Shown piece after piece: positions 1 to 64,000 of a stretch of 64,000 nt of DNA. The stretch covers positions 50,484 through 114,483 of IMG/VR virus record IMGVR_UViG_2596583697_000001; one strand, 5' to 3'. How positions within the stretch are numbered: the stretch's first letter is position 1; the number at the start of each line of letters is the position of its first letter. A model generated the notes under the pieces. The model saw only the letters and a program-made list of their open reading frames with translations, was not told the DNA's origin and did not search any database. The translations under genes and the position numbers were made by a program. This stretch comes from a virus (lineage: Duplodnaviria; Caudoviricetes).

Positions 1-212
1 TGGCAATTAAATCCAATGAAGAATTAACACAAGCTATTGAAAAAATTATTGAGGATAACGGCATAAAAAAAACATGGCTTTCCGAGAAAATGGGAATTGC
101 CAATCAAAACGTTAATCGGCTAATCAATAAAAAAAGCATGTCACTTGATGATGCAAATAAGATATTAAAACAGCTTGGATACAGTGCTACAATATCAATC
201 GAAAAAGATTGA
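1..212 (+). CDS. XRE/Cro-type HTH regulator (first base of the start codon lies outside the window)
   Basis: Manual translation: (M)AIKSNEELTQAIEKIIEDNGIKKTWLSEKMGIANQNVNRLINKKSMSLDDANKILKQLGYSATISIEKD*. Confidence 0.8.
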   Translation, partial: AIKSNEELTQAIEKIIEDNGIKKTWLSEKMGIANQNVNRLINKKSMSLDDANKILKQLGYSATISIEKD

Positions 213-260
213 AAAAATAATCGAAAAACGATTGACATTCTCCCTTGCCTGTGTTATACT
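195..260 (+). promoter_or_regulatory. SigA promoter with two operator-like palindromes
   Basis: TTGACA (232-237), 17 bp, TGnTATACT (255-260). TCAATC-GAAAAA-GATTGA at 195-212, and a near copy TAATCGAAAAACGATTGA at 218-235 overlapping the -35 box. Confidence 0.8.
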
Positions 261-269
261 TAATACAAG

Positions 270-1130
270 TTAAGGGAAGTAAGTAAAATAAAAGACTGGC
301 TGCACACTCCGCAAAAAGTTTCAGCCAGTCAAAGGATCAAAGCAATTTTACTTGCCATTGATACATTCTATTATAACCATTTCTTTGGTTCAAGTCAATG
401 AAAAATCCCAAAACAAAAATGAACTATTAATGTATGGTCAAGTGGTGTGCTTACCATATAGCAACAAGGCAGATTAATACGGACTGCAAACGAGGTAAAA
501 GAAATCTTAATTGGTTCATTAACCAACCTCATGTTTGAGATCGTTAAAGGATAACAACGAAAAATAGTTATCATGGTTCCGGCCATCTGGCAACGTCCAG
601 GAGAACAGACTAAACCTGTTTAGACGTTGTGGAATACCATCCAAACCGGAAAAGCAGAATATAAGCCTGAAAATATGGCTAGAGTTTGGCAAGTACTGAA
701 TCTGAACTTGTGACCTGTGGTGGTATGGTGCCAGTAGCGGGAGTGAGAGACTATAACTATCTTAATGGAAAAGTCATGTGATCTTTCAATTAACCGTATG
801 GGGGTAGGAATACGGCGAAAAGTGACATATGAAAACCTTATTGATTGTTATTAGTAAACCACGGAGCAGGAAGGCAAGAATACGCACCTGATTATATATT
901 TCCCAGAGGTAGAGACTGGACAAGCAGAGAACGGAATAACAGTAATTAATTTTAGTATCTATTATGCAGACGAAAACAGAAACAAACGTGAGACGTTATA
1001 AAAGAATCCTAACCACAGCCAAACGGGACATACGGCAAACTTTTATAATTAGTTATATCCCTTGAAAAATTCTATTCTCGCCTGTATAAGTACTTACTGA
1101 AGTGAGTAAATATACAATTCGAAAGGAGAA
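270..1130 (+). ncRNA. Candidate large structured non-coding RNA
   Basis: About 870 nt downstream of a consensus promoter with no convincing ORF and many helices (294-302/322-330, 591-597/623-629, 635-643/718-725, 794-799/810-815, 1083-1116). Confidence 0.5.
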
Positions 1131-1156
1131 ACCCTAAAATATTAGTGATTATTCAC

Positions 1157-1185
1157 TTTACAAAAGTTATCACATATGATAATAT
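1157..1185 (+). promoter_or_regulatory. Toxin-antitoxin operon promoter with palindromic operator
   Basis: TTTACA-17-TAATAT, with TTATCA-CATA-TGATAA (1167-1182) overlapping it. Confidence 0.65.
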
Positions 1186-1200
1186 TAAGCAAAAGAGGAG

Positions 1201-1569
1201 GTGAATATAATTTTTGAACTAGATTTTTACATGAAAGAAAACGGAAGTGTGCCAGTACAAGAATTTTTGTATTCACTTTCACCTAAGTTACGAGCAAAGG
1301 CATTCAGAGACATTGAATTATTGCAAGAAATTGGAAACGAATTAAAAGAACCATATGTAAAACCCTTGAAAGGTAAAGATAATAAGGGATTGTATGAGTT
1401 GAGAATAAAATTTGCTTCTGACATAGCACGTATATTTTATTTTACATGTCATAATAATAAGTATATATTATTGCATGGATTTATAAAGAAATCAATAACA
1501 ACACCGCCTGGAGAAATTGACAAGGCTAGAAAATATATGGCTGATTATAAAAGGAGGTTAAGCATATGA
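1201..1569 (+). CDS. Type II toxin, RelE/HigB (Gp49-like) family
   Basis: FY..NG..PVQEFL, EPYVKPL, GLYELRI, RIFYF, LLHGFIKKS..TP motifs. Confidence 0.85.
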   Translation: MNIIFELDFYMKENGSVPVQEFLYSLSPKLRAKAFRDIELLQEIGNELKEPYVKPLKGKDNKGLYELRIKFASDIARIFYFTCHNNKYILLHGFIKKSITTPPGEIDKARKYMADYKRRLSI

Positions 1570-1850
1570 ATAAAGTAGGTATTTCTTTTGATAAAATGAA
1601 AGAAGATCTGTTGAAGGATAGCGAGTTTAAGACAGAATACGACAAATTAGCACCAAGATACGAGGCTATTAAACAGATTATAACAGCAAGAAAAGAGCAA
1701 AATATCACACAAGAAGAACTTGCTAAAAGGGTAGGGACTCAAAAAAGTAATATTTCAAGGCTTGAAAGTGGAAATTACAATCCTTCATTAGACTTTTTAA
1801 CAAAAGTCGCTGCTTCTTTAGGAAAAAGTTTACAAGTGCAACTTAAGTAA
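1566..1850 (+). CDS. HigA-like HTH-XRE antitoxin
   Basis: ITQEELAKRVGTQKSNISRLESGNYNPSL; overlaps the toxin stop codon. Confidence 0.85.
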   Translation: MNKVGISFDKMKEDLLKDSEFKTEYDKLAPRYEAIKQIITARKEQNITQEELAKRVGTQKSNISRLESGNYNPSLDFLTKVAASLGKSLQVQLK

Positions 1851-1891
1851 ACGAGGGAAGAAACATAATTTTAATAAGCTATAGTAATTTA

Positions 1892-1925
1892 AAGGGTATA
1901 GGCTAATCGCTTATATCCTTTTTAT
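1892..1925 (+). terminator. Intrinsic terminator
   Basis: AAGGGTATAGGC-TAATC-GCTTATATCCTT followed by a T tract. Confidence 0.6.
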
Positions 1926-1954
1926 ATTAAGAAAAATAGGAGGAAGGCAAAACA

Positions 1955-2845
1955 ATGAATGCAAATGAATTATTAGAAAGCAAGGAATTACGCGAAAAGT
2001 TAGTTGTAAAGGTAGAAATTTTAGAGAAGGTTAAGAAATTGCTCCTTATTCCTGGCACTGAATTAGCAACGATTAAACAGGTTGCAGAATTTTATGAAGT
2101 AGAGGAAGACACGGTTAAAAAGTTGGTATTCCGGAATCTTGAAGAGTTAGAAGAAGATGGACTTATATCTTATTCTGGTAAAGAAACCAAGGAGTTTTTT
2201 GATAGAGACAATATGTCCCTTTCAAACTTAAGAGGTGGTTTTGAAGTAAATGGAATACGTTTTAGCAATAGGGGTAATAAATTATTCCCTCGTCGTGCAA
2301 TTCTACGCATAGGAATGTTACTTAGAGATTCAGCCGTTGCAAAGGAGATCCGAACTCAACTACTTAATATAGAAGAAAAGGCAACTCCTGAAGTAAAAAC
2401 CATGGATATCAACGAGGAACAATCCCTTGCCTTATCCGTTGGAATGGCATATGCAAGCGGAAACCCAGACGCTATTATGATAGCTACCACTAAAATGATG
2501 GACTTTAAGAACCGGCACATTGCAAGGTTGAACGAGTCTAACAATGCTCTGGCAAATGGTATCCTGGCATGGGAAGACAGAAGCAGGATCAATTTTGCAG
2601 TCCGTAAGATGGCAGCTTATGCCCACATTACAGTGGGTAAAGCATGGAGCGAGTTGTACAAGCAGTTAAAGAATGGTTTCCATATTGATTTACAGAGCAG
2701 AGGAAAACAGCCATGGATACAACACGTAGATGAAAAAGAATGGCAATGCGTGATTAAAGCATTTTCTGCCTTATGCAAGTATTACGAGTTGGAGCCTAGC
2801 GAAATGTTCCATGACTTAAAAATTGAAGAAGAAACGAAAGTTTGA
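1955..2845 (+). CDS. Phage antirepressor-like DNA-binding protein
   Basis: ATIKQVAEFYEV, LFPRRAILRIGMLLRDSAVAKEIRTQLL, coiled segment; strong RBS. Confidence 0.55.
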   Translation: MNANELLESKELREKLVVKVEILEKVKKLLLIPGTELATIKQVAEFYEVEEDTVKKLVFRNLEELEEDGLISYSGKETKEFFDRDNMSLSNLRGGFEVNGIRFSNRGNKLFPRRAILRIGMLLRDSAVAKEIRTQLLNIEEKATPEVKTMDINEEQSLALSVGMAYASGNPDAIMIATTKMMDFKNRHIARLNESNNALANGILAWEDRSRINFAVRKMAAYAHITVGKAWSELYKQLKNGFHIDLQSRGKQPWIQHVDEKEWQCVIKAFSALCKYYELEPSEMFHDLKIEEETKV

Positions 2846-2911
2846 ACAAAGGATTTGTAACGGTCAAATGTTGCAGATCCATTTTTAATTAAATAAACAG
2901 GAGGTTTTACT

Positions 2912-3085
2912 ATGAAAAACAAATTTTTAGTAACTGCACTTATAATAAGTGCTTTTTTATTAGGCAGATTTACAAATATCAATACGGACACCATAGACAT
3001 GAACAAAGTAGTCAATATCCAGGCTAACGATTACGGCGCACAGATAACCCTTCTGGACGGCAATGGCTACTATTGGGAAAGGTAG
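2912..3085 (+). CDS. Small protein with N-terminal hydrophobic/signal segment
   Basis: AGGAGG RBS; MKNKFLVTALIISAFLLGRF... (57 aa, below the ORF-track cutoff). Confidence 0.6.
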   Translation: MKNKFLVTALIISAFLLGRFTNINTDTIDMNKVVNIQANDYGAQITLLDGNGYYWER

Positions 3086-3092
3086 GGGGATT

Positions 3093-6000
3093 ATGAGAAA
3101 ATACAACACATCTAATTGTCTGCCAAGTATAGCGAAAATGAAAAAGTCATTTCCTGAATTAGTAGAGAACAAAAAGGATTTTACTAACAACAAAAAATAT
3201 CTGTACGATTTTTCAATGCTTAATGGCAAAATTCCGACTGACATTATGGAATCGATTTACGACCAGGCCATGAAACAAACTGGCATTATAGATTGTTTTG
3301 CTGTATGTGACGCTGTATCAAGCACAGAGGACAAGAAGTATTTTGTCTATCTGGACTTTATCCCATACAAGGTAATAAACAAAAATACAGGCAGAACAAG
3401 TTATTGTGTCATGGAACTATCGGCTATACGAATATCAGTCTATGACATGAATGTATACGGCTATGCAGAGAATATCCAAGCGGATTATATAGAAGCTGGT
3501 CACTGGAAAGAGAGCACTTTGACATATATCAACGATATAGAAGTGGCATAGATTATCCATTTCATAGGGAGGTAAGGATATGAAACCTGTTGATTATTTG
3601 ATAACTGATTTACAGAGAATGAAGGATAAAAGAGAAAATATCTGTAAGGAACTTGGTAATGGATACGATTGGATGCTAGTTGAAAGTTTAATATCCATTG
3701 AAAATAAAATTAAACAGACAGCCGAGAGGATCGACAAAATGCAAAACCTATAAAACGATTATTTCATGATAGGGAGATAAAAAGATATGAAAAGAAAATG
3801 GGAAATAGTACATGATTGCGATGGAGACAACGGAGAACCTACTTGCTGGGTTTTAGAAGTAAATCATAACGATTATGGAAAATTTATCTGGATAACGGAT
3901 TCTGCGTTAGGGTTTGATATTGAATACAAAAGTAAATACAGTAATGATATTACTCCTCTTATAACATGTAAAACCTTAACATCTGCAAAAAGATGGGTAT
4001 CAATAAATATAAGATGAAAACCGAATTTTAAGGAGGAAGTTGTTATGCACGGATATGACGTTTATTTCAAAGGTGGAATGAGAGTTTTTGTATCATCTAG
4101 CACCCCCAAAGAGGCCATTCAAAAGGCAAAAATTAAATTTCCCGGAATGGAGGTTATTGGACATAGTCTTAAATGTATAAAAACAAATATTGTTTAATGT
4201 AAATAATATCAGCAGAGTGGAACGGCTTACATAGCCGTTTTAATGCACATGGCAAAGCCATACGGTCACAAGTCCGTAAGCATTAAGGAATGGGGGATTA
4301 AACAATGAAAAATTACAAGGTAACTTTTGAGAGAAGCAATAAAACTATTGGATCAGATGTTTTTACAGCAAATTCCAGACAGGGAGCAGGACATGAATTT
4401 AAAGAATGTTATCGACATGATGTGTATAAAATTTTATCAATAGAGGAAGTCGAGGAACAATAAAATTCTTATTTCAAATTGAAAGGATAAAGAAAAATGA
4501 ACGATGTGGGATATGATACAAGTTTAAAATACAAGGGTTCATATGCTGAGATAAGCGTAAAAACTGCGACACAAGACGGATTAAAGAACTTAAAACCATA
4601 CTATGAGGGGGCGATAGCCTATCATACAAAAGAAAATAACAAAAGTCAAATCGCCTTCTTTTCAGAGGGATTGAATCTTATTAATAAAAGACTAAATTAA
4701 CAATGAATCTATTCATTCTTTTGAAAATATGGAGGCAAAAACATATGAGTTACGATATACAGTTGGTTAATAAAGAAGATGTAAGGATAGGTGACACAAT
4801 TCTATGTAATGATGGAAATATAAGAACAGTGTGCCGAAATAACATTACTAGCGGATTTATGGGGTCGTGTTTATTTGGCGAGTCCTATCGGTTAGGGCAA
4901 GAAAGAGTTAAAAAAATAGTCAATCTGAAATATTAATAAATTTTATTTCCAGTCATAAGCCATTAGAGAATATAACTCTAGTGGCTTTTATAGTGGGTAT
5001 AACACGAAGAAAAAACATATGGAGGATATTATCATGAGAAAAGAATATACAGTAGAACAGATGGCAGGTGCAAGATGGTTTTATACATTCACAGAACCTA
5101 ATGCAAAAGGTGAAAAGATAGTGATGGAGCTAAGCAAATGTATTAATCCAGGTGGAAGTAATGCAATTCCTGTATTATGGAATAAACATGGATATATGGA
5201 TAGGGTTCTGGAAACATATTGGAGTATTCAAACTTATGTGACAGATACAGAGGGATATTGTTATGGAATGTATAATCCTCAAGAGAAACCAGGAAGATAT
5301 GAAATAAATTTCGATTGGATATTTGAAGCAACAGAAGAGAACAAAGAAAAGTTAATTGATGAAGTTTATAAATTGGCATCGTCAGCATATGGAGAAACAG
5401 CAACAGAGAGGAAGCACAGAAAAATTAAAGAATTTGCAGCCAAGGAAAAAGTTGAACTTTTAACAGAGATTCCGGAAGGGTGGAAGAAATTAAAAGGATC
5501 GATGACTGCACCTTACGGATCTGTGTGGGTATCTAACAAGGAACCATTTAAAAGTGGAAACAGAAAAACAGCATTATTGTTAGTTTGTTAAACTATTTTA
5601 GAAAATAGAGGTATTAAAGATGAAAAAATATACGAGAAAAAATTTTTCTGCATATTTGTCTGATTGTGACTATAAAGGTTACAGAACATATGCATGGATT
5701 GAAAATTTAACTATAAAATATTTTTATCTGCAAACAGTAGAGGACTACACAAAGACCTTTGAGACTCTTGCAGATTTGTATGATTATATTGATAACAAGT
5801 AAAAAGTATGGGAAGGCGGTAAAAAATATGAAAACTATAAAGGTGATTTTTGAAAAAGGTAACAGCTTCACAACAAGAATTAATGGGACAGAAGACGAAA
5901 TAAAAGCTTATTATGTTGGGAAGGTCTTTAACTTGGGTTGTGTGGAAGACGATTTACAGAAAGTAATAGGGGTTGAATTTTTATGAATTGCGGATGAAAA

Positions 6001-9000
6001 GTAAGTTTCATTTAGAATGGAGGATTAAAAATCATGACAAACGCATTATTTAATCGTGGGGAAAATGGTCATATGTCAATGCGTGATATGGATCTTGAAT
6101 GGTTGCGTAAACAGGCATATTTAAAATGTAGTTTTGAAAATGCTGATATTAAAAAGATTGATAAAATCGTCAACGGAATTAAGGCAGGTAAAATTAATAA
6201 AAGCAATTTATTTGACGAAGTGCGGAAGCTAACGAAGAATGTAACAAGTGATCATTCTATAGGAAGATGGCAGTGCATTACAGAGTGGTTCAATGATACG
6301 GAATGGTTTTGAAGGTAATGTTTACGAATCAGAATAAAATGCACGTTTAATGGTGAGTAATCGGAGAATATATATCTGGTTGCTTTTTTTATGTTCAAAA
6401 CCAGGAAGGGGATTGTAATGGACGAAAACATAATCATATGCCCAAATTGTAGCCGAAAATTAAGTATCATCAGAAAAGATGGGAATATAAGGAAAGAAAT
6501 TCATTGTAGATGCCGTGATAAATATGGGCACACGATGATCCAATGGGTATCTGGAGCAGGCTATCATTACTTTAGCAATGAAATGGAATGGATTCCAGTT
6601 ATACACGGGTAAATAAAATACATGATTTATTAGGAGGTAAAAATATATGAGTTATTATAGGAATTGGAAATGCTACAGCTATGGCTTATGTGGAAGTGAT
6701 AGAGAATATGATTATCAGGAGCTTAAAGAATACTTTGAAATTGATGGTAGTGACGTTGCATATTGTAAAACAAATATTTTGGAATATAAAGCTGGCAACT
6801 ATTATAGCATTCTCGCCGGTGGACAACTCAATGGTAAAGAATACGGATTTGTTATACTGGAAAGATGAAAGGAAAATTTCAAGGGAGGATATATTTTGAA
6901 TAGAAATAAAATTACTTTATTCGGTGAAAAGAGCAATGTAGTTATTAAAAAGACTGGCTTATTATCCTATGGAGTATATCAAAATGGAACGCTTCTTGCA
7001 AAGTCACGAAAATTCAAGGCATACCAAAATGATATTTTAAGGATTATGTATACTGGAATTGCTTTCGGAACAGGTGATTATATTCTTGAAGCAGAAAGTA
7101 TGAGCGGGATAAAAGAAATTTATAGATGGAAAGGTTAAGATAAAAGATTTTAATGGAGGTCTTATTATGAGTTTAATTGAATATAGGAGTAATGATATTG
7201 ATATGAGCGCATTTAAAGAAGATTTAAAATATTGGAGTAATTGTTGTGGGGAATTACATCACCATGGAGAATATGATATAGAAGAATTTGATTTGCCACA
7301 AGAGTTAAAGCGGGCATATACAGACTTATGGACTGAAGGTGGTGGCTCTTTATGCTATCTTGTTGAATACAAAGGCTTATATGGAATTGCCTTAATTAAT
7401 GAATTTGATGATTGGTTCGCAGAAGATGAGGGAGTGTCCATGGATTCTCTTTATGAACAAATGAAACAGAAGGCCAATTCTTTAATTGATAATGATTTAT
7501 TTAAAGAATCTCAAATTATATGTTCCGAATATGCTGGTTTCAATGAATGTCATGAATTAATAGTTATTCTGCCTACTTATATAGAAGAAGATATATTTAA
7601 TAGAATCATGGATTATCTTGATAAAACAGTTTATGGATTGAAATTGTAATTTAATTAGAAAGGGTAAAGGCAAAAAGCATGATTAAAATGATTGTAAGAT
7701 ATAGAGTAATGAGCGAAGTCAGAAGATTAATTAATATTGCAAAAGAAAAGGTTACTAGTGGAGGAGATGAATACGAATGGTTTGATTATGTAAATAAGTA
7801 CCTTGATTTTATCTGGAATGCTAAATTAATCAATAAGAAAAATATAGATATTTTGTGGAGAGAATTGCAAGATGCAACAAATGAAAAATAGATTTTATAA
7901 GCATATAAAAATATGGAGGTAAAAGGGTGAGTGAAAATATGAAGTTTGGAGAGAACACATATAAACAAATGATATATTTATGCAGACAAGATAAATTAAC
8001 ACCTGATGGAAAAGTTAGATTCAACGTAGGGTTGAAATGGCAACCTATAAATGAAAATTGGAAACCTTATTGTATAAGTGACTTACCCAATACTGTTGAT
8101 AATGGAGAGGATGCAAAACAGTTTACAGGAAGACAAAGGAAAAATGCTATTATATATGCAAAAGAATTGAAGCAAAAATACAATTTAGAAATAGACGAAT
8201 CTCTTATATAGAAAATACAATAGAAAACAGGTTTCATAGGTAGCGAAAGGAGAATAGAGAATAAATGAAAAAGTCAAAATTAGTATTGGAACTTAGCTGT
8301 TGCGTTGGTTACGGTTATATGGCATATATTGAGTTTGGGGCGAAGGAAGCAGTTGTAGACTTTCTGAAAAATTTCTGTATGTGGGGAGGAAGCACAAAAA
8401 CATTTAAAAGCTATAACATGTACGAATTATCAGAGGATGTGATGAAATTTATGACTACTAGATCGTTTAAATCGTGGTTGCTAAAGAACAATGTTGAGTT
8501 GCTTACAAAATACGAAGTAGAATATGATAGAGTCTTAAACGAAGTATTTTTACAAGCGTGACAATAGAAAGCACATTTTATAAACAGAGGAGAGAAAAAT
8601 ATAATGAAAAACGTATTTACGATTTATTTGATTATTAGCATCATAGCATTAAATATACTATTACTAAACATTAAAAAAGACAATGCCAGGCTAAAGACAA
8701 TACTCAAGGAAGCACATTATGCAACGCTTGCAGTAATATCATTTACTCCAATTATACACTTAATTGTCGTTGCATTATCGATTTTTAATAAAGGATCTAT
8801 TGATATTTATGAAATGACTAAGACATGGAAAGAGAGGGAATCATGATAAGCACTGTCAAAGATTATAACAACTCATACAGTTATCAACGAATGCACAAGA
8901 GAAAACAACGTAGAAATTTCATAATATTGAACCGAATTATAGGAAGCATTTTACCGATGCTTTCTATTTTTTCACTCTTTATGATGTCTGATCAGTGTGG

Positions 9001-9565
9001 AAACTGGACATTTGCAGCTTTACTGATTATTATAAGCATGGCTTTATTTATGCAAACAAAAGGAGAATATTAAAAATGAGCAATGTAAAATTTCACTATC
9101 AGAAGAATAAGGAAGGGAAAATCGAAATGTATGCAAATGGTATATACATATCTACATTTGATAACTTTACGGAGATTTTCGCCTTACATAGTCTTTTATC
9201 TTAATACATAGCCTTGTCGGTGATCCGGAAGGATAGGCCGTGCTGCAAAAGTAAACAAGGCATTCCCGGCAGTCTGAAAGTGATTGCTGCTTACCACAGG
9301 AGAATTAGTGGTTGATCTGGCATAGGTCACTAACCGCACATAATTAGCGGTAGATTATTAATAGGAGGTGTTTCGTATGGGGTATGGAGAATTAGAACAG
9401 TGTAAGGACTTTGGCAAGCTGAAGACGGTATTTGATAGTGATATGCTTGGATACTTTGAGAGGCAGCTAGAACGCTATTTAAATGGATCAGAAGATAGAC
9501 CAGCGGTAGTATGTTGGTGGGAAGGTGTATTGAGTACAGAGGAATTTATAAGTCAATGTTCATAA
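3093..9565 (+). CDS. Run of about 20 short hypothetical phage ORFs (e.g. 3093-3551, 3787-4017, 5019-5591, 6034-6312, 7167-7649, 7927-8211, 8265-8561)
   Basis: Consecutive + strand ORFs, most with a GGAGG-like RBS and most separated by the TRAAA-N6-TTTYA site. Confidence 0.7.
4210..4280 (+). ncRNA. Twister-like self-cleaving ribozyme (circularly permuted)
   Basis: AGCAGAGT..P1 (GGAACGGC/GCCGTTTT)..TAATGCAC..hairpin ATGGC/GCCAT..ACGG-TCACAAGT-CCGT matches the twister core segments as I recall them. Confidence 0.7.
4956..4990 (+). terminator. Hairpin / probable terminator
   Basis: AAGCCATTAGAG-AATATAA-CTCTAGTGGCTT-TTT. Confidence 0.5.
9209..9352 (+). ncRNA. Candidate structured intergenic RNA
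   Basis: GC-enriched multi-stem: GCCTTGT..ACAAGGC junction, GGCAGTC/GATTGCT, TTAGTG/CACTAA, ACCGC/GCGGT. Confidence 0.45.
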
Positions 9566-9815
9566 ATATTATAAGAAAATAGGAGGATTATCAAATGAGC
9601 TATGAAAAATTTAAACCAGAAGAAGTAATTGATATTTTAACACAGTTTCAAAAGTATTTGACGGAGGGTAAAGAACTTGAATGCAAACCTACAGAACTTC
9701 TTGGAGCCGTAGAATATGCAAAAGAGACAGTAAAAATGCTAAAACAGTAATAGAAGTGTGCTTTCATTTGGAGAATATTCTAGTGAAACTAGAAAACCAA
9801 ATGAAAGGAGTTTAA

Positions 9816-10376
9816 ATGCCAAGAAAGAAGAAGGGCAATAATTACATAATTGATAAAGAGAACAATATTGCCAAAATAGAGTTGAGAAGAAGGGGTAAAG
9901 AAAATTTATGGACGGTTGTTGATATTGAAGATTTACGGCGAATATTAGGTTTTCCGTATAGTTGGTTTTCGAAATATGACCCACATATAAATGATTTTTA
10001 TTCAGTTTCCACTGAATATTTATACTTTGATAATAAAAAGCCTATAAATAGACCGGTGTATTTACATCAATATATTATGAGGGCAGAAGGGAGGATAATT
10101 GATCATATAAATAACAACACTTTAGATAATCGAAAAAGTAATCTGCGAATTGCGCCAGATGCGAATAACTCTAAAAATCGAAAGGGAAGAAATCGCAATA
10201 ACAAATCGGGGTACAGAAATGTATCGAGATTTGATAATCAGTGGTATGTCCAGCTACAGGTTGATGGTAAAAATACATGTTTGGGAAAATTTCCTTTAGA
10301 TAATCTTGATGATGCCGTAAAATTTGCAGAAGAAATGAGACAAAAATATTATGGCGAGTACGCTGGAAATGCGTAG
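9816..10376 (+). CDS. HNH endonuclease with AP2-like C-terminal domain
   Basis: LHQYIM..IIDHINNNTLDNRKSNLR; N.SGYRNVS..WYVQL..CLGKF. Confidence 0.85.
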   Translation: MPRKKKGNNYIIDKENNIAKIELRRRGKENLWTVVDIEDLRRILGFPYSWFSKYDPHINDFYSVSTEYLYFDNKKPINRPVYLHQYIMRAEGRIIDHINNNTLDNRKSNLRIAPDANNSKNRKGRNRNNKSGYRNVSRFDNQWYVQLQVDGKNTCLGKFPLDNLDDAVKFAEEMRQKYYGEYAGNA

Positions 10377-11354
10377 CTGCCAACGAAAGAGATATTTTAA
10401 CTATAAAAAGTAAAAGGAGAATGTGAAATGAAGTTAATAGAAAGAGTTTATGGTTTTGTTATCTATGAATTAGACGAAGTAATGATAAATAAATTTGGAG
10501 GAAAATACTTCCTGTCACAAGCTGAAATATCTGAATATTGGTTGAAAAATCATTCGGTGGAAGAAACCATTTCCGAATTAAAATCATATAATTACGAGGG
10601 TATTTTTCAAACAAGGTTGGAGGCTTATTATCAAGCCAATTTAGTAGAAATGGAACATCAATATAATTTACTTAAAAATAGCATTAAGGAGACTTGTGAG
10701 AAAATGAATAATAGAACTGACGTTAACTGGTATGAAATATCTGAATAAAAACAAGATTATATTGTGAAGATGGAGGTTGAGAAGATGAGAAGCGAAGACA
10801 GATTACAAAGTGTTTATATAGGAGTTGTTGCCGGGATTAAATGTTGTAAAGAAGGGGAAAGGTCAGATTATAACAAAGGGAAGATGGCAGCATATAGCGA
10901 GGTACTTAGCGCAATGGGTATAAATATTGAAGATGTATGCGTTTTGATGGCAAGTGTATGAGCCAATAAATCCACAATTTCAAGCAAGAAAAGGAGAGTA
11001 AACGTGAAAATTAAAGAGAATTTAACAGTAAGAGAAGCAGAGGACTATGCAAAAGAGAACGGATATAATAAGGTGGCATTTAGCCTTAAGATTAACGATA
11101 AATATGTCGTAAGTGGAAAATATTTAGACGCATACTATGATCTCATTGAGATCCCAGTTCTCGGAAGCGGATTTACAAGATTTGCCGATTTATGCAAAGA
11201 ACATGGGGAGCGAAATTTATCTATTGATATTATAGACGAAGAAGAACTTAAAAATAGTATATCTTTTGATTTTATTATCAGGGGTAAATTTGACAGTATT
11301 CCAGAAGAATACAAAATTGCTGAATAAAATCAGGATTTGAATGGAGGTAATATC

Positions 11355-12383
11355 ATGACATACCATGAACAAAATGATATCCAGAATATAAAAAAACTTA
11401 GAAGTATTATATCTGCATTGCCAGCTTATTGCGAAGACTTCTTTCGGGGAATCGAGCCAAGGACTTCCTCGAAGACTAGGATTGCTTATGTGGCCGATCT
11501 GAAGCTATTTTTTGATTATCTGATCAGAAGTGGTCAAGTAAAAGATATGGAGTCAATTACTCTTGATATGCTTTCAGGCTTGAAAATCATTGATTTTGAA
11601 AAGTATATGGAGTGGATAAAATGTTGGACTGATGATTCAGGTAAAGAATATACCAACGGAGAAAAAGCTATTGCAAGAAAGTTGTCTACGTTGAAAGCCT
11701 TCTACAAGTATTTTCAGCAGAACGAAAGGATAGCCACTAATTCAGTATCACTTGTGCAACCACCGAAACTACGTGATAAGGAGATTATCAGGCTTGATAA
11801 CGACGAAATGAAAGCATTTATACAGGCGGTAGAAACTGGAGGTAATTTAGAAGGAAGGGAACGTGCCTTCTTTGAAATAACACAGAAGCGAGACTTTGCA
11901 ATAATCATGTTGATTCTTACCACAGGAGTCCGTGTTTCTGAATGTGTTGGTTTGGATATTAATGACGTAGATTTCAAAAACAGTGGAATTAGAATCTATC
12001 GGAAAGGAGGAAAAGAAGAAACAGTATATTTCAGTGATGACACCAGAGAGGCGTTGGAACCTTATTTAGAAGAAAGAAAACAGACCGAGGCAATTAAAGG
12101 GCATGAGAATGCTCTGTTTTTATCTCTACAGAACAAACGAATATCAACCAGAAACGTAGAGGATTTGATTCCTAAGTACGCAAGGTTGGCAGGAATCCAG
12201 AAGAAGGTTACGCCTCATACACTACGTAGAAGCTATGGAACGGCCTTATATAACGCTACAGGGGACATTTACCTAGTTGCTGGTACATTGGGCCATGCAG
12301 ATGTGAACACTGCGAAACGGCACTATGTGGCATTGGAAGACGAGAAAAAAAGAGAAAATAGAAATGCTGTTAGGCTGAGATGA
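11355..12383 (+). CDS. XerC-like tyrosine recombinase
   Basis: RD..I.L.LTTGVRVSE, RKGGK, TPHTLRRSYGT, LGH....TAKRHY catalytic set intact; RBS GGAGGT before ATG 11355. Confidence 0.92.
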   Translation: MTYHEQNDIQNIKKLRSIISALPAYCEDFFRGIEPRTSSKTRIAYVADLKLFFDYLIRSGQVKDMESITLDMLSGLKIIDFEKYMEWIKCWTDDSGKEYTNGEKAIARKLSTLKAFYKYFQQNERIATNSVSLVQPPKLRDKEIIRLDNDEMKAFIQAVETGGNLEGRERAFFEITQKRDFAIIMLILTTGVRVSECVGLDINDVDFKNSGIRIYRKGGKEETVYFSDDTREALEPYLEERKQTEAIKGHENALFLSLQNKRISTRNVEDLIPKYARLAGIQKKVTPHTLRRSYGTALYNATGDIYLVAGTLGHADVNTAKRHYVALEDEKKRENRNAVRLR

Positions 12384-13888
12384 TGGAAGTGGGTGATTTG
12401 CTCCCAATAAAAGCAGTCTTTGATGAGAAAGAGAGGAAGACATTGTGAAGTATAAAATAAATTGTAAGTGGATACTCAGGCATATTCCGAATTTAATTAT
12501 CAGAGTAATAACTTGTGACAAATATTATATATGTGAAAAGTGTAATTCTATACATCGGAGAGATGGAAAAGAGCTTAGAATGGATATAGATCAGAAGCCG
12601 TCTCTATTATACAAAAGTGTAAGTTTTGAGTGCTATGTTAAACAGCAGCGGGAAGTGGGAGAACTGCTAAGGATGTCAATGTTTAAACAGTTACCATAAA
12701 ACAACCTCTTAATAAGAATGGAGAAAAAACAATATGAGTAAAGATAAGCAGCCGGTATTAAACCACGGAGACAAGATAATTTATAATGAAAACGATCCAC
12801 ATGTATGGTATGATAACATGAAAGAAGCACTTGAAAATGCAGGATTTACATTGTCTAAGGAGGTGGCGTAATGGCAGGACTAATTGTTATTATTTTAATA
12901 GTTGCATATTACAAGTATGCAACTCGTAGGCCTAGATACGGTACCCAAGAGTATCTCGACTGGAAATATAAGAATTACCATGGCGGTGGCGAATATATGA
13001 AGTCATTAGAGAAGAAGAATATGACATGTTCATATAAAGATATCCCAATGACTCCTTCTGAAAAAGAAGCTTATAATAAGCATGAAAGAGAAAATGGAAG
13101 ACCTGGAATTGAATAATCTAAAATTGTAATCAAACCTAGATTTTGTAGAAAGTGGTGAGAACATGTGGAAATATTATATAGAAATTTTGACTGGTAGCTG
13201 TACAGGAGATTATGTTGAAGGAAAAGAGGTCCCAGGTGATGGTATTCCCGTTTGTGCCGATTTAGCAGTAGCTAAGTGGTTTGATTCACCAGATGAATTA
13301 AATAAGTGGGCAAAAGAAAATACATCGTTAAATCTTGAAGAGGGTGAGTATGCAATTTATGGAGTATATTATCCTGAACTAAAGGAGGAAGCGGTATGAC
13401 AATTTGGGAAGCGGAAAAGGAAATTTTGAAAGCGCAAACACCACAGGAGATGGATGAAATTACAAATGGTTTTGATAAAAAGGACTTACAAAACATTGTT
13501 AAATTGCTTGTAGATAGAATGACTCCTGAGAATCTAAATAGAAATGAAACTATCAATGCGGATTTTGATGTCAATGATATCACTAAAGGAAAGAGTAAAG
13601 AATTTATAAGACAGTGGATCGATAAACATTATAACTAAATCGACATTTGATCTTTATAGATATGGAGAGATACAAATGAATAAAATAATCGACTATACGA
13701 TTACCGAATCGGATCTTGTAGGTATGGATGAAATATCTTTGGCCGATATGTTTCTATATGCTGATAGAGATAGAAAAGAATTTGAAGTTGCCGAAAAGAT
13801 TTATTGGTGGTGTGTAAAAGAAATAAATAGAAGATTAGACGCAGGTGAGACTTCTATTTACCAAAATTAACTACAGATTATATTTATA

Positions 13889-14371
13889 GTGAGGTTAAAA
13901 ATGAAAAACCCCTTTGCACCAAATGGAATTACTTCATCAAAAATAATATATACACTAGCAAGGGAAGAATTTGGTGAATTAATTCAAAAAAGCAGAAGCT
14001 ATGTTTCGTTAAAGCGTGATATTGTTAGAGCGTTAAGAAAAATGGAAACAGATGAGCGAGAAGAGAACCGGTTAAATACGTTGGTTGGAATTGAGCATTT
14101 AAAACAAAATGATTTTGGAAATTTTATATCTGTGCGTTTTGCGTATTGGGGAATGATGATTGCTATCGCCGTTATGGTTATAGGAGATGTACCAATTTAT
14201 AGTTATTTCAATATGAGTAAGAGAAACTTTGGTAATGCTGTGATGACACTCTTGGGTGTTTTATTAATTGCAATGGCAAGAACCATACACACTCAACATG
14301 ATCAGTTGGAATACTTAAATTTTAAATTAATATGTTTTGAAGAAATGCTCGGTAATCGAAAGAAAAATTAA
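13889..14371 (+). CDS. Hypothetical membrane protein
   Basis: Two hydrophobic segments. Confidence 0.55.
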   Translation: MRLKMKNPFAPNGITSSKIIYTLAREEFGELIQKSRSYVSLKRDIVRALRKMETDEREENRLNTLVGIEHLKQNDFGNFISVRFAYWGMMIAIAVMVIGDVPIYSYFNMSKRNFGNAVMTLLGVLLIAMARTIHTQHDQLEYLNFKLICFEEMLGNRKKN

Positions 14372-14422
14372 ATAGTAATTGATAAAAGGATTGTTTCATT
14401 AGTAATAGAAAGAGAGGATGTT

Positions 14423-15232
14423 ATGACAAGAAAGAAAAGTGAAAAGAAAGAATTAACAATAGAAGAAAGATTATTACAAGAAAAAGAAAATGGATTATTA
14501 ATGGCTGAAAAAGAAATTCCTTTTCTTAACACTCCAACATATTCGTTTAATATTGGAGATAAAGTGCGTTATGGTGCCTTAAAAGAAAGTGCCGTAGATG
14601 AAATATTTAATGATGGAAAAATATACGGATTGAAATGCATAGCTATTAATAGCAATTATGGAGACCCATATGAATATGAAACATATAGAGTAGCCACTTG
14701 GGTAGATATTAGGCCAATGGAAAATGGAGAAACAGATTTTGCAAAGAATCAGAATATAAAACTATACTATAGTAACTCAGAATTACACAGTTTAATTCAT
14801 AGTTGCTATTCTTTTGGAATTGATATGAATCCTGATTATCAGAGAGGATATGTGTGGGAGCAGGAAGATAAAGAATTGCTTATTGATAGTATCTTTAATA
14901 ATATTGATGTCGGAAAATTCGTACTCATCCATTTGTCTAATTCTGAATGGCACCAAAGAGGTTATTCCTACGAAATATTAGATGGGAAGCAGAGATTAAA
15001 CACAATTATTGAATTCTATGAAAATAGGATACAATATAAAGGGAAATTTTTTAATGAGCTAAGTTTGAAAGACCAAAGAACTTTTACTAATCATACGGTT
15101 GCGGTCGCGAATGTGGATGAGTCGGATAAGAAGACGATTCTGAAATATTTCTTAATGCTTAATAGAACGGGTAAATCAATGGATAAAACTCAACTTGACA
15201 AAGTTGAGAAGATGTTGTGTGAAATTAAGTAG
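14423..15232 (+). CDS. DUF262 (ParB/GmrS-like) domain protein
   Basis: PDYQRGYVW, LIDSI, EILDGKQRL, F..LN.TG. Confidence 0.8.
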   Translation: MTRKKSEKKELTIEERLLQEKENGLLMAEKEIPFLNTPTYSFNIGDKVRYGALKESAVDEIFNDGKIYGLKCIAINSNYGDPYEYETYRVATWVDIRPMENGETDFAKNQNIKLYYSNSELHSLIHSCYSFGIDMNPDYQRGYVWEQEDKELLIDSIFNNIDVGKFVLIHLSNSEWHQRGYSYEILDGKQRLNTIIEFYENRIQYKGKFFNELSLKDQRTFTNHTVAVANVDESDKKTILKYFLMLNRTGKSMDKTQLDKVEKMLCEIK

Positions 15233-15266
15233 ATAAAATGATTATTTCATGAGTTAGGATAAATAC

Positions 15267-15932
15267 ATGAGGATTATACATTTTGGGATTCCGGTGCTAA
15301 GTGGAAAATACGGATTTAATATTTGTGCTGAAAACTATGCACTTAAAAGCAATAAATCATCATTTGACGGAAAAATGTCATGCGCTGAGTATACAGATAA
15401 TGATTTTAAAATCTATACGGATGATTTTGTCGAAAAATATTATGATGCTATTATGGAGAATTATTATTTGAATATGGAGTATTTTGCTAGACTAGATAAA
15501 GATAAGTTTCAACAAGAGGTTTTAAGTTTTGTGAATAAAAATAAATTTATTGAGGTCGAAGATTTAAATATCTATTCTGATTTTGAAGGATATTATATTA
15601 TGGTTTTAGATGAATACTCCCAAATATATATTGGAACGAGTGAAAAAGATATTGTAAAGAGAATTAGAATGCATTGGACAAACAGAAAATTATTTGATAG
15701 GCTATTGCTCCCGATGTGGGCAGTAAAAGGCTCTGTTATGAGCATTGACAGTTTTAGAGCACTAGACACTACTAGAATTTATATAAAGAAGGAAAAGGCT
15801 TTTACTAAAGAAAATTATTATATAAATCAATTTTCCAAAGAATTTTGTATGAACAGAATAAACGGTGGAAGTCTTGAAACCATGAGAAATGAAGGAAAAG
15901 TCATGGAAGTTAAAACACATGATTTAATCTAG
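15267..15932 (+). CDS. GIY-YIG-like nuclease
   Basis: GYYIM...QIYIGTS..IVKRIRMH, later E and N residues. Confidence 0.65.
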   Translation: MRIIHFGIPVLSGKYGFNICAENYALKSNKSSFDGKMSCAEYTDNDFKIYTDDFVEKYYDAIMENYYLNMEYFARLDKDKFQQEVLSFVNKNKFIEVEDLNIYSDFEGYYIMVLDEYSQIYIGTSEKDIVKRIRMHWTNRKLFDRLLLPMWAVKGSVMSIDSFRALDTTRIYIKKEKAFTKENYYINQFSKEFCMNRINGGSLETMRNEGKVMEVKTHDLI

Positions 15933-17180
15933 TACTTAAAAAAAGTAAATTAAATAATAGTTTTAAACGCTACCGAAGGGAGTATTTTACATGCATGATA
16001 ATATAGTTACAAGGCTATAAGGACCATTTCTTTTGACAGCAGAAGATGCAGAGCATAATAAAAGTTTAAATTGGTTAGAAACAGAAGAGGAGTTGTTACA
16101 ATTTTCTGCTAAAATAAAAAAGGCTGATGGTAAAATAATTGGCGCAATAGGGTTTGGTGGAGCCTCTCCGGTATTTATTATATAAATTTAGATTGCATGT
16201 GAAGGAGGAGAACGTGTATTGGCGGTTGTCATTATGTTAATACAGGTGAGGGGTAGGACATAACGAAACAAAATCGGTTATCAGTGCAAAGGTGTTTTTA
16301 TAAGATAAAATTTGAGTTTGATTGGGAGGAGAATAAATGGAACAACCTAACATGAAAAGAGTTAGTTGGATGGAAGTGCAAGAGCTACAAAACGGGACAA
16401 AGGTGTATGTTGAGTTAATTGGTTCAGATTGGAGTCTTGATGAGAAGACTTCATGGAATATCAAACAGGAAGACGGATTGCATTATGAAATAGAAGATGA
16501 AAATAACTCAATTAGTTTTCCATTTGATTTTGATTATAATGGAAATAATATGAGTATTATTTGCTTCGTCAAAGAATATATTTGTGAATGTTGCAATGGT
16601 GATGAAGCCTTATATTGGAAAGATAATGAAAATAATGCTATTGTAAATAGTAAAGGAGAAATGCTTGTCACAGTTAAAGATAAAACGATGCGATATAAAG
16701 TGAAGTATTGTCCTAACTGTGGTAATAAATTTAATCGATGAAATCTAAGGTTCATATGGAGAAGGGGCATAATATGTACATAATAAAAGATAGCAATGAG
16801 AGGTATTTTGTGAACTGGATCGGCAGCACTCCGGTGTTTAATGGGGATATATCTTCTGCAAAGGTACTTAATGAGAAGGATGCAAATAAGGCAATGAGAT
16901 CGTTGAAAATGATAATTAAAGGTAATTACGAAAAAATATTGTGCGACGAGGAATTTATAAAAAGGCTGAATAGGGATAATCCTGAGTGGTATCGTCAGCA
17001 GATAGAAGAATTATTAAAGCAATATAAAGAGAAATCAAAAGAAACCCATGATTCAAATGAAGGAGCGTATTTGATATACAATCAGATTATTGACGATTTG
17101 GAAAAGATTTTATATGGATATAAGTAGACTTTTAAATGTATTTATTGGGTAATTAGGGCACTGGTAAAGATTTTATAAAT

Positions 17181-17249
17181 AAATAAAGAAAACTGTTGAC
17201 ACGGTGAGAAATTAGTGATATAGTTACGTCAGATGGAAATAAAGAAAAC
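17181..17249 (+). promoter_or_regulatory. SigA promoter bracketed by AAATAAAGAAAAC boxes
   Basis: Box 17181-17193; TTGACA 17196, 17 bp, TGnTATAGT 17219; box 17237-17249. Confidence 0.85.
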
Positions 17250-17288
17250 CAAAAAAACAGATTGGTATGAAAAGGAGGATATGTATAA

Positions 17289-17840
17289 GTGTCAATAGTA
17301 AAAGTGATTGGAAATAATGTGTGTTTATTAAATAATGATAGGGTGGTTCACAGCAGGAGTATAGCGGAAACTATATATTGCGGAGAGGTGAGATATGCAT
17401 ATCTTCCAAAGATGCCTACTGTTGAGGGATTAAAGTTCCATATTCAAGAGAAGGCAAGACCTGTTTTGATCGTATCAAACAATGCTAATAATAGGGCTGC
17501 TAACGGAAACGTCCAGATTATTCCGTTTACATCAAAAGATAAGACCAGTTTACCAACTCATTTATCATTCAAGGCAGGAGAATTTGGGCTTGCAGAGGAT
17601 TCAATTTTGATGGCTGAGTGTGAGACGCAGATTCCAGCTACGTTTGTTTTTGAAAAAATTGGTGAAGTAAATGATAATAAAATCATTGAAGATATCGTCC
17701 AAACGATAATTATTCAGCATGGGTTGTTTGCAAAACTTATGAAAAAGAGATATAATAAGTCGAATGTGAACCGATCAGTGTCTGATTATAAGGTTATCGA
17801 AGGGAGAAAACATAATGACTTCGAAAGAAATATTGGATAA
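17289..17840 (+). CDS. PemK/MazF-family protein
   Basis: GEV.YA.L, Q..ARPVLIVSNN..N, IIPFTSK, LPTH, GL..DS..MAE. Confidence 0.8.
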   Translation: MSIVKVIGNNVCLLNNDRVVHSRSIAETIYCGEVRYAYLPKMPTVEGLKFHIQEKARPVLIVSNNANNRAANGNVQIIPFTSKDKTSLPTHLSFKAGEFGLAEDSILMAECETQIPATFVFEKIGEVNDNKIIEDIVQTIIIQHGLFAKLMKKRYNKSNVNRSVSDYKVIEGRKHNDFERNIG

Positions 17841-18774
17841 TTTTTCGAAAATAGACTCAAAATCATTAACTGCGGCCAAATATATCAATGGACAGAATCC
17901 TTTTCAATATGAGGAAGAATTTGGAGCAGACTTTATTCACTTTACTGATAAGATGATATCAGATATGTTGCTTGAAAAGAAGAGGTATTATAGATTATTC
18001 TATTTATCGAAAGCAATAACATATTACCGTCAATTCTACGACTACTGTATGAGTTGTGGATATATTAATTATAATCCTGTAAGCGATAATTCCATATATT
18101 TTACTTATTCCTATATGTTGCAAAAAATTGTTAAACTCGGAAACGTAGAATTATATTCAAGAAATTATATTACGAGTAAGTGTAATGGGTTTGATGAAAA
18201 TACTCCATATTACAAGTCAATCGCCCTGTCCATCTATGAAGGTGTTAAAGACTATAACGCACTATCTAAGATAAGGTACAGTGATGTTGATTTTGAAAAA
18301 GGTACTATTAAAGTTGCCGATGATCATATTAAAATATCAGAAGAATTGCTTCAGACATATAAAGACATGTATGATATGAATTCCTTTAAGAATATGTCAA
18401 GACAAGAATACTTTTTATTTGATGATTCTATTGATTCTTTAATAAGGCAGTTTCAGAAAAGAGGAGATGGAAAATCAAGCAATGACTTGGTTAGATTTGC
18501 AAGGTTTATGAGTTTGAAAATTGTTGAAACAGGACTGGACTGTAACTTTATTTATGACTCTGGGTTGATATTTAGGTTATCAGAAATTCTTGGAAAAGAA
18601 AGATTAGTAGAAATTCTTGAATATGATAGTGGCTTAAGTAAAAAAGAAAAAATCGAAAATAATAAAGCTATGCAAGCTGCCCTTATAAAAGCAGGAAGCA
18701 ATCTTCTGTGCAAAAACTTCTTGTTTGACTATAGAGTTTATGGCGTTTGTTTGAAAAATAATTTAATAAAGTAA
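17815..18774 (+). CDS. Probable MrpR/YopR-like repressor (degenerate tyrosine-recombinase fold)
   Basis: 319 aa; Y..FYDYC...GYINYNP, ALSIYEGV, L..IRYSDVDFEKGTI; no HxxR motif. Confidence 0.55.
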   Translation: MTSKEILDNFSKIDSKSLTAAKYINGQNPFQYEEEFGADFIHFTDKMISDMLLEKKRYYRLFYLSKAITYYRQFYDYCMSCGYINYNPVSDNSIYFTYSYMLQKIVKLGNVELYSRNYITSKCNGFDENTPYYKSIALSIYEGVKDYNALSKIRYSDVDFEKGTIKVADDHIKISEELLQTYKDMYDMNSFKNMSRQEYFLFDDSIDSLIRQFQKRGDGKSSNDLVRFARFMSLKIVETGLDCNFIYDSGLIFRLSEILGKERLVEILEYDSGLSKKEKIENNKAMQAALIKAGSNLLCKNFLFDYRVYGVCLKNNLIK

Positions 18775-19898
18775 TACTTGAGTTTAAACGTCTATTAATG
18801 ACGTTTAAATTTAAGGAACTGCAATAAATAAAGAAAACCATAATGGAGGAATATAATGGCTGAAATCGTTGAAGAGATTTTAAGCAATCAATCAAGAGGT
18901 TGCATAATTAGTATATTTACACCAACTGATAGTGATAAATACTTTATGAGAAAATATTGTGCAGCGATTAACAACAATGGTAAGAATATAATATTAATGG
19001 ATGATAAAAATAAAGATTTAAGTATCAGCATTTCTGTCGGCAATATTAAACTTCTGAATAAAGAGGAACTTTTTGATTCAATATTACTGGATTTTTTGAC
19101 GGAAGATAATATTAGATATGAAATGTACATAGCCGATTCATTTTACTCAGCGGACATGCCTTTGGATCAAGTGCCATAATTGATGGTGCATTTTTTAAAA
19201 ACATACACAAAAATAAAGAAAACCAAAAGCGAGGGTTAAATGATTTCTTTCAAAGAACTAATAATGTCAAATCAATTAAAGGACATAGTTATTCATGTGG
19301 ATTATATGTCAGGTGAATGTGTGGAAGTTGATATAAAAAAATATAAGCTTTTTAAATGCGAAGAACCAGGACAAGCACTGGTGGTGGGCGATACCCCGAT
19401 TCCATCAATTAGAATATTTACAGATAATGTGGAGCTGTTGAGTAATGAAGAAATGCTGGGAAAAGTAATTGCAATAGAAGCCAGGCACAAAGATACATAT
19501 TATAACTTTTACATACATAGTGGGCTTGACTTTACGAAAACAACAATTGAGGATGTTGCTTGAAAATGCGTATTTTATTAGAAAACAGGAGGAAAAAATA
19601 ATGGGATATTACGGTAATAATGTAGAGCCAGAAAAGAAAATAGTAAAAATCAAGGTTGAATTTGAAGCCATACCTATTAGACATATGGCTGTGCAATGCC
19701 CAGATTGCAAAAATTGGTTCCATGGGAATGATATTTATAAAGATGGCTGTAGCTGTAAGCACGATATTTTTTGGAACGAATGTGAATGTCCAAAATGCGG
19801 TAGCCGGTTCGTAGTATCGGAGAACAGCGATATAGGTAGCGCTAATTTTCCTGAATTTTATAAAGAATGTCTTCAGAAGAAAGAGGTGTGGGAATAGG

Positions 19899-20390
19899 TT
19901 GATCAACTTAGCGGGAGTAAAAGATTGTGATAAGGACATTATCCAAGAATTAACCATTGCAAAAATACCGTATTTAAGAATAGGTAAGAGAAACAATGAA
20001 GTACCGAGCGAATACATAGGAATTCTGAATGGCTTTGTTTTTGTACGTGCATGGTATTATTGGACAGTTAGTGGCTATATGCCATTGAAATATGCAGATG
20101 AGCTTTATGTTAAGTACAAGGACTTGCAGATCAGAGCAGGAGGGCATGGTGGCAATGTGGCACCTTCCGAGCAGGTTACAAGCAGAGAACACAAGAAAAG
20201 ATGTAGGGATTTATTTGACTCAATGTCCTTTAAAGAATTGGTCGAATGGAAGAAGACGCATCCACTAAAAGTCGAAGAGTCTGATGAAAAATGCGTTGAC
20301 CACTACCACATAGATACGCAGCTTGGTTTGTGTAGATTTGCAGAAACAATAATTGAAAACAGTATTGTAACGGAATTTATAAACGATTAG
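19899..20390 (+). CDS. Hypothetical phage protein
   Basis: 163-aa ORF with RBS. Confidence 0.6.
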   Translation: MINLAGVKDCDKDIIQELTIAKIPYLRIGKRNNEVPSEYIGILNGFVFVRAWYYWTVSGYMPLKYADELYVKYKDLQIRAGGHGGNVAPSEQVTSREHKKRCRDLFDSMSFKELVEWKKTHPLKVEESDEKCVDHYHIDTQLGLCRFAETIIENSIVTEFIND

Positions 20391-20430
20391 TTAAACAAAC
20401 TCGTGTTTTGTTTAGAAAGTAGGTGATTAG

Positions 20431-21624
20431 ATGCCGGTCGAGGGCGAATGGGATTTTAACAGATTATATAATAGATGTTTTTATCAAGATCAAAAATTAG
20501 CTGGCATTAAAAAATACATAAAATCATGGAATTATATACCAAAAGAGTACATGTTTCATGAAGTTGCAGATGAAGATAGACTATATCTTGGCGTTGAATT
20601 AGAAATTGATAGTGGCGGAGAAGATGAGGATAAGGCGAGACATATTTGCAATGTCATGAATAGAGAAGGTGAAAATATTTATTGTAAGCATGATGGCAGT
20701 CTAAATGATGGATTTGAAATAGTGACCCACCCATGTACGCTCGATTATCACAAACAGTTAGATTATGAAGAAATGTTTGACTGGTTGGTAAAAAATAAAT
20801 ATCGTTCACATGATACTTCAACTTGCGGGCTGCATGTTCATATTAACAGGAGCTTTTTTGGGGAAGACAAGCTTACGAGAGATCTGTGTATTAGTAAATT
20901 ACTGTATTTGTTCGAAAAGTACTGGGATAAAGTAGAGTTAATCGCCAGAAGATCCAGCAACAGATTTGCCAGGAGATTTTTACTTGAAGAAGATGACACT
21001 CCTATTGATTTATACGCTAAGTCCCAGGCATCAGATAAATATGGAGCAATTAATTTAAAACACAAAGACACCGTAGAGATTCGAATTTTCAAGGGGACTC
21101 TGAATTACAATACATACATTAGTACGTTGGAATTCGTTTGTGCAATGGTAAAAATTGCAAAAGAAACGGACATTTATGAAATTCAGTATGTAACATGGGA
21201 TAAGATTAAAACTCAATTTTCTGATGAGTTGAATGGATACATTTTTGAAAGAGAAGAGATAAAGATAAAAGATGAAGAATCTAAGCGTCTTCTTCGAATG
21301 AAATTTCAGTCTTTAGAAACTAATTTTAACGGAATGGGAGTCGAATTTAGTAGCAACACAAGAGTTTTGGGAGCTGATTTTTCAGATAGTTTTATGGCAG
21401 CATGGAGAAATCTTTCAACTCAAGCTGGTATAATTAGCTCAAATCTAACTACGGCAGGTGTTGAGCAAGTGAGAGAAATAACACCAGAGGAACGCATTAG
21501 ACGAGAGATAGTAGATTTGAGAAGTTGTGTAAGAAGATGCCGAAACGGTTTAGAAGAAGGTAATCTTAATAGACAGATTGCGAGACTGGAAGATGAACTA
21601 CTAAGAATAAGAAGGGCTATTTAA
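20431..21624 (+). CDS. Putative amidoligase (COOH-NH2 ligase) family protein
   Basis: LGVELEID, KHDGSL, GFEIVTHP, TCGLHVH, KYGAIN, TVEIRIFKGT. Confidence 0.8.
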   Translation: MPVEGEWDFNRLYNRCFYQDQKLAGIKKYIKSWNYIPKEYMFHEVADEDRLYLGVELEIDSGGEDEDKARHICNVMNREGENIYCKHDGSLNDGFEIVTHPCTLDYHKQLDYEEMFDWLVKNKYRSHDTSTCGLHVHINRSFFGEDKLTRDLCISKLLYLFEKYWDKVELIARRSSNRFARRFLLEEDDTPIDLYAKSQASDKYGAINLKHKDTVEIRIFKGTLNYNTYISTLEFVCAMVKIAKETDIYEIQYVTWDKIKTQFSDELNGYIFEREEIKIKDEESKRLLRMKFQSLETNFNGMGVEFSSNTRVLGADFSDSFMAAWRNLSTQAGIISSNLTTAGVEQVREITPEERIRREIVDLRSCVRRCRNGLEEGNLNRQIARLEDELLRIRRAI

Positions 21625-21634
21625 AATAAAATCT

Positions 21635-22426
21635 TTGTTCTATGAGAAAGGAGTGAGAAAAGTAAACACGTCGATTAAAGATTATAAAATATATAATTCT
21701 GGAATGAAAAAGTCTATTAAAGACAAACTGTTTTTCGAGGGATTAATCGATGATTCAATAGATACATTTGTTGATTTTGGCTGTGCTGATGGACAAATTT
21801 TAGCGCAAGTACATAACGATTTTCCAGAGTGGAAGCTAAAGGGAATAGACAATGATTATATGATGATAGAACTTGCTCAAGGAAATTGTAAGACTGCTGA
21901 ATATTTTGAAAAAATAACTGATATAACAAATAATGAAATGTCTATATTAAACTTAAGTAGCGTGATCCATGAAGTGTATTCTTATTCGTCTAGCGATACT
22001 ATTGGAGAATTTTGGTCAAACGTATTTAACGGCGGATTCAAATATATTTCAATTAGAGATTTAATGGGTAGCTATGCAATTAATGCTGAAGCAGAAATTA
22101 ATGATATATTAAAGTTACAAAGGAAAACAAATAGTAAACAGTTAAATGACTTCATTTCCGTTTGGGGAAATATTTCTACTAGAAGAAATTTGGTTCATTA
22201 TTTGCTTAAATATAGTTATATAGAAAATTGGGAAAGAGAACTTAGAGAAAATTATCTTCCTATCACTGTAGAATGTTTTTTAAATATGATTCCCGATACT
22301 TATGAAATAATTTATTTTAATCATTATATTCTACCATTTACAAAAGATAGGATTAAGAAAGATTTTGATATCGAATTAAGAGACAATACACATGTAAAAA
22401 TATTATTAAAGAAAAAACAAATATGA
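21635..22426 (+). CDS. Class I SAM-dependent methyltransferase
   Basis: VDFGCADG, GID, LSSVIHEVYSY; true start probably near 21662. Confidence 0.75.
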   Translation: MFYEKGVRKVNTSIKDYKIYNSGMKKSIKDKLFFEGLIDDSIDTFVDFGCADGQILAQVHNDFPEWKLKGIDNDYMMIELAQGNCKTAEYFEKITDITNNEMSILNLSSVIHEVYSYSSSDTIGEFWSNVFNGGFKYISIRDLMGSYAINAEAEINDILKLQRKTNSKQLNDFISVWGNISTRRNLVHYLLKYSYIENWERELRENYLPITVECFLNMIPDTYEIIYFNHYILPFTKDRIKKDFDIELRDNTHVKILLKKKQI

Positions 22427-24518
22427 TAAAGAGCAAGTCAATGAATACGATTTCAAAAACATAGGAGTAAAAATTAAAACAAAATCATTATTTGGTGAGG
22501 AGAAAAAGAAAATGGGAAAAGAATTAACATATATAAATAATTACGGATTATGGAAAGTTACTACGGAAGGTGACTGTGAAGGTAAATCAACTAGAGATTT
22601 AGGAATACATAAAGGCTATATTGACGAAATTGCTTTTGCTTTAGCAGATAAGTGTTTCTATTCTCTAAATTTTAAATATTTATTTGAATCAGAATACAAC
22701 AAAATATCAACTCCAAAACGTAGTGAGGTAAGCGTTACGTTAGATATTGACTCCGGAACGTGGGATTTATCAAGCGAAGAACGGGTAAAGTGGGCGAAAA
22801 AATTACTATCAGGAAGAGATGTTGATGTATCAAAAGGACAGTACTATGCAAGTTTTGTAATTAAAACGAGCAAAAAGACTGTAGAGGATATTAGAAGAGA
22901 GGCTTTCAATAAACTCACAAAAGAAGAAATTGATGCATTGGGAATAAGATCAAAGGATAATTTGATAAGGAGAAAAATATGCTTAGTAAAGAAAATATAA
23001 TGGAAATTATTGAAGATCATCAGAAAGAAATTGATGAGTTGAAAACCGAATTAAAAAATACATCTAGTAAGATAGTCATCGGAGCCATTGAGAACAGGTT
23101 GTCATTCTTGTACGATAACCAATATAGATACAAGATGCAAGCACGAGCGTGGGGATTGATTGAGCTAGATTAAATTAGGATTTCCCGGAACAGGAGGAAC
23201 TATGAAGAAAGGAATCAAAGAAAGAGATATTAGGGATTTTGAAAAGCAATGCCTTAAGCTTAAGAACGTAATGGATAAGATAGTGGATTATGCTCCAGAA
23301 GCTAATTTATATGTAGACGGTGCTGGCAGTATACATCTAATGTGTGATAGTAAGCATGAAGGATTTGGCGGAAGCCCTTCGCAAGATAGCATTGTCGCGA
23401 GTGTTTCAGTAGGATACATTGATTGTGGTGATTGGTGATTTAAACTGAAATTTGAACTTGATTAAAGGTGCATTTTATGAGGAAAGGAGAAAATTAAACA
23501 ATGGAATTAAAAGAGTTTAAAGGTAGACATTTATTAAGTGGAGTGGAATATACTCAGCACCAAGAAAGAGAGGGTGAAGAGGATTGGGAAGATTACGGAA
23601 ATGATTGTCTAATTTGTATTGATGGAATTAATTATTTGATGATTGAAGACTTAAATGATGGGTATAGAAGCAGTATGTTAGATCCGGAAGTTACCGACAG
23701 AGAAATCAAGAATAGTTTTAAGGATCAGGAAGTGTTCATTAAACATCGGACTTATGGTTCTTACAGTGGGGAAGCTGCTGATGTAATGGAAATTTATTCG
23801 ATGTCAGGTGATTTGATTTTGGAGGTTGGAACCGAGAATATCGGAGATTATTATCCTGGAGCAATATTTGGCTATTATCCTGAAAATATGGACATCAATA
23901 AGATAGGATAAAATCGGAATTTTCTAAAGAAAGGAGCTGTGTTAATGGATGTTGTGGTTCAGTCAGATTATCAGGACATATATAGAATTACTGGCGGTGT
24001 CTTACTTGTAGTAAATAAGTTTAAACAAAAGGAAATTGATGGAGTGAAATATCCAAGAGTGAGTTACTGTAGAAGGAATAACTCAAGATTATATAAACAA
24101 GGCTGCCAGAATCATTTAAAGATATTGACAAAAGAATACATAAAAGAGGAATCCTGTTTCGGGCCAGCATGGAGTGTGCCATTAGGAACAGTATGCTATT
24201 GCGACATACCAATTGAAATTGCACCTAAAGATGAATGGGAGTATCAGATCAAAACAAGTGGAGAGTCATTTTCCGGAAGAGATGAAAATATGATTGACTT
24301 TTTGAGAGAAATCGAATCATTAATTAAAAAGACAGATAGAGGAAGTTTGGTCGCCGACTCTACCTGTCAGTAGGCAACACTCAGCGGATAGAATATAACA
24401 TTTCTGTTGGCTTATTTCAAGCCAGTTATCCATGTATAAAATTATAATGAAACTCCGCTTTCTTCAGGTTTATAAAAACAAATAGTAGATACACACAATA
24501 CGTTGAGGAGATGATTAA

Positions 24519-25478
24519 ATACTACAAATATTAGAATTATTCGGGGGAATTGGTTCTCCTAGAGTTGCGTTGAGAAACCTTGGTGTGCCAACAAAATCAA
24601 TAGATTACGTAGAAATAGATGAAAAGGCAGTCAGAAGCTACAATGCAATGTTTGAAAATGAATTGAAGTATATAACTCAGTCTGTCGTTGGTTGGAATTT
24701 AAGGCCGGATATTTTGATTCATGGCAGTCCATGTCAACAAGTCTCAATTTGTGGTTGGATAAGCCCAGTTGGAAGCCCAAAAGGAGCCGATGAGGGGTCA
24801 GGAACTGAATCTTCGCTTATGTGGGAAACAATACATATCATTCAGCAAATGGGTAAATGGAAGCCCAAAGTTGTTATTTGGGAAAATGTTAAAGGTGTTA
24901 GGTATAAGGGAATGAAAGATAATTTCCAAAGATACCTATACGAAATGGAACAGTTGGGATACACAAATAACCATAAATGTTTAGATGCAAGAGACTTTGG
25001 AATTCCACAAGCGAGAGAAAGAGTGTTTACGATCTCATGCTTAAATGGCGAAAAGTTTGATTTTGATAAATTAAAACATGTTCCAATGAGACCTTTGAGC
25101 GACTTTCTGCAAGAAAAAGTAAGCGATGCTTATAAAGTTACACAGCCAAGTATACTTAGTGCAATTGGTAGAACCAAAACAGCAAAACGTGCAACCGTTA
25201 TTAGTGAATATGCATACACAATTACTGAGAGACAGGATAGGTGTCCTGCTCAAATAATTGATTGTGGTAATGGAGACTACCGATTTTTAACAGAACTGGA
25301 ATGTTGGAGATTATTTGGATATTCTGATGAAGATTATTATGCAGCCGAAAGAGCTAATCCTAAAAAGAAATCAGCCATTGTAAACAGAGCCTTATATAAA
25401 CAGTCGGGGAATAGCATTGTGGTGCCTATTTTCGAAGAAATACTTAGAGTACTACTAAGAGATTACATGAAGTATTGA
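24519..25478 (+). CDS. DNA cytosine-5 methyltransferase (ATA start inferred)
   Basis: ELFGGIG (motif I, upstream of the ORF-track start), HGSPCQ, WENV, PQARERVF, LYKQSGNSI. Confidence 0.9.
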   Translation: MLQILELFGGIGSPRVALRNLGVPTKSIDYVEIDEKAVRSYNAMFENELKYITQSVVGWNLRPDILIHGSPCQQVSICGWISPVGSPKGADEGSGTESSLMWETIHIIQQMGKWKPKVVIWENVKGVRYKGMKDNFQRYLYEMEQLGYTNNHKCLDARDFGIPQARERVFTISCLNGEKFDFDKLKHVPMRPLSDFLQEKVSDAYKVTQPSILSAIGRTKTAKRATVISEYAYTITERQDRCPAQIIDCGNGDYRFLTELECWRLFGYSDEDYYAAERANPKKKSAIVNRALYKQSGNSIVVPIFEEILRVLLRDYMKY

Positions 25479-26111
25479 AATTAAAGATTTATCAAGAAAG
25501 GAGAAATTGATTGAAAACTGTAGCTAACTTTAGATGTAAGGAATGTGAAGATGTTTTTCGGGCAGAATCCGGAAAATTTACGAAGTGCAAATGTGGAAAG
25601 TGTGAAGTCGAACCAGGTGACATTGGTAGCACGGCATATAAAGGAAGCGTGTGTTTCGAGAGACTAAAAGATGGCGAAGATCACACATACTACGATGAAA
25701 ATGATTTTTATATTATGGAAGGCGACGTTCTAGATTTATTTAACAAGACGAAGCTGATGTGTGAAGAACTAGATTTTCACATATACGAATCATTCAAGAA
25801 AGGTGAAGATGAGAGTGAATATTTGTCTTATCTGAACTACACAAAATCAGATCTAATTAACCATAATGAGATGAATGAAATTCAATTCTGTGTGAGATTT
25901 GATAAGTATTTTAATGAGAAGGATTACATTAGCCGCTTAGAATCATTTTATAACTTTCTTTTATATTTAAAAAGTAACCCAGAACTTTTAACCAAGAGAA
26001 AAGAATTGTTAAAATATTCTGATGAAAAAGATGTTGAGTGGAGTAGAGAACAAGTAAAAGATTATGACTATAAGTTTTATTTTTAGAATAGAAACAGAGT
26101 TCAATTAAGAT

Positions 26112-27166
26112 ATGGAGGTAAAAATTATAGAGACAATATTACATACGAATAATGGAAAAATCATAAATGGAGATAATCTAGGCGTATTAGATGCATTAGA
26201 AACCAATTCAATTGATAGCTGCATTTCAGACTTTCCATATGACTTATCGTTTATGGGCAAGAAGTGGGACAACACTGGAAACTTCTATGAATGGAATAAG
26301 GAGAGAGCACTAAAGTTACTTAAAGTGATGAAACCCGGAGGGTATGTGGCGATATTTGGACATCCAAAGACAAATCATAGAATGAAGTGTGCTTTTGAAG
26401 ATTCAGGATTTAAGATTGTCGAAGAGATTGATTGGGTCTATCTGACTGGGATGCCAAAGAATCAAGATATAGGCAAGCTCTTTGATAAAGCTAATATAGT
26501 AGAATTAGCAAAGAAATGGAGTGGCTGGAAGACTTCTGGCCTGAAGCCCACACATGAGCCTATCACAATATTCCAGAAACCATTAGAAGGTACATATGTC
26601 CAAAATATTAAAAAGTACGACTGCGGTGGAATGAATATTGATGCTTGCAGAGTTCCTATATCTAAGGAAGACGTTGATATGCTAAATGCCAAAGCATCTA
26701 AAACACCAACCACTAATTATTCAGATAGAGATGACCGTATCTACGGTAAGTATGCAGAAGATAAGGCCATGCCTCCTAACGAGTTGGGAAGGTTTCCGTC
26801 AAACATTGTTGTAGATGAGTTTGTCGCGGAATTGTTAGATGATCAGATAAAAGATGGAAGCAAATATTTTACTGTCATCAAATATGAACCAAAGATCTCG
26901 CCTTCAGAAAAAAACTCCCCAATGGTGAGCGCAATCCACATGTCACACCAAAACCTGTTGAGTTAATCAAATGGCTGATTAAATTACTTACTCCAATTAA
27001 CGGTACAACCATTGATATCACTGCGGGAAGCTGCACTCATGCTGTGGCTTGTGAAGAACTCAATAAAAATGATGGCTATAGATTGAGATACATAAATGTT
27101 GAATTGATGAATACTAAAGAAGAACCTTACTGTAGTGTAGGAGAAATGAGAGTAAAAGCAGTTTAG
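26112..27166 (+). pseudogene. N4/N6 DNA methyltransferase split by a -1 frameshift at an A7 run (26908-26914)
   Basis: Frame 1 has DFPY, LKPTHEPI, GRFPSN; the -1 frame continues with NPHVTPKPVELIKWLIKLLTP and IDITAGS to TAG 27166. Confidence 0.8.
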
Positions 27167-27687
27167 GATAAAATGAAAATTTCAAGAAATTAATTTAGGA
27201 GAGCAAAAATAAATGGAAAGAAATCATAGATTAACAGTTAAAGAAATGATAGAGGAATTATCTAAATGTAATCCTGACGCAGAGGTCATTGCAGAGAGTC
27301 CATATAGGGATCAATTTAGAATATATACCGTAACTGAAAGTGATTGCAAGTCAGTCATTTGGCTTGAGGCTTAGTAATTGAAGGTATGATTTTAAGGAGG
27401 GGTTATGGAGAAAGCAAAGGTTTTTAATACACCAAAAGAAATTGTTGAATACTATTTTTCTAATAGGATTAGTAATGCTTGTGGCGGAGGAGTTATCGGT
27501 TGCCCATATGAACAATGTTATTCCGGATATATAAATTTACTTGAAAATGAGTGCGCTAAGTATTGTAAGGGTTTTGAAGCTGGTAAGACTCCGGACGAGA
27601 TATGTGGAGAATGTTGGAATCAGCAGCTAAAGTAACTTTAAATTGACGAATTCAAAGGAGGGATAATAGAGGAACAGTAATAATTTA

Positions 27688-27731
27688 ACCCACATAAATA
27701 GCGCTTATTAGAAAAAGGCATTTATGTGGGT
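27688..27731 (-). terminator. Hairpin downstream of the DUF4397 gene
   Basis: ACCCACATAAAT...ATTTATGTGGGT 12-bp inverted repeat. Confidence 0.55.
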
Positions 27732-27747
27732 CATACAATCCATTTTA

Positions 27748-28413
27748 TTAGTATTCTCCATCTGCAGCGATAACTGCTTCTAATGGTGGTGTATCTCCAA
27801 CAAGACCAACCGCAAAAATGCTATAAACTGCTCCGGGCATAAGATATACATCTGGTATTGTTAATACAACCTGATTGCTTCCAGTCGGTCTGACTTGAAG
27901 GGTATAAGTTCCTGGTTTTACAGCAATGTAGTCAGTAAATTGTGTATAGGATACATCTTCAAAGAGTTTCGTTCCGTTTGTCAGTGTAATGTCAACTGCG
28001 GGAGCGTTTGGAGACAGATGCACAAACCGTACATATGAAGTATTTCTCATTCCCATTGGCATATTAGGCATAAACATTTCAGGGAAAGGCATTAAACTTA
28101 TATTCGCTAATTCTCCAGCAGCCGCTATCGTAAATGCACTGTCTTGTGGAATGGTAACATTTGTATCAATGACAGCAGTTGTTTGATTTCCTGCTGGATA
28201 CACCTGAATCTGATAATTACCGGGCATAATTGGAATGTAATTAGTTAACTGTTTATAGGAAAGCCCTTCTGCTATTATATTATTATTTGCATATATGTCC
28301 ACCGCTGGAGCATCAGGAGAGGCGTGAAGAATTCGTACGAAAGACATCTGACGTGCTTGCTGCATGGAATAGTAAGAGTTACCTTGATGGGTATACATAT
28401 ACATAATTCTCAA
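27748..28413 (-). CDS. DUF4397 domain protein (host-like, two repeats)
   Basis: VRILHASPDAPAVDIY and VRFVHLSPNAPAVDIT repeats. Confidence 0.85.
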   Translation of the reverse strand: MRIMYMYTHQGNSYYSMQQARQMSFVRILHASPDAPAVDIYANNNIIAEGLSYKQLTNYIPIMPGNYQIQVYPAGNQTTAVIDTNVTIPQDSAFTIAAAGELANISLMPFPEMFMPNMPMGMRNTSYVRFVHLSPNAPAVDITLTNGTKLFEDVSYTQFTDYIAVKPGTYTLQVRPTGSNQVVLTIPDVYLMPGAVYSIFAVGLVGDTPPLEAVIAADGEY

Positions 28414-28724
28414 CCTTAAGGGTTTTGATATATACTATGAAATGCGATTTGTATTGTTACTATTAATACAAAGTATTTTAAAATTTTTTTAACAGGCCGT
28501 CATGCGTTTATTATATAAGTTTGATGAAATATCAACTACGAGTGATTTAGCGGAATTTATTATTAATAAGTCATTTTAGAGAGTGTGATTAAAAATGAAT
28601 CAAGCAACCATTATAAAAGAAACAGTTAAAAAGATGTTCTCAAAGAGTTAATTAAAGACCTACAAGAAGAACGTATTTATCTACTTGCCACGGTTACAGA
28701 AGGTTAGTTGATATATAGATGAAA

Positions 28725-29013
28725 GTAACGTTTCCAAGTCATTACTAATATTAATCCGGTAAAATTTATGTATATTGCCTTGTTTGTCAAAGCCTTTAAT
28801 TATTTGTCTGTCTAACCAAAAATAACCCTCTTTTAATTCTGATAATTTTTCACCAGTGGTATCTCGTAGGAACGTGAGATATTCGTTAAATATTGGATTC
28901 ACTCAATACCTGAGTGTAATGTACATTACTTTTTAACTAGTATTATCTTTCCCTTTCTTTATTTTTGACGTTTGCAACCGTCAGTTTATTTTATAAGTGG
29001 GATGAAACGTTAC
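28725..29013. other. Inverted 289-bp segment carrying the RBS and first 59 codons of the PAPS-reductase gene
   Basis: Bounded by GTAACGTTTC (28725-28734) and GAAACGTTAC (29004-29013); re-inversion fuses ORF 28902(-) ..NDLETL in frame to HLSKAKDY.. of the + ORF. Confidence 0.85.
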
Positions 29014-30137
29014 ATTTAAGTAAAGCAAAAGATTATCGGGATATTAACGATATTGAATTAGCAAGTTGGAATGACCTTATTGAGTTAAATAAGGAACACT
29101 TAGAAAACATAGAATCAGATTCTTTAAATTTAATCAAAGATAAAATGGAGAAATATAAAGGACATGATTCGCTAATTCCTGTGTCAATGGGAAAAGATTC
29201 TATGGTTGTATCTCATCTTGTAAGATCTTTATATCCCAACACTAAGGCAATTTTCAATAATACATCACTTGATTGTGCCGACACATATAAAATGGTTAAA
29301 CATTTTCCTAGCTGTGAAATTATGAATCCCGACAAAGGATTCTATCAATATGTCGCATCAGACCATATGATACCAACAAGATTTTCGAGATTCTGTTGTA
29401 GAATTTTCAAAGTTGGGGTTATGGTTTCAAAATTAGGCCACGAACACCCATATCTCATGTGGATGGGCATGAGAAACGAAGAATCTGCTACAAGAAGTGG
29501 CTATACAGATGAATGGATTAATGAATCAGAATGGGGGAATACGAAATGGCAAGGTATTCTTCCTATTAGAAAGTGGACAGAGTTAGACATTTGGCTATAT
29601 ACATTATGGAGAAATATTGATATCAATCCTAAATATAAAAAGGGATATAGTAGATGTGGCTGCCATATAGCTTGCCCATATTATAACAAATCCACATGGA
29701 CATTGGATAAGTATTGGTATTCAAAATCGTATGATAGATGGAGAAATATATTAGAGAAAGATTTTATTGAAAATAAGAAATGGATTGTGATGAATTGTAC
29801 AATTAGTGAATATTTAACACAAGCTTGGAATGGTGGAATTTATAGAGACGAACCCACAAAAGAAGTTATAGAAGAATTCGCTCAATATAACAATCTTCAA
29901 TACGATATTGCCGAAAAGTATTTCAATAAATATTGTGAGAATGAATGTAAAACTCAATCTGGAAAAATCAAGAAAATTAAGGACAAACAGGTACTGGGAA
30001 TGAACATGAAACTACATGGGATAAATACTAATAAGTTTTATTGCAAATCGTGTTTAATGAAAATGCATTATATTGACAATGAACAATGGGATAAGTATAT
30101 AGATGATTTTAAAAAATCAGGATGTGACTTGTTCTAA
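28965..30137 (+). CDS. PAPS reductase-family protein (5' end removed by the inversion; 433 aa if restored)
   Basis: VSMGKDS, RFCCRIFK, GMRNEES..R, PI..WTELDIW, Y.KGYSRCGCH.ACP. Confidence 0.85.
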   Translation: MTFATVSLFYKWDETLHLSKAKDYRDINDIELASWNDLIELNKEHLENIESDSLNLIKDKMEKYKGHDSLIPVSMGKDSMVVSHLVRSLYPNTKAIFNNTSLDCADTYKMVKHFPSCEIMNPDKGFYQYVASDHMIPTRFSRFCCRIFKVGVMVSKLGHEHPYLMWMGMRNEESATRSGYTDEWINESEWGNTKWQGILPIRKWTELDIWLYTLWRNIDINPKYKKGYSRCGCHIACPYYNKSTWTLDKYWYSKSYDRWRNILEKDFIENKKWIVMNCTISEYLTQAWNGGIYRDEPTKEVIEEFAQYNNLQYDIAEKYFNKYCENECKTQSGKIKKIKDKQVLGMNMKLHGINTNKFYCKSCLMKMHYIDNEQWDKYIDDFKKSGCDLF

Positions 30138-30921
30138 TGAAATAATACTTTGATTGGAGAATAAAATGGCGACAGAAAAACAAGATATGTCTAATTGCTG
30201 TAAATGATGGGAGGAAAGATGGGTGATTTAGGCTGGGTTATAATAATTGCAATTGCTGCAGTTGTGGCAGTAATTGAAAAGATATGTGATACATACAAGG
30301 AAACTCATAAAAAGGACAAAGATAAATAACATTAAAATCAACATTTAATGGGGAAATACGAAATTTTCAAAGAAGACTATATGAAAAATAGGAGGATTAA
30401 AAGATGAGATATATTTCAGATGATAACAAGGTATTTAATTCAGAACAGGAGTGTTTAAATCATGAAAAGGCTATTACTTCCGAAAGAGCAAAGCGTGAAA
30501 AATTACTTGCTGAAAAAAATAAGCGCAGTGATGAAGTAAGGAAAATAGGCAATGATTTTGTAAAACTACATAAGAAGTTCGTAGATGACTACGGTGAGGA
30601 GATTGCTTTTGATAACGACTTGGAGTCACTGGCTTCCTGGTACAGTACGCTTCCATTTTTATTTAGGTCAGGTAGATTTGGTATATAAATACGGGATAAA
30701 AGAACAGTTTGATGGAAGGAGGGAATAAATTTGTTTAGCGGAATCTTAGGTGGGTTATTTTTTGCATTTATACTTGCATTTTTCGGTGCAGACAGTGCAT
30801 TTTTGAAAGCAGTAGAGCCATTTATAAATGTAAAGTTAACCACTACTCATTGGTACATAATGTTTGCAATTATTGGTGGGATTGCAGGTTTATTTGGTAG
30901 AGACAACTAAAGATATATTTT

Positions 30922-31632
30922 ATGAGAAAAGAGGTGAATTTAACGAAAAGAATGTCAAGAGATTCGTGGGAGTGGAAGAAGATTCAATATTTTAAGAACT
31001 TGTCTATCAGAAAATTCTATCCAAGGTTTTTGTATTATAAGTGCGATAAATGCGAAGAAGAGTTCATAAAAGAAGCAATGTATGAGTGTGCGGAACCAAG
31101 TATTATTGGTTGTTCTTGGAATTACCACAAATATGGCTGTTCTCATTGCTTTGATAGCATCGATGGCTTTCAGAACTGGTTAATTAAAAGCGGCAAGATC
31201 CTTGTGGAAGATGACTTTAATGTCCGCGGAGATCTGAACAAAATGAGAAAATTGCTATTTAAAAAGAGGGAGGGGTTAAATGTGTTTGGCAGGTTAAGAA
31301 AACTACTTGGCGATTTGTTAGAACCAGAAATTGAAACATTCCAAAAGAAAGAAGTAATCTTTAAAACTACAGATTGTAAATTACATAAAAATTCCTCATA
31401 TAAATGGTGTAGAATCTCTGGATTGATATCCCGAAATTTTGAAAAATACGCAATGATTGGAATTACTTCAGACGGCTACTTGAAAGATGACGATGGACTC
31501 CTATTTCCATTGAATAATATCATTTCTATGCAGTGGAATTTAAGTGACGAAACGGAAAGAATTAGTAGATATAAAGATCAGTATAAAATTTGGTTCAGTG
31601 ACAATGAATTAGCAGAAATGGAATTACCATAA
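30922..31632 (+). CDS. Hypothetical protein, probably an in-frame fusion of two small genes
   Basis: Internal site GAAAA-TTGCTA-TTTAA (31247) followed by RBS GAGGGG and in-frame GTG 31282. Confidence 0.5.
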   Translation: MRKEVNLTKRMSRDSWEWKKIQYFKNLSIRKFYPRFLYYKCDKCEEEFIKEAMYECAEPSIIGCSWNYHKYGCSHCFDSIDGFQNWLIKSGKILVEDDFNVRGDLNKMRKLLFKKREGLNVFGRLRKLLGDLLEPEIETFQKKEVIFKTTDCKLHKNSSYKWCRISGLISRNFEKYAMIGITSDGYLKDDDGLLFPLNNIISMQWNLSDETERISRYKDQYKIWFSDNELAEMELP

Positions 31633-33461
31633 AACAGTACTTTTCTGAGAAAGGAAAATTTAATGAATGTAATGAAAAATATACGGTTTATTGTTACAAA
31701 TGAGGAGATCTTAAGTGAAAGAAGGGTTAGTGTAGTATATAATTTCAATGAAAATGACTACTGCGTAACGTTTAAGCCAGAAGATTCAGATTTTTCTATG
31801 GGTAATAGCTTTGTTAAAGCATGGATTGAGGAGAAAAATCCGCATATCCTATATCTTGACGTAGAAGAGGAAGATAACTCTAAAATTAATATATCCTCAT
31901 TTAAAATTAATTATTTAGAGAGAACGTATTCAATAACTAGAAATAGTGTTGAAAATGAATTGTGGAGGTCTAAATGAATAAAGAAGACGAATTAAAACTT
32001 GAAGCAGCCATTAAGGAAAACATGGACAAGGTAAGATTTGATGGATTATCTGCTGGAGCAAAAGGGATTTCCGGTGCTATCTTGGAAATTTGCAATGATA
32101 AGAATATTAAGAATGATACAGTCAGGATCAACAAGATTAGAGATTTCTGTATGACTGGACTTGGATTGAAGAAAGTGTAATGATATAAATAAGGACGGAT
32201 TAAATGAAAAATGATTTAATTAGTGTATTGAAAAAAGAGGGGAAATATGTATTACTCGTAAAAGTACGTAAAGAATTTGATGGCATTGTAATGAGAAACG
32301 ATATTATAGAATTAGATAAAAATGATATTCTTGATGTCGATGTACAAAATCAAATAGATAAATATATGTCACAACATGATATTAGAAAAATTATATTAAA
32401 TGATAATGTTGTTTGGGAAGCATCAAAGAGAACGGTTTTGGATATGACAGGGCAAAATGGACGAATGTATTAAACTTAATAGAAACATTCTTTTATAGTG
32501 AAAGGAGATGTATAAAGTGATTGATATTAAAAATTTAGGAAAACAAAAATATATTTATCGCATTTATGAAACAGAAGACGATGTTCTTCATCGTGAAAAA
32601 TATCCGATAATCTATATAAACAGCAAGGTTATATATTTTAAAGATGCCAGAAAGAAAGAATATTTAAACTATACTGTGACTTCAAATGTATTAAATAACT
32701 TTACTGAATTCTATAGAAAATCGTGGATTTTTAGTCCTGGTTGGAGTCCATGTTTTGATAAATATTTTTGGAATTGTGACCCAGACATCAAAGAAATCTA
32801 TGCTGATTTGTTGGTACAAAGGGATGTACTTAGAAAGAAAGATGCCGAAGAAAAAAGAAAGTTTCGTCTTGAAAAAGCAAAAAAGGAGTATGAAGCAGCA
32901 TTAAAGGACGCATGTGTATAATATATCAATTTGCCACGAAAGGAGAACGAATGCCAATAAGTTATTTACATAGTAATCCAGATATTAGAGGAGAGGTCTG
33001 TCCAATTTGCGGTAAGCGGTCATGGAGCATATATAAATGTGATGATTGTGGGAAGGTATTTTGTAAGTATTGTCGGCCAGATCTTGTAAATTTGCTTGAT
33101 GACGACAGGTTTGGTGATTTAGAAGTCAGTTGTGATTGTGGCAGCACAACATTATTTTTAGATGAATAGGAGAAGTTCAATATGAAACCATTAGTATATT
33201 TTGATTTTGAAGAGTATGACGGCGACAATAATTTGGTATTAGTAGATAAGAAAAGGCTACAGGAGATTTTAGAGGAAGTATATAATGCCGGGTTTACTGA
33301 CGGTAACAAATCAAGTCCGGTAACAGTGCCTACATATGGAAATTTGAGACATTCTTTTCGAGGTGACGAGGTGACATGCGGTGATATTAACACAAATACA
33401 CCTGTCGCTAAAAGAGGAGTTGTAATTACCTGAGACGCTGAAACTAATAGTAAATCTTAAT

Positions 33462-34088
33462 TTAGTTCTTTTTAATGTATAAAAATGTGTAAAGAACCAA
33501 AGATTCAAAAACAATTGGTATCATCCCAATTAATACATTATTCCACTCGCCATTGATGAGATATATATAAATGGCCGAGACGCTATATATTAATAGTCCA
33601 CAAATTATAAATATCGAAACATAGTAAAACCTGTCCATTTTATTTAATCGTTTGTAATTGTTTAATATAGAATTCGTTGGATAGCCCAATTCCAGTTTAA
33701 GCTTTTCGTAATCTCCTTCTATTTGATATATAAAAGCTGATATATGAAAATGGTTCGGGTTCTTTGCGGTAGCTTGTGTTTTAAAATTCTCATATAGGTT
33801 AATCGTTTTAGGATAAACATATTGATAATTTTTATAGATGATTTTGTCTACCTTTTTGATAAATATTGGAACATTGTCTTTACTGCCTTCAATGTTGTAT
33901 TGTATCATTAATAAATACATGGGTAAATATACTAAATCGAATTGGGACTGTTTTATTTCTCGTTTTTTGGGAGCAGTTAGGTTTTTCGATGTGAAATAAT
34001 ATGTTAATAAACAAGGAATAATTATTTTAAATATATCTAGTACAATGTTTGAATTGGCTCTATAAAAATCAATAATTAATTTTAACAT
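33462..34088 (-). CDS. Hypothetical membrane protein in reverse orientation
   Basis: 208 aa, three hydrophobic segments, RBS GAGGT on the minus strand, flanked by sites at 33450 and 34149. Confidence 0.7.
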   Translation of the reverse strand: MLKLIIDFYRANSNIVLDIFKIIIPCLLTYYFTSKNLTAPKKREIKQSQFDLVYLPMYLLMIQYNIEGSKDNVPIFIKKVDKIIYKNYQYVYPKTINLYENFKTQATAKNPNHFHISAFIYQIEGDYEKLKLELGYPTNSILNNYKRLNKMDRFYYVSIFIICGLLIYSVSAIYIYLINGEWNNVLIGMIPIVFESLVLYTFLYIKKN

Positions 34089-34177
34089 ATATTATTACCT
34101 CAAAGATTTGATATAACATAGTTTATCATAGAACCAATAAAACCACAATAGAAGTGTAGTTTTATAAACTTAGAAAT

Positions 34178-34249
34178 AAATAAAGAAAACTGTTGACAAG
34201 CACCGAGATAGGTGTTATCATTATGAATGTACAGATAAATAAAGAAAAC
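34178..34249 (+). promoter_or_regulatory. SigA promoter bracketed by AAATAAAGAAAAC boxes
   Basis: Box 34178-34190; TTGACA 34193, 17 bp, TGnTATCAT 34216; box 34237-34249. Confidence 0.85.
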
Positions 34250-35537
34250 CAAAAAAGGAGGCAACAAGATGAAAGGTAGTAAAACAGAGTATGCAAAATT
34301 CAAAAGTATCATGAGCAAGGTAAAGAAGAACAGGCCAGAGGTCGCAGCCAACGGAAAGGTTAAATGGGGAGCTGGTAAGTAGAGAGGGGTATTACATAAT
34401 GATGATTAGTTTATTTGATGGATTCTTTGCTTTTAACATTGATTGGAAGGCAGTGGTGGCAATGTCGGCAGCGTTAGTATTAATCAATGTGTTGAGCTAA
34501 CCAAATTGTGAATTGGTAGGAAATATGGAGGTGGTTTAAAAAGTTGAAAGATGCGTTAATTGTGTTATTTATGGTTCTCTACGGCTTTGCAGTACTGTGT
34601 TTGACTTGCTACATGTCTGTTACATATGGTTGGCACTGGATTCTCCTATTAATGTTTATGGGGATTAGATACAAAAGCAGTGACAATAACAGCAACTCGA
34701 AAGAAGGTGAATCGTGAAAGAAGAAATGGAAGAAGAGTTTCAACAGTTTTTAATTGATATGGAAGAATCTGAAAATGCAATGGTATTCTCACGACGCATG
34801 GACGAAGGCGATTACGAAGACAACTATGGAAACAACGAAATTTATGAGTATCAGGAAAAGTTCGCTGAAAAGGTTGAGAATTGGTTAAGAGAAAACAAGT
34901 CTGGTCAGTACCTAGTAACCCGTGGATATTATATTGGAATCATGACACCAGATGAAGCACGAAAACGCAGAATGTTAGAAAAGACAATTGAAGAATTAAT
35001 TGTAAGATAAGGAGATTATTATTTGAAAAACAATACATTTGAAAATATTGGAATCGTAACTACGATAATTGGCGCTGTAACTGGAATTTTTGGATTACTC
35101 GTATTTGCACCTGTTTTAACATTTGGATTTGCATACCTTGGAGGAATGATTCTGAATTACTTTGTTGGCAATTCAGTCGTTAACGGTTTGAATCTTATAT
35201 TTGATACAACAAGATTTACAAGAGATTTAATTCCATTAACATGTGCCATCTTAGCGACAGTTGGTAAATATTTCAGAAGCTCGCAAACTGTCAATAATAA
35301 GAAAAATTAGTACCCGTAAACAAGTCAACTTACATAATGGGGGAATTTAATAGCAACGCAAAAAGTATGGATAATACCGTTTTTGGTAGGGTATTTCGGA
35401 TACCTTATTATTTTTGCACCTTTTTAAGGTTTAATATAGATTTTCCATAAAGTGAGGATCGTGTTATCGCTGGTGAGAGCTGGTGTTTGCATAGAAAGCT
35501 AATAACAATTTTTATTTATAGGAGGTACATAAAGTAC

Positions 35538-36749
35538 ATGAATTTTGAAATGGTAGGAAGAATTTCTTTATCAAAGGAAACAGATAAGTTTAAACCATGG
35601 AGTGAAAAACAGTATGATTCTGGCTGGGTGAAAAGAAGAATTATGTTTAATGTCACATGCGGAGATGATAGGCACTTATTAACAGTTGATGCAGGAGCAT
35701 TTGCCGATGGTCATGGAGATGTTTGGACATTTTCAAAAGGGTCTGTAGACGAAAATGGAAAAAGGGTGAAAGGAGAGTCCTTGAAAATTCCGTTTAAGGA
35801 TAGGCTCACATCTAAGAAGCTAGCAGAGGTAGCCGAGTTCAAAAAGTTCATCTTTGATACAGAGAAGCCAGGCAGAAGATATAAGCTTGAAAAGGCTGCC
35901 GAAAAGGTTAAAGAGGGGGCATCACTTACAGATGAAGAATTACAGGATATTGAAATTGCAAGTGAATCTGAATTAGATGAGGCTCTTGCCAAGTCTAACA
36001 AGAAAAGACACGAATTTATTTCTGAATGGGATTTTGCTGAATTTATCAAAAAGGTAATAGATAGTGGCAAATTCAAAGATAAAAAATTTCTGATTAGGGG
36101 AAACGGAAATTACTCATATTCGGAAAACAAAGAAAAGGTGTATGAAAATTATATCCCATCAAGAATCTACTTAGCAGCAGACGATTCAGAAGAGCATTCT
36201 ACTGCAACTCTCAACATTTTGTATAACAAAGACAGTTTTGACGACATGAGTGCTGATGAACTGGGAAAATATTATGTAAATGGTTTTATGATGGAATATG
36301 ACAACAATAGAAAATCGAATATTCCATGTTCTGTTACTATCACAATTCCAACGTGTCCAGAAGGAGCATCAGAAAAAGATAAGAAAAAGACTGAATCTAT
36401 CAAGAGGAAGTTTATGGTTAATGATGATTCATGGAAAGAGTATGGAGCTGTTGTTTCTATGTTAAATGGAGCACAAAAAACAGAAATTACAGAAGATATG
36501 CTCACTGATGATCAGAAAGAAGATCTTGAGTGTGGACTAATTACAATTGAAGATATTCGCGCAGAACTTGGTGGTAGCGTTTATGGAGATAGAATCCAGG
36601 AATATCAGTTTATTAAGCCAGCTAAAGGCTTTACCAAGGGAAGAAATGATACCGTGTACACAGATGATGATATGGTAATCAAATCTATTGAAAAAGAACT
36701 GCCTGAAGGAACTGAAGACCTTTTTGAAGATGAAGACGATGATCTGTAA
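35538..36749 (+). CDS. Phage replication-region protein, possibly SSB-like
   Basis: RBS AGGAGG before ATG 35538; acidic C-terminal tail (EDLFEDEDDDL); first gene of the replication block. Confidence 0.45.
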   Translation: MNFEMVGRISLSKETDKFKPWSEKQYDSGWVKRRIMFNVTCGDDRHLLTVDAGAFADGHGDVWTFSKGSVDENGKRVKGESLKIPFKDRLTSKKLAEVAEFKKFIFDTEKPGRRYKLEKAAEKVKEGASLTDEELQDIEIASESELDEALAKSNKKRHEFISEWDFAEFIKKVIDSGKFKDKKFLIRGNGNYSYSENKEKVYENYIPSRIYLAADDSEEHSTATLNILYNKDSFDDMSADELGKYYVNGFMMEYDNNRKSNIPCSVTITIPTCPEGASEKDKKKTESIKRKFMVNDDSWKEYGAVVSMLNGAQKTEITEDMLTDDQKEDLECGLITIEDIRAELGGSVYGDRIQEYQFIKPAKGFTKGRNDTVYTDDDMVIKSIEKELPEGTEDLFEDEDDDL

Positions 36750-36790
36750 TTATCAAAACAAATAAACTTATTACTACATAAAAGGAGATA

Positions 36791-37957
36791 TTGTTAATGG
36801 CAAAGTTTGGAAAGAAAAATAAGGTTAGCACAAAATTAGAGGATTATAACATTTGTTTGCTTGGTGAGTCTGGAATTGGTAAAACCACATTGATGAAAGA
36901 AGTCTGCGAAGATTTGTTTGGTGGCGATGGATATATGATTTTTAACTGTGGTAAAGAAGACGGTGTAAGTTGTTTAAAAGATGCTTCATATGAGGATATT
37001 GATTCTTATAAAAAATTTGATGCAGTTACAAAAGATATTATTCAAAATAAAGAGACAGATTATCCGGAATTGAAAGTTATCGTAACCGATACATTAGACC
37101 AGTTATTTGAAATCGTAGAACCAGAAGCTGTGCGAAGATGGAATGCGGAGAATCAAGGAAAAAAAGATTTCATTTTAGCAAAAACACTCAATGCATCATG
37201 GGGTGGTTTTGGTAGAGGAGAAGAAAAAGTAATTGAAATTATTCTTGATAGAATGTGGGAATTAAAGAAAGTCGGAGTGGCGTTCTGGTCTTGTGGACAT
37301 GTTAAGACACGTGAAATTTTAGATCCTCTTACTGGGCAGACATATACAACCCTTAGTACTAACATGATGCAGAAATATTTCAATGGAATTAAGACAAAAA
37401 TGCATGTGGTAGGTGTTGCTTGTATTGATAGAGAGATTATTAAGGAATCCACAGGAAGAAAGAACGTTGTAACTAAGAAGGAAATTACAAAGAATAAGGT
37501 GGTATCTGAAAGCAGAAAGATTATTTTCCGTGACGATGACTATGGTGTTGATTCTAAGAGCAGATTTGCCAATATTGTAGATGAAATTCCATTAGACAAA
37601 GATGAATTTATTAAAGCATTGAAAGAAGCTGTTTTAAATGCTGGTGGAAAACCTGTAAAAAATAAGGAAAACATAAAGGCATCAATTCCAAAAGAGGAGA
37701 AACAACCGGAAGAAGACGCTCCTTTTGAAGAAGAAAATTTAGAAATTGATGATGACATTGTGGAAGACGACACAGAACTTGTGGAGGAAGTTGAATCTGA
37801 TTATCCAGAGGATCTAATTGGAGTCATTAGAACGATGTTTAAAGAATGCTCCGACCCTAAGACAAAAGCAGAAGTAAAAGGTATGATTGCTGAGCATGGA
37901 AAACTCAACAATGTTCCAGAAATTGATTTAAAGAAAATTTATGATGTGTTGAAGTAG
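36791..37957 (+). CDS. AAA-family P-loop ATPase (Sak4/AAA_24-like)
   Basis: GESGIGKTT, IVTDTLD, GH.K. Confidence 0.75.
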   Translation: MLMAKFGKKNKVSTKLEDYNICLLGESGIGKTTLMKEVCEDLFGGDGYMIFNCGKEDGVSCLKDASYEDIDSYKKFDAVTKDIIQNKETDYPELKVIVTDTLDQLFEIVEPEAVRRWNAENQGKKDFILAKTLNASWGGFGRGEEKVIEIILDRMWELKKVGVAFWSCGHVKTREILDPLTGQTYTTLSTNMMQKYFNGIKTKMHVVGVACIDREIIKESTGRKNVVTKKEITKNKVVSESRKIIFRDDDYGVDSKSRFANIVDEIPLDKDEFIKALKEAVLNAGGKPVKNKENIKASIPKEEKQPEEDAPFEEENLEIDDDIVEDDTELVEEVESDYPEDLIGVIRTMFKECSDPKTKAEVKGMIAEHGKLNNVPEIDLKKIYDVLK

Positions 37958-38006
37958 GTGAAAGAGAGGGATTCCCCCTCTCCCCCTATAAAAGAGAGGT
38001 AATCAC

Positions 38007-38492
38007 ATGTTGGTTAAGTGTCGTGTTTGTGGAAATAAAATTGAAAGAAATGCCGCATATAAGGTTAGAAATAAAAATGTAAATGAATACTATTGCAACC
38101 AAGAAGAATATTCGGAGAAACTTGAAAAAATTAAAATTAAAGATGATACATATGGAAAAATATTTGATATTTTTGGAAGAAGAATAACAAACACTGCGTT
38201 ATTCAAAGAAATTTTAGAACTCGAAAGTGTGTATGGATATGAAAAAATTTACCAGTATTTGTGTGAAAATAAAAAAAAACTTACCAATATTCTTAGTAAA
38301 GATTTTAAAAATGAATATGCTCAAATTAGATATTTCTCAGCTATTCTTAAAAATAATCTAGCAGATTTTAAAATTGAAAGCAGTCAACAGGAAAAGAAGA
38401 TTGAAATAGATATGCCAACCGTGAAATATGCTCAAAGAAAAAAACGTAAGTCATTGTTAGAAATCGAGCAGGAAGTGGAGGGAGAGAAATAG
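38007..38492 (+). CDS. Hypothetical protein with N-terminal Cys motif, upstream of the helicase (possible loader)
   Basis: KCRVCG..YYC; position. Confidence 0.45.
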   Translation: MLVKCRVCGNKIERNAAYKVRNKNVNEYYCNQEEYSEKLEKIKIKDDTYGKIFDIFGRRITNTALFKEILELESVYGYEKIYQYLCENKKKLTNILSKDFKNEYAQIRYFSAILKNNLADFKIESSQQEKKIEIDMPTVKYAQRKKRKSLLEIEQEVEGEK

Positions 38493-40039
38493 GCGAGTTT
38501 ATTACTGGAGTAAAAGAAAAATACCCGCAGCAGCTATTGAAGGGCAGGATTGAGGCAGAGGGAAACGTAGTGAGTTGCTTTTTCAAAGATATGTTGTTAC
38601 TTGATGAAACTACTTTTGAGCAGAAGGATTTTATATCAAGTGACGGACTGTTTTACTTTTCATTGCTCAGGCAATTAAGGGCAAAAGGGTTCTATTCATT
38701 AGATGAAGTAACGATTCTTTCAAATTTGCAAGAAGATGTCATTGAAAGATATGATGCCATTGGAGGCTGGGATACAATACAGCACCAAATTGATATCATA
38801 AATCTACAGAATTTTGATACATATATAGACATTTTATATCGAGAGAATATCTTGATTAATATGCACGACGATGGCTTTAATTTATTGAAAGAAATTGACC
38901 TAAATGGAAAGAATATTGTTCCATTGAAACTATTTCGCAAGATGAGCGCAGAGGAAGTAACCGACTGGTATGAAGCCAGAATCACTTCTTATGGCACAGG
39001 ATATTCAAGCAAAGTTATTGAAGAAGAGGAAATAGATTTTGATGACGAGTTTATTGAAAGCTGTAAAGAAGGTCTTGAAAATGGGATACCTTTTGATATT
39101 GCGGGATATGACATAAATGGAAATGAAATTAATTGTTTTCCATTCCTTTCTAGACAAACAATGGGGCTATTGGAGGGGACTCTCACTATGCTTGGTGGAT
39201 TCTCGTCGTCCGGGAAGAGCACATGGTGGATTACTGTAATTATGGCATTACTATATCATGACAGAAAAATACTAATTATATCAAACGAAGAGCGAATTAA
39301 AAAGTTCAAAACTAAATTTATGGTTTGGTTGTTAGCAAAATATAGTCGCTACTTTAAATTAACAAAAGGAAAATTTACCGCAGGAGATATAGATACCGCA
39401 AGTCGCGAAGAACTAAAAAAAGTTCAAAAATTTTGGAAGGATAATTATAAAGGCAAGGTTAAGTTTGTAGCAATTAATGATGCAGACATGAGTATTGTAA
39501 AGAAAAAAATTAGAGAAAATGTATTGAGATATGGATATGATACAGTTCTTTACGATACTTTTAAGATTCAAGAATCAGATTTTAACGGTTCTCGTCAGGA
39601 TTTATCCTTGGTCAAGGATAGCAGAGATTTAGATAAGATGGGTAAAAAGTATAACATTATTATGTTAGCTTCAGTCCAATTAGCTGAATATATGAAAGGA
39701 AAATTATTCCTTGATAGTTCAGTTTTGTCTAACTCAAAACAAATTAAAGAAATATTAGAAGGTTTGTTCCTAATGCGGAATGTATTTGATGAAGAGCTAG
39801 ATGAAAAAAGTAAATATTACTGTAAGCCATTTAAAATCACGAGAGTAAATGATAAATGGATTGAAGAAGAATATAAGCCAGATAGAACCGCGGTATGGAG
39901 AATGTTGTTTGTTGAAAAAACTAGGAATGGTAGAAACTCATCAGATACAGGAATTGCATATCTATTAAAATTCGATGGAGATCATTGCATATTCAGAGAG
40001 ACAGCTCAGTGTCGTCCAAAACATGGTGAAATAAAATAA
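38489..40039 (+). CDS. dnaB: Replicative DnaB-like helicase (ATA start inferred)
   Basis: GGFSSSGKST, ISNEE, YDTFK, SVQL, KTRNG. Confidence 0.8.
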   Translation: MGEFITGVKEKYPQQLLKGRIEAEGNVVSCFFKDMLLLDETTFEQKDFISSDGLFYFSLLRQLRAKGFYSLDEVTILSNLQEDVIERYDAIGGWDTIQHQIDIINLQNFDTYIDILYRENILINMHDDGFNLLKEIDLNGKNIVPLKLFRKMSAEEVTDWYEARITSYGTGYSSKVIEEEEIDFDDEFIESCKEGLENGIPFDIAGYDINGNEINCFPFLSRQTMGLLEGTLTMLGGFSSSGKSTWWITVIMALLYHDRKILIISNEERIKKFKTKFMVWLLAKYSRYFKLTKGKFTAGDIDTASREELKKVQKFWKDNYKGKVKFVAINDADMSIVKKKIRENVLRYGYDTVLYDTFKIQESDFNGSRQDLSLVKDSRDLDKMGKKYNIIMLASVQLAEYMKGKLFLDSSVLSNSKQIKEILEGLFLMRNVFDEELDEKSKYYCKPFKITRVNDKWIEEEYKPDRTAVWRMLFVEKTRNGRNSSDTGIAYLLKFDGDHCIFRETAQCRPKHGEIK

Positions 40040-40053
40040 TAGAGTGGTGATGT

Positions 40054-41079
40054 ATGCTAAATGACATTAAGAAAGAATTGATAAATCACCCAGACAAACT
40101 GAAAGATGTTCTTGAACACTTTGGTTATCACAATGTAGTGATAAGACCTAAATACTTACAATTTGGCAGAGCAATTGATGCGTCGAAAAAGTCTATAATA
40201 ATCAAGCTTGAAAATAATCAGTATCTGTATGTTCATGATTTTGCAAGGAATATAGAAAAAGATTTGTTTGGATATATAAGTGAACAAAGAAGAGTATGCT
40301 TTTCGGAAGTACTCTCTGTAACAAAAGATGTCTTGCATATAACAGATTACTATGACTTCTTCGATAATAAAGGAATTTTCGGAGGATTTTATGAAAGAGT
40401 AAGAAAGCGCAATACAAACAAGATTACAACATATGAAAATTCAATATTATGTCACTACATAAAGTGTGGGAATTTACGATTTCTTAATGACAATATATCA
40501 CTTGAGGCGCAGAGATTCTTCAATATCATGTATGATGTGGAATCACAAGGAATTGTAATTCCTATATACAATCAACTCGGACAGTTAATGGGTGTAAAGG
40601 TTAGATGTAATTATGATGTTCCAGATGGTGAGATGAAGTATTATTACTTGGTTCCATGTGCAATGTCACAGACGTTATATGGGTATTCCCATAACTACAA
40701 CTTTCTTGTTGACAATGTTGTATTGATTTTTGAAAGTGAGAAAAGCGTATTACAGTGCTATTCATATGGGATTAGGAATTGTGTGGCTATTGGTAGTGGC
40801 TCTATAAATCCAAAACAAATCCAAATGCTGTATGAATTAAATCCAAAAGCATTGATATTCATGCACGATGTAGGGTTTGAACTTGACAGCATAATGCGGA
40901 ACATAAACATCTCAAAGTTATATTCAAGATTCTATGAAATAGATTTTGGTTATTGGGATTACTTCAACAAGAATTATAAGAACAAGTTTTCTCCGTCTGA
41001 CTTAGGGAGAGATGAACTTTTAAGAATATTGCACAGTGAAATAAAAATGATTGGAAGTGATGATGACGACGAATTATAA
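40054..41079 (+). CDS. DNA primase (TOPRIM)
   Basis: IVIPIYNQLGQLMGVKVR, LYG, IFESEKSV, follows the helicase. Confidence 0.75.
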   Translation: MLNDIKKELINHPDKLKDVLEHFGYHNVVIRPKYLQFGRAIDASKKSIIIKLENNQYLYVHDFARNIEKDLFGYISEQRRVCFSEVLSVTKDVLHITDYYDFFDNKGIFGGFYERVRKRNTNKITTYENSILCHYIKCGNLRFLNDNISLEAQRFFNIMYDVESQGIVIPIYNQLGQLMGVKVRCNYDVPDGEMKYYYLVPCAMSQTLYGYSHNYNFLVDNVVLIFESEKSVLQCYSYGIRNCVAIGSGSINPKQIQMLYELNPKALIFMHDVGFELDSIMRNINISKLYSRFYEIDFGYWDYFNKNYKNKFSPSDLGRDELLRILHSEIKMIGSDDDDEL

Positions 41080-42670
41080 CATTTTGAATGATTGTCGTGG
41101 AATGTATGAGGAAGAGATTTTTGAAACAGTATTAGAATCAAGAGGAATAATCGATGCAGATAGATTTTTGTATCCAGATGAAGATGATTTATTACCATTA
41201 GATTCGCTAAAGAATATAGATGAAGCGTTTAGTGAATTAAATACTGTACTAAGTAGTTCTGGAATAATTGGAATTCACTTTGACGTGGATTGTGATGGGA
41301 TTGCATCGGGCACTATCATGACAAGATACCTAAAAAATCATACTAAAAAAGAAAACGTAGAAACGTTTATCAATGATGGTAAAAAGCATGGATTGAAGTC
41401 TCAGGATCTTGATAAATTTAATGGACTTGAATTATTGATTGTTGTAGATAGTTTGGACAGTGATATTAAACAATATAAAAGGTTAAAAGAAAAGGGAGTT
41501 AAAGTTATTGTTTTAGACCACCATGCAGTAAAGAGCGAAATTCCATATGAAAAATATGTGACGCTTGTGTCGTCTCAAATGGATTATGAAAACAAAGCAT
41601 TATCTGGTGCAGGTGTTGTGTGGAAGTTTTGTAAATACATAGATGAGCAATATGGAACCGACCATGCCGACTCCTTGATGGACTTAGCAGCGTGTGGAAT
41701 TATTGCAGATATGATGGATATGACAGTTATGGAAAACAGATACATAGTATCAAGGGGGCTTGACAAAATATATAATCCTGCAATTAAGAAAATTGTAGGT
41801 GGATTTGAGTTTAATAGTACAGCAATCTCATTTAGTGTAGCCCCTTTGATAAACGCAGCGAACAGAATGGGGCGGAATGAATCAGCTATGAATGCTTTTC
41901 TAGCTGATGATAACAAAGAAGTTTTAAAATATGTTAAGGAACTAAAGAAATGTAAGGAGCAACAGAACGAAGAAGTGAAACTTCTATTACCAGATATATT
42001 AGAACAATGTGAGAAACAGATTGACAAAAAGATGCTTGTTTCATTGATAAATACTCCATATGGAATCAGTGGGTTAATAGCAAATAAATTACTTGAAAAA
42101 TATCAGCGTCCGATATTGGTCATAAAAGATGGAAATGGTGTGTTTGCTGGATCTATGAGAGCGATTGGAGTTGATGACTTTAGAAAAATCTGCAATGAAA
42201 GTGGTTTGGCGAAAGCCGACGGTCATGAATTGGCGAGTGGTATAGAAATTGAGAAAGTTAATTACAACAAGTTTATTGAATATATAGAGATGAATTTACC
42301 ACAGTTAAAAACAGACTTTTCAGTTGATGTTGACATCAGAATTAACGTTGATGATTTGACAAGAAAACTTGTAGACAGAATTAAAACTATCGACAGAGTG
42401 TCTGGTGAAGGATTTAAACCAGTCAAGGTATTTATAGACGGTATTGATGAGTATGAAATTGGGCATATGAGTGATTATAAACACTTGGTAGTTAAACCAA
42501 ATAATTACACCAATATCATTAAGTGGAATTTTATGGGATCTTTTGATGACATGGAAGAATCTAGCATGATGAACGATGAATTAGAAATAGTGTGTAATCT
42601 CGATTCTGGGTTCTTAGGTAGAAACTTTGTATTAAAGGCGATATGCGATGAGATAAAGGTGGTGAATTAA
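41060..42670 (+). CDS. RecJ-like DHH-family exonuclease
   Basis: DVDCDG, VLDHH, LSGAGV, ADMMD, APLINAANR, GSMR, GHELASG. Confidence 0.88.
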   Translation: MMTTNYNILNDCRGMYEEEIFETVLESRGIIDADRFLYPDEDDLLPLDSLKNIDEAFSELNTVLSSSGIIGIHFDVDCDGIASGTIMTRYLKNHTKKENVETFINDGKKHGLKSQDLDKFNGLELLIVVDSLDSDIKQYKRLKEKGVKVIVLDHHAVKSEIPYEKYVTLVSSQMDYENKALSGAGVVWKFCKYIDEQYGTDHADSLMDLAACGIIADMMDMTVMENRYIVSRGLDKIYNPAIKKIVGGFEFNSTAISFSVAPLINAANRMGRNESAMNAFLADDNKEVLKYVKELKKCKEQQNEEVKLLLPDILEQCEKQIDKKMLVSLINTPYGISGLIANKLLEKYQRPILVIKDGNGVFAGSMRAIGVDDFRKICNESGLAKADGHELASGIEIEKVNYNKFIEYIEMNLPQLKTDFSVDVDIRINVDDLTRKLVDRIKTIDRVSGEGFKPVKVFIDGIDEYEIGHMSDYKHLVVKPNNYTNIIKWNFMGSFDDMEESSMMNDELEIVCNLDSGFLGRNFVLKAICDEIKVVN

Positions 42671-45600
42671 ATATTTACACATTTACATGTTCATACGTTA
42701 TATAGTTTATTGGACGCAAATATAAAGATTGATGAATTGTTTGAACGTATTCTGGAACTTGGCCAAAAGTCAATTGCAATAACAGATCATGGGAATATGT
42801 ACGGTGCTGTTGAGTTTTATAAAAAAGCTAAAGAAAAAGGCGTTAAACCAATAATCGGATGTGAGTGTTATATCTGTTCGGACGTTACTGTTATGAGCAG
42901 AGAAAATACAATGTACCATCTAATACTATTGGCAAAAGACGAAACTGGACGACAAAATCTACAGAAGTTAGTGAAAGAATCTACTAAGTATAAATTCAAT
43001 AAGCGACCACGGATTGATTTTAACATGTTGCAAAAATATCACAATGGACTAATATGTTTAAGCGCTTGTATGGCGGGCGAAGTATCGAGAGCGCTCACAT
43101 CAGGAAATCTCGAAATGGCAGCAAATATCGCAAAAAAATATAAAGATTTGTTTGGTGATGATTATTACATAGAGTATCAAGCACATGAAGAATCTGCCCA
43201 GCAGGAGCTTAACAAAAAATTGGTAAGTTTGGCTAACATGCTTGATATCAAATACGTTGTAACGTGCGATTCTCATTATTTAACCGTAGAAGATCAAAAA
43301 TATCATAGTATATTCGTAAAAATAGGGCAAACAAGAGAAGCCGGAGAAATATACAATGACTGTTATGTACAGTCTGAAGATGAAGTCAAAGAAAAATGCC
43401 AAAGCACATTCGAATATAACTTGATTGCAATAGCAAATACACAAGAAATAGTAGATAAATGCAATGTAGATTATCCACTTTCTGCCCCAATTATACCACA
43501 TACCGATATTCCGAAATCTTATAAATCTGAAAAACAATATTTGAAGAGCCTGTGTAATACTGGTTTTAAAAATAAAGGTTTTTTTGATTGGAATTTAGAA
43601 CAATGGAAACAGTATATGACTCAAGTTGTATCTGACGAAATTGGTAATGAGACAAAAAAAGAATTTGTACACTTCGATACAGCAGAAGAGGTTGTTAAGA
43701 TTTACAAAGATAGGGCTAAATATGAGATAGATGCTGTATTGAAAATGGGGTTTGAAGGTTATTATTTATTAGTTCACAGTTATATTGCATCTGCAAAACG
43801 GAGGGGAATAGCGAGGGGAAGTGCAGGTGGCTCTTTATTAGCATATCTCAGTGGCATAGTAGATATTGATCCCATTAAGTATGGATTATACTTTGAAAGA
43901 TTTATTGACGTTGGAGCTTTGGATTTACTTGAATCAAATCAGATTACAAAGAATGAGTTAAAAATACCAGATGTAGACGCAGACTTTTCTCCTAAAGATA
44001 GAGACAAGGTAATGAAATACATTATAGACACTTATGGTTGGGAGAACGTTGTATGCCTTGGGGTATTTCAATACATTTGGGCGAAAGGTGCAATTAAAGA
44101 TATTGGCAAAGTCCTTGGTATACCATTTGAAATTACAAATGAAATGACAAAATTGCTTGATGACGAAACAATTGATGAAGCACTGGAGAATGGAGTACTG
44201 GACTCATATATAAACGACTATCCAGAATTATTTGAATATGCCTCTAAGCTGTCTGGATTGCCTAAATCATTTGGTATGCACCCTTGTGGAAAGGTGATTT
44301 GTATGAAAAATGCAGATTATTACAGCGCACTTGAGTATGTTCCAGATAAAGACGTTTGGGTTTTACAGGGGGATATGCACACAGCGGACGATTTAGGGCT
44401 TGTAAAGATAGATCTCCTTGGTTTACGTACATTAGATGTAATATATGATGTACTTGAAATGATTGGTAAGGATTATGAATTTATAGCCCCGCATAAAATC
44501 AATCTTTGTGACAAGAAGGTTTGGAATGAATTCATGAACGGAAATTCACTTTTAATATTCCAGTTCGAGTCACAGGGAATGAGACAAATGCTTTCAGATA
44601 TGAAATGTAATAGTATTGAAAACTTGTCAGCAGCTAATGCGTTATATCGCCCAGGAGCAAAGGCGTATATTCCAAACTATATAGCAAGAAAAAATGGTTT
44701 GGAGCCGATTACATATTTACATGATGACTTGATACCGATATTGGAGAGTACATATGGAATTATAGTATATCAAGAACAGTTGATTGAAATTGGAAAACTT
44801 GCTGGATTAAGAAATCCAGACGAACTTAGGCAAGCCACTGCAAAGAAAAAACCTAAGTTAATGGCAAAGATTGAGCCAGAATTAAAGAGTGGATTAACAA
44901 ATTCAAGATGGACTAAGGAACAAGTGGATACTTTGTGGGATGATATATTAGTCTTTGCAAAATACTCATTTAATAAATCGCACTCAGCAGCTTATGCATT
45001 AACTGCGTATATAACAATGTATTTAAAGGTACATTATCCTACAGAGTTTATTACAGCATACATCAATTCATATGATGGTGATACAAATAAAATTGCCGAA
45101 GTATTAGATGAGGCAAAAAGAATCGGGGTGGTATTTAAGTTTGACGATTGGAAGATTATAAAAGGAAAAACAATGTGTGATGACGGAATTGTATATTTAG
45201 GAATCAATACATTAAAGGGGTTTGGAGAAAATGTATCAAACGGGTTGCAAGAAATAGGAAGACAGTCATACAGCACATTTGTGGATCTTATTAAATTATT
45301 TGAGACGCATCCAGATGTTGATAAATCACAATTTGAGGTAATGATTAAACTCAATTTCTTCCGCGAATATGGAAAGCCAGGTAAATTGTTAAAAATTTAT
45401 AAGTTGTATAGCGACATATACAATGCAAAAGTCTTTAATAAAGCAAAACTTCCAATTGATGAAAATATCATCAGAAAATATGCAAGAGAGACTGCAAAAC
45501 AATTTCGAGACATAGACAACATTGGATTGTTTAATGAGCTATACAGTGTAATCGAAGATAAGGATTTATCATTAAAAGCAAAAATCAAAAACAAATTTGA

Positions 45601-45889
45601 ATACCAAGGTATTGTCGATTATGTTGATAGTAGGCTTTCAGATTTCGCTTATGTATTAAAAACTAACACTAAATATTCCCCAAAGATAAAGCTATATTAT
45701 CTTGGCAATGGTGCAACAGAGGTGTGCAAGATTTCTAAAAAGAATTTTTCAAATAATCCTGTGGACGTTGGTGATGTGATTCAGATGATTGATATAAAGA
45801 AAAAATTCAAGTATGAAAAAATTGGTGACGAATTTATTCAAAATACAAGCGCATATGATACTTGGATTGAAAAATATATAATAAAGTAG
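42671..45889 (+). CDS. dnaE: DNA polymerase III alpha subunit (ATA start inferred)
   Basis: HLHVHT.YSLLD, AITDHG, RGSAGGSL, PDVDADF, KIDLLGL, YQEQ, YSFNKSH. Confidence 0.95.
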   Translation: MFTHLHVHTLYSLLDANIKIDELFERILELGQKSIAITDHGNMYGAVEFYKKAKEKGVKPIIGCECYICSDVTVMSRENTMYHLILLAKDETGRQNLQKLVKESTKYKFNKRPRIDFNMLQKYHNGLICLSACMAGEVSRALTSGNLEMAANIAKKYKDLFGDDYYIEYQAHEESAQQELNKKLVSLANMLDIKYVVTCDSHYLTVEDQKYHSIFVKIGQTREAGEIYNDCYVQSEDEVKEKCQSTFEYNLIAIANTQEIVDKCNVDYPLSAPIIPHTDIPKSYKSEKQYLKSLCNTGFKNKGFFDWNLEQWKQYMTQVVSDEIGNETKKEFVHFDTAEEVVKIYKDRAKYEIDAVLKMGFEGYYLLVHSYIASAKRRGIARGSAGGSLLAYLSGIVDIDPIKYGLYFERFIDVGALDLLESNQITKNELKIPDVDADFSPKDRDKVMKYIIDTYGWENVVCLGVFQYIWAKGAIKDIGKVLGIPFEITNEMTKLLDDETIDEALENGVLDSYINDYPELFEYASKLSGLPKSFGMHPCGKVICMKNADYYSALEYVPDKDVWVLQGDMHTADDLGLVKIDLLGLRTLDVIYDVLEMIGKDYEFIAPHKINLCDKKVWNEFMNGNSLLIFQFESQGMRQMLSDMKCNSIENLSAANALYRPGAKAYIPNYIARKNGLEPITYLHDDLIPILESTYGIIVYQEQLIEIGKLAGLRNPDELRQATAKKKPKLMAKIEPELKSGLTNSRWTKEQVDTLWDDILVFAKYSFNKSHSAAYALTAYITMYLKVHYPTEFITAYINSYDGDTNKIAEVLDEAKRIGVVFKFDDWKIIKGKTMCDDGIVYLGINTLKGFGENVSNGLQEIGRQSYSTFVDLIKLFETHPDVDKSQFEVMIKLNFFREYGKPGKLLKIYKLYSDIYNAKVFNKAKLPIDENIIRKYARETAKQFRDIDNIGLFNELYSVIEDKDLSLKAKIKNKFEYQGIVDYVDSRLSDFAYVLKTNTKYSPKIKLYYLGNGATEVCKISKKNFSNNPVDVGDVIQMIDIKKKFKYEKIGDEFIQNTSAYDTWIEKYIIK

Positions 45890-46429
45890 GTGAAAAGTAT
45901 AAAATATTATTACACAGAAAAACAATTGAAAGAACTTGTTTCACACCTCATTATATTACATACATCTAATGAACAAAAGAATCAACACATTCTGGATTAC
46001 TTTGACAAGAAGAATATAAAACACAAGGCGAGGGCTTTGAAAACTGGCGACTATTCTTTCATGATTGAAGCGTGTCCGGAATTGGGATTTGTAAAAGATA
46101 CATACTTTACAGACGAATTATGCATTGAAAGAAAAAATTCAGTTGACGAGCTGGCGGGTAATATTAAGGAGCATGATGAAAGATTCTTTAAAGAATTGAA
46201 TCGTATGATAAATATTAAGAACTGTTATATCTTAATTGAAGACAATTGTTTAGATGACATTATTAATCATAATTATAGATCGGAATATAACGAATCAGCA
46301 TTTTTAAGAAGATTAATTGGTGTACAAAAGGTTTCAAACTTTTACCTTAATTTTATTAAAAAAGAGAACATGGGATATATGATATATGAAATCTGTTACA
46401 GTGCACTGATGGGGCAAATACTAAAATAA
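45890..46429 (+). CDS. ERCC4-domain nuclease
   Basis: LKTGDYS, IERKNSVDEL. Confidence 0.8.
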   Translation: MKSIKYYYTEKQLKELVSHLIILHTSNEQKNQHILDYFDKKNIKHKARALKTGDYSFMIEACPELGFVKDTYFTDELCIERKNSVDELAGNIKEHDERFFKELNRMINIKNCYILIEDNCLDDIINHNYRSEYNESAFLRRLIGVQKVSNFYLNFIKKENMGYMIYEICYSALMGQILK

Positions 46430-46445
46430 TGAAAAGGGGAATTAA

Positions 46446-48395
46446 ATGACAGATATATCAAGAATCAGGGAGCTGACGAAGCTCGTGAATCACTACAGAA
46501 ATGAATACTACAACAAAAACAACTCTGAAATCAGCGACCAGGAGTACGATAGACTGTTTGATGAGCTAAAAGAAAAAGAAGATAAAACAGGTTTTTGCTT
46601 GGTAAATTCACCGACGCAATCGGTAGGATATTTGGTGCAGAGCAAGCTACAGAAGAGTATTCATGAGTATCCGATGTTATCCCTGGACAAAACAAAATCA
46701 CCAGATGAGTTGTTGAAATTTATTGGGGAAAGAGACGCTGTTCTTATGCTTAAACTTGATGGGCTGACTGTATGTCTTACATACGATAATGGAGTGTTGC
46801 TTAAAGCAGAATCTCGCGGAGATGGTGCAGTCGGAGAGGATATTACCGAAAATGCGAAAACATTTTGCAATATTCCTCTTACAATACCATACAAGAATAA
46901 GCTTGTAGTATTTGGAGAAGCAATTATTGATTATAATACTTTCTACAAGATTAATAGTGAACTGCCCGACGAAAAGAAATATAAGAATCCACGTAATTTA
47001 TGTAGCGGTACCGTAAGACAGTTAGATAGTAAGATATGTGCTGATAGAAAAGTGAAATTTATAGCATGGAGACTGGTTGAGGGGAGTGACGAAAACAACT
47101 TTTTCACAAGGTTAAATAAACTTGATGAATATGGCTTCGACGTTGTTCCATGGAGATTGATAGGTGAAGATATTCTAAATCAGTTGCAAAACATGAGAGT
47201 TACTGCCGAATCTTACGATTACCCCATTGATGGTTGCGTGGTGTCGTTTACTGATATTTCCTACATGGAATCGCTTGGAGCCACATCACATCATTTAAGA
47301 GGACAGCTTGCGTTTAAGTATGCAGAAGACCAGGAGTCTACTATATTAAGAGAAATCGAGTGGTCTATGGGTAAGACTGGCAATTTAACACCTGTTGCTA
47401 TATTCGATCCAGTAGAACTTGCTGGAACTACAGTCAGTCGTGCGTCCTTACATAATATTAGTATAATGAAGGATTTGGATATCAAAGTTGGTGCCAATGT
47501 AACGGTAGTTAAGAAAAACGAGATTATCCCGCAGATTATTGAATGTGATGCTGATATAGCAGAGTTTAAAATTCCTGATATATGTCCAATATGTGGTGGT
47601 AAAACAGCGATAGTTAAGGATAACGATACAGAGGTGCTTATATGTACTAACGCTGACTGCAAAGGAAAATTGCTTGGTAGGCTTACACATTATGTCAGCA
47701 AAAACGCATTGAATATCGACGGGTTATCTGAAGCTACATTAGAAAAGTTCATGGAATTAGGTTGGCTCAATCAACTGTCGGATATATATACTCTGGGCTC
47801 TTATAAGGACGAGATGGTTAAACTTGATGGATTTGGAAAGAAATCAGTGGAGAAGTTGTTAGCAGCAATTGAAAAATCAAAGAATACTACACTTGAACGA
47901 TATCTCTATGGACTTTCTATAGCCCTTATTGGCAAGACGGCCAGCAAAACTATCAGTAAGCAATTCAATGGAGATTATTCAAAATTCATCGAGGCGTTAG
48001 AAGATGGCTTTGACTTTACGCAACTTAACGATTTTGGAGCAACTATGAATAGTAGTATCTACGCATGGTATAAAAAATATAGCGATTCAGAGGACGCATA
48101 TATTCCAACGTTGCTTGATTTTGAGAAGCCGAAAGCTGTTATAGTTGCTGATAATAATAAAGATTTATCAGGAATGGTATTTGTAATCACCGGGAACTTG
48201 ACGCATTATTCCAATAGGAACGAAGTGGTTGAAGAGATTGAACGACTTGGCGGCAAGGTGTCAGGATCTGTATCTACAAAGACATCTTTCTTAATCAATA
48301 ACGATATTGAAAGTGGTACTGGGAAAAATAAGAAGGCGAAGGAACTTGGAGTACCGATTATTACTGAAGTTCAATTTAATGATATGATAAAATAA
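46446..48395 (+). CDS. ligA: NAD-dependent DNA ligase
   Basis: EYDRL, MLSLDK, KLDG, SRGDG, NPRN, Zn finger, C-terminal BRCT. Confidence 0.95.
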   Translation: MTDISRIRELTKLVNHYRNEYYNKNNSEISDQEYDRLFDELKEKEDKTGFCLVNSPTQSVGYLVQSKLQKSIHEYPMLSLDKTKSPDELLKFIGERDAVLMLKLDGLTVCLTYDNGVLLKAESRGDGAVGEDITENAKTFCNIPLTIPYKNKLVVFGEAIIDYNTFYKINSELPDEKKYKNPRNLCSGTVRQLDSKICADRKVKFIAWRLVEGSDENNFFTRLNKLDEYGFDVVPWRLIGEDILNQLQNMRVTAESYDYPIDGCVVSFTDISYMESLGATSHHLRGQLAFKYAEDQESTILREIEWSMGKTGNLTPVAIFDPVELAGTTVSRASLHNISIMKDLDIKVGANVTVVKKNEIIPQIIECDADIAEFKIPDICPICGGKTAIVKDNDTEVLICTNADCKGKLLGRLTHYVSKNALNIDGLSEATLEKFMELGWLNQLSDIYTLGSYKDEMVKLDGFGKKSVEKLLAAIEKSKNTTLERYLYGLSIALIGKTASKTISKQFNGDYSKFIEALEDGFDFTQLNDFGATMNSSIYAWYKKYSDSEDAYIPTLLDFEKPKAVIVADNNKDLSGMVFVITGNLTHYSNRNEVVEEIERLGGKVSGSVSTKTSFLINNDIESGTGKNKKAKELGVPIITEVQFNDMIK

Positions 48396-48408
48396 TATAA
48401 ACAGATAT

Positions 48409-48479
48409 AAATAAAGAAAACCATTGACAAGGGATTGCTATGGTGATATTATTAATCCATAGCAATAAATAAAGAAAAC
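48409..48479 (+). promoter_or_regulatory. SigA promoter bracketed by AAATAAAGAAAAC boxes
   Basis: Box 48409-48421; TTGACA 48424, 17 bp, TGnTATTAT 48447; box 48467-48479. Confidence 0.85.
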
Positions 48480-48505
48480 CGAAAGTACATTGAGTTGTAC
48501 TTTCT

Positions 48506-48577
48506 AGCGGTATAGTGAACAGGTTATCACGCTGAGCTTTGACCTCAGAGAAGATGGTTCGATACCATCTACCGCTA
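48506..48577 (+). tRNA. tRNA-Gln (anticodon TTG)
   Basis: Acceptor AGCGGTA/TACCGCT, D arm GTGA/TCAC, anticodon arm CTGAG-CTTTGAC-CTCAG, T arm GATGG-TTCGATA-CCATC; no encoded CCA. Confidence 0.9.
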
Positions 48578-49455
48578 CTACCTAATAATAGAGGGAGGAG
48601 AGTAAGCGTGATAAAAGAACTACTAATTTATTTACATATGACATGGGCGAGAGATAAGGAACTGCGCTTGAAATATTCGCTTCTTAAACATCAATCTAAG
48701 ATGGTGGATATTCACGAAAAATATAAGGATTACGAATTTAACAATGGAGCAGCAAGATATGAGTTTGAATATTTACATACCGAAATCATGAACAGATTTT
48801 ATCGTAGGAAGGAGGAAGAATAATGATTTGTGCTTTATGTGGTAGCACTCGTATTGAAATGATTAATCATTTTGAGCAAGGCAAAGTTACCAGATACGGA
48901 CAGTGCAAAGAGTGCTATGGCAAATCTGGTGAAAAGAAAATTACATATGGTGAAGTTTTGAAGAGATTGGAGAGTGAAAAATAGTGTATACATATGAAAT
49001 GGTAAAACTGGCTGATGAGAACGGAAAAACCTACATTTGCGATAGATGCGATGAGATAAGATATTCAAAGGAGAAGGGATTTCATGATGAGAATTTATAT
49101 GAATACGATGGAGATGCAGTTCCAGATATTAAATTAAATGAAATATTACATATTGATTCGTGGAAAGAACTACCTTCAAAAGAAATGACACTGGAAGAAA
49201 TAGAAAAGGCGCTGGGATATCAGATTAAAGTTAGCAACTTTAAATGGAACGATCCACATAATTTTCCGACTAATAATAGAAATGTAATTTGTAAATTAAA
49301 GCAAAATCAAATCTGCTATAGCGGTTATTATGGTCAATGCAACGATAAGTGGATTTTATATATTAACGGTAACAATTTTGCATACGAAAAAGATGATCTT
49401 ATTGGCTGGATTGATGATCCTGACAGTTATGAGTAAACTGTGGTTTTATTGAAAA

Positions 49456-50103
49456 ATGAGAAGGAGGAAGTCATTGAGTTATACAGATATTTTAGGTAGA
49501 GAATTACGAGACGGCGATGTTTGTGTCGGCAAGGGAACTGGTAGGGACGTAAAGGGTATGGACGTAGGAATCTGGTCAGGAAAATCCATTGCTTTTAAAG
49601 GTGGAAATAAGCGTTCAATGGGAGATGTGTTTCTTGTAGTCAATCCTACGGAAGATGAATTGGTAATCAAAAGAGAAATTGAATCATCATTAGAGAAAAT
49701 TGAAAATGAACGGAAAGAACGAGACTCTGTGAATACTATTCCTCTTTCAAAGTTAGAAGTAGGTGGTATTTATAAGTGTACAAACGGTTCTTGTTATGTA
49801 TATCTTGGCAAGCGAAAAGTGACACTACAGAATTTAGGTTATTATCAGAAAAAGGAAGATGTACAGGAGGGACATTGTTTCGTATTCGTCTGTGAGAGCT
49901 ATTCTGACGAAGAAGTCAAAGAGAGTATATTGAGTATCGGTACATATCATGGAAATCATTCTATATCAGTGTTGAAAGGTGGCAAGAAACTAAGCCATCT
50001 TATCAGAAAGGCCGATTTACAATTTCCTATGGAGAACGAAGAGGAAAACCATTCTAGTTCAAAATATAGTTTCAGTTATCATTACAAATTGATGGTTGAG
50101 TAG
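49456..50103 (+). CDS. Hypothetical phage protein
   Basis: 215-aa ORF. Confidence 0.6.
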   Translation: MRRRKSLSYTDILGRELRDGDVCVGKGTGRDVKGMDVGIWSGKSIAFKGGNKRSMGDVFLVVNPTEDELVIKREIESSLEKIENERKERDSVNTIPLSKLEVGGIYKCTNGSCYVYLGKRKVTLQNLGYYQKKEDVQEGHCFVFVCESYSDEEVKESILSIGTYHGNHSISVLKGGKKLSHLIRKADLQFPMENEEENHSSSKYSFSYHYKLMVE

Positions 50104-50987
50104 AGGTGAGAAGATGAATGAAGATAATACCTTTAATATAAATCACGCTGATGTATTTTGCGAAATTAGTAGGAGAATGAAGAATTTTTTAGAGCTTTCG
50201 ATGAGTAAGATAATGGAAGAAGCTTTTGAATTAGATAAGGCGATGGAGGAGGTTGAGTAAGTTCACTAGATTCACTATCATATGAGAAAATGAATGATCT
50301 TAAAGAAAATTTAGAAGAATTATCATCATACGAACCCGATTCCATCAACGACATAAAGAAACGAATTAAATATTGCAAAAGTCCATTAGAATTAAAGCAA
50401 AAGAACAGAAACGGAAGAGGTGATACATATTAAGACATTTTTAAAAGGATTGTTGGCAACGGCAATCGGAATCTTATTGACTACATTTGAGTTTGGATTG
50501 GTTATCTCATTTATAGCAGCCATTGTAGCAGCAATAGTATTTTTGGTAAGTTTACTACCATCGGTAATTATTGGACTCAGGTTTATTGGAATTATAATTT
50601 TGCTACTAATATTACTGTTGTGGATTGCAGCAAATTCAGTAGATGCTTATAGAAAATTAAAAATAAGGGCTGAACATGATTAATAAAAACAAATGGAGTA
50701 AGTACATATGCAGGCAGAGAATTGATAACAAGATAAACAAATTGTGTGGTGTTATTAGGGAATTAAGGAAAGAAAGAATAGAAGGTATTGTGGATGAGTG
50801 ATGATTTCAAAATCAATATTTATAAATGGAAAGGTGAAAATAGAGTAGATCTTGAATTGATTCTCGGAGAATATGCTCCGATTGAATTGGGATTTGAAAC
50901 GGTGGTAGGAGCAAGAGAATTTGCTAAGAAGTTACAATCAGCAGAAGTAGTAAAATATAACGTAAATGAGAGTGGAGAGGTGGAAGA

Positions 50988-51422
50988 ATGATAGATTGTT
51001 TCGATGGTAAATTTGCGTTTCTAAGTAATTTTTATAACTGTCAAGTAACATATAAAGGATTGACATATCAGAATAACGAGGCTGCGTTTCAAGCACAGAA
51101 AACTCTAGACGAAAATGTTAGAAAAGAGTTTACCAATCTGCCACCAAACTTAGCAAAGCGTAAGGGGCGGAGAGTCACTTTAAGACCTGATTGGGAAAAA
51201 GTTAAAGACGATGTTATGTATGAGATCTGTTTGGCGAAGTTTCTTTCAGTGGAAAACCATAAACTGCTTGAATTATTACTTAATACAGGCAGCGAGGAAA
51301 TTGTAGAAGGAAACCACTGGCATGATAATTATTGGGGAAATTGCACGTGCGACAGGTGTAAGAGTATCGAAGGTAAAAATATGCTCGGTAAGATTCTTAT
51401 GGAAATCAGAAGTAAATATTAG
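50988..51422 (+). CDS. NADAR-family protein
   Basis: FLSNFY, EAAFQAQK, AKRKGR, RPDWE, LLNTG, D.YWG, G.NMLGKILM. Confidence 0.88.
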   Translation: MIDCFDGKFAFLSNFYNCQVTYKGLTYQNNEAAFQAQKTLDENVRKEFTNLPPNLAKRKGRRVTLRPDWEKVKDDVMYEICLAKFLSVENHKLLELLLNTGSEEIVEGNHWHDNYWGNCTCDRCKSIEGKNMLGKILMEIRSKY

Positions 51423-51869
51423 AAATAAATGTCCATTTTCTCTTAATTGAAAGGAGTAAATTAATGAATTGGTATCTATACATACCTGTAGTGCTATTGA
51501 CACTGGCACTTATATTACTTGGACTATCTGTGCCGTTGGCAAGTTACTTGGCGCATGTAGAAATGAATAAAGAACAAGGTAAGCCATATGACTGGTGTTC
51601 ATTTAGAACGTTTTTAAAAGAGTTTTACTCACGATTTGATTTAGCCAACACTGATTTCAATACACGATTTAATTCGATTTTTATTAAAAGTGATCAGTCT
51701 CAACATAGGATTGATAGAGCTTATTTACATGCGAGCATTATTAAATTTGATGATTCTAACTGTATGATTTTATATCCATGGAGCTACTTTAAATATTGTA
51801 AATGGAAAAAGAAAATGATTAAAACTAAAGGATCAACAAGGGTTAGAGGTTTGTATAGAAAGGAGAAGA

Positions 51870-52994
51870 ATGAATAATATAGCCGAATGTTATGAGTTGA
51901 CACTTACGCCAAATTATGTGTCTGACTGGACTTTTAATGATGCAGTAAGAGAGCTAATTCAGAATGGAACAGATCAGGAAGTGCTTGATCCAAGTAATAA
52001 ATTTGATATTACATATGATAACAGTAAAAAATCATTAAGATTGACTAACAGCAAGTCCAAGTTAAGTGTAAATACCCTTTTATTGGGTAGAAGTAGCAAA
52101 AGTAATAATGCAGAAACAGTAGGCCAATTTGGCGAAGGCTATAAAATTGCGGCGTTAGTGCTCAATCGCCTGGGCAAGACCTTTACCATTTATAATAACG
52201 AAAAGAATGAAATTTGGGAATCCAAATTTAAGAATAGCGAGAAATGGAAAGAAAAAATTCTTGCTTTCTATGTTTCAAAGAATGAAGCAAGTGATAGTGG
52301 TCTGGTAATAGAAATCAAGAATGTAAGTTACAAGGAATATTCTGATCTTGAAGAAATTTGGCTAGGGTTCTATGAATATGAAAAAATTAATACTACATAT
52401 GGTGAGATATTAACTGATGAATACCAGGAAAATCTTATTTACGTAAACGGACTGAGAATAGGATTCAATGGAGACTTAAAATACGGATACAATTTTAAAC
52501 CTAAGTATATCAAATTAGAACGTGACAGAAAGACTTGTGACGGTTGGGAAGCGAAAATTACTACATCAAAAATGCTTACTGAAGCAATGATTAACGGTGA
52601 TATAGAACCGGAGAAGATTCAGAAAATGATCGAGGAAGACTCGGACGACATTTATCAGATGGATATGATAGGTGACAGAGACAAGATAAAGGAAATGCTA
52701 ATTGACGCATTTGATAAACAGAATGAAAACCCTTTTTCAGTGCCAGTACATACACAAGATGGGGTTGCAAAGGTAAAGGCTTTGGGCGGAAATCCAATTG
52801 TTGTTCCATACAGAGTTTCTACGTTAATAAAATCTGAAACTGACAAGAGGATTCAGGAGCTCATTAACTTTCCAAAATCTACCGCCATGACTATAAGAGA
52901 AAGATTTGACCTATGGTTTATTTCTTACCAGGATAAATTACCAAGTAATGCAAGATTAGAGATTCGTGAACTAATAGATAAATTAGAAATTTAA
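51870..52994 (+). CDS. GHKL/HATPase-like ATP-binding protein
   Basis: AVRELIQNGTD, LLGRSSK, GQFGEGYKIA. Confidence 0.7.
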   Translation: MNNIAECYELTLTPNYVSDWTFNDAVRELIQNGTDQEVLDPSNKFDITYDNSKKSLRLTNSKSKLSVNTLLLGRSSKSNNAETVGQFGEGYKIAALVLNRLGKTFTIYNNEKNEIWESKFKNSEKWKEKILAFYVSKNEASDSGLVIEIKNVSYKEYSDLEEIWLGFYEYEKINTTYGEILTDEYQENLIYVNGLRIGFNGDLKYGYNFKPKYIKLERDRKTCDGWEAKITTSKMLTEAMINGDIEPEKIQKMIEEDSDDIYQMDMIGDRDKIKEMLIDAFDKQNENPFSVPVHTQDGVAKVKALGGNPIVVPYRVSTLIKSETDKRIQELINFPKSTAMTIRERFDLWFISYQDKLPSNARLEIRELIDKLEI

Positions 52995-55183
52995 GATCAA
53001 ATGATTCTTTGGTTCAGATTAAAGGAGAAGATTACATAATGAAATTAGTAAAAGCAATGGAAATTATAAACTATTACAGCATAATGATTTTACAGGATAG
53101 ACCTGACAGACCAGTATCTTTAAGTGATATGGAGGAAAGCGAAGCCGAAGAACTTGAAGAAGCTGTAGATAAAGTGCGAGAATTTATTAAAGAAATGAGA
53201 GGATAACATTTGAAGATATTTGATTATGCAGACTTAGGTGGTAAATATTCCTGGGACTACTCATCAAAAGGTATTACGCCAGAGATTGATGGAATCATGC
53301 CAATCATGGAGACGGGTGAAACTATTGAAATGGGCGACGTTCTGATTATAGAAGATGTTGCATATGCAGTTTCTTCTATGTCTGGGAAAGGTGATACATA
53401 TTATGCGGTTTATGTTGAGAAGTTAAAGAACCAAAATGTATTCTTACATAATGTAGAGCCAGAGGAACAGAACTATACATCGGAAATTACATGCCCATAC
53501 TGTGGTTACGAAAGAGAAGGCTGGGAAATGGATGACGAGGAAGACGAATATGAATGTGGGAATTGTGGTAGTACATTTTCATATCAGAGAGAAGTAAGTG
53601 TAAGTTATTACAGTCAACCGAAATATAAGGCTGTAGCTAAGAGATTGTGAGGTGGTTTATGAATAAAAGATGGGAATATTTTTCTGCGACAAATGTATGG
53701 AAATTATATTTTGATCCTTATGGATTTGGAGAATCGGTAATTGCAGAATTATCAAAAGATGAATGTGGTGACTGGATTCTAAGTTCAGATTTGTTGGGAT
53801 TATATGAAGAATATTTTGATGACTTTAATGACCACGATTGTTTGGAAGTGGTTCAGTGTCAGGTAGAAGATATGATTCACGAGCATTATTTAGGTGACGC
53901 AAAATACTATCAGGAAATTGCCAATAGATTCATGGAGGAGGCATGATGGATTTATATTTCAAATTTAAGTTTGTTTTTGAATATCTGTTGCCTATTATTC
54001 TTATCGGAGCAACCACTATGTATTTCATAATTGAGCATTTTAAGAAACATAAGTAGAAGATTCGGAGGGAAAGTGATGATTTGTCCAAGGTGTGGCAATC
54101 ACATAAGCGAAAATTTTGTAATAAAAAATTGGAGCAAGTATGTAAATTGGACATGTAAATGTGGGTACAGCCCAGCAGAACAGACATTTGAATCTGCTAT
54201 GCAAGAATCTGAGCGTAGGCTCAATGAGTCATTAAAGGAATTGGAGTTAATGAAGTTACGTAATGCTCAAAGCAATAACCCGACTTACCCATGCTGATTT
54301 ACCATAAAACAGATATTTGATAAAGAAAAAGGAGAATAAATGAAGACATTTAGAAACTTTGATGAATGGAAGAAATGGGATTACGCCTTGTGGCGAGCCA
54401 GAAGAAGAGCAAAAACCCTTTTAAAGAGATACCGAAGTGTGGTTGTTATGGCAGCATCACTAATATTTAATCTGGTCAGTAGTTTGCTTGTTTACAGACC
54501 TGAAGGTACGAAATTTAATATGACACCGCTTACTGTGACAGAATGGGTATGTGACATTATCAGCATTATCATATTTGTAATCGGTTGGCTTATGATGTTT
54601 TACGACATTAACAGAGATCAAAAAGAGAAGATTAAAGAAGCCTTAAATGAGTCTATGAAGTAGGTGCTGTTATTTTTGTACCAAAATTTAAGAAAATTCA
54701 CCGGAAAGGAAGAGAAATATGTACATATATCAATCTCATATGGGAGGATTCTTTACAGTCGATTCACCATTAAGCTATTCAGAATGTTTCTGTGAAGAAT
54801 GTTGCGATTCAGATAATTTGATTGGCTATGCTACTACAAGAGATGAAGCGTGGGATTTGTTAAAAAATGATACCGATGTTAATGGAAGTGGTGGCTATGA
54901 TTATGAATACGTAAAGAATTTTATTGAAGCCAATTTTGAAAAAGGGGATTAATAAATTGAACAATATTGGATTTATTATATGGTTAGTATTTTTTGTTTT
55001 GTGGGGATATGAAGTGATAATGCAGAAAAGAAGTGGGTATTCAAGAAGTATGAGTAGAATGTGGACTTTTCAATATGGAATGATAGCTGGTGCGATATTC
55101 CAACTTGTCAAAGTTATATTACATAGAACACTATTGTAACAACCAAATGGCTCTTTTATGGGCTTTGAAAAGGAGGATATTTA

Positions 55184-55897
55184 TTGAAATTTGAATTAAC
55201 AAAAGTATGGGGTTTTAAACATGCCATAAGAGGAATGCGCAACCCTATGAATAGTTGGGATAAAAGCGATTCAGGCGAATGCGATGGTCTATGTGTTGAA
55301 TGTCAATATCTTAATAAAAACTGTGATATTAATGATTATATCGGGGCAAATGATATGAAACTTGCCCAGCAGTTAATTAGGGCAGGTAGCGAACATAGGA
55401 AATTTATGCGTCAGGTATTTGTGTCGGTTGATATCACGGCTCCTCTCTACTGGTGGAAGGAATTTGATCAGTACAAGATAGGCGTTACAACTAATTCCCA
55501 GTCGACCATGCATCGGTTATCAACTACACCTATTACTTTAGACTGTTTTGAGATTGATGATTACGAAACAGTAATTATTGAGAATTATGAAGATAAAGAA
55601 GACTATTTCTCCAATGATGAATTTTGGGCTTATTTAATCACTCATATGGAAACATTAAGGAAGAAACATCTAGAAACAAAGGATAAAAAATATTGGAAAG
55701 AATTGATTAGAATTCTTCCATCGTCGTGGTTACAAACTCGTACCATCACTATGAATTATGAAAATTTATATTCAGCCATCCGTCAGAGGCGAAATCACAA
55801 ACTCACTGAATGGAGTGAATCATTTATTAATTGGTGCAAGACACTACCATATGCTGATGAGCTGTTGTTTTCGGATTTGGATAAGAAAGGGGAATAA
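55184..55897 (+). CDS. ThyX-like flavin-dependent thymidylate synthase family protein
   Basis: GSEHRKFMR, APLYWWKEFD.Y, SQSTMH, ILPSS, NYENL, QRRNHKL.EW; nucleotide-metabolism context. Confidence 0.7.
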   Translation: MKFELTKVWGFKHAIRGMRNPMNSWDKSDSGECDGLCVECQYLNKNCDINDYIGANDMKLAQQLIRAGSEHRKFMRQVFVSVDITAPLYWWKEFDQYKIGVTTNSQSTMHRLSTTPITLDCFEIDDYETVIIENYEDKEDYFSNDEFWAYLITHMETLRKKHLETKDKKYWKELIRILPSSWLQTRTITMNYENLYSAIRQRRNHKLTEWSESFINWCKTLPYADELLFSDLDKKGE

Positions 55898-55900
55898 TTA

Positions 55901-56461
55901 TTGATACTTTTAATCGGAAAAACGGCCAGTGGTAAAGATACGATATTAAATGAAATCGTAAAACTTGGCTATAAGAAAATAGTAACTTATACAACTCGCC
56001 CCATACGACCAGGCGAAGTCGATGGAGTAAATTATCATTACGTTGAGAAAGATGATTTTGTAGAAGGTGTAAAGAACGGATTCTTTGCAGAAACAACTTC
56101 TTATAAAGTCGCAACAGGTAAAACCTGGTACTATGGATCGGCAATCGAGGATTACGATAAGGATAAGGTTATGATAGTCAATCCAGATGGTATAAAACAG
56201 ATCAGCAAGATTAAGTCATTAAATCCAGTAGTGTTTTATATCAAAGCAAATGAAGACGTGATTCGTCAGAGGTTGGATAAAAGAGGCGATAATCGAAAAG
56301 AAGCGGAACGGAGAATTGAAGCTGATGACAAAGACTTCTTTGGTATAGAAAAATGTGTAAACCACATTGTTTATAACAATGGTGGCAGAATTCCAAAAGA
56401 GATAGCTGCAAATGTCGTTGAGACATATTTGAAAACATTAAAGGAGGAAACAGTATCATAG
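55901..56461 (+). CDS. gmk: Guanylate kinase-like protein
   Basis: GKTASGKDT, YTTRPIRPGEVDGVNYHY, YYGS. Confidence 0.85.
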   Translation: MILLIGKTASGKDTILNEIVKLGYKKIVTYTTRPIRPGEVDGVNYHYVEKDDFVEGVKNGFFAETTSYKVATGKTWYYGSAIEDYDKDKVMIVNPDGIKQISKIKSLNPVVFYIKANEDVIRQRLDKRGDNRKEAERRIEADDKDFFGIEKCVNHIVYNNGGRIPKEIAANVVETYLKTLKEETVS

Positions 56462-56907
56462 AAAAGATTAAAATTTACTTGGCCGGATCTATGACGGCAT
56501 TTGGATCAGACAGATTTGAAGAGGGAGACAAATGGAGAAAGGAAGTAGATAGTAAATTATTCCGTATGGCTGATTTAGCTGGTGTTCCAAAAAGACCGAC
56601 CTGTATCAACCCGAATTCCCATTTTAGCTTCCTCGATAATACTACATATAAAACTGATAGAGAAATCAAAGAATTTGATATTTACAAGGCAACTCATAGT
56701 GATTTAATAATTGTCAACTTCCTGGTAAATGACAGCATAGGCACATCGAAGGAGATAGCTATTTGCCATGATAAGGGGATTCCTGTTATCGGATTAAACG
56801 AACAGAACCTAGAGCTGCACCCATGGGATATTGATGACTGTAATAGGATATTTGATGATATGGACGAAATGCTTGAATATGTGGTGAATCATTACTTGAT
56901 GGATTAG
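56458..56907 (+). CDS. Nucleoside 2-deoxyribosyltransferase-like protein
   Basis: KIYLAGSM, D....SD, SIGTSKE, GIPVIG. Confidence 0.75.
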   Translation: MEKIKIYLAGSMTAFGSDRFEEGDKWRKEVDSKLFRMADLAGVPKRPTCINPNSHFSFLDNTTYKTDREIKEFDIYKATHSDLIIVNFLVNDSIGTSKEIAICHDKGIPVIGLNEQNLELHPWDIDDCNRIFDDMDEMLEYVVNHYLMD

Positions 56908-57497
56908 TGAGGAAGGGATATATTATGACAAAAAAATATATAATTGGAATATCTCGAAATGGGGACTGTAGTTTTGTCCGAAAAGACCACAGTGAACATT
57001 ATATGGATTTTGATAGCTACAAAAAAGCAAAAGAAGAAATTGATAATAACATGAAAGATTGTGAGGGAGCATTTGTTTATTGCGTAAAAATTTATATGGC
57101 AAAAAGATGTTTCCAATTGCTAACTAACTGGATTCGCATTACTAAAAGATTATAATAAATACAAGAATTATAACCAAACGAAGATTTTATAAAAAGTGGA
57201 GGTAAATATGATTAATGCAACAATTGCAAATGAAATTGCGAAGAGAAACCAACAATTTGATGAGTTGATTAAAACTCTCGAAAACGAAATTGATACTAAT
57301 ATAAAAGTCGCTTGCTGCGAAGGAAAGATGTCTTGTGGCGTTTTCTTTCCTGTAACAAATCAAAAGGAAACTTTGATTGAGGAACTAACAAAAAGGTTGC
57401 GTGAAAATAATTATAATCTAAGTACATATATGAGCATTAGTGGCTTTGGTTTTACGATATTATGGGATGCTATATGTGGCTTGAAAAGCTAAAGACA

Positions 57498-57513
57498 ACA
57501 CAATATATAGTGT
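57498..57513. promoter_or_regulatory. NrdR box
   Basis: ACACAATATATAGTGT matches the acaCwAtATaTwGtgt consensus; lies upstream of nrdDG. Confidence 0.7.
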
Positions 57514-58304
57514 TAAAAATGTGATAAAAGGGTTATTTTATTAAAAAAATGAAGGAGATGAAAGTATGAAAATGAATTTTCATGGTTGTGGAATGATATC
57601 TAAAGAAGAGATGGCTGTATGTTATAAGGACGACGAACACGTTGTTTTAGGAGATATTGGAGAAGTCACCAAAGAAGAATATAGAGAACTTGATAAAACA
57701 AGACACGAAGATAAATGCGGTTCCGATTATTGGATTTTTGAATTAAATACAGGTAAATGCATAAATGACTTAAACACGTTCGGCTGCTATCGCAGTATTG
57801 ATATTTGATAAAATGAGATTTCTATTAGATTAATGAAAGGAAAAATATGATTATTAGATATATCAGGACTTTATTTTGCAAGCATGATTTTGAACATGTT
57901 AATCATGTGGCTTTTTCAACTGGTGATGTTGACGTTTTTATGTGTAAAAAATGTGGTTGGATAAGAAAAATAAAAGTGTTTTGATTTCAATTAGACAACA
58001 ACGAAAGGATTAAAGAGTGAATAATTTTTAGATGGTAACAACGGTAAACGAGTTAATCTCTGAGCTTCAGAGAATTAAGGATAACGGCCATGGACATACT
58101 TGGATTCTGTGTGGAAGTAACAATGTAACTGACAACAATGACAGAGTAATTGATCATATAATTAGGAAACCAATTGGATTTGATGAAGGAAATAGCTTTT
58201 ATTATGTACTGTGTGGTAGTGAAGCTGGTAAAGGCTGCATGAAATATACCCGTGAGAAATCACGTTGATATAGATATTACATAAATAAATGGAGGATATG
58301 TTTA

Positions 58305-60515
58305 TTGTTAAAAGTAATAAAGAGAGATTGCACAGAGGTAGATTTTGATGAATCAAAGATATCAAAAGCTATTATAGAAGCAATGAAAAATGGTAGTGGG
58401 ATATTAAATAGGCGTATTGCGTTCACAATTGCGAATGAGATATACGAAGAAAATAAGGCCAAGGATGAATTAAGTATTTCCGAGATTGAATCTATGGTAT
58501 ATGACAAGCTGATCACTAAGAATCAGAGACTGACTGCCAAAGCCTATGAGGGGTATCGCAGCGTAAGAGAGTTCCAAAGAGAGGATAGTAATACTATCGA
58601 TGGTGAAATAGATGATCTACTCAATGGTTCAAGTGAATATTGGGCAAGTGAGAACTCTAATAAGGATGAAAAGCTTGTTACCACGCAAAGAGATTACATG
58701 GCAGGTATTGTCAGCAAAGATATGTGCAGGAGATATTTGCTTCCTCCAGAAATTGTTCAGGCTAATGATGATGGAATTATCCATTTTCATGATATGGACT
58801 ATTTTGGACAACGCACGCTTCATAACTGTGATCTTGTTAATCTTGAAGATATGCTTCAGAATGGAACCGTTATTAGTGGAACTATGATTGAGAAGCCACA
58901 TAGTTTTTCCACGGCCTGTAATATTGCAACTCAGATCATTGCACAGGTAGCAAGTTGTCAATATGGAGGGCAGACGATAACGTTATCTCATCTTGCACCA
59001 TTTGTCGATGTAAGCAGACAGAAACTTCGTAAGGAAGTAATCGCTGAACGAACTAATAACGGCGATTCTTTGAATGAAAAAATTATCGAAAACGTTGTTG
59101 GAAAAAGGCTGCGAGATGAGATAAAGCGTGGAGTCCAAACTATTCAATATCAGGTAATCACGCTGATGACAACAAATGGGCAGGCCCCATTTTTATCAGT
59201 CAACATGTATCTTAACGAAGTTAAGGATAATCAGACAAAGGAAGATCTAGCATTAATTATTGAAGAAGTATTGAAACAAAGATTGCAAGGTGTAAAAAAT
59301 GAGGTGGGCGTATGGATAACACCAGCATTTCCCAAGCTGTTGTATGTTCTTGAAGAAGATAATATCTGTGAGAACAGCCCCTATTGGTATTTGACGGAAT
59401 TGGCTGCAAAATGTACTGCAAAAAGAATGGTTCCAGACTACATATCGGAAAAAATTATGTTGATAAATAAAATTGATAAGAATGGAAATGGAAACGTGTA
59501 TCCATGCATGGGCTGCAGGAGTTTCTTAACTCCATATGTTGATGAAAATGGAAATTCGAAATACTATGGTAGATTTAATCAGGGCGTTGTAACCATTTCG
59601 CTTCCGGATATTGCATTGTCTTCAAATGGTGATGTTGAAACATTTTGGACGATTTTTGAGGAGAGAATGGAGTTGTGCCACAAAGCATTGCGATGTAGGC
59701 ATGAAAGATTAATGGGTACAACGTCAGATGTTGCGCCAATATTATGGCAGAATGGGGCGTTAGCTAGGCTTAAAAAGGGAGAAAAAATAGATAAATTGCT
59801 CTATGGAGGATATTCGACTTTATCACTTGGATACGCTGGATTATATGAATGTGTAAAATTCATGACTGAACATTCTCATACTGATAATGGAATTGGCAAG
59901 GAGTTTGGATTAGAAGTAATGAGAGCACTTAACCAGAAATGTAATCAATGGAAAGCTGAAGAGGATATTGATTATAGCATCTACGGTTCTCCGATTGAAT
60001 CTACTACATATAAATTTGCTAAATGCCTTAAAAAGAGATTTGGCATCATTGAAGGAATTACTGATCGCGACTACATAACAAATTCATATCATGTTCCAGT
60101 ATTTGAAGCAATTGACCCATTTGAAAAGTTAGCATTAGAAAGTGAATTTCAGGCATTAAGTCCTGGAGGTGCAATCAGTTATATCGAATGTGCTGATCTA
60201 ACTAACAACACACAAGCCGTTCTGGAAGTTATGAAATTTATTTACGATCACATAATGTATGCAGAATTGAACACAAAGAGTGATTATTGTCAGGTTTGTG
60301 GTTACAATGGAGAAATAAAAATTGTAGATATCGATGGTAATCTAGATTGGGAGTGTCCTAATTGTGGAAATCGTGACCATTCTAAAATGAATGTCTCAAG
60401 ACGCACCTGTGGATACATTGGAACAAACTTTTGGAATCCTGGACGCACAGACGAGATGAGATCGAGATATGTTCATCTTGACGATCATGAATTTAAAGAA
60501 GGTGATTGCAATTAG
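58305..60515 (+). CDS. nrdD: Anaerobic ribonucleoside-triphosphate reductase
   Basis: ATP cone VIKRD, HFHDMDY, MGCRS, TNSYHV, CxxC..CxxC, RRTCGYIG glycyl-radical motif. Confidence 0.97.
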   Translation: MLKVIKRDCTEVDFDESKISKAIIEAMKNGSGILNRRIAFTIANEIYEENKAKDELSISEIESMVYDKLITKNQRLTAKAYEGYRSVREFQREDSNTIDGEIDDLLNGSSEYWASENSNKDEKLVTTQRDYMAGIVSKDMCRRYLLPPEIVQANDDGIIHFHDMDYFGQRTLHNCDLVNLEDMLQNGTVISGTMIEKPHSFSTACNIATQIIAQVASCQYGGQTITLSHLAPFVDVSRQKLRKEVIAERTNNGDSLNEKIIENVVGKRLRDEIKRGVQTIQYQVITLMTTNGQAPFLSVNMYLNEVKDNQTKEDLALIIEEVLKQRLQGVKNEVGVWITPAFPKLLYVLEEDNICENSPYWYLTELAAKCTAKRMVPDYISEKIMLINKIDKNGNGNVYPCMGCRSFLTPYVDENGNSKYYGRFNQGVVTISLPDIALSSNGDVETFWTIFEERMELCHKALRCRHERLMGTTSDVAPILWQNGALARLKKGEKIDKLLYGGYSTLSLGYAGLYECVKFMTEHSHTDNGIGKEFGLEVMRALNQKCNQWKAEEDIDYSIYGSPIESTTYKFAKCLKKRFGIIEGITDRDYITNSYHVPVFEAIDPFEKLALESEFQALSPGGAISYIECADLTNNTQAVLEVMKFIYDHIMYAELNTKSDYCQVCGYNGEIKIVDIDGNLDWECPNCGNRDHSKMNVSRRTCGYIGTNFWNPGRTDEMRSRYVHLDDHEFKEGDCN

Positions 60516-61056
60516 ATATGCGAGCATAAGGCCACTTGATATCAGCAACGGAGAGGGAGTAGGTGTTTCTCTCTTCGTGCAAGGTTGCCATTTTCATTGT
60601 GAAAATTGCTTCAATCAGTCTACATGGGATTTTAATGGTGGCAAAGAATGGACTGAGGACAATGAGAACAAATTCTTTAAATTAATAGACAGACCACATA
60701 TAAAGCGAGTGAGTATCCTCGGAGGCGAACCATTGGCTGATGAAAACACCTCGGAAGTCCTAAAAATTTGCAAGCAAATTCGTCTTTTATTTGGAGATAC
60801 AAAATCAATATGGCTATATACGGGCTACACTTGGAATGAAGTCTTTGATAAAGTCGGCTGCATTTACCAACAAAATTTTAGTACTGATAAAATTCTAAGG
60901 AGAGAAATAATAAAACGTTGCGATGTATTAGTTGATGGTAGGTACTTAGATAAATTAAAAGATCAGTCTTATGCATATGCAGGTAGCACTAACCAAAGAG
61001 TTATTGATGTAAAGAGTTCATTAAAGAAAGGCCAGATAGTTTTATGGAACAAGTAG
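60511..61056 (+). CDS. nrdG: Anaerobic RNR activating enzyme (ATT start inferred)
   Basis: NGEGVGVSLFVQGCHFHCENCFN, LGGEP, DVLVDGRY, GSTNQR. Confidence 0.95.
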   Translation: MRYASIRPLDISNGEGVGVSLFVQGCHFHCENCFNQSTWDFNGGKEWTEDNENKFFKLIDRPHIKRVSILGGEPLADENTSEVLKICKQIRLLFGDTKSIWLYTGYTWNEVFDKVGCIYQQNFSTDKILRREIIKRCDVLVDGRYLDKLKDQSYAYAGSTNQRVIDVKSSLKKGQIVLWNK

Positions 61057-61372
61057 ATACTAATCTCTTGGAGCAAGCAAAAAGATACTTTAATGATGAA
61101 ATATATCAAATTAATATTATGCTTGGCGGTAGACTGTATGATGACTACAAAGAATTTATTCTAAACAAAAAAGAATATTATCGAATCGCTAGTGAATTAA
61201 TAGAAAGGCTGCTATATGAAAACCACAAGTGAATGTAGTAAATGTAAACATTGCGAAATTGATGATTCAGATAGGAAAAAGTGGATTATCACTTGTAAAC
61301 TGACTGATAAGAAATACGTGTATGGACAAAAAATTTCATGTGATGAAAAGATTGAACGATAAGGAGAATTTA

Positions 61373-61879
61373 ATGGGAAATGAGATTGTTACAGCTATTA
61401 CTAATAGGATCGGGGTCACAAATAATGGAAAACATTATTTATACACACAAAAAATAAAGATAAAATATTTTACGGATAAAATAGAACGTTTATGCTATAT
61501 TGGTGGCAAATCTGACTGGATTGATTTACGTGCAGCCGATGATATAGAGATGAAAGCAGGAGAATTTAAACTAATTCCACTTGGCATAGCCGTACAACTG
61601 CCTACTGGATATGAGGCCCATGTGGTTCCAAGAAGCAGCACATTTAAAAATTATGGTATTATCCAGACAAACAGCACGGGAATCATTGACGAGACATACT
61701 GCGGAGACAATGACCAGTGGTTTTTCCCGGCCTATGCGCTGCGTGATACAGTGATACATGTAAATGACCGCATCTGTCAGTTCCGCATTATGGAACATCA
61801 ACCATCAATTATTTTTACTGAGGTTGAAAGACTCGATAACGAAGATCGTGGAGGACATGGTTCTACAGGAAAGCAGTAG
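61373..61879 (+). CDS. dut: Trimeric dUTPase
   Basis: [27 protein letters not shown]. Confidence 0.92.
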
Positions 61880-61970
61880 TATAAATCATCGTCTATGGTT
61901 GCAAACATAGGCTTTACATAAAAACTATAGGATACCGGTATCCTTCAAATCTAAAATTTGGAGGATTGTA

Positions 61971-62633
61971 ATGAGAAAATTAATAACAGCAGGCATGACA
62001 TCATTCTGTCTAGCCTTTACGATGCCCATGGCAACATGGGCGAATAATATAGAAGAAACCGTAACAACGGCACAGGAAAATGTAACTACGTCAACTAAAT
62101 ATTGCAATGCAAATAATGTTAATATCAGAAAAGAACCAAATATAGAATCAGAGGTTTTAGGCCAAGCCTTTTTAAATACAAGTTTTGATGTGATAAGCGA
62201 AGAAGATGGATGGAGTAAATTTTTCGGAGAAGATGATTCATATAGTGGATATGGGTATATCAAGTCAAAATATTTATCAGACAAAGAGATTACGTACACA
62301 GAAGAAGAGTTGTATGTGTTGGCTCATTTAATTGCTGGAGAAGCACAACCGTGTGATGATATGGAACAAAGATATGTGGCTTCCGTAGTGTTGAATAGAG
62401 TTAAGCACCCTGGATTTTGCAATACTATTAAAGAGGTTGTATTTGAGCCAGGGCAGTACGATTGTATACCTAAAGGTACATATTATAGGGAACCGACTGA
62501 GAGAAACTGGGCTAACGCCAAATGGGTGTTAGAAAACGGTAGTGTATTCCCTGACTACGTTATTTGGCAATCACGAGGAAAGCAGGGGAAGGGAGTATAC
62601 CTTAAAACTAAAGACCATTACTATTGTTATTGA
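61971..62633 (+). CDS. Secreted SH3 + SleB/Hydrolase_2-type cell wall hydrolase
   Basis: Signal peptide, VNIRKEPN SH3, LAHLIAGEA, VASVVLNRV, TIKEVV..PGQY. Confidence 0.85.
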   Translation: MRKLITAGMTSFCLAFTMPMATWANNIEETVTTAQENVTTSTKYCNANNVNIRKEPNIESEVLGQAFLNTSFDVISEEDGWSKFFGEDDSYSGYGYIKSKYLSDKEITYTEEELYVLAHLIAGEAQPCDDMEQRYVASVVLNRVKHPGFCNTIKEVVFEPGQYDCIPKGTYYREPTERNWANAKWVLENGSVFPDYVIWQSRGKQGKGVYLKTKDHYYCY

Positions 62634-62641
62634 TATACAAT

Positions 62642-62666
62642 CCGTCCTTCGGGACGGTATTTTCTT
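62642..62666 (+). terminator. Intrinsic terminator
   Basis: CCGTCC-TTCG-GGACGG then TATTTTCTT. Confidence 0.75.
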
Positions 62667-62677
62667 ACAGATTGGAG

Positions 62678-64000
62678 ATGAAAGTATTTAGCAGAGAAGT
62701 TAGTGATTCACAGTTGTTGAATTATTTGTTGAAAAATAGTAATATAGATATCAACGATGTGCGAAACAGTATTGTTGATATGGAAAAACAAAAAATATTA
62801 GACTCTCATAAGTATGAAATCTGGCAAGGGAAGGATGGGTATTGGAGAACATATTTGCCAAAAGAGGATAAAAGGGTATTAGTTAAGAAAAAAACGTTGG
62901 AAAAAATTCATGAGAAAGTTGTAGAATTTTATCAACAGGAAAATGAAGCCAAGAGTATAGTCACATTTAAATTGGCATATGGCAGTTGGTTGCAATCCTA
63001 TTCCGTTAGATTCACAACCGAAAATACTCTTAATAAATATGCAACTGACTATGATAGGTATTTTAAAGATACTGATTTTGAAAAGTTAGACATAACTAAG
63101 ATTAATGAAGAAGTAATCACCGAGTTTATAATTACAATAGTTAAACAAAAGAAATTATGTCAAAAGGCTTGTAAAACATTGTGTGGCTATATCAGGAACA
63201 CTTTAAAAAGTGCAAGAATAAATAAATTTATAAATGATAATCCATTTGACAATCTTGAAACTAAAAACTTCTATCCTTATTGCACGAAAAAGGTTAAAAC
63301 AATTGAGGAAAGAACAATTTCAAATGAAGAATACAAATTACTATATGAAAAATTTGAAGAAGATCATTTGAATCAGCCAAATTATATCCCCACATATGCT
63401 GTGGAATTTGCTAGTCTAACCGGATTTAGAGTTAGTGAAATTGCAGCTTTAAAGTGGAGCGATATACAAAATGGAATGATCGTAGTTAATAAATCGGAAA
63501 AATACGTTAGAAACAAGAAAGAGTATTTTATTGGTGAAACAAAAAATGGGAAAACGAGATATATGCCAATAACCGAAGAAATAGCTAAACTTTTAATAAG
63601 GCTGAGAAAAGTTGAAGAAGAATATGGATATCTTAGTGAATTTATTTTTTCAAATGAGAACGGAAGAATTCATGCTCCGATAATATCTGATTGTGCCAGA
63701 AATAAGTGTATTCAAGTTGGGATTCCTAATAAGAGCATTCATGCATATAGACGTACATTCTCATCAAAATTAAAATGTAACGGTATATCATCAACAATAG
63801 TAAGTTCGTTAATGGGACACACGGAAGATGTGAACGAACAATACTATACTTATGATGTAAGTAGTATGCATGAAAAACAGGTATTCGTTCAAATGATTAC
63901 TAAAGAAATAGCTATGACAAGGTTTGATAACAACTCTAATAAAAAGGTAATCAATAGTAATCAATATGATCCGACTCATATGATGCTTGAAACCCTTTAA
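62678..64000 (+). CDS. Phage tyrosine integrase
   Basis: TGFRVSEIAALKW, TKNGK, SIHAYRRT, LMGHT..VNEQYY; stop at 63998-64000. Confidence 0.92.
   Translation: MKVFSREVSDSQLLNYLLKNSNIDINDVRNSIVDMEKQKILDSHKYEIWQGKDGYWRTYLPKEDKRVLVKKKTLEKIHEKVVEFYQQENEAKSIVTFKLAYGSWLQSYSVRFTTENTLNKYATDYDRYFKDTDFEKLDITKINEEVITEFIITIVKQKKLCQKACKTLCGYIRNTLKSARINKFINDNPFDNLETKNFYPYCTKKVKTIEERTISNEEYKLLYEKFEEDHLNQPNYIPTYAVEFASLTGFRVSEIAALKWSDIQNGMIVVNKSEKYVRNKKEYFIGETKNGKTRYMPITEEIAKLLIRLRKVEEEYGYLSEFIFSNENGRIHAPIISDCARNKCIQVGIPNKSIHAYRRTFSSKLKCNGISSTIVSSLMGHTEDVNEQYYTYDVSSMHEKQVFVQMITKEIAMTRFDNNSNKKVINSNQYDPTHMMLETL

Follow-up and report, generated by a model that had tools for sequence, protein, structure and literature searches.

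Palindromic 18-bp elements as probable address-bearing recombination sites between the accessory genes of a temperate phage

Results and discussion

A palindromic motif at the junctions of accessory genes

The stretch analysed (the window) comprises 64,000 nt, positions 50,484-114,483 of IMGVR_UViG_2596583697_000001, a record classed as a provirus that encodes integrases; the genome of the full record is called G000. The phage is large and temperate, with a GC content of 30-37%. Its accessory genes form a main array of small plus-strand genes and a second, sparser one beyond the replication block (Table 1).

A preliminary description had reported a palindromic TRAAA-N6-TTTYA site at most of these junctions. 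The motif is real and enriched: the literal pattern has 13 matches in the window versus 2.93 expected (sd 1.74), a number reached in 0 of 100 shuffles, but it fits only 10 of the 47 sites listed there. Unsupervised EM on the -55 to -5 regions of called plus-strand genes of the window recovered the same element without a prior, lengthened to 18 bp with arms of 6 bp each (ATNAAA-N6-TTTNAT). Mismatches are counted over its 10 specified positions; 14, 22 and 8 of the listed sites have 0, 1 and 2 mismatches, respectively, and three are poor (3-5 mismatches). There are 15 exact copies in the window, versus 1.37 expected from dinucleotide shuffles (maximum 3). At up to one mismatch, 45 matches lie in junctions (3.37 per kb) versus 18 in coding sequence (0.36 per kb), and composition-matched shuffles of the same junction segments gave 4.47 +/- 2.0 (maximum 11 in 500).

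Concerning its distribution, the site is found in the accessory block (3.0-35.4 kb) at 32 of 64 junctions with up to one mismatch and at 45 of 64 with up to two. At up to one mismatch it occurs at 7 of 20 junctions in the 48.5-58.3 kb region and, as first described, at none of the nine junctions of the replication block. It is placed after a stop codon and ahead of the following RBS at no fewer than half of the accessory junctions. In the 16-mer originally described, the first triplet is often the upstream stop codon itself, with exceptions that overlap no stop codon (e.g. 5995, 6335 and 27169). The motif has dyad symmetry and a distance of about 12 bp between its half-site centres. It accompanies genes of either orientation and is also found at block boundaries of the minus-strand late region. 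Apart from the sites in Table 1, 25 further sites with up to two mismatches have cores that recur in relatives.

Table 1. Coordinates of the arrays, sites, invertible segment and candidate enzymes (window coordinates unless G000 is given). Sites are exact or carry one mismatch to ATNAAA-N6-TTTNAT; core, 12-bp core shared with relatives.
Feature	Position	Strand	Remarks
Site, 1 mismatch	1858-1875		
Main accessory-gene array	3548-34165		18-bp site at most junctions
Site, exact	3750-3767		Core also in G004, G005
Site, 1 mismatch	4014-4031		Core in G003, G004, flanks unrelated
Site, 1 mismatch	4460-4477		Core in G003, flanks unrelated
Site, exact	5994-6011		Core in G001, G003, G004, G005
Site, exact	6334-6351		Core in G003, G004, G005
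Site, 1 mismatch	6613-6630		Core in G003, G004
Site, 1 mismatch	6865-6882		
Site, 1 mismatch	7638-7655		Spacer common to G003
Site, exact	7881-7898		Core in G001, G003, G005
Site, 1 mismatch	8220-8237		
Site, 1 mismatch	8564-8581		Spacer common to G003, G005, G001
Site, 1 mismatch	9750-9767		Spacer common to G003
Site, 1 mismatch	10745-10762		Spacer common to G004
Site, 1 mismatch	11324-11341		Just 5' of recombinase gene; core in G003, G004
In-array Xer-like tyrosine recombinase, 348 aa, candidate enzyme	11337-12383	+	PF00589 E 7.2e-37, PF02899 E 4.3e-07
Site, exact	12407-12424		Just 3' of recombinase gene
Site, 1 mismatch	12696-12713		Ends gene absent from G003, G004, G005
Site, 1 mismatch	13129-13146		
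Site, 1 mismatch	13634-13651		
Site, exact	14382-14399		Left border of GmrSD-domain gene slot; interval to 15233 unrelated in G003, G004
Site, exact	15233-15250		Left border of GIY-YIG gene slot; interval to 15949 unrelated in G003, G004
Site, 1 mismatch	15949-15966		Core in G003, G004
Site, exact	16305-16322		
Site, 1 mismatch	16738-16755		
Site, 1 mismatch	21626-21643		Kept with downstream gene in G003, with upstream gene in G005
Site, exact	23461-23478		Core in G003, G004, G005
Site, 1 mismatch	23908-23925		
Site, 1 mismatch	24447-24464		
Site, 1 mismatch	27168-27185		Not adjoining a stop codon
Site, 1 mismatch	28437-28454		
Left boundary site of invertible segment	28719-28736		Arm, GTAACG, degenerate arm; X4 joint at 28725; X1, X3 diverge after 28733
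Inverted segment, 289 bp, OFF state	28725-29013	-	RBS and first 59 codons of PAPS-reductase-family gene; in-script flip, P0001, X4
Right boundary site, within coding sequence	29002-29019		Arm, CGTTAC, degenerate arm; spacer is reverse complement of left site's
Rest of PAPS-reductase-family gene	29014-30137	+	PF01507 E 3.8e-23; 100% identical to P0001 over 97% of query
Site, exact	30137-30154		
Site, 1 mismatch	30332-30349		
Site, exact	30696-30713		Interval to 30906 unrelated in G003, G005
Site, 1 mismatch	30906-30923		
Site, 1 mismatch	31629-31646		
Site, 1 mismatch	32479-32496		
Site, 1 mismatch	34148-34165		
Second array	49432-57825		Downstream of replication block
Site, 1 mismatch	49432-49449		
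Site, 1 mismatch	52996-53013		
Site, exact	54304-54321		
Site, 1 mismatch	55142-55159		
Site, 1 mismatch	57173-57190		
Site, exact	57524-57541		
Site, 1 mismatch	57808-57825		
Site, 1 mismatch	60773-60790		
Terminal tyrosine integrase, cut by contig end, second candidate enzyme	62624-64000	+	PF00589 E 1.5e-18
Second internal PF00589 gene, candidate enzyme	G000 16988-17851	-	Outside window

Conserved spacers between exchanged genes

The same arms were found in the relatives G003, G004 and G005, with 26, 9 and 9 exact sites versus 2, 1 and 0 for the reversed pattern. G001 has a specific arm pair, GTNAAA-N6-TTTGAC (25 matches at up to one mismatch versus 1-3 in the other four genomes), in which the outermost pair A..T is replaced by G..C.

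Spacers differ between sites, as had been noted (85 distinct among the 88 junction sites of the whole record). This variation had been taken as incidental, but the spacers turned out to be conserved and collinear between relatives. Genome pairs have 26-47 spacers in common versus 4.5-7.0 expected from column shuffling (largest shuffle 17), and the shared 12-bp cores of the early regions are all collinear in each pair (24/24, 22/22, 20/20, 20/20, 15/15 and 14/14). Both neighbour genes are unrelated (no mutual blastp hit) at 49 of 72 assessable shared cores. Of 109 intervals delimited by successive shared cores, 27 differ in length and show no relation in either blastn or tblastx. Among site pairs lacking flank homology, 145 of 43,884 have an identical spacer (6/6) versus about 30 expected by arithmetic from the per-position background of site-anchored identity profiles. 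As far as comparison of sequences goes, these data make the spacers position-specific addresses. Within a genome, duplicate spacers are not rarer than expected (4, 7, 4 and 4 observed versus 2.6, 3.8, 2.5 and 1.4 expected), which gives no indication of selection against self-recombination.

Regarding the points where homology ends, pairs homologous on the left only (n = 22) keep an identity of 0.86-1.0 through the spacer, falling to 0.59 at positions 16-17 and 0.36-0.45 beyond, and pairs homologous on the right only (n = 16) are at background to position 3 and at 0.94-1.0 from the spacer onward; the in-register design of these profiles favours pairs whose site travels with the homologous flank. 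Furthermore, the metagenome contigs X1 and X3 show 0 differences from the window over 27900-28733 (834 bases) and 28566-28733, respectively, and then diverge right after the arm, spacer and TTT, continuing with the same sequence as each other, unlike that of the window.

In the suggested comparison of gain and loss breakpoints with the sites, homology ended inside the arms, and among 87 BLAST block boundaries, 36 lie in or at a site, 19 at an RBS or start codon, 14 at a stop codon and 18 elsewhere. Since 51 of the 87 fall outside the sites, other processes also shape the mosaic. The reordering of cassettes between sites was not borne out by the single relocated cassette examined, which is not bounded site-to-site: the homologue of the gene at 10428-10748 occupies another slot in G003, where its left boundary falls at the RBS rather than within a site.

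An invertible segment in a PAPS-reductase-family gene

Inversion, which had also been proposed for these sites, has a natural example. The PAPS-reductase-family gene is split by a flipped 289-bp segment bounded by two inverted sites with reverse-complement spacers. An in-script flip of the segment restored an exact site and a 433-aa ORF; P0001 (433 aa) is 100% identical to the plus-strand part and identical at 58 of 59 positions to the minus-strand part. In contig X4 the segment is oriented the other way, the joint being 28725|29014. Paired sites are present at 22 of 39 related loci (9 OFF, 13 ON), and the 17 loci lacking them are all ON; the OFF state is confined to loci with paired sites (Fisher p 0.0025, with relatedness among the 39 loci ignored). 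The related loci include at least three reverse-complement spacer pairs and the window has a fourth, the spacer pairs co-varying across lineages. Moreover, the ends of the inversion are at the arm/spacer border, and ON and OFF loci differ by precisely the arm swap expected from an exchange within the core.

Candidate recombinases

G000 encodes three PF00589 genes, one of them within the array, and no PF00239 (resolvase) match was obtained in any of the five records. The in-array recombinase has XerA and XerD as its best solved relatives, the R, K, H-x-x-R, H and Y positions being visible in the alignment, and MrpR is not among its 11 solved relatives (E <= 0.001). Copies with 84% identity are present in G003, G004 and G005. 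Site-bearing phages at a greater distance yielded no clear orthologue, one of 35 records reaching 45% identity and the others 35% or less. The terminal integrase is more likely the prophage integrase. Internal PF00589 genes are present in lineages with the GAAA-N6-TTTC junction dyad, versus lineage B, which lacks both dyad and internal PF00589 (G017 and G022 have the terminal integrase only, and G023 none); this is a single phylogenetic contrast.

Address-specific recombination and its alternatives

Collinear spacers, homology ending in the arms, a natural inversion and co-varying spacer pairs support, at the level of comparative evidence, the earlier proposal of cassette-delimiting recombination sites. 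The 18-bp elements are probably core-type crossover sites of a tyrosine (Xer-like) site-specific recombinase. We infer that the agent is a tyrosine recombinase, either the in-array protein or that of G000 16988-17851 and not the host Xer, and that exchange takes place between co-resident genomes; a host Xer enzyme may act at the sites instead. The arms would be binding half-sites common to all sites of one phage lineage, and the spacer the strand-exchange region, in which partners must match. With its own spacer at each junction, productive recombination would be restricted to the same address in a related genome, carried by a co-infecting phage or a resident prophage, or to a rare second copy. 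One exchange at an address would create a hybrid with its left part from one genome and its right part from the other, and two exchanges at neighbouring addresses would replace the single gene between them, keeping gene order and reading frames. Two inverted copies of one address would give an invertible switch such as that of the PAPS-reductase-family gene. On the other hand, no more than about 5 of the 6 positions in each arm are specified, a short stretch compared with the 9-13 bp typical of tyrosine-recombinase half-sites. The 36 of 87 boundaries at sites, the undepleted duplicate spacers, the relocated gene in G003 and the lack of a clear distant orthologue also count against this explanation.

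The sites could also be short conserved linkers in which general or relaxed homologous recombination crosses over within 12-18 identical bases without a dedicated enzyme, which is possible but unlikely. The agents would be, for instance, a phage AAA_24/Sak4-like protein (the replication block encodes an AAA_24 ATPase) and host functions, the arms being conserved for another reason such as binding of a regulatory protein. Crossovers in identical cores would likewise preserve the core and place boundaries in the arms, boundaries also fall at other short conserved sequences such as the RBS/start codon, and PeSL-mediated shuffling in T4-type phages is a precedent for recombination between conserved intergenic motifs (PMC2839356). 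However, this leaves unexplained the fixed 6-6-6 geometry, the dyad symmetry, the lineage-specific joint change of both arms and the co-variation of switch partner spacers over just the core. Per base, sites hold more boundaries (about 41% in about 2.5% of the sequence) than RBS/start windows (22% in about 4%). Moreover, 12-18 bp is very short for homology-driven exchange.

It is improbable that the sites are primarily operators, where a dimeric protein at each junction blocks or tunes accessory transcription in the lysogen, as with the "stoperators" of mycobacteriophage L5, and recombination is a by-product. The position before the RBS, the dyad symmetry with its half-site spacing and the provirus classification with integrases fit such a role. 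The repressor could have a tyrosine-recombinase fold like MrpR on SPBRE of SPbeta, which binds a 15-bp repeat at about ten promoters (PMC10516654). Nevertheless, operators need no position-specific spacer, and the spacers are conserved and collinear where both neighbours are replaced; the inversion, the spacer co-variation and the exact arm swap are not predicted, and the in-array recombinase keeps the catalytic residues and does not match MrpR. The sites may have a dual role, as operators and recombination sites.

A function in RNA, as a small hairpin just 5' of each Shine-Dalgarno acting in processing or translational control, is very improbable. The inverted arms are in the transcribed strand just before the RBS, and the outermost pair changed jointly in G001. 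However, of the 15 exact sites, as judged by eye, only 5 have positions 3/16 that can pair (Watson-Crick or G-U), which leaves a 6-nt loop with two separate helices of 2 and 3 A-U pairs; genes of either orientation have the sites, and neither spacer collinearity nor DNA inversion is predicted. Finally, an origin of the motif from AT-rich composition, stop codons (TAA/TGA/TAG) and A-rich/T-rich junctions, suggested by the low GC content and the frequent coincidence with the stop, has a negligible probability given both shuffling results, the recovery of the motif without a prior and its presence where no stop codon overlaps.

Comparison with known systems

The likeness to an integron drawn at first was rejected: attC-like folded sites are absent, and XerA/XerD are closer relatives of the recombinase than IntI is. 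No description of such sites had been known at first, and a close published counterpart is the pdif/dif modules of Acinetobacter (PMC13141974). The phage sites would work like these modules but are located in a phage, have a single-gene grain and are accompanied by candidate phage-encoded Xer-like enzymes.

In the best reading, related phages would swap or flip genes exactly at these sites, with the six middle letters as the address of the slot. Such site-bounded gene slots may help to explain genome mosaicism in phages without broken genes.

Genome and gene content

The record from which the window was taken has a length of 114,483 bp, is classed as a provirus and has an estimated completeness of 69%, from which a full size of about 165 kb can be derived for this temperate phage. 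Gene calls were made with our own crude caller, and the relatives used for comparison are incomplete records. With this simple caller, the structural part, with minus-strand genes, was found in the first 50 kb of the record, and about 105 genes, almost all of them on the plus strand, were found in the window. The features recognised by Pfam are collected in the table. The accessory slots contain nucleases, methyltransferases, toxin-antitoxin-like genes and many unknowns; the Gp49/HigB-like and HTH_3 pair and the PemK/MazF-like gene are probably toxin-antitoxin-type or defence-related cargo.

Features of the window and example slots between shared site cores
Feature	Position in the window	Basis or remark
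Gp49/HigB-like and HTH_3 gene pair	1201-1850	Pfam; accessory region
Xer-like tyrosine recombinase in the array	11337-12383 (+)	Pfam
PemK/MazF-like protein	17289-17840	Pfam; accessory region
PAPS-reductase-family gene	28681-30137	Pfam
Replication block (AAA_24, DnaB-like, DHH/RecJ-like, DNA polymerase III alpha, ERCC4, NAD ligase)	35.5-48.4 kb	Pfam
HNH nucleases, GIY-YIG nucleases		Pfam
GmrSD-domain protein		Pfam
Amidoligase		Pfam
Three methyltransferases		Pfam
nrdD, nrdG		Pfam
Terminal integrase		Pfam; cut by the contig end
Slot of the GmrSD-domain gene	14382-15233	Example of an unrelated interval
GIY-YIG slot	15233-15949	Example of an unrelated interval
Further example slot	22479-23461
Further example slot	30696-30906
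Further example slot	30906-31629
Further example slot	51424-52996

Searches of public phage records gave no megablast match to 9 kb of the array, and sensitive blastn with the replication block returned only matches of about 100 bp, in the polymerase genes of 7 records. Four large related viral records (G001, G003, G004 and G005) were found by searching with the polymerase, the in-array recombinase and the amidoligase. Moreover, soil-metagenome contigs from three sequencing runs contain window positions 27900-28733 without difference, although they are not independent evidence of habitat because one of the runs may be the source sample.

A symmetric site at the junctions of accessory genes

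The preliminary description proposed that accessory genes are delimited by the pattern TRAAA-N6-TTTYA. This pattern is indeed enriched (13 matches against 2.93 expected), but only 10 of the 47 sites listed there fit it literally. The motif check suggested at that time, carried out as an unsupervised expectation-maximisation search of upstream regions without a prior, recovered the same element with arms of 6 bp. In the resulting 18-bp form, ATNAAA-N6-TTTNAT, 15 exact matches were found where 1.37 were expected and no shuffle gave more than 3. Within two mismatches, this form accommodates 44 of the 47 sites (14, 22 and 8 at zero, one and two mismatches, respectively), the other three being poor.

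When one mismatch is allowed, the density of matches in the window is 3.37 per kb at junctions (45 matches) and 0.36 per kb in coding sequence (18 matches), and shuffling each junction segment gives an expectation of 4.47 ± 2.0 for the 45. At this threshold, a site is present at 32 of the 64 junctions of the accessory block and at 7 of 20 in the 48.5-58.3 kb block. The replication block, already described as free of sites, has none at its 9 junctions.

The 6-6-6 geometry is fixed in the unsupervised model and in every lineage examined, and the two arms, of 6 bp each, are alike. Conservation beyond the 18 bp was not found, since the flanks of site pairs homologous on neither side stay at background identity. 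Positions 3 and 16 are free and, read by eye, could pair in only 5 of the 15 exact sites, for which reason an RNA hairpin was rejected; judged from sequence, two half-sites on duplex DNA would fit the element better. The site lies after the stop codon and before the next RBS, with its right arm 0-10 nt upstream of the latter. A promoter was set aside by reasoning alone, because the start site would land in or after the Shine-Dalgarno sequence. The 18 bp would leave too little space for a sigma-70-like promoter plus a terminator stem-loop, and no stable helix was seen by eye.

Two further features of the sites were observed. In the early region of G001 (58-112 kb, loci L007-L012), a purine-rich nGnGA regularly stands after the right arm TTTGAC and before the RBS, and a weaker purine-rich motif is also present 3' of the right arm in the window; it may belong to the site or to the translation signal. 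Sites of the same family also occur at block boundaries of the minus-strand late region (positions 16870, 21810, 25090 and 35472 of the record), adjoining a second internal tyrosine recombinase gene (16988-17851 of the record, minus strand).

Arm types in the relatives

Exact sites with the arms of the window are present in G003, G004 and G005 (26, 9 and 9, respectively, with 2, 1 and 0 for the reversed pattern). The replication block of G001 has 77-84% DNA identity with that of the window, and almost nothing is common to the two in the accessory region. This genome has its own arm pair, GTNAAA-N6-TTTGAC, with 25 matches at one mismatch or less, 20 of them at junctions, against 1-3 matches in the other four genomes. 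A constant geometry in which both arms change jointly between lineages is what a shift in the specificity of a binding protein would predict.

In a wider set of lineages, GAAA-N6-TTTC ranks first or second by enrichment among the junction dyads of A, G, C, F and D; lineage B is the exception. The junctions of lineage B (L049-L057), which lack arm-spacer-arm sites, have instead a CAGA-N7-TCTG dyad family (7 observed, 0.02 expected) together with overlapping forms.

Spacers as addresses

Compared with G003, G004 and G005, the window is a mosaic of gene-sized blocks, and the sites of these genomes have many spacers in common. The numbers of identical spacers between genome pairs were 47, 44, 34, 46, 26 and 34, when column shuffling gave expectations of 4.5-7.0 and a largest value of 17. 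In the early regions, all the shared 12-bp cores (positions 4-15 of the site) are collinear (24/24, 22/22, 20/20, 20/20, 15/15 and 14/14). The spacer of a junction is called its address below. Identity of spacers is also found where the neighbourhood is not conserved: of the 43,884 site pairs whose 60-bp flanks show no detectable homology on either side, 145 have the same six letters, against about 30 expected by our own arithmetic from the per-position background.

Concerning the genes around these addresses, 72 of the 115 shared cores have a called gene on either side in each of the two genomes. Neither neighbour has a mutual blastp match in 49 of them, one side is related in 18 and both are in 5, although some of the small proteins counted as unrelated may be too short for a blastp link. 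The intervals between consecutive shared cores number 109, of which 27 are unrelated by blastn and tblastx and of different length, 48 are partly related, 33 are homologous and one is too short. Moreover, five spacers are shared with G001 as well, in the same order, despite the different arms of this genome.

Other measures were less useful. Avoidance of duplicate addresses within one genome was looked for and was not supported. The core of 29 of the 45 sites at one mismatch or less occurs somewhere in a relative, which is a weak measure because 961 of 3000 random junction 12-mers recur as well. When the viral collection was scanned for a single address, degenerate arms being allowed, at least 118 stretches were obtained, nearly all in unrelated contigs, with only G003 and G005 recognisable among the matches listed; the result is uninformative because a 16-letter AT-rich pattern lacks specificity.

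Where homology ends

In the 22 site pairs that are homologous only in their left flank, identity is 0.86-1.0 across the left arm, the spacer and the TTT, falls to 0.59 at positions 16-17 and is 0.36-0.45 beyond. The 16 pairs homologous only on the right are at background up to position 3 and at 0.94-1.0 from the spacer on. These anchored profiles indicate that the core AAA-N6-TTT is retained and that replacement can begin in the arm and extend outward on either side.

Since the anchored design favours pairs in register, the ends of BLAST blocks were also classed independently of the sites. The preliminary description had asked whether the breakpoints of relatives fall in the 6-bp spacers. Among 87 unique block boundaries in the early regions, 36 are in or at a site, with 4 of these in the spacer, 25 at the expected arm and 7 at the other arm. 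The 51 outside are at an RBS or start codon (19), at stop codons (14) or elsewhere (18). Sites are the largest class of block ends, and blocks end at other places too.

Contigs from sequencing runs (Logan) were also compared with the window. Contig X1 is without difference from 27900 to 28733 and contig X3 from 28566 to the same position, which is the end of arm, spacer and TTT; a further contig, X2, stops short of the site. Beyond 28733, X1 and X3 share the same unlike sequence, the start of which resembles a right arm and an RBS. This divergence marks a recent event. Two events (A and B) were read by hand, each being ambiguous alone.

Gene content and order also differ between the window and its relatives. 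An 84-codon gene (12382-12708) directly 3' of the recombinase gene is absent from G003, G004 and G005, where the recombinase gene is directly followed by the next shared gene. Window blocks 10412-10763 and 8858-9537 are found in the opposite order in G003 (85955-86307 and 86878-87555). The relocated cassette occupies a different slot there and is bounded on the left at the RBS rather than in a site; relocation of cassettes between slots is unexplained by the sites.

An inversion switch in the PAPS-reductase-family gene

The sites at 28719-28736 and 29002-29019 have reverse-complement spacers and enclose a 289-bp segment (28725-29013) that splits the PAPS-reductase-family gene. When this segment was flipped in a script, an exact junction site and a continuous ORF of 433 aa were obtained. 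A public protein of 433 aa (P0001) is 100% identical to the part encoded on the plus strand and matches 58 of the 59 residues of the minus-strand part. In a metagenome contig (X4) about 92-95% identical to the window, the segment lies the other way round; the joint is at 28725|29014, where 10 letters fit either side.

The viral collection holds 42 related loci (L035-L076). The gene is in one piece in 31 of them, has its first 59 codons on the other strand in 9 and is truncated in 2. A site pair, defined as a junction site and an in-gene site with spacers reverse-complementary at five or more of six positions, is present in 22 of the 39 assessable loci, with the gene intact (ON) in 13 and split (OFF) in 9; the 17 loci without the pair are all ON (Fisher p 0.0025, uncorrected for relatedness). 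Exchange of the inner arms accounts exactly for the difference between the ON and OFF forms. Three or more spacer pairs were found in different lineages, with a fourth in the window, and the partners are complementary though one of them is in coding sequence. This co-variation is the strongest sign that identity of the partner spacers is required.

The gene is ON or OFF by inversion across a wide group of phages of 100-220 kb. Its neighbours are methyltransferase and amidoligase genes, and therefore phase variation may affect a DNA-modification function in these phages.

Candidate recombinases

The record encodes three PF00589 proteins: the in-array, the late-region and the terminal one. The in-array protein, of 348 aa, matches the family with an E value of 7.2e-37 over profile positions 2-171 of 172, and in alignments with XerA and XerD its Arg, Lys, His-x-x-Arg, His and Tyr positions are occupied, as read by eye. 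It matches XerA (E 2.6e-22), XerD (E 2e-19) and then IntI4 (E 1.9e-16). An inactive recombinase of the MrpR type is not supported, given these occupied catalytic positions and the absence of MrpR from the 11 PDB matches.

The in-array recombinase is 84% identical in G003, G004 and G005. No counterpart was found in G001 at E 1e-5, the own array of which has a weak, divergent PF00589 match, and a resolvase-family gene was found in none of the five records. A search of 35 further records gave some match in 18 and 45% identity in only one, so that the orthologues are unusable for a co-evolution test. Every one of the 12 genomes examined in lineages A, G, C and F has internal PF00589 genes, and the three genomes of lineage B have only a terminal one (G017, G022) or none (G023). 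As it appears from these genomes, the link between internal PF00589 genes and the sites is a co-occurrence with one phylogenetic contrast, which picks out no single enzyme. A host Xer enzyme is a possible catalyst.

Comparison with known systems

The closest described system is that of the pdif sites, or dif modules, of Acinetobacter plasmids. In the available passages of its description (PMC13141974), these sites have two recombinase-binding arms around a 6-bp spacer, different sites of one replicon have different spacers, and a two-step model is put forward in which a cointegrate forms at one address and is resolved at the next. The spacer rule, the inversions and the replacement of single modules are common to the phage, and the two-step model fits its slot replacements. 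The phage rearrangements, that is, the inversion pair, the co-varying pairs and the intergenome exchanges, likewise join identical or near-identical spacers. On the other hand, the pdif site of those passages has 28 bp and distinct 11-bp arms for XerC and XerD, from which its polarity and the alternation of C and D modules arise (PMC13141974), whereas the phage site is conserved over 18 bp with two alike 6-bp arms. The plasmids use the XerC/XerD of the host and the phage encodes Xer-like candidates of its own; small plasmids carry few modules and the phage has 45 sites (one mismatch or less) in 64 kb, at single-gene grain. In its working, the phage array resembles dif modules, yet the differences in arms, polarity and enzyme place it outside that family; it is not an integron either.

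Full-text searches of the literature outside subscription journals did not list any phage array in which minimal arm-spacer-arm sites have position-specific, collinear spacers, nor any account of collinear address conservation across diverged phage genomes.

In the invertible switches and shufflons of tyrosine recombinases, genes are switched on or off as the DNA between inverted repeats flips, also inside coding sequence; the natural switches known have few dedicated repeat pairs, whereas the phage switch uses the same site family as the gene junctions. In engineered heterospecific lox/FRT cassette exchange, spacer variants recombine only with their like, and the phage addresses appear to work by the same rule. 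To our knowledge, such exchange between spacer variants is a laboratory design and has not been described as a natural system in viruses.

The array had been likened to an integron in the preliminary description. It resembles one in its mostly single, promoter-less genes, which have one orientation and each end in a recombination site, and in its tyrosine recombinase. However, attC sites are longer and imperfectly palindromic, and recombine as folded single strands in which some bases are extrahelical; the phage sites are 18-bp cores of duplex type. Phage cassettes stay in their slot rather than entering at one attI, and they differ at many slots, not just the first. The recombinase is nearer to XerA and XerD than to IntI4, and the conserved element has just 18 bp and no attC-like fold. 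Integron components have been reported in phage genomes, according to the part of the source available (PMC9892861).

The SPBRE of the Bacillus phage SPbeta is a 15-bp motif at about ten promoters, bound by MrpR (YopR), a master repressor with a tyrosine-recombinase fold that has lost the catalytic residues, as stated in the accessible sections of the report (PMC10516654). Both cases involve a large temperate phage of Firmicutes, a short repeated intergenic element and a recombinase-fold protein, which in the present phage is a candidate for binding it. Unlike the system of those sections, the protein here looks catalytically intact, and the sites, placed between stop codon and RBS rather than at mapped promoters, show recombination footprints.

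A further case is that of the PeSL of T4-type phages, conserved intergenic elements of hyperplastic accessory regions at which the insertions, deletions and replacements of relatives begin or end. The excerpts available (PMC2839356) describe them as early promoters with terminator stem-loops and ascribe the exchange to recombination between the repeats themselves. The likeness is in the conserved intergenic motifs of a large phage at which relatives differ, but the PeSL of those excerpts have no arm-spacer-arm geometry and no position-specific address, and imply no recombinase.

Proposed mechanism and meaning

The footprints are visible in the genomes that were compared, and a mechanism can be proposed from them. 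The arms would bind a recombinase dimer, and strand exchange would take place across the 6-bp spacer and need identity there, so each junction would recombine only with the junction of the same address in another genome. One exchange would recombine whole genome arms; a cointegrate at one address resolved at the next would replace the gene between, as has been proposed for dif modules in the passages cited (PMC13141974). Two inverted copies of one address would constitute a switch. Here we infer the enzyme class, the identity of the enzyme and the setting, which could be co-infection or a prophage meeting an incoming phage.

Our reading, which we hold tentatively and with slightly more doubt than confidence, is that of a self-encoded, addressed recombination. 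In it, an Xer-like enzyme would act on symmetric arms present at nearly every accessory junction, with private spacer addresses, so that relatives in one cell could trade single genes slot for slot while gene order and frames are kept, and the same sites would work as switches within genes.

If this is true, engineered cassette exchange between spacer-variant sites would have a natural counterpart in the array, and the 'linker' idea of the modular theory would gain an enzymatic basis. How phage mosaics come to have their breakpoints at gene boundaries has long been debated in phage evolution, the common explanations being random illegitimate joining followed by selection, or homologous exchange where short sequences are shared. 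This large temperate phage family appears to have recognisable crossover sites at single-gene spacing, and since the addresses are conserved between relatives with differing genes, the question of mosaicism becomes directly testable. If the enzyme and the rules hold, 18-bp sites with programmable spacers could be a compact recombination toolkit. For the phages themselves, the system may govern the reshuffling of their accessory gene sets.

What the first reader, a model, noticed from the sequence alone, without database searches (positions are those of the whole stretch)
28718..29020. A 289-bp inversion with crossovers in two cassette sites switches off the PAPS-reductase gene
Seen: the left end reads GATGAAA-GTAACG-TTTCCAA and the right end reads GATGAAA-CGTTAC-ATTTAAG, so the two 6-bp spacers are exact reverse complements. 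Flipping 28725-29013 (i) restores a perfect palindromic site GATGAAA-GTAACG-TTTCATC, (ii) turns the RBS and the minus-strand ORF MNPIFNEYL..NDLETL onto the + strand, and (iii) joins it in frame to HLSKAKDY.., giving a 433-aa PAPS-reductase-family protein. Established: tyrosine recombinases invert DNA between inverted sites with identical overlap regions. Inference: this is a direct footprint showing the dispersed motif recombines. It is either an off-target event with a cryptic site inside the gene or an ON/OFF phase switch for a putative DNA-modification gene.
Basis: partly seen in the sequence, partly recalled or inferred. Interest (0 to 1): 0.9.

Follow-up and report, generated by a model that had tools for sequence, protein, structure and literature searches.

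The report
Flip switch on a phage gene
A large prophage of gut Clostridia keeps the start of a PAPS-reductase-like (possibly DNA-modifying) gene on a roughly 280-base piece of DNA that flips between two short inverted repeats; here it is in the OFF position, and related phages carry it both ways round.

Summary
Flipping 28725-29013 in silico gives a 433-aa ORF that matches database protein P0001 at 431 of 433 residues. A 92-93% identical prophage in a Lachnospiraceae isolate (L112) carries this flipped form naturally. The inversion is not a one-off. Of 26 related loci that have the inverted repeats, 12 are OFF. Of 30 that lack them, none is OFF. The gene tree needs at least 6 orientation changes, and identical gene bodies occur in both states. 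In an independent metagenome scan, 13 of 22 contigs were ON and 9 were OFF or OFF-like. The repeat is a variable 6-mer next to a constant TTTCA(T) arm, and the 6-mer changes at both ends together. This is therefore a conserved ON/OFF inverton (the "partial intergenic" type), here set to OFF. A tyrosine recombinase is likely, because the phage record has no serine recombinase, but which one is unresolved. The 11337-12383 enzyme is not conserved with the switch. The link to the dispersed "cassette site" is only partly supported. The left site is an exact motif instance at a mosaic junction, but the main switch-bearing clade has no such motif array. This scan has already found the same kind of switch on other DNA (e1-5865808, e1-5821089, e1-5947966).

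The parts
28718..28737 (.). Left recombination site, read here as GATGAAA-GTAACG-TTTCCAA. The perfect inverted-repeat arm is 28725-28734 (GTAACGTTTC).
   Evidence: In the natural ON relative L112 the same site reads ATGAAA-GTAACG-TTTCATC.
28735..29003 (-). Interior of the invertible segment, currently reversed (OFF). It holds the leader, the RBS, the GTG start and the first 59 codons.
   Evidence: Blastn: L112 5709-6004 aligns to window 29016..28722 in reverse at 93% identity.
28725..28902 (-). 5' coding piece: GTG start at 28902, then MNPIFNEYL..NDLETL (59 codons plus 1 nt). In the OFF state it runs on into a 73-aa ORF that ends at 28681.
   Evidence: In the AF2 model, residues 1-63 form a separate small alpha/beta domain with block-mean pLDDT of 82-92.
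28903..29003 (-). Conserved leader with three hairpins on the sense strand: H3 at 28900-28916 (RBS in the loop, GTG in the stem), H2 at 28916-28929, and H1 at 28965-28984 (invariant loop GUUGCAAA).
   Evidence: Alignments A1 and A3. In H1, 4 of 6 pairs show changes on both sides, and 98.9% of all cells are paired against 93.0% in shuffles. The sense strand is the more stable. No Rfam family matched.
28965..28994 (+). Terminator-like hairpin plus T-run, the antisense face of H1. In the OFF state it points at the gene body.
   Evidence: This is a consensus match only. In the commonest lineage the antisense hairpin is weak, at -0.9 kcal/mol.
29001..29020 (.). Right recombination site inside the coding sequence, GATGAAA-CGTTAC-ATTTAAG. 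The perfect inverted-repeat arm is 29004-29013 (GAAACGTTAC).
29013..30137 (+). Decapitated gene body (codons 60-433 plus stop) of the PAPS-reductase-family protein. The 390-aa TTG ORF 28965-30137 is a by-product of the OFF state.
   Evidence: PF01507 scores 82.8 bits against a cut-off of 22.5. PADLOC BrxP gives 1.6e-33. Foldseek finds the APS/PAPS reductase fold.
27644..28733 (-). Block carrying the minus-strand DUF4397 gene (27748-28413). Its right end lies inside the left site.
   Evidence: Contigs of runs X1, X3 and X4 match the window with no differences up to 28733. Contigs of X1-X4 start matching at 27644. Beyond both points they continue with other sequence. DUF4397 scores 161.8 bits.
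11337..12383 (+). It is not conserved with the switch.
62624..64000 (+). Tyrosine integrase at the end of the prophage record. The ORF runs off the window.

Best explanation
This is a programmed, reversible DNA inversion switch (an inverton of the 'partial intergenic' type) in a large temperate phage of gut Clostridia. A segment of about 270-290 bp carries the structured leader, the RBS, the GTG start and the first 59 codons (a separate small N-terminal domain) of a 433-aa PAPS-reductase-fold enzyme. It is flanked by short inverted repeats, one in the intergenic region upstream and one inside the coding sequence. Each repeat is a 6-bp spacer, identical at both ends of one phage but different between lineages, next to a constant inner arm TTTCA(T)/(A)TGAAA.

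A site-specific recombinase, most likely a tyrosine recombinase, exchanges strands in the matched spacers and flips the segment. In the ON state the gene is whole. In the OFF state, as in this window, the body has no start, RBS or N-domain, so no full-length enzyme can be made.

Shown: the anatomy of the switch, the existence of both states among near-identical phages, the repeated switching, and the co-variation of the spacers.

Inferred: the recombinase class, and that the enzyme modifies DNA. The latter rests on its BrxP/DndC-like fold and its position beside two DNA methylase genes. If so, the switch would give the phage population two modification states.
For: (1) The flipped ORF matches P0001 at 431 of 433 residues and P0002 at 414 of 433.

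(2) L112, a 92-93% identical prophage in a Lachnospiraceae isolate, is the natural ON form, with the predicted sites at both ends.

(3) Of 55 related viral loci, 52 hold both pieces: 43 are ON and 9 are OFF. When the 4 genome loci and the window are added, 12 of 26 repeat-bearing rows are OFF against 0 of 30 repeat-less rows (Fisher p = 1.7e-5). After removing duplicates the figures are 8 of 21 against 0 of 23 (p = 0.0011).

(4) The gene tree needs at least 6 changes of orientation. L014 (ON), L015 (OFF) and L024 (ON) have identical 1050-nt bodies, and L022 (OFF) and L050 (ON) differ by about 0.001.

(5) In the relatives the outside flanks stay fixed while the inside is swapped, exactly at the repeats.

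(6) Four spacer variants (GTAACG, CCAATC, CAACGC and the L005 type) are each matched at both ends, while TTTCA/TGAAA stays constant.

(7) In an independent collection, 22 metagenome contigs carry the junction of the CCAATC lineage: 13 are ON, 8 are OFF and 1 is OFF-like.

(8) G000 has no Resolvase-family gene, nor do 39 of the 43 related records. G000 has 3 tyrosine recombinases, and 37 of the 43 related records have at least one.
Against: No reads show both orientations within one clonal population. The only runs found hold contigs, and none of them covers 28734-29500.

No single recombinase family is shared by all 16 repeat-bearing genomes examined. No recombinase gene was seen in the ORF listings around the switch in the window, L014 or L015. 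The enzyme may therefore be host-encoded or of another class.

No sigma-70-type promoter was found on the sense strand of the segment, so how orientation affects transcription is unknown.

The window's repeat is only 10 bp and is not above chance by itself.

The window copy has I396 where 39 of 39 aligned relatives have R. This copy could therefore be decaying rather than simply switched off.
Confidence: 0.85

Rival explanations
1. The inversion is a by-product of a phage gene-cassette exchange system. The dispersed ATRAAA-N6-TTTYAT sites at gene junctions are recombination sites. The PAPS-reductase gene happens to contain a half-site with the same spacer as the junction site upstream. Recurrent flipping is therefore collateral and not a selected regulatory switch.
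For: The left site in the ON state is an exact motif instance (L112 5706-5723, 0 mismatches). The motif is enriched in G000, with 8 copies against a control of 1. Of 42 near-matches, 16 are intergenic, while only 20% of the genome is non-coding. Homology with the X-run contigs ends at 28733, inside the site. Homology with L112 starts at the site.
Against: The intragenic half-site and its matched spacer are kept across lineages whose spacers differ, which points to selection. The main switch-bearing clade has the motif only at background level, 0-4 copies against a control of 0-4. Motif-rich phages G032, G034 and G037 (19, 14 and 11 copies) have no repeat at this gene and are all ON.
Confidence: 0.12
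2. The switch is real but is driven by a serine invertase or another host-encoded recombinase, not by a phage tyrosine recombinase.
For: No phage tyrosine-recombinase family is common to all 16 repeat-bearing genomes examined. Some repeat-less genomes (G005, G016, G019, G034) also carry the F1 family.
Against: The same switch occurs in prophages of different host genera (Lachnospiraceae sp., Lactonifactor, Eubacterium segne), which favours a phage-borne enzyme. No Resolvase domain was found in G000 or in 39 of the 43 related records, including every record with an OFF locus. A matched 6-bp spacer beside a conserved arm is typical of tyrosine recombinase core sites (established knowledge). The repeat-less L031-L039 lineage has no internal tyrosine recombinase.
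Confidence: 0.2
3. This was a one-off illegitimate or off-target inversion that killed the gene in this phage, leaving a pseudogene.
For: The repeat is only 10 bp and not above chance. An invariant R396 is replaced by I in the window copy.
Against: The same inversion occurs at the same position in diverged lineages with different repeat sequences. The tree needs at least 6 orientation changes, and identical gene bodies are found in both states. Both sites are intact in the window.
Confidence: 0.04
4. The inversion is an assembly artefact.
For: No read-level support was available.
Against: Repeats of 10-15 bp are shorter than assembler k-mers. OFF forms appear in independent assemblies, including isolate genomes (L113, L114) and 9 of 22 metagenome contigs built by different pipelines.
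Confidence: 0.02

Closest known systems
Partial intergenic invertons, also called gene-altering programmed inversions (Chanin et al., PMC10028968, passages read; Milman et al. 2023, PMC9881135, passages read)
   Same: One inverted repeat lies in intergenic DNA and the other inside a gene. Flipping changes the gene product. Both orientations coexist in nature.
   Different: Most of the described cases swap alternative gene ends (shufflon-like; HsdS, Type II R-M, tail fibres) and are longer. This one is a plain ON/OFF decapitation of about 280 bp, on a phage PAPS-reductase-fold gene. Neither paper's main text contains 'PAPS' or 'phosphoadenosine'. Their supplements could not be seen.
fimS switch of E. 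coli, driven by the FimB/FimE tyrosine recombinases (recalled, not from a call)
   Same: A small invertible element (about 300 bp) flanked by short inverted repeats (about 9 bp) gives ON/OFF expression. Tyrosine recombinase chemistry is the likely mechanism here too.
   Different: fimS carries only a promoter, and its recombinase genes lie next to it. Here the segment carries the leader and the 5' coding region, and the nearest recombinase gene is about 17 kb away. NCBIfam 'tyrosine-type DNA invertase' models score 58 and 53 bits against cut-offs of 222 and 221 for the 11337-12383 protein. They give no hit at E <= 0.001 for the second candidate, F1.
RecV-dependent switches of Clostridioides difficile, cwpV and flgB (recalled; an flg ON/OFF paper, PMC13464465, was seen only as a search listing)
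   Same: The hosts are Clostridia. One distant tyrosine recombinase can serve small invertible leaders. The effect may act after transcription starts, because the hairpins in the leader change with orientation.
   Different: Those switches lie wholly in the 5' UTR of chromosomal genes. This one includes coding sequence and sits in a prophage. No RecV orthologue was tested here.
Phage Mu G segment (Gin) and phage P1 C segment (Cin) (recalled; inversions of phage tail genes are mentioned in PMC9881135)
   Same: A phage-borne programmed inversion creates two kinds of progeny.
   Different: Those systems use serine invertases and swap tail-fibre ends of about 3-4 kb to change host range. Here G000 has no Resolvase-family gene and the target is an enzyme gene.
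Shufflon sfx sites acted on by Rci (recalled; shufflons are mentioned)
   Same: The sites are asymmetric. One arm is conserved next to a crossover spacer and the other arm is poorly conserved, which favours inversion.
   Different: Shufflons have several segments and alternative C-termini. This locus has one segment and no alternative coding end.
Phase-variable DNA-modification genes (phasevarions) and the tightly controlled mom gene of phage Mu (recalled)
   Same: If the enzyme modifies DNA, ON/OFF control of a modification gene would produce epigenetically mixed populations.
   Different: Those genes are switched by repeat slippage or by transcriptional control, not by inversion of the gene's 5' end. 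The substrate of the enzyme here is unknown.

Membership tests
Invertible DNA switch (inverton, partial intergenic type) | The segment is bounded by inverted repeats, one intergenic and one intragenic. | tested here: met
   The repeat is 10 bp in the window and 11-15 bp in relatives, at the same position.
Invertible DNA switch (inverton, partial intergenic type) | Both orientations occur among otherwise identical or near-identical genomes. | tested here: met
   L014 and L024 (ON) have the same gene body as L015 (OFF). The tree needs at least 6 changes. The metagenome scan gave 13 ON and 9 OFF or OFF-like contigs.
Invertible DNA switch (inverton, partial intergenic type) | Both orientations coexist within one clonal population. 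| not testable with these tools
   Only contigs were served, and none covers 28734-29500.
Invertible DNA switch (inverton, partial intergenic type) | Orientation changes the gene product. | tested here: met
   ON gives an intact 433-aa ORF. OFF leaves a body without start, RBS or N-domain. This was tested at sequence level only.
Tyrosine-recombinase switch (fimS or RecV type) | A dedicated tyrosine recombinase is present and linked to the switch. | tested here: inconclusive
   G000 has 3 tyrosine recombinases, but none was seen in the ORF listings around the switch. No one family is shared by all 16 repeat-bearing genomes examined.
Serine-invertase system (Hin/Gin/Cin) | A Resolvase-family invertase gene is present. 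| tested here: not met
   PF00239 found 0 matches in G000 and matches in 4 of 43 related records, none of them a record with an OFF locus. A host-encoded enzyme was not tested.
Integron or attC cassette array | An integron integrase (IntI) and folded attC sites are present. | tested here: not met
   TIGR02249 scores 74.5 and 28.7 bits against a cut-off of 265, and PRK15417 scores 44.9 against 435. The sites are 16-18-bp palindromes, not attC-like.
PAPS_reduct domain family (PF01507) | The domain scores above Pfam's gathering threshold. | tested here: met
   It scores 82.8 bits against 22.5. Foldseek's top hits are APS/PAPS reductases, with E = 5e-6 and TM about 0.65 on the target.
Assimilatory PAPS/APS reductase (CysH) | The equivalog model scores above its cut-off. 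| tested here: not met
   PRK02090 scores 53.4 bits against 154, and TIGR00434 scores 39.2 against 165.1.
BrxP (PAPS-reductase component of BREX type 4) | The protein matches the BrxP profile over its full length and sits in a BREX context. | tested here: not met
   The match (1.6e-33) covers only profile positions 74-360 of 779. No BREX genes were seen among the neighbours scanned. The relation is at domain level only.

The most novel reading that the evidence does not exclude
The flip is the within-molecule face of a phage-wide system of 'numbered' recombination sites. Gene junctions carry ATRAAA-N6-TTTYAT sites whose arms bind one recombinase and whose 6-bp spacers differ. Sites within one genome therefore cannot recombine with each other, but same-spacer sites in co-infecting phages can swap cassettes, in the way engineered heterospecific lox/FRT sites allow cassette exchange. 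Where a gene has acquired a half-site with the spacer of its own upstream junction, the same enzyme gives an ON/OFF switch. The site with spacer GTAACG would then be a three-way mosaic junction (window, L112, X-run contigs).
Probability: 0.2. Interest if true: 0.8.

Novelty: new member of a known kind. Interest (0 to 1): 0.55.

Why it matters
Programmed inversions in phages are known mainly from tail-fibre host-range switches. This one is a conserved and frequently used ON/OFF flip on an enzyme gene that sits beside DNA methylase genes in large temperate phages of human-gut Clostridia. About 40% of natural copies are OFF.

If the enzyme modifies DNA, the switch would let one phage lineage release both modified and unmodified genomes. 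That would hedge between host defences that attack unmodified DNA and those that attack modified DNA.

The switch also gives a clean natural substrate (two short sites about 280 bp apart) for finding the recombinase. The same recombinase could then be tested on the junction motifs that are dispersed through some of these phages.

On the practical side, gene callers report the OFF state as a 390-aa protein with a spurious N-terminus (for example P0019 and P0023). This pollutes protein databases.

Tried and rejected
L112, found by the search for related loci, turned out to be the 299,609-bp contig that carries a P0002-like protein.

2. Read-level test. The one run search gave only Logan contigs with shares of 0.06-0.41. 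Laid on 27600-30200, they cover 27644-28733 and a few pieces after 29570, but not the switch. No joint was reported, so this says nothing for or against heterogeneity.

3. Idea: the OFF state redirects a promoter into the minus-strand DUF4397 gene. Rejected as a general mechanism, because L014, L015 and L112 have plus-strand genes on the left. The promoter-like hit at 28790-28763 is a consensus match at background frequency, 4 found against 4.7 expected.

4. Idea: hairpin H1 is an orientation-dependent terminator, as in cwpV. The window's plus strand does show a terminator-like site. However, in 17 of 22 distinct sequences the stem has a U-G pair that would be a C-A mismatch on the other strand. 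The antisense hairpin is only -0.9 kcal/mol in the commonest lineage. I do not adopt this idea.

5. Recombinase profiling gave no family that tracks the switch.

6. The DUF4397 protein has no close relative in viral contigs.

7. The flanks of the X-run contigs were not found in G000 or in any locus.

8. A scan of viral contigs for the site itself gave 41 hits, all with unrelated flanks.

9. A metagenome scan for the window lineage's right junction gave 0 hits.

10. Rfam gave no match for the leader, nor for the different leaders of the repeat-less lineages.

11. I looked for a second switch on the C5 methylase gene in this window and found none. There is no inverted partner for the site at 24446, only a frame problem at the gene's 5' end.

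12. Literature. Searches, and passages read, turned up no report of an inversion switch on a phage PAPS-reductase gene. Supplementary tables of PMC10028968 and PMC9881135 list many invertons and could not be seen.

13. The Fisher table used miscounted rows (28 and 28).
Full report
**What is in the sequence.**
- The left end reads GATGAAA-GTAACG-TTTCCAA (28718-28737) and the right end reads GATGAAA-CGTTAC-ATTTAAG (29001-29020).
- The perfect inverted repeat is 10 bp: GTAACGTTTC at 28725-28734 and GAAACGTTAC at 29004-29013.
- Between the two repeats, on the minus strand, lie a GTG-start ORF (MNPIFNEYL..NDLETL, then 14 unrelated residues; 28902-28681) and about 100 nt of leader.
- To the right, a 390-aa plus-strand ORF (28965-30137) carries a PAPS_reduct domain scoring 82.8 bits against a cut-off of 22.5.
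- Flipping 28725-29013 in a script gives GATGAAA-GTAACG-TTTCATC on the left and one 433-aa ORF.
- A 10-bp repeat of this type is not unusual on its own. The 114-kb record has 6 such pairs within 3 kb, against 5.2 +/- 2.5 in shuffles. The case rests on what follows.

**The predicted product and the predicted ON form both exist.**
- A search with the 390-aa ORF found a family of proteins of about 426-436 aa that begin MNPI[FY]NEY.
- P0001 matches the flipped ORF at 431 of 433 residues, and P0002 at 414 of 433. Both run straight through the junction ..NDLETLHLSKAKDY...
- P0019 and P0023 (390 aa, starting MAFATT...) look like gene calls made on OFF-state copies in other lineages.
- L112 is a contig of a Lachnospiraceae isolate with 92-93% nucleotide identity to the window. 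It is the natural ON form. Its positions 5709-6004 align to window 29016..28722 in reverse, and 5992-7139 align to window 29004-30151 forward. The overlap falls on the repeat.

**It is a conserved switch that is used often.**
- The window lies in a 114,483-bp IMG/VR provirus record.
- Of 55 related viral loci (63-76% protein identity), 52 hold both pieces: 43 are ON and 9 are OFF. The other three are cut by contig ends.
- The OFF loci and many ON loci carry an 11-15-bp inverted repeat about 290 bp apart, at the same position as in the window. It is CCAATCTTTCA/TGAAAGATTGG in most, AAACGAAACTTTCAT in L005 and CAACGCTTTCA in L041.
- The outside flanks are constant and the inside is exactly swapped between ON and OFF.
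- On a tree of 56 gene bodies, all 12 OFF rows fall among the 26 rows that have the repeat. None falls among the 30 rows without it (Fisher p = 1.7e-5).
- After dropping identical rows the figures are 8 of 21 against 0 of 23 (p = 0.0011). One search's table was miscounted.
- At least 6 orientation changes are needed on the tree.
- L014 (ON), L015 (OFF) and L024 (ON) have identical bodies, and L022 (OFF) and L050 (ON) differ by about 0.001.
- L017 and L051 keep the leader and the right site but have lost the left repeat, and both are ON.
- In a separate collection, 22 metagenome contigs with the junction of the CCAATC lineage split into 13 ON, 8 OFF and 1 OFF-like.
- Isolate genomes of Lactonifactor and Eubacterium segne are OFF.
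- An assembly artefact or a single accident cannot explain this pattern.

**Site architecture.**
- Across lineages the arm next to the segment's interior is constant: TTTCA(T) on the left and (A/T)TGAAA on the right.
- The adjoining 6-mer varies between lineages but is always matched at both ends.
- The outer arms are weak (..AAA on the left, ATT.. on the right).
- A matched spacer beside a conserved arm is what tyrosine recombinase core sites look like (established knowledge). Repeats of 10-15 bp are also too short for homologous recombination.

**Which recombinase is unresolved.**
- G000 has three tyrosine recombinases and no Resolvase-family gene. Among the 43 related records, 37 have a tyrosine recombinase and 4 have a Resolvase. 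None of those 4 holds an OFF locus.
- A second enzyme, F1 (G000:16991-18040, minus strand), lies about 50-70 kb from the switch in many relatives. It was found in 20 of 44 records, but these include repeat-less G005, G016, G019 and G034.
- I clustered the recombinases of 16 repeat-bearing genomes. They fall into two 'slots', each filled by alternative families: F1 or F2 in one, and F3, F4 or the XerS-like enzyme in the other. No family is common to all 16.
- The repeat-less L031-L039 lineage has no internal tyrosine recombinase. That fits a phage-borne enzyme, but it could equally reflect shared ancestry.

**The gene and its leader.**
- The protein has the APS/PAPS reductase fold (Foldseek E = 5e-6; AF2 mean pLDDT 76.8).
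- It scores far below the CysH equivalog cut-offs and matches the BrxP profile over positions 74-360 of 779 (1.6e-33).
- A 2026 paper describes BrxP as the PAPS reductase of phosphorothioation-type BREX (passage read).
- Residues 1-63, almost exactly the invertible coding piece, form a separate small domain in the model.
- The neighbours are a C5 and an N6/N4 DNA methylase gene. A DNA-modifying role is therefore plausible, but it is an inference.
- The leader is more conserved than most of the coding sequence and has three sense-strand hairpins.
- In H1 (invariant loop GUUGCAAA), 4 of 6 pairs show changes on both sides.
- H1 is more stable on the sense strand.
- The last hairpin holds the RBS in its loop and the GTG start in its stem.
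- No Rfam family matches the leader.
- No sigma-70-type promoter was found on the sense strand, so transcription may enter from upstream.
- Whatever the promoter, the OFF state has no intact ORF.

**The dispersed motif.**
- TGAAA-N6-TTTCA-like sites are enriched in the window, 32 against 9.8 expected.
- In G000, 16 of 42 such sites are intergenic, while 20% of the genome is non-coding.
- In L112 many sites sit at the stop codons of successive small genes.
- The ON-state left site is an exact instance of the motif.
- It is also a mosaic junction. Contigs of runs X1, X3 and X4 match the window without a difference up to 28733, inside the site, and then continue with other sequence.
- L112 shares the site but has different genes to its left.
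- This supports the idea that the motif marks recombination points.
- However, the strict motif is at background level in the CCAATC clade, 0-4 copies against a control of 0-4.
- It is abundant in phages whose PAPS-reductase gene has no repeat (G032 19, G034 14, G037 11).
- The switch therefore stands on its own, and its link to a cassette system remains a hypothesis.

**Comparison with what is known.**
- The element belongs to the 'partial intergenic' or 'gene-altering' class of programmed inversions (PMC10028968 and PMC9881135; passages read).
- In size and repeat length it works like fimS or the RecV switches (recalled).
- It differs in three ways: it is a plain ON/OFF decapitation, it sits in a prophage, and it targets a PAPS-reductase-fold gene.
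- My literature searches and the passages read mention no such case. Supplements were closed.
- Earlier notes of this scan describe the same kind of switch on three other genomes. I reached the same reading from my own calls.

**Verdict.**
It is unproven on the cassette-site link and on the named recombinase.
- This is a new member of a known kind, of moderate interest.

Noticed in passing
window 24446-24602: The C5 DNA methylase gene looks broken at its 5' end. The RBS-ATG at 24511 stops after 7 codons. Motif I (ELFGGIGSP) lies in another frame that opens at 24519 with no start codon before it. The shift falls near a short A-run.
   Followed up: partly
window 27644-28733: The block with the only minus-strand gene here (DUF4397, 27748-28413) occurs with no differences in contigs of runs X1-X4, but with other sequence on both sides. 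A near-copy of the right-end spacer (GTAACT against GTAACG) sits just left of the block, at 27632-27637.
   Followed up: partly
window 30094-30096 (codon 396 of the flipped ORF): The window copy has isoleucine where 39 of 39 aligned relatives, including P0001 and P0002, have an invariant arginine (HGRN). This may be a sign of decay in a copy held OFF.
   Followed up: no
L001, L003, L026, L031, L040 and others, about 170 nt upstream of the gene start: Lineages without the inverted repeats have quite different leaders of about 170 nt, conserved within each lineage and with TTG or ATG starts. No Rfam family matches those of L003 or L031.
   Followed up: partly
window 28900-28984 (minus strand); L014 5740-5826: The leader of the switch-bearing lineages has three conserved hairpins. 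H1 has an invariant loop GUUGCAAA and co-varying stems. H2 is a 14-bp palindrome around TGTACA. H3 holds the RBS in its loop and the GTG start in its stem. This may be an unrecognised regulatory RNA.
   Followed up: partly
G000 and related records G001-G043: The strict motif ATRAAA-N6-TTTYAT is abundant in some phages (G032 19, G034 14, G037 11, G005 9, G000 8, G003 7, G036 7) and at background level in others. In L112 the sites coincide with the stop codons of successive small genes.
   Followed up: partly
G000:16991-18040 (outside the window) and syntenic places in relatives: These phages carry two internal tyrosine-recombinase 'slots' besides the terminal integrase. Each slot is filled by alternative, unrelated-looking families in different genomes.
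   Followed up: partly
L014 and L015, 7304-8353: A second PAPS-reductase-like gene of 349 aa (SFSGGKDS motif) lies about 200 bp downstream of the switched gene in these relatives. G000 has only one PF01507 match.
   Followed up: no
proteins P0019 and P0023: Public protein collections hold 390-aa 'proteins' whose first 17-25 residues or so are translated from the antisense of the leader. These are OFF-state gene calls.
   Followed up: partly
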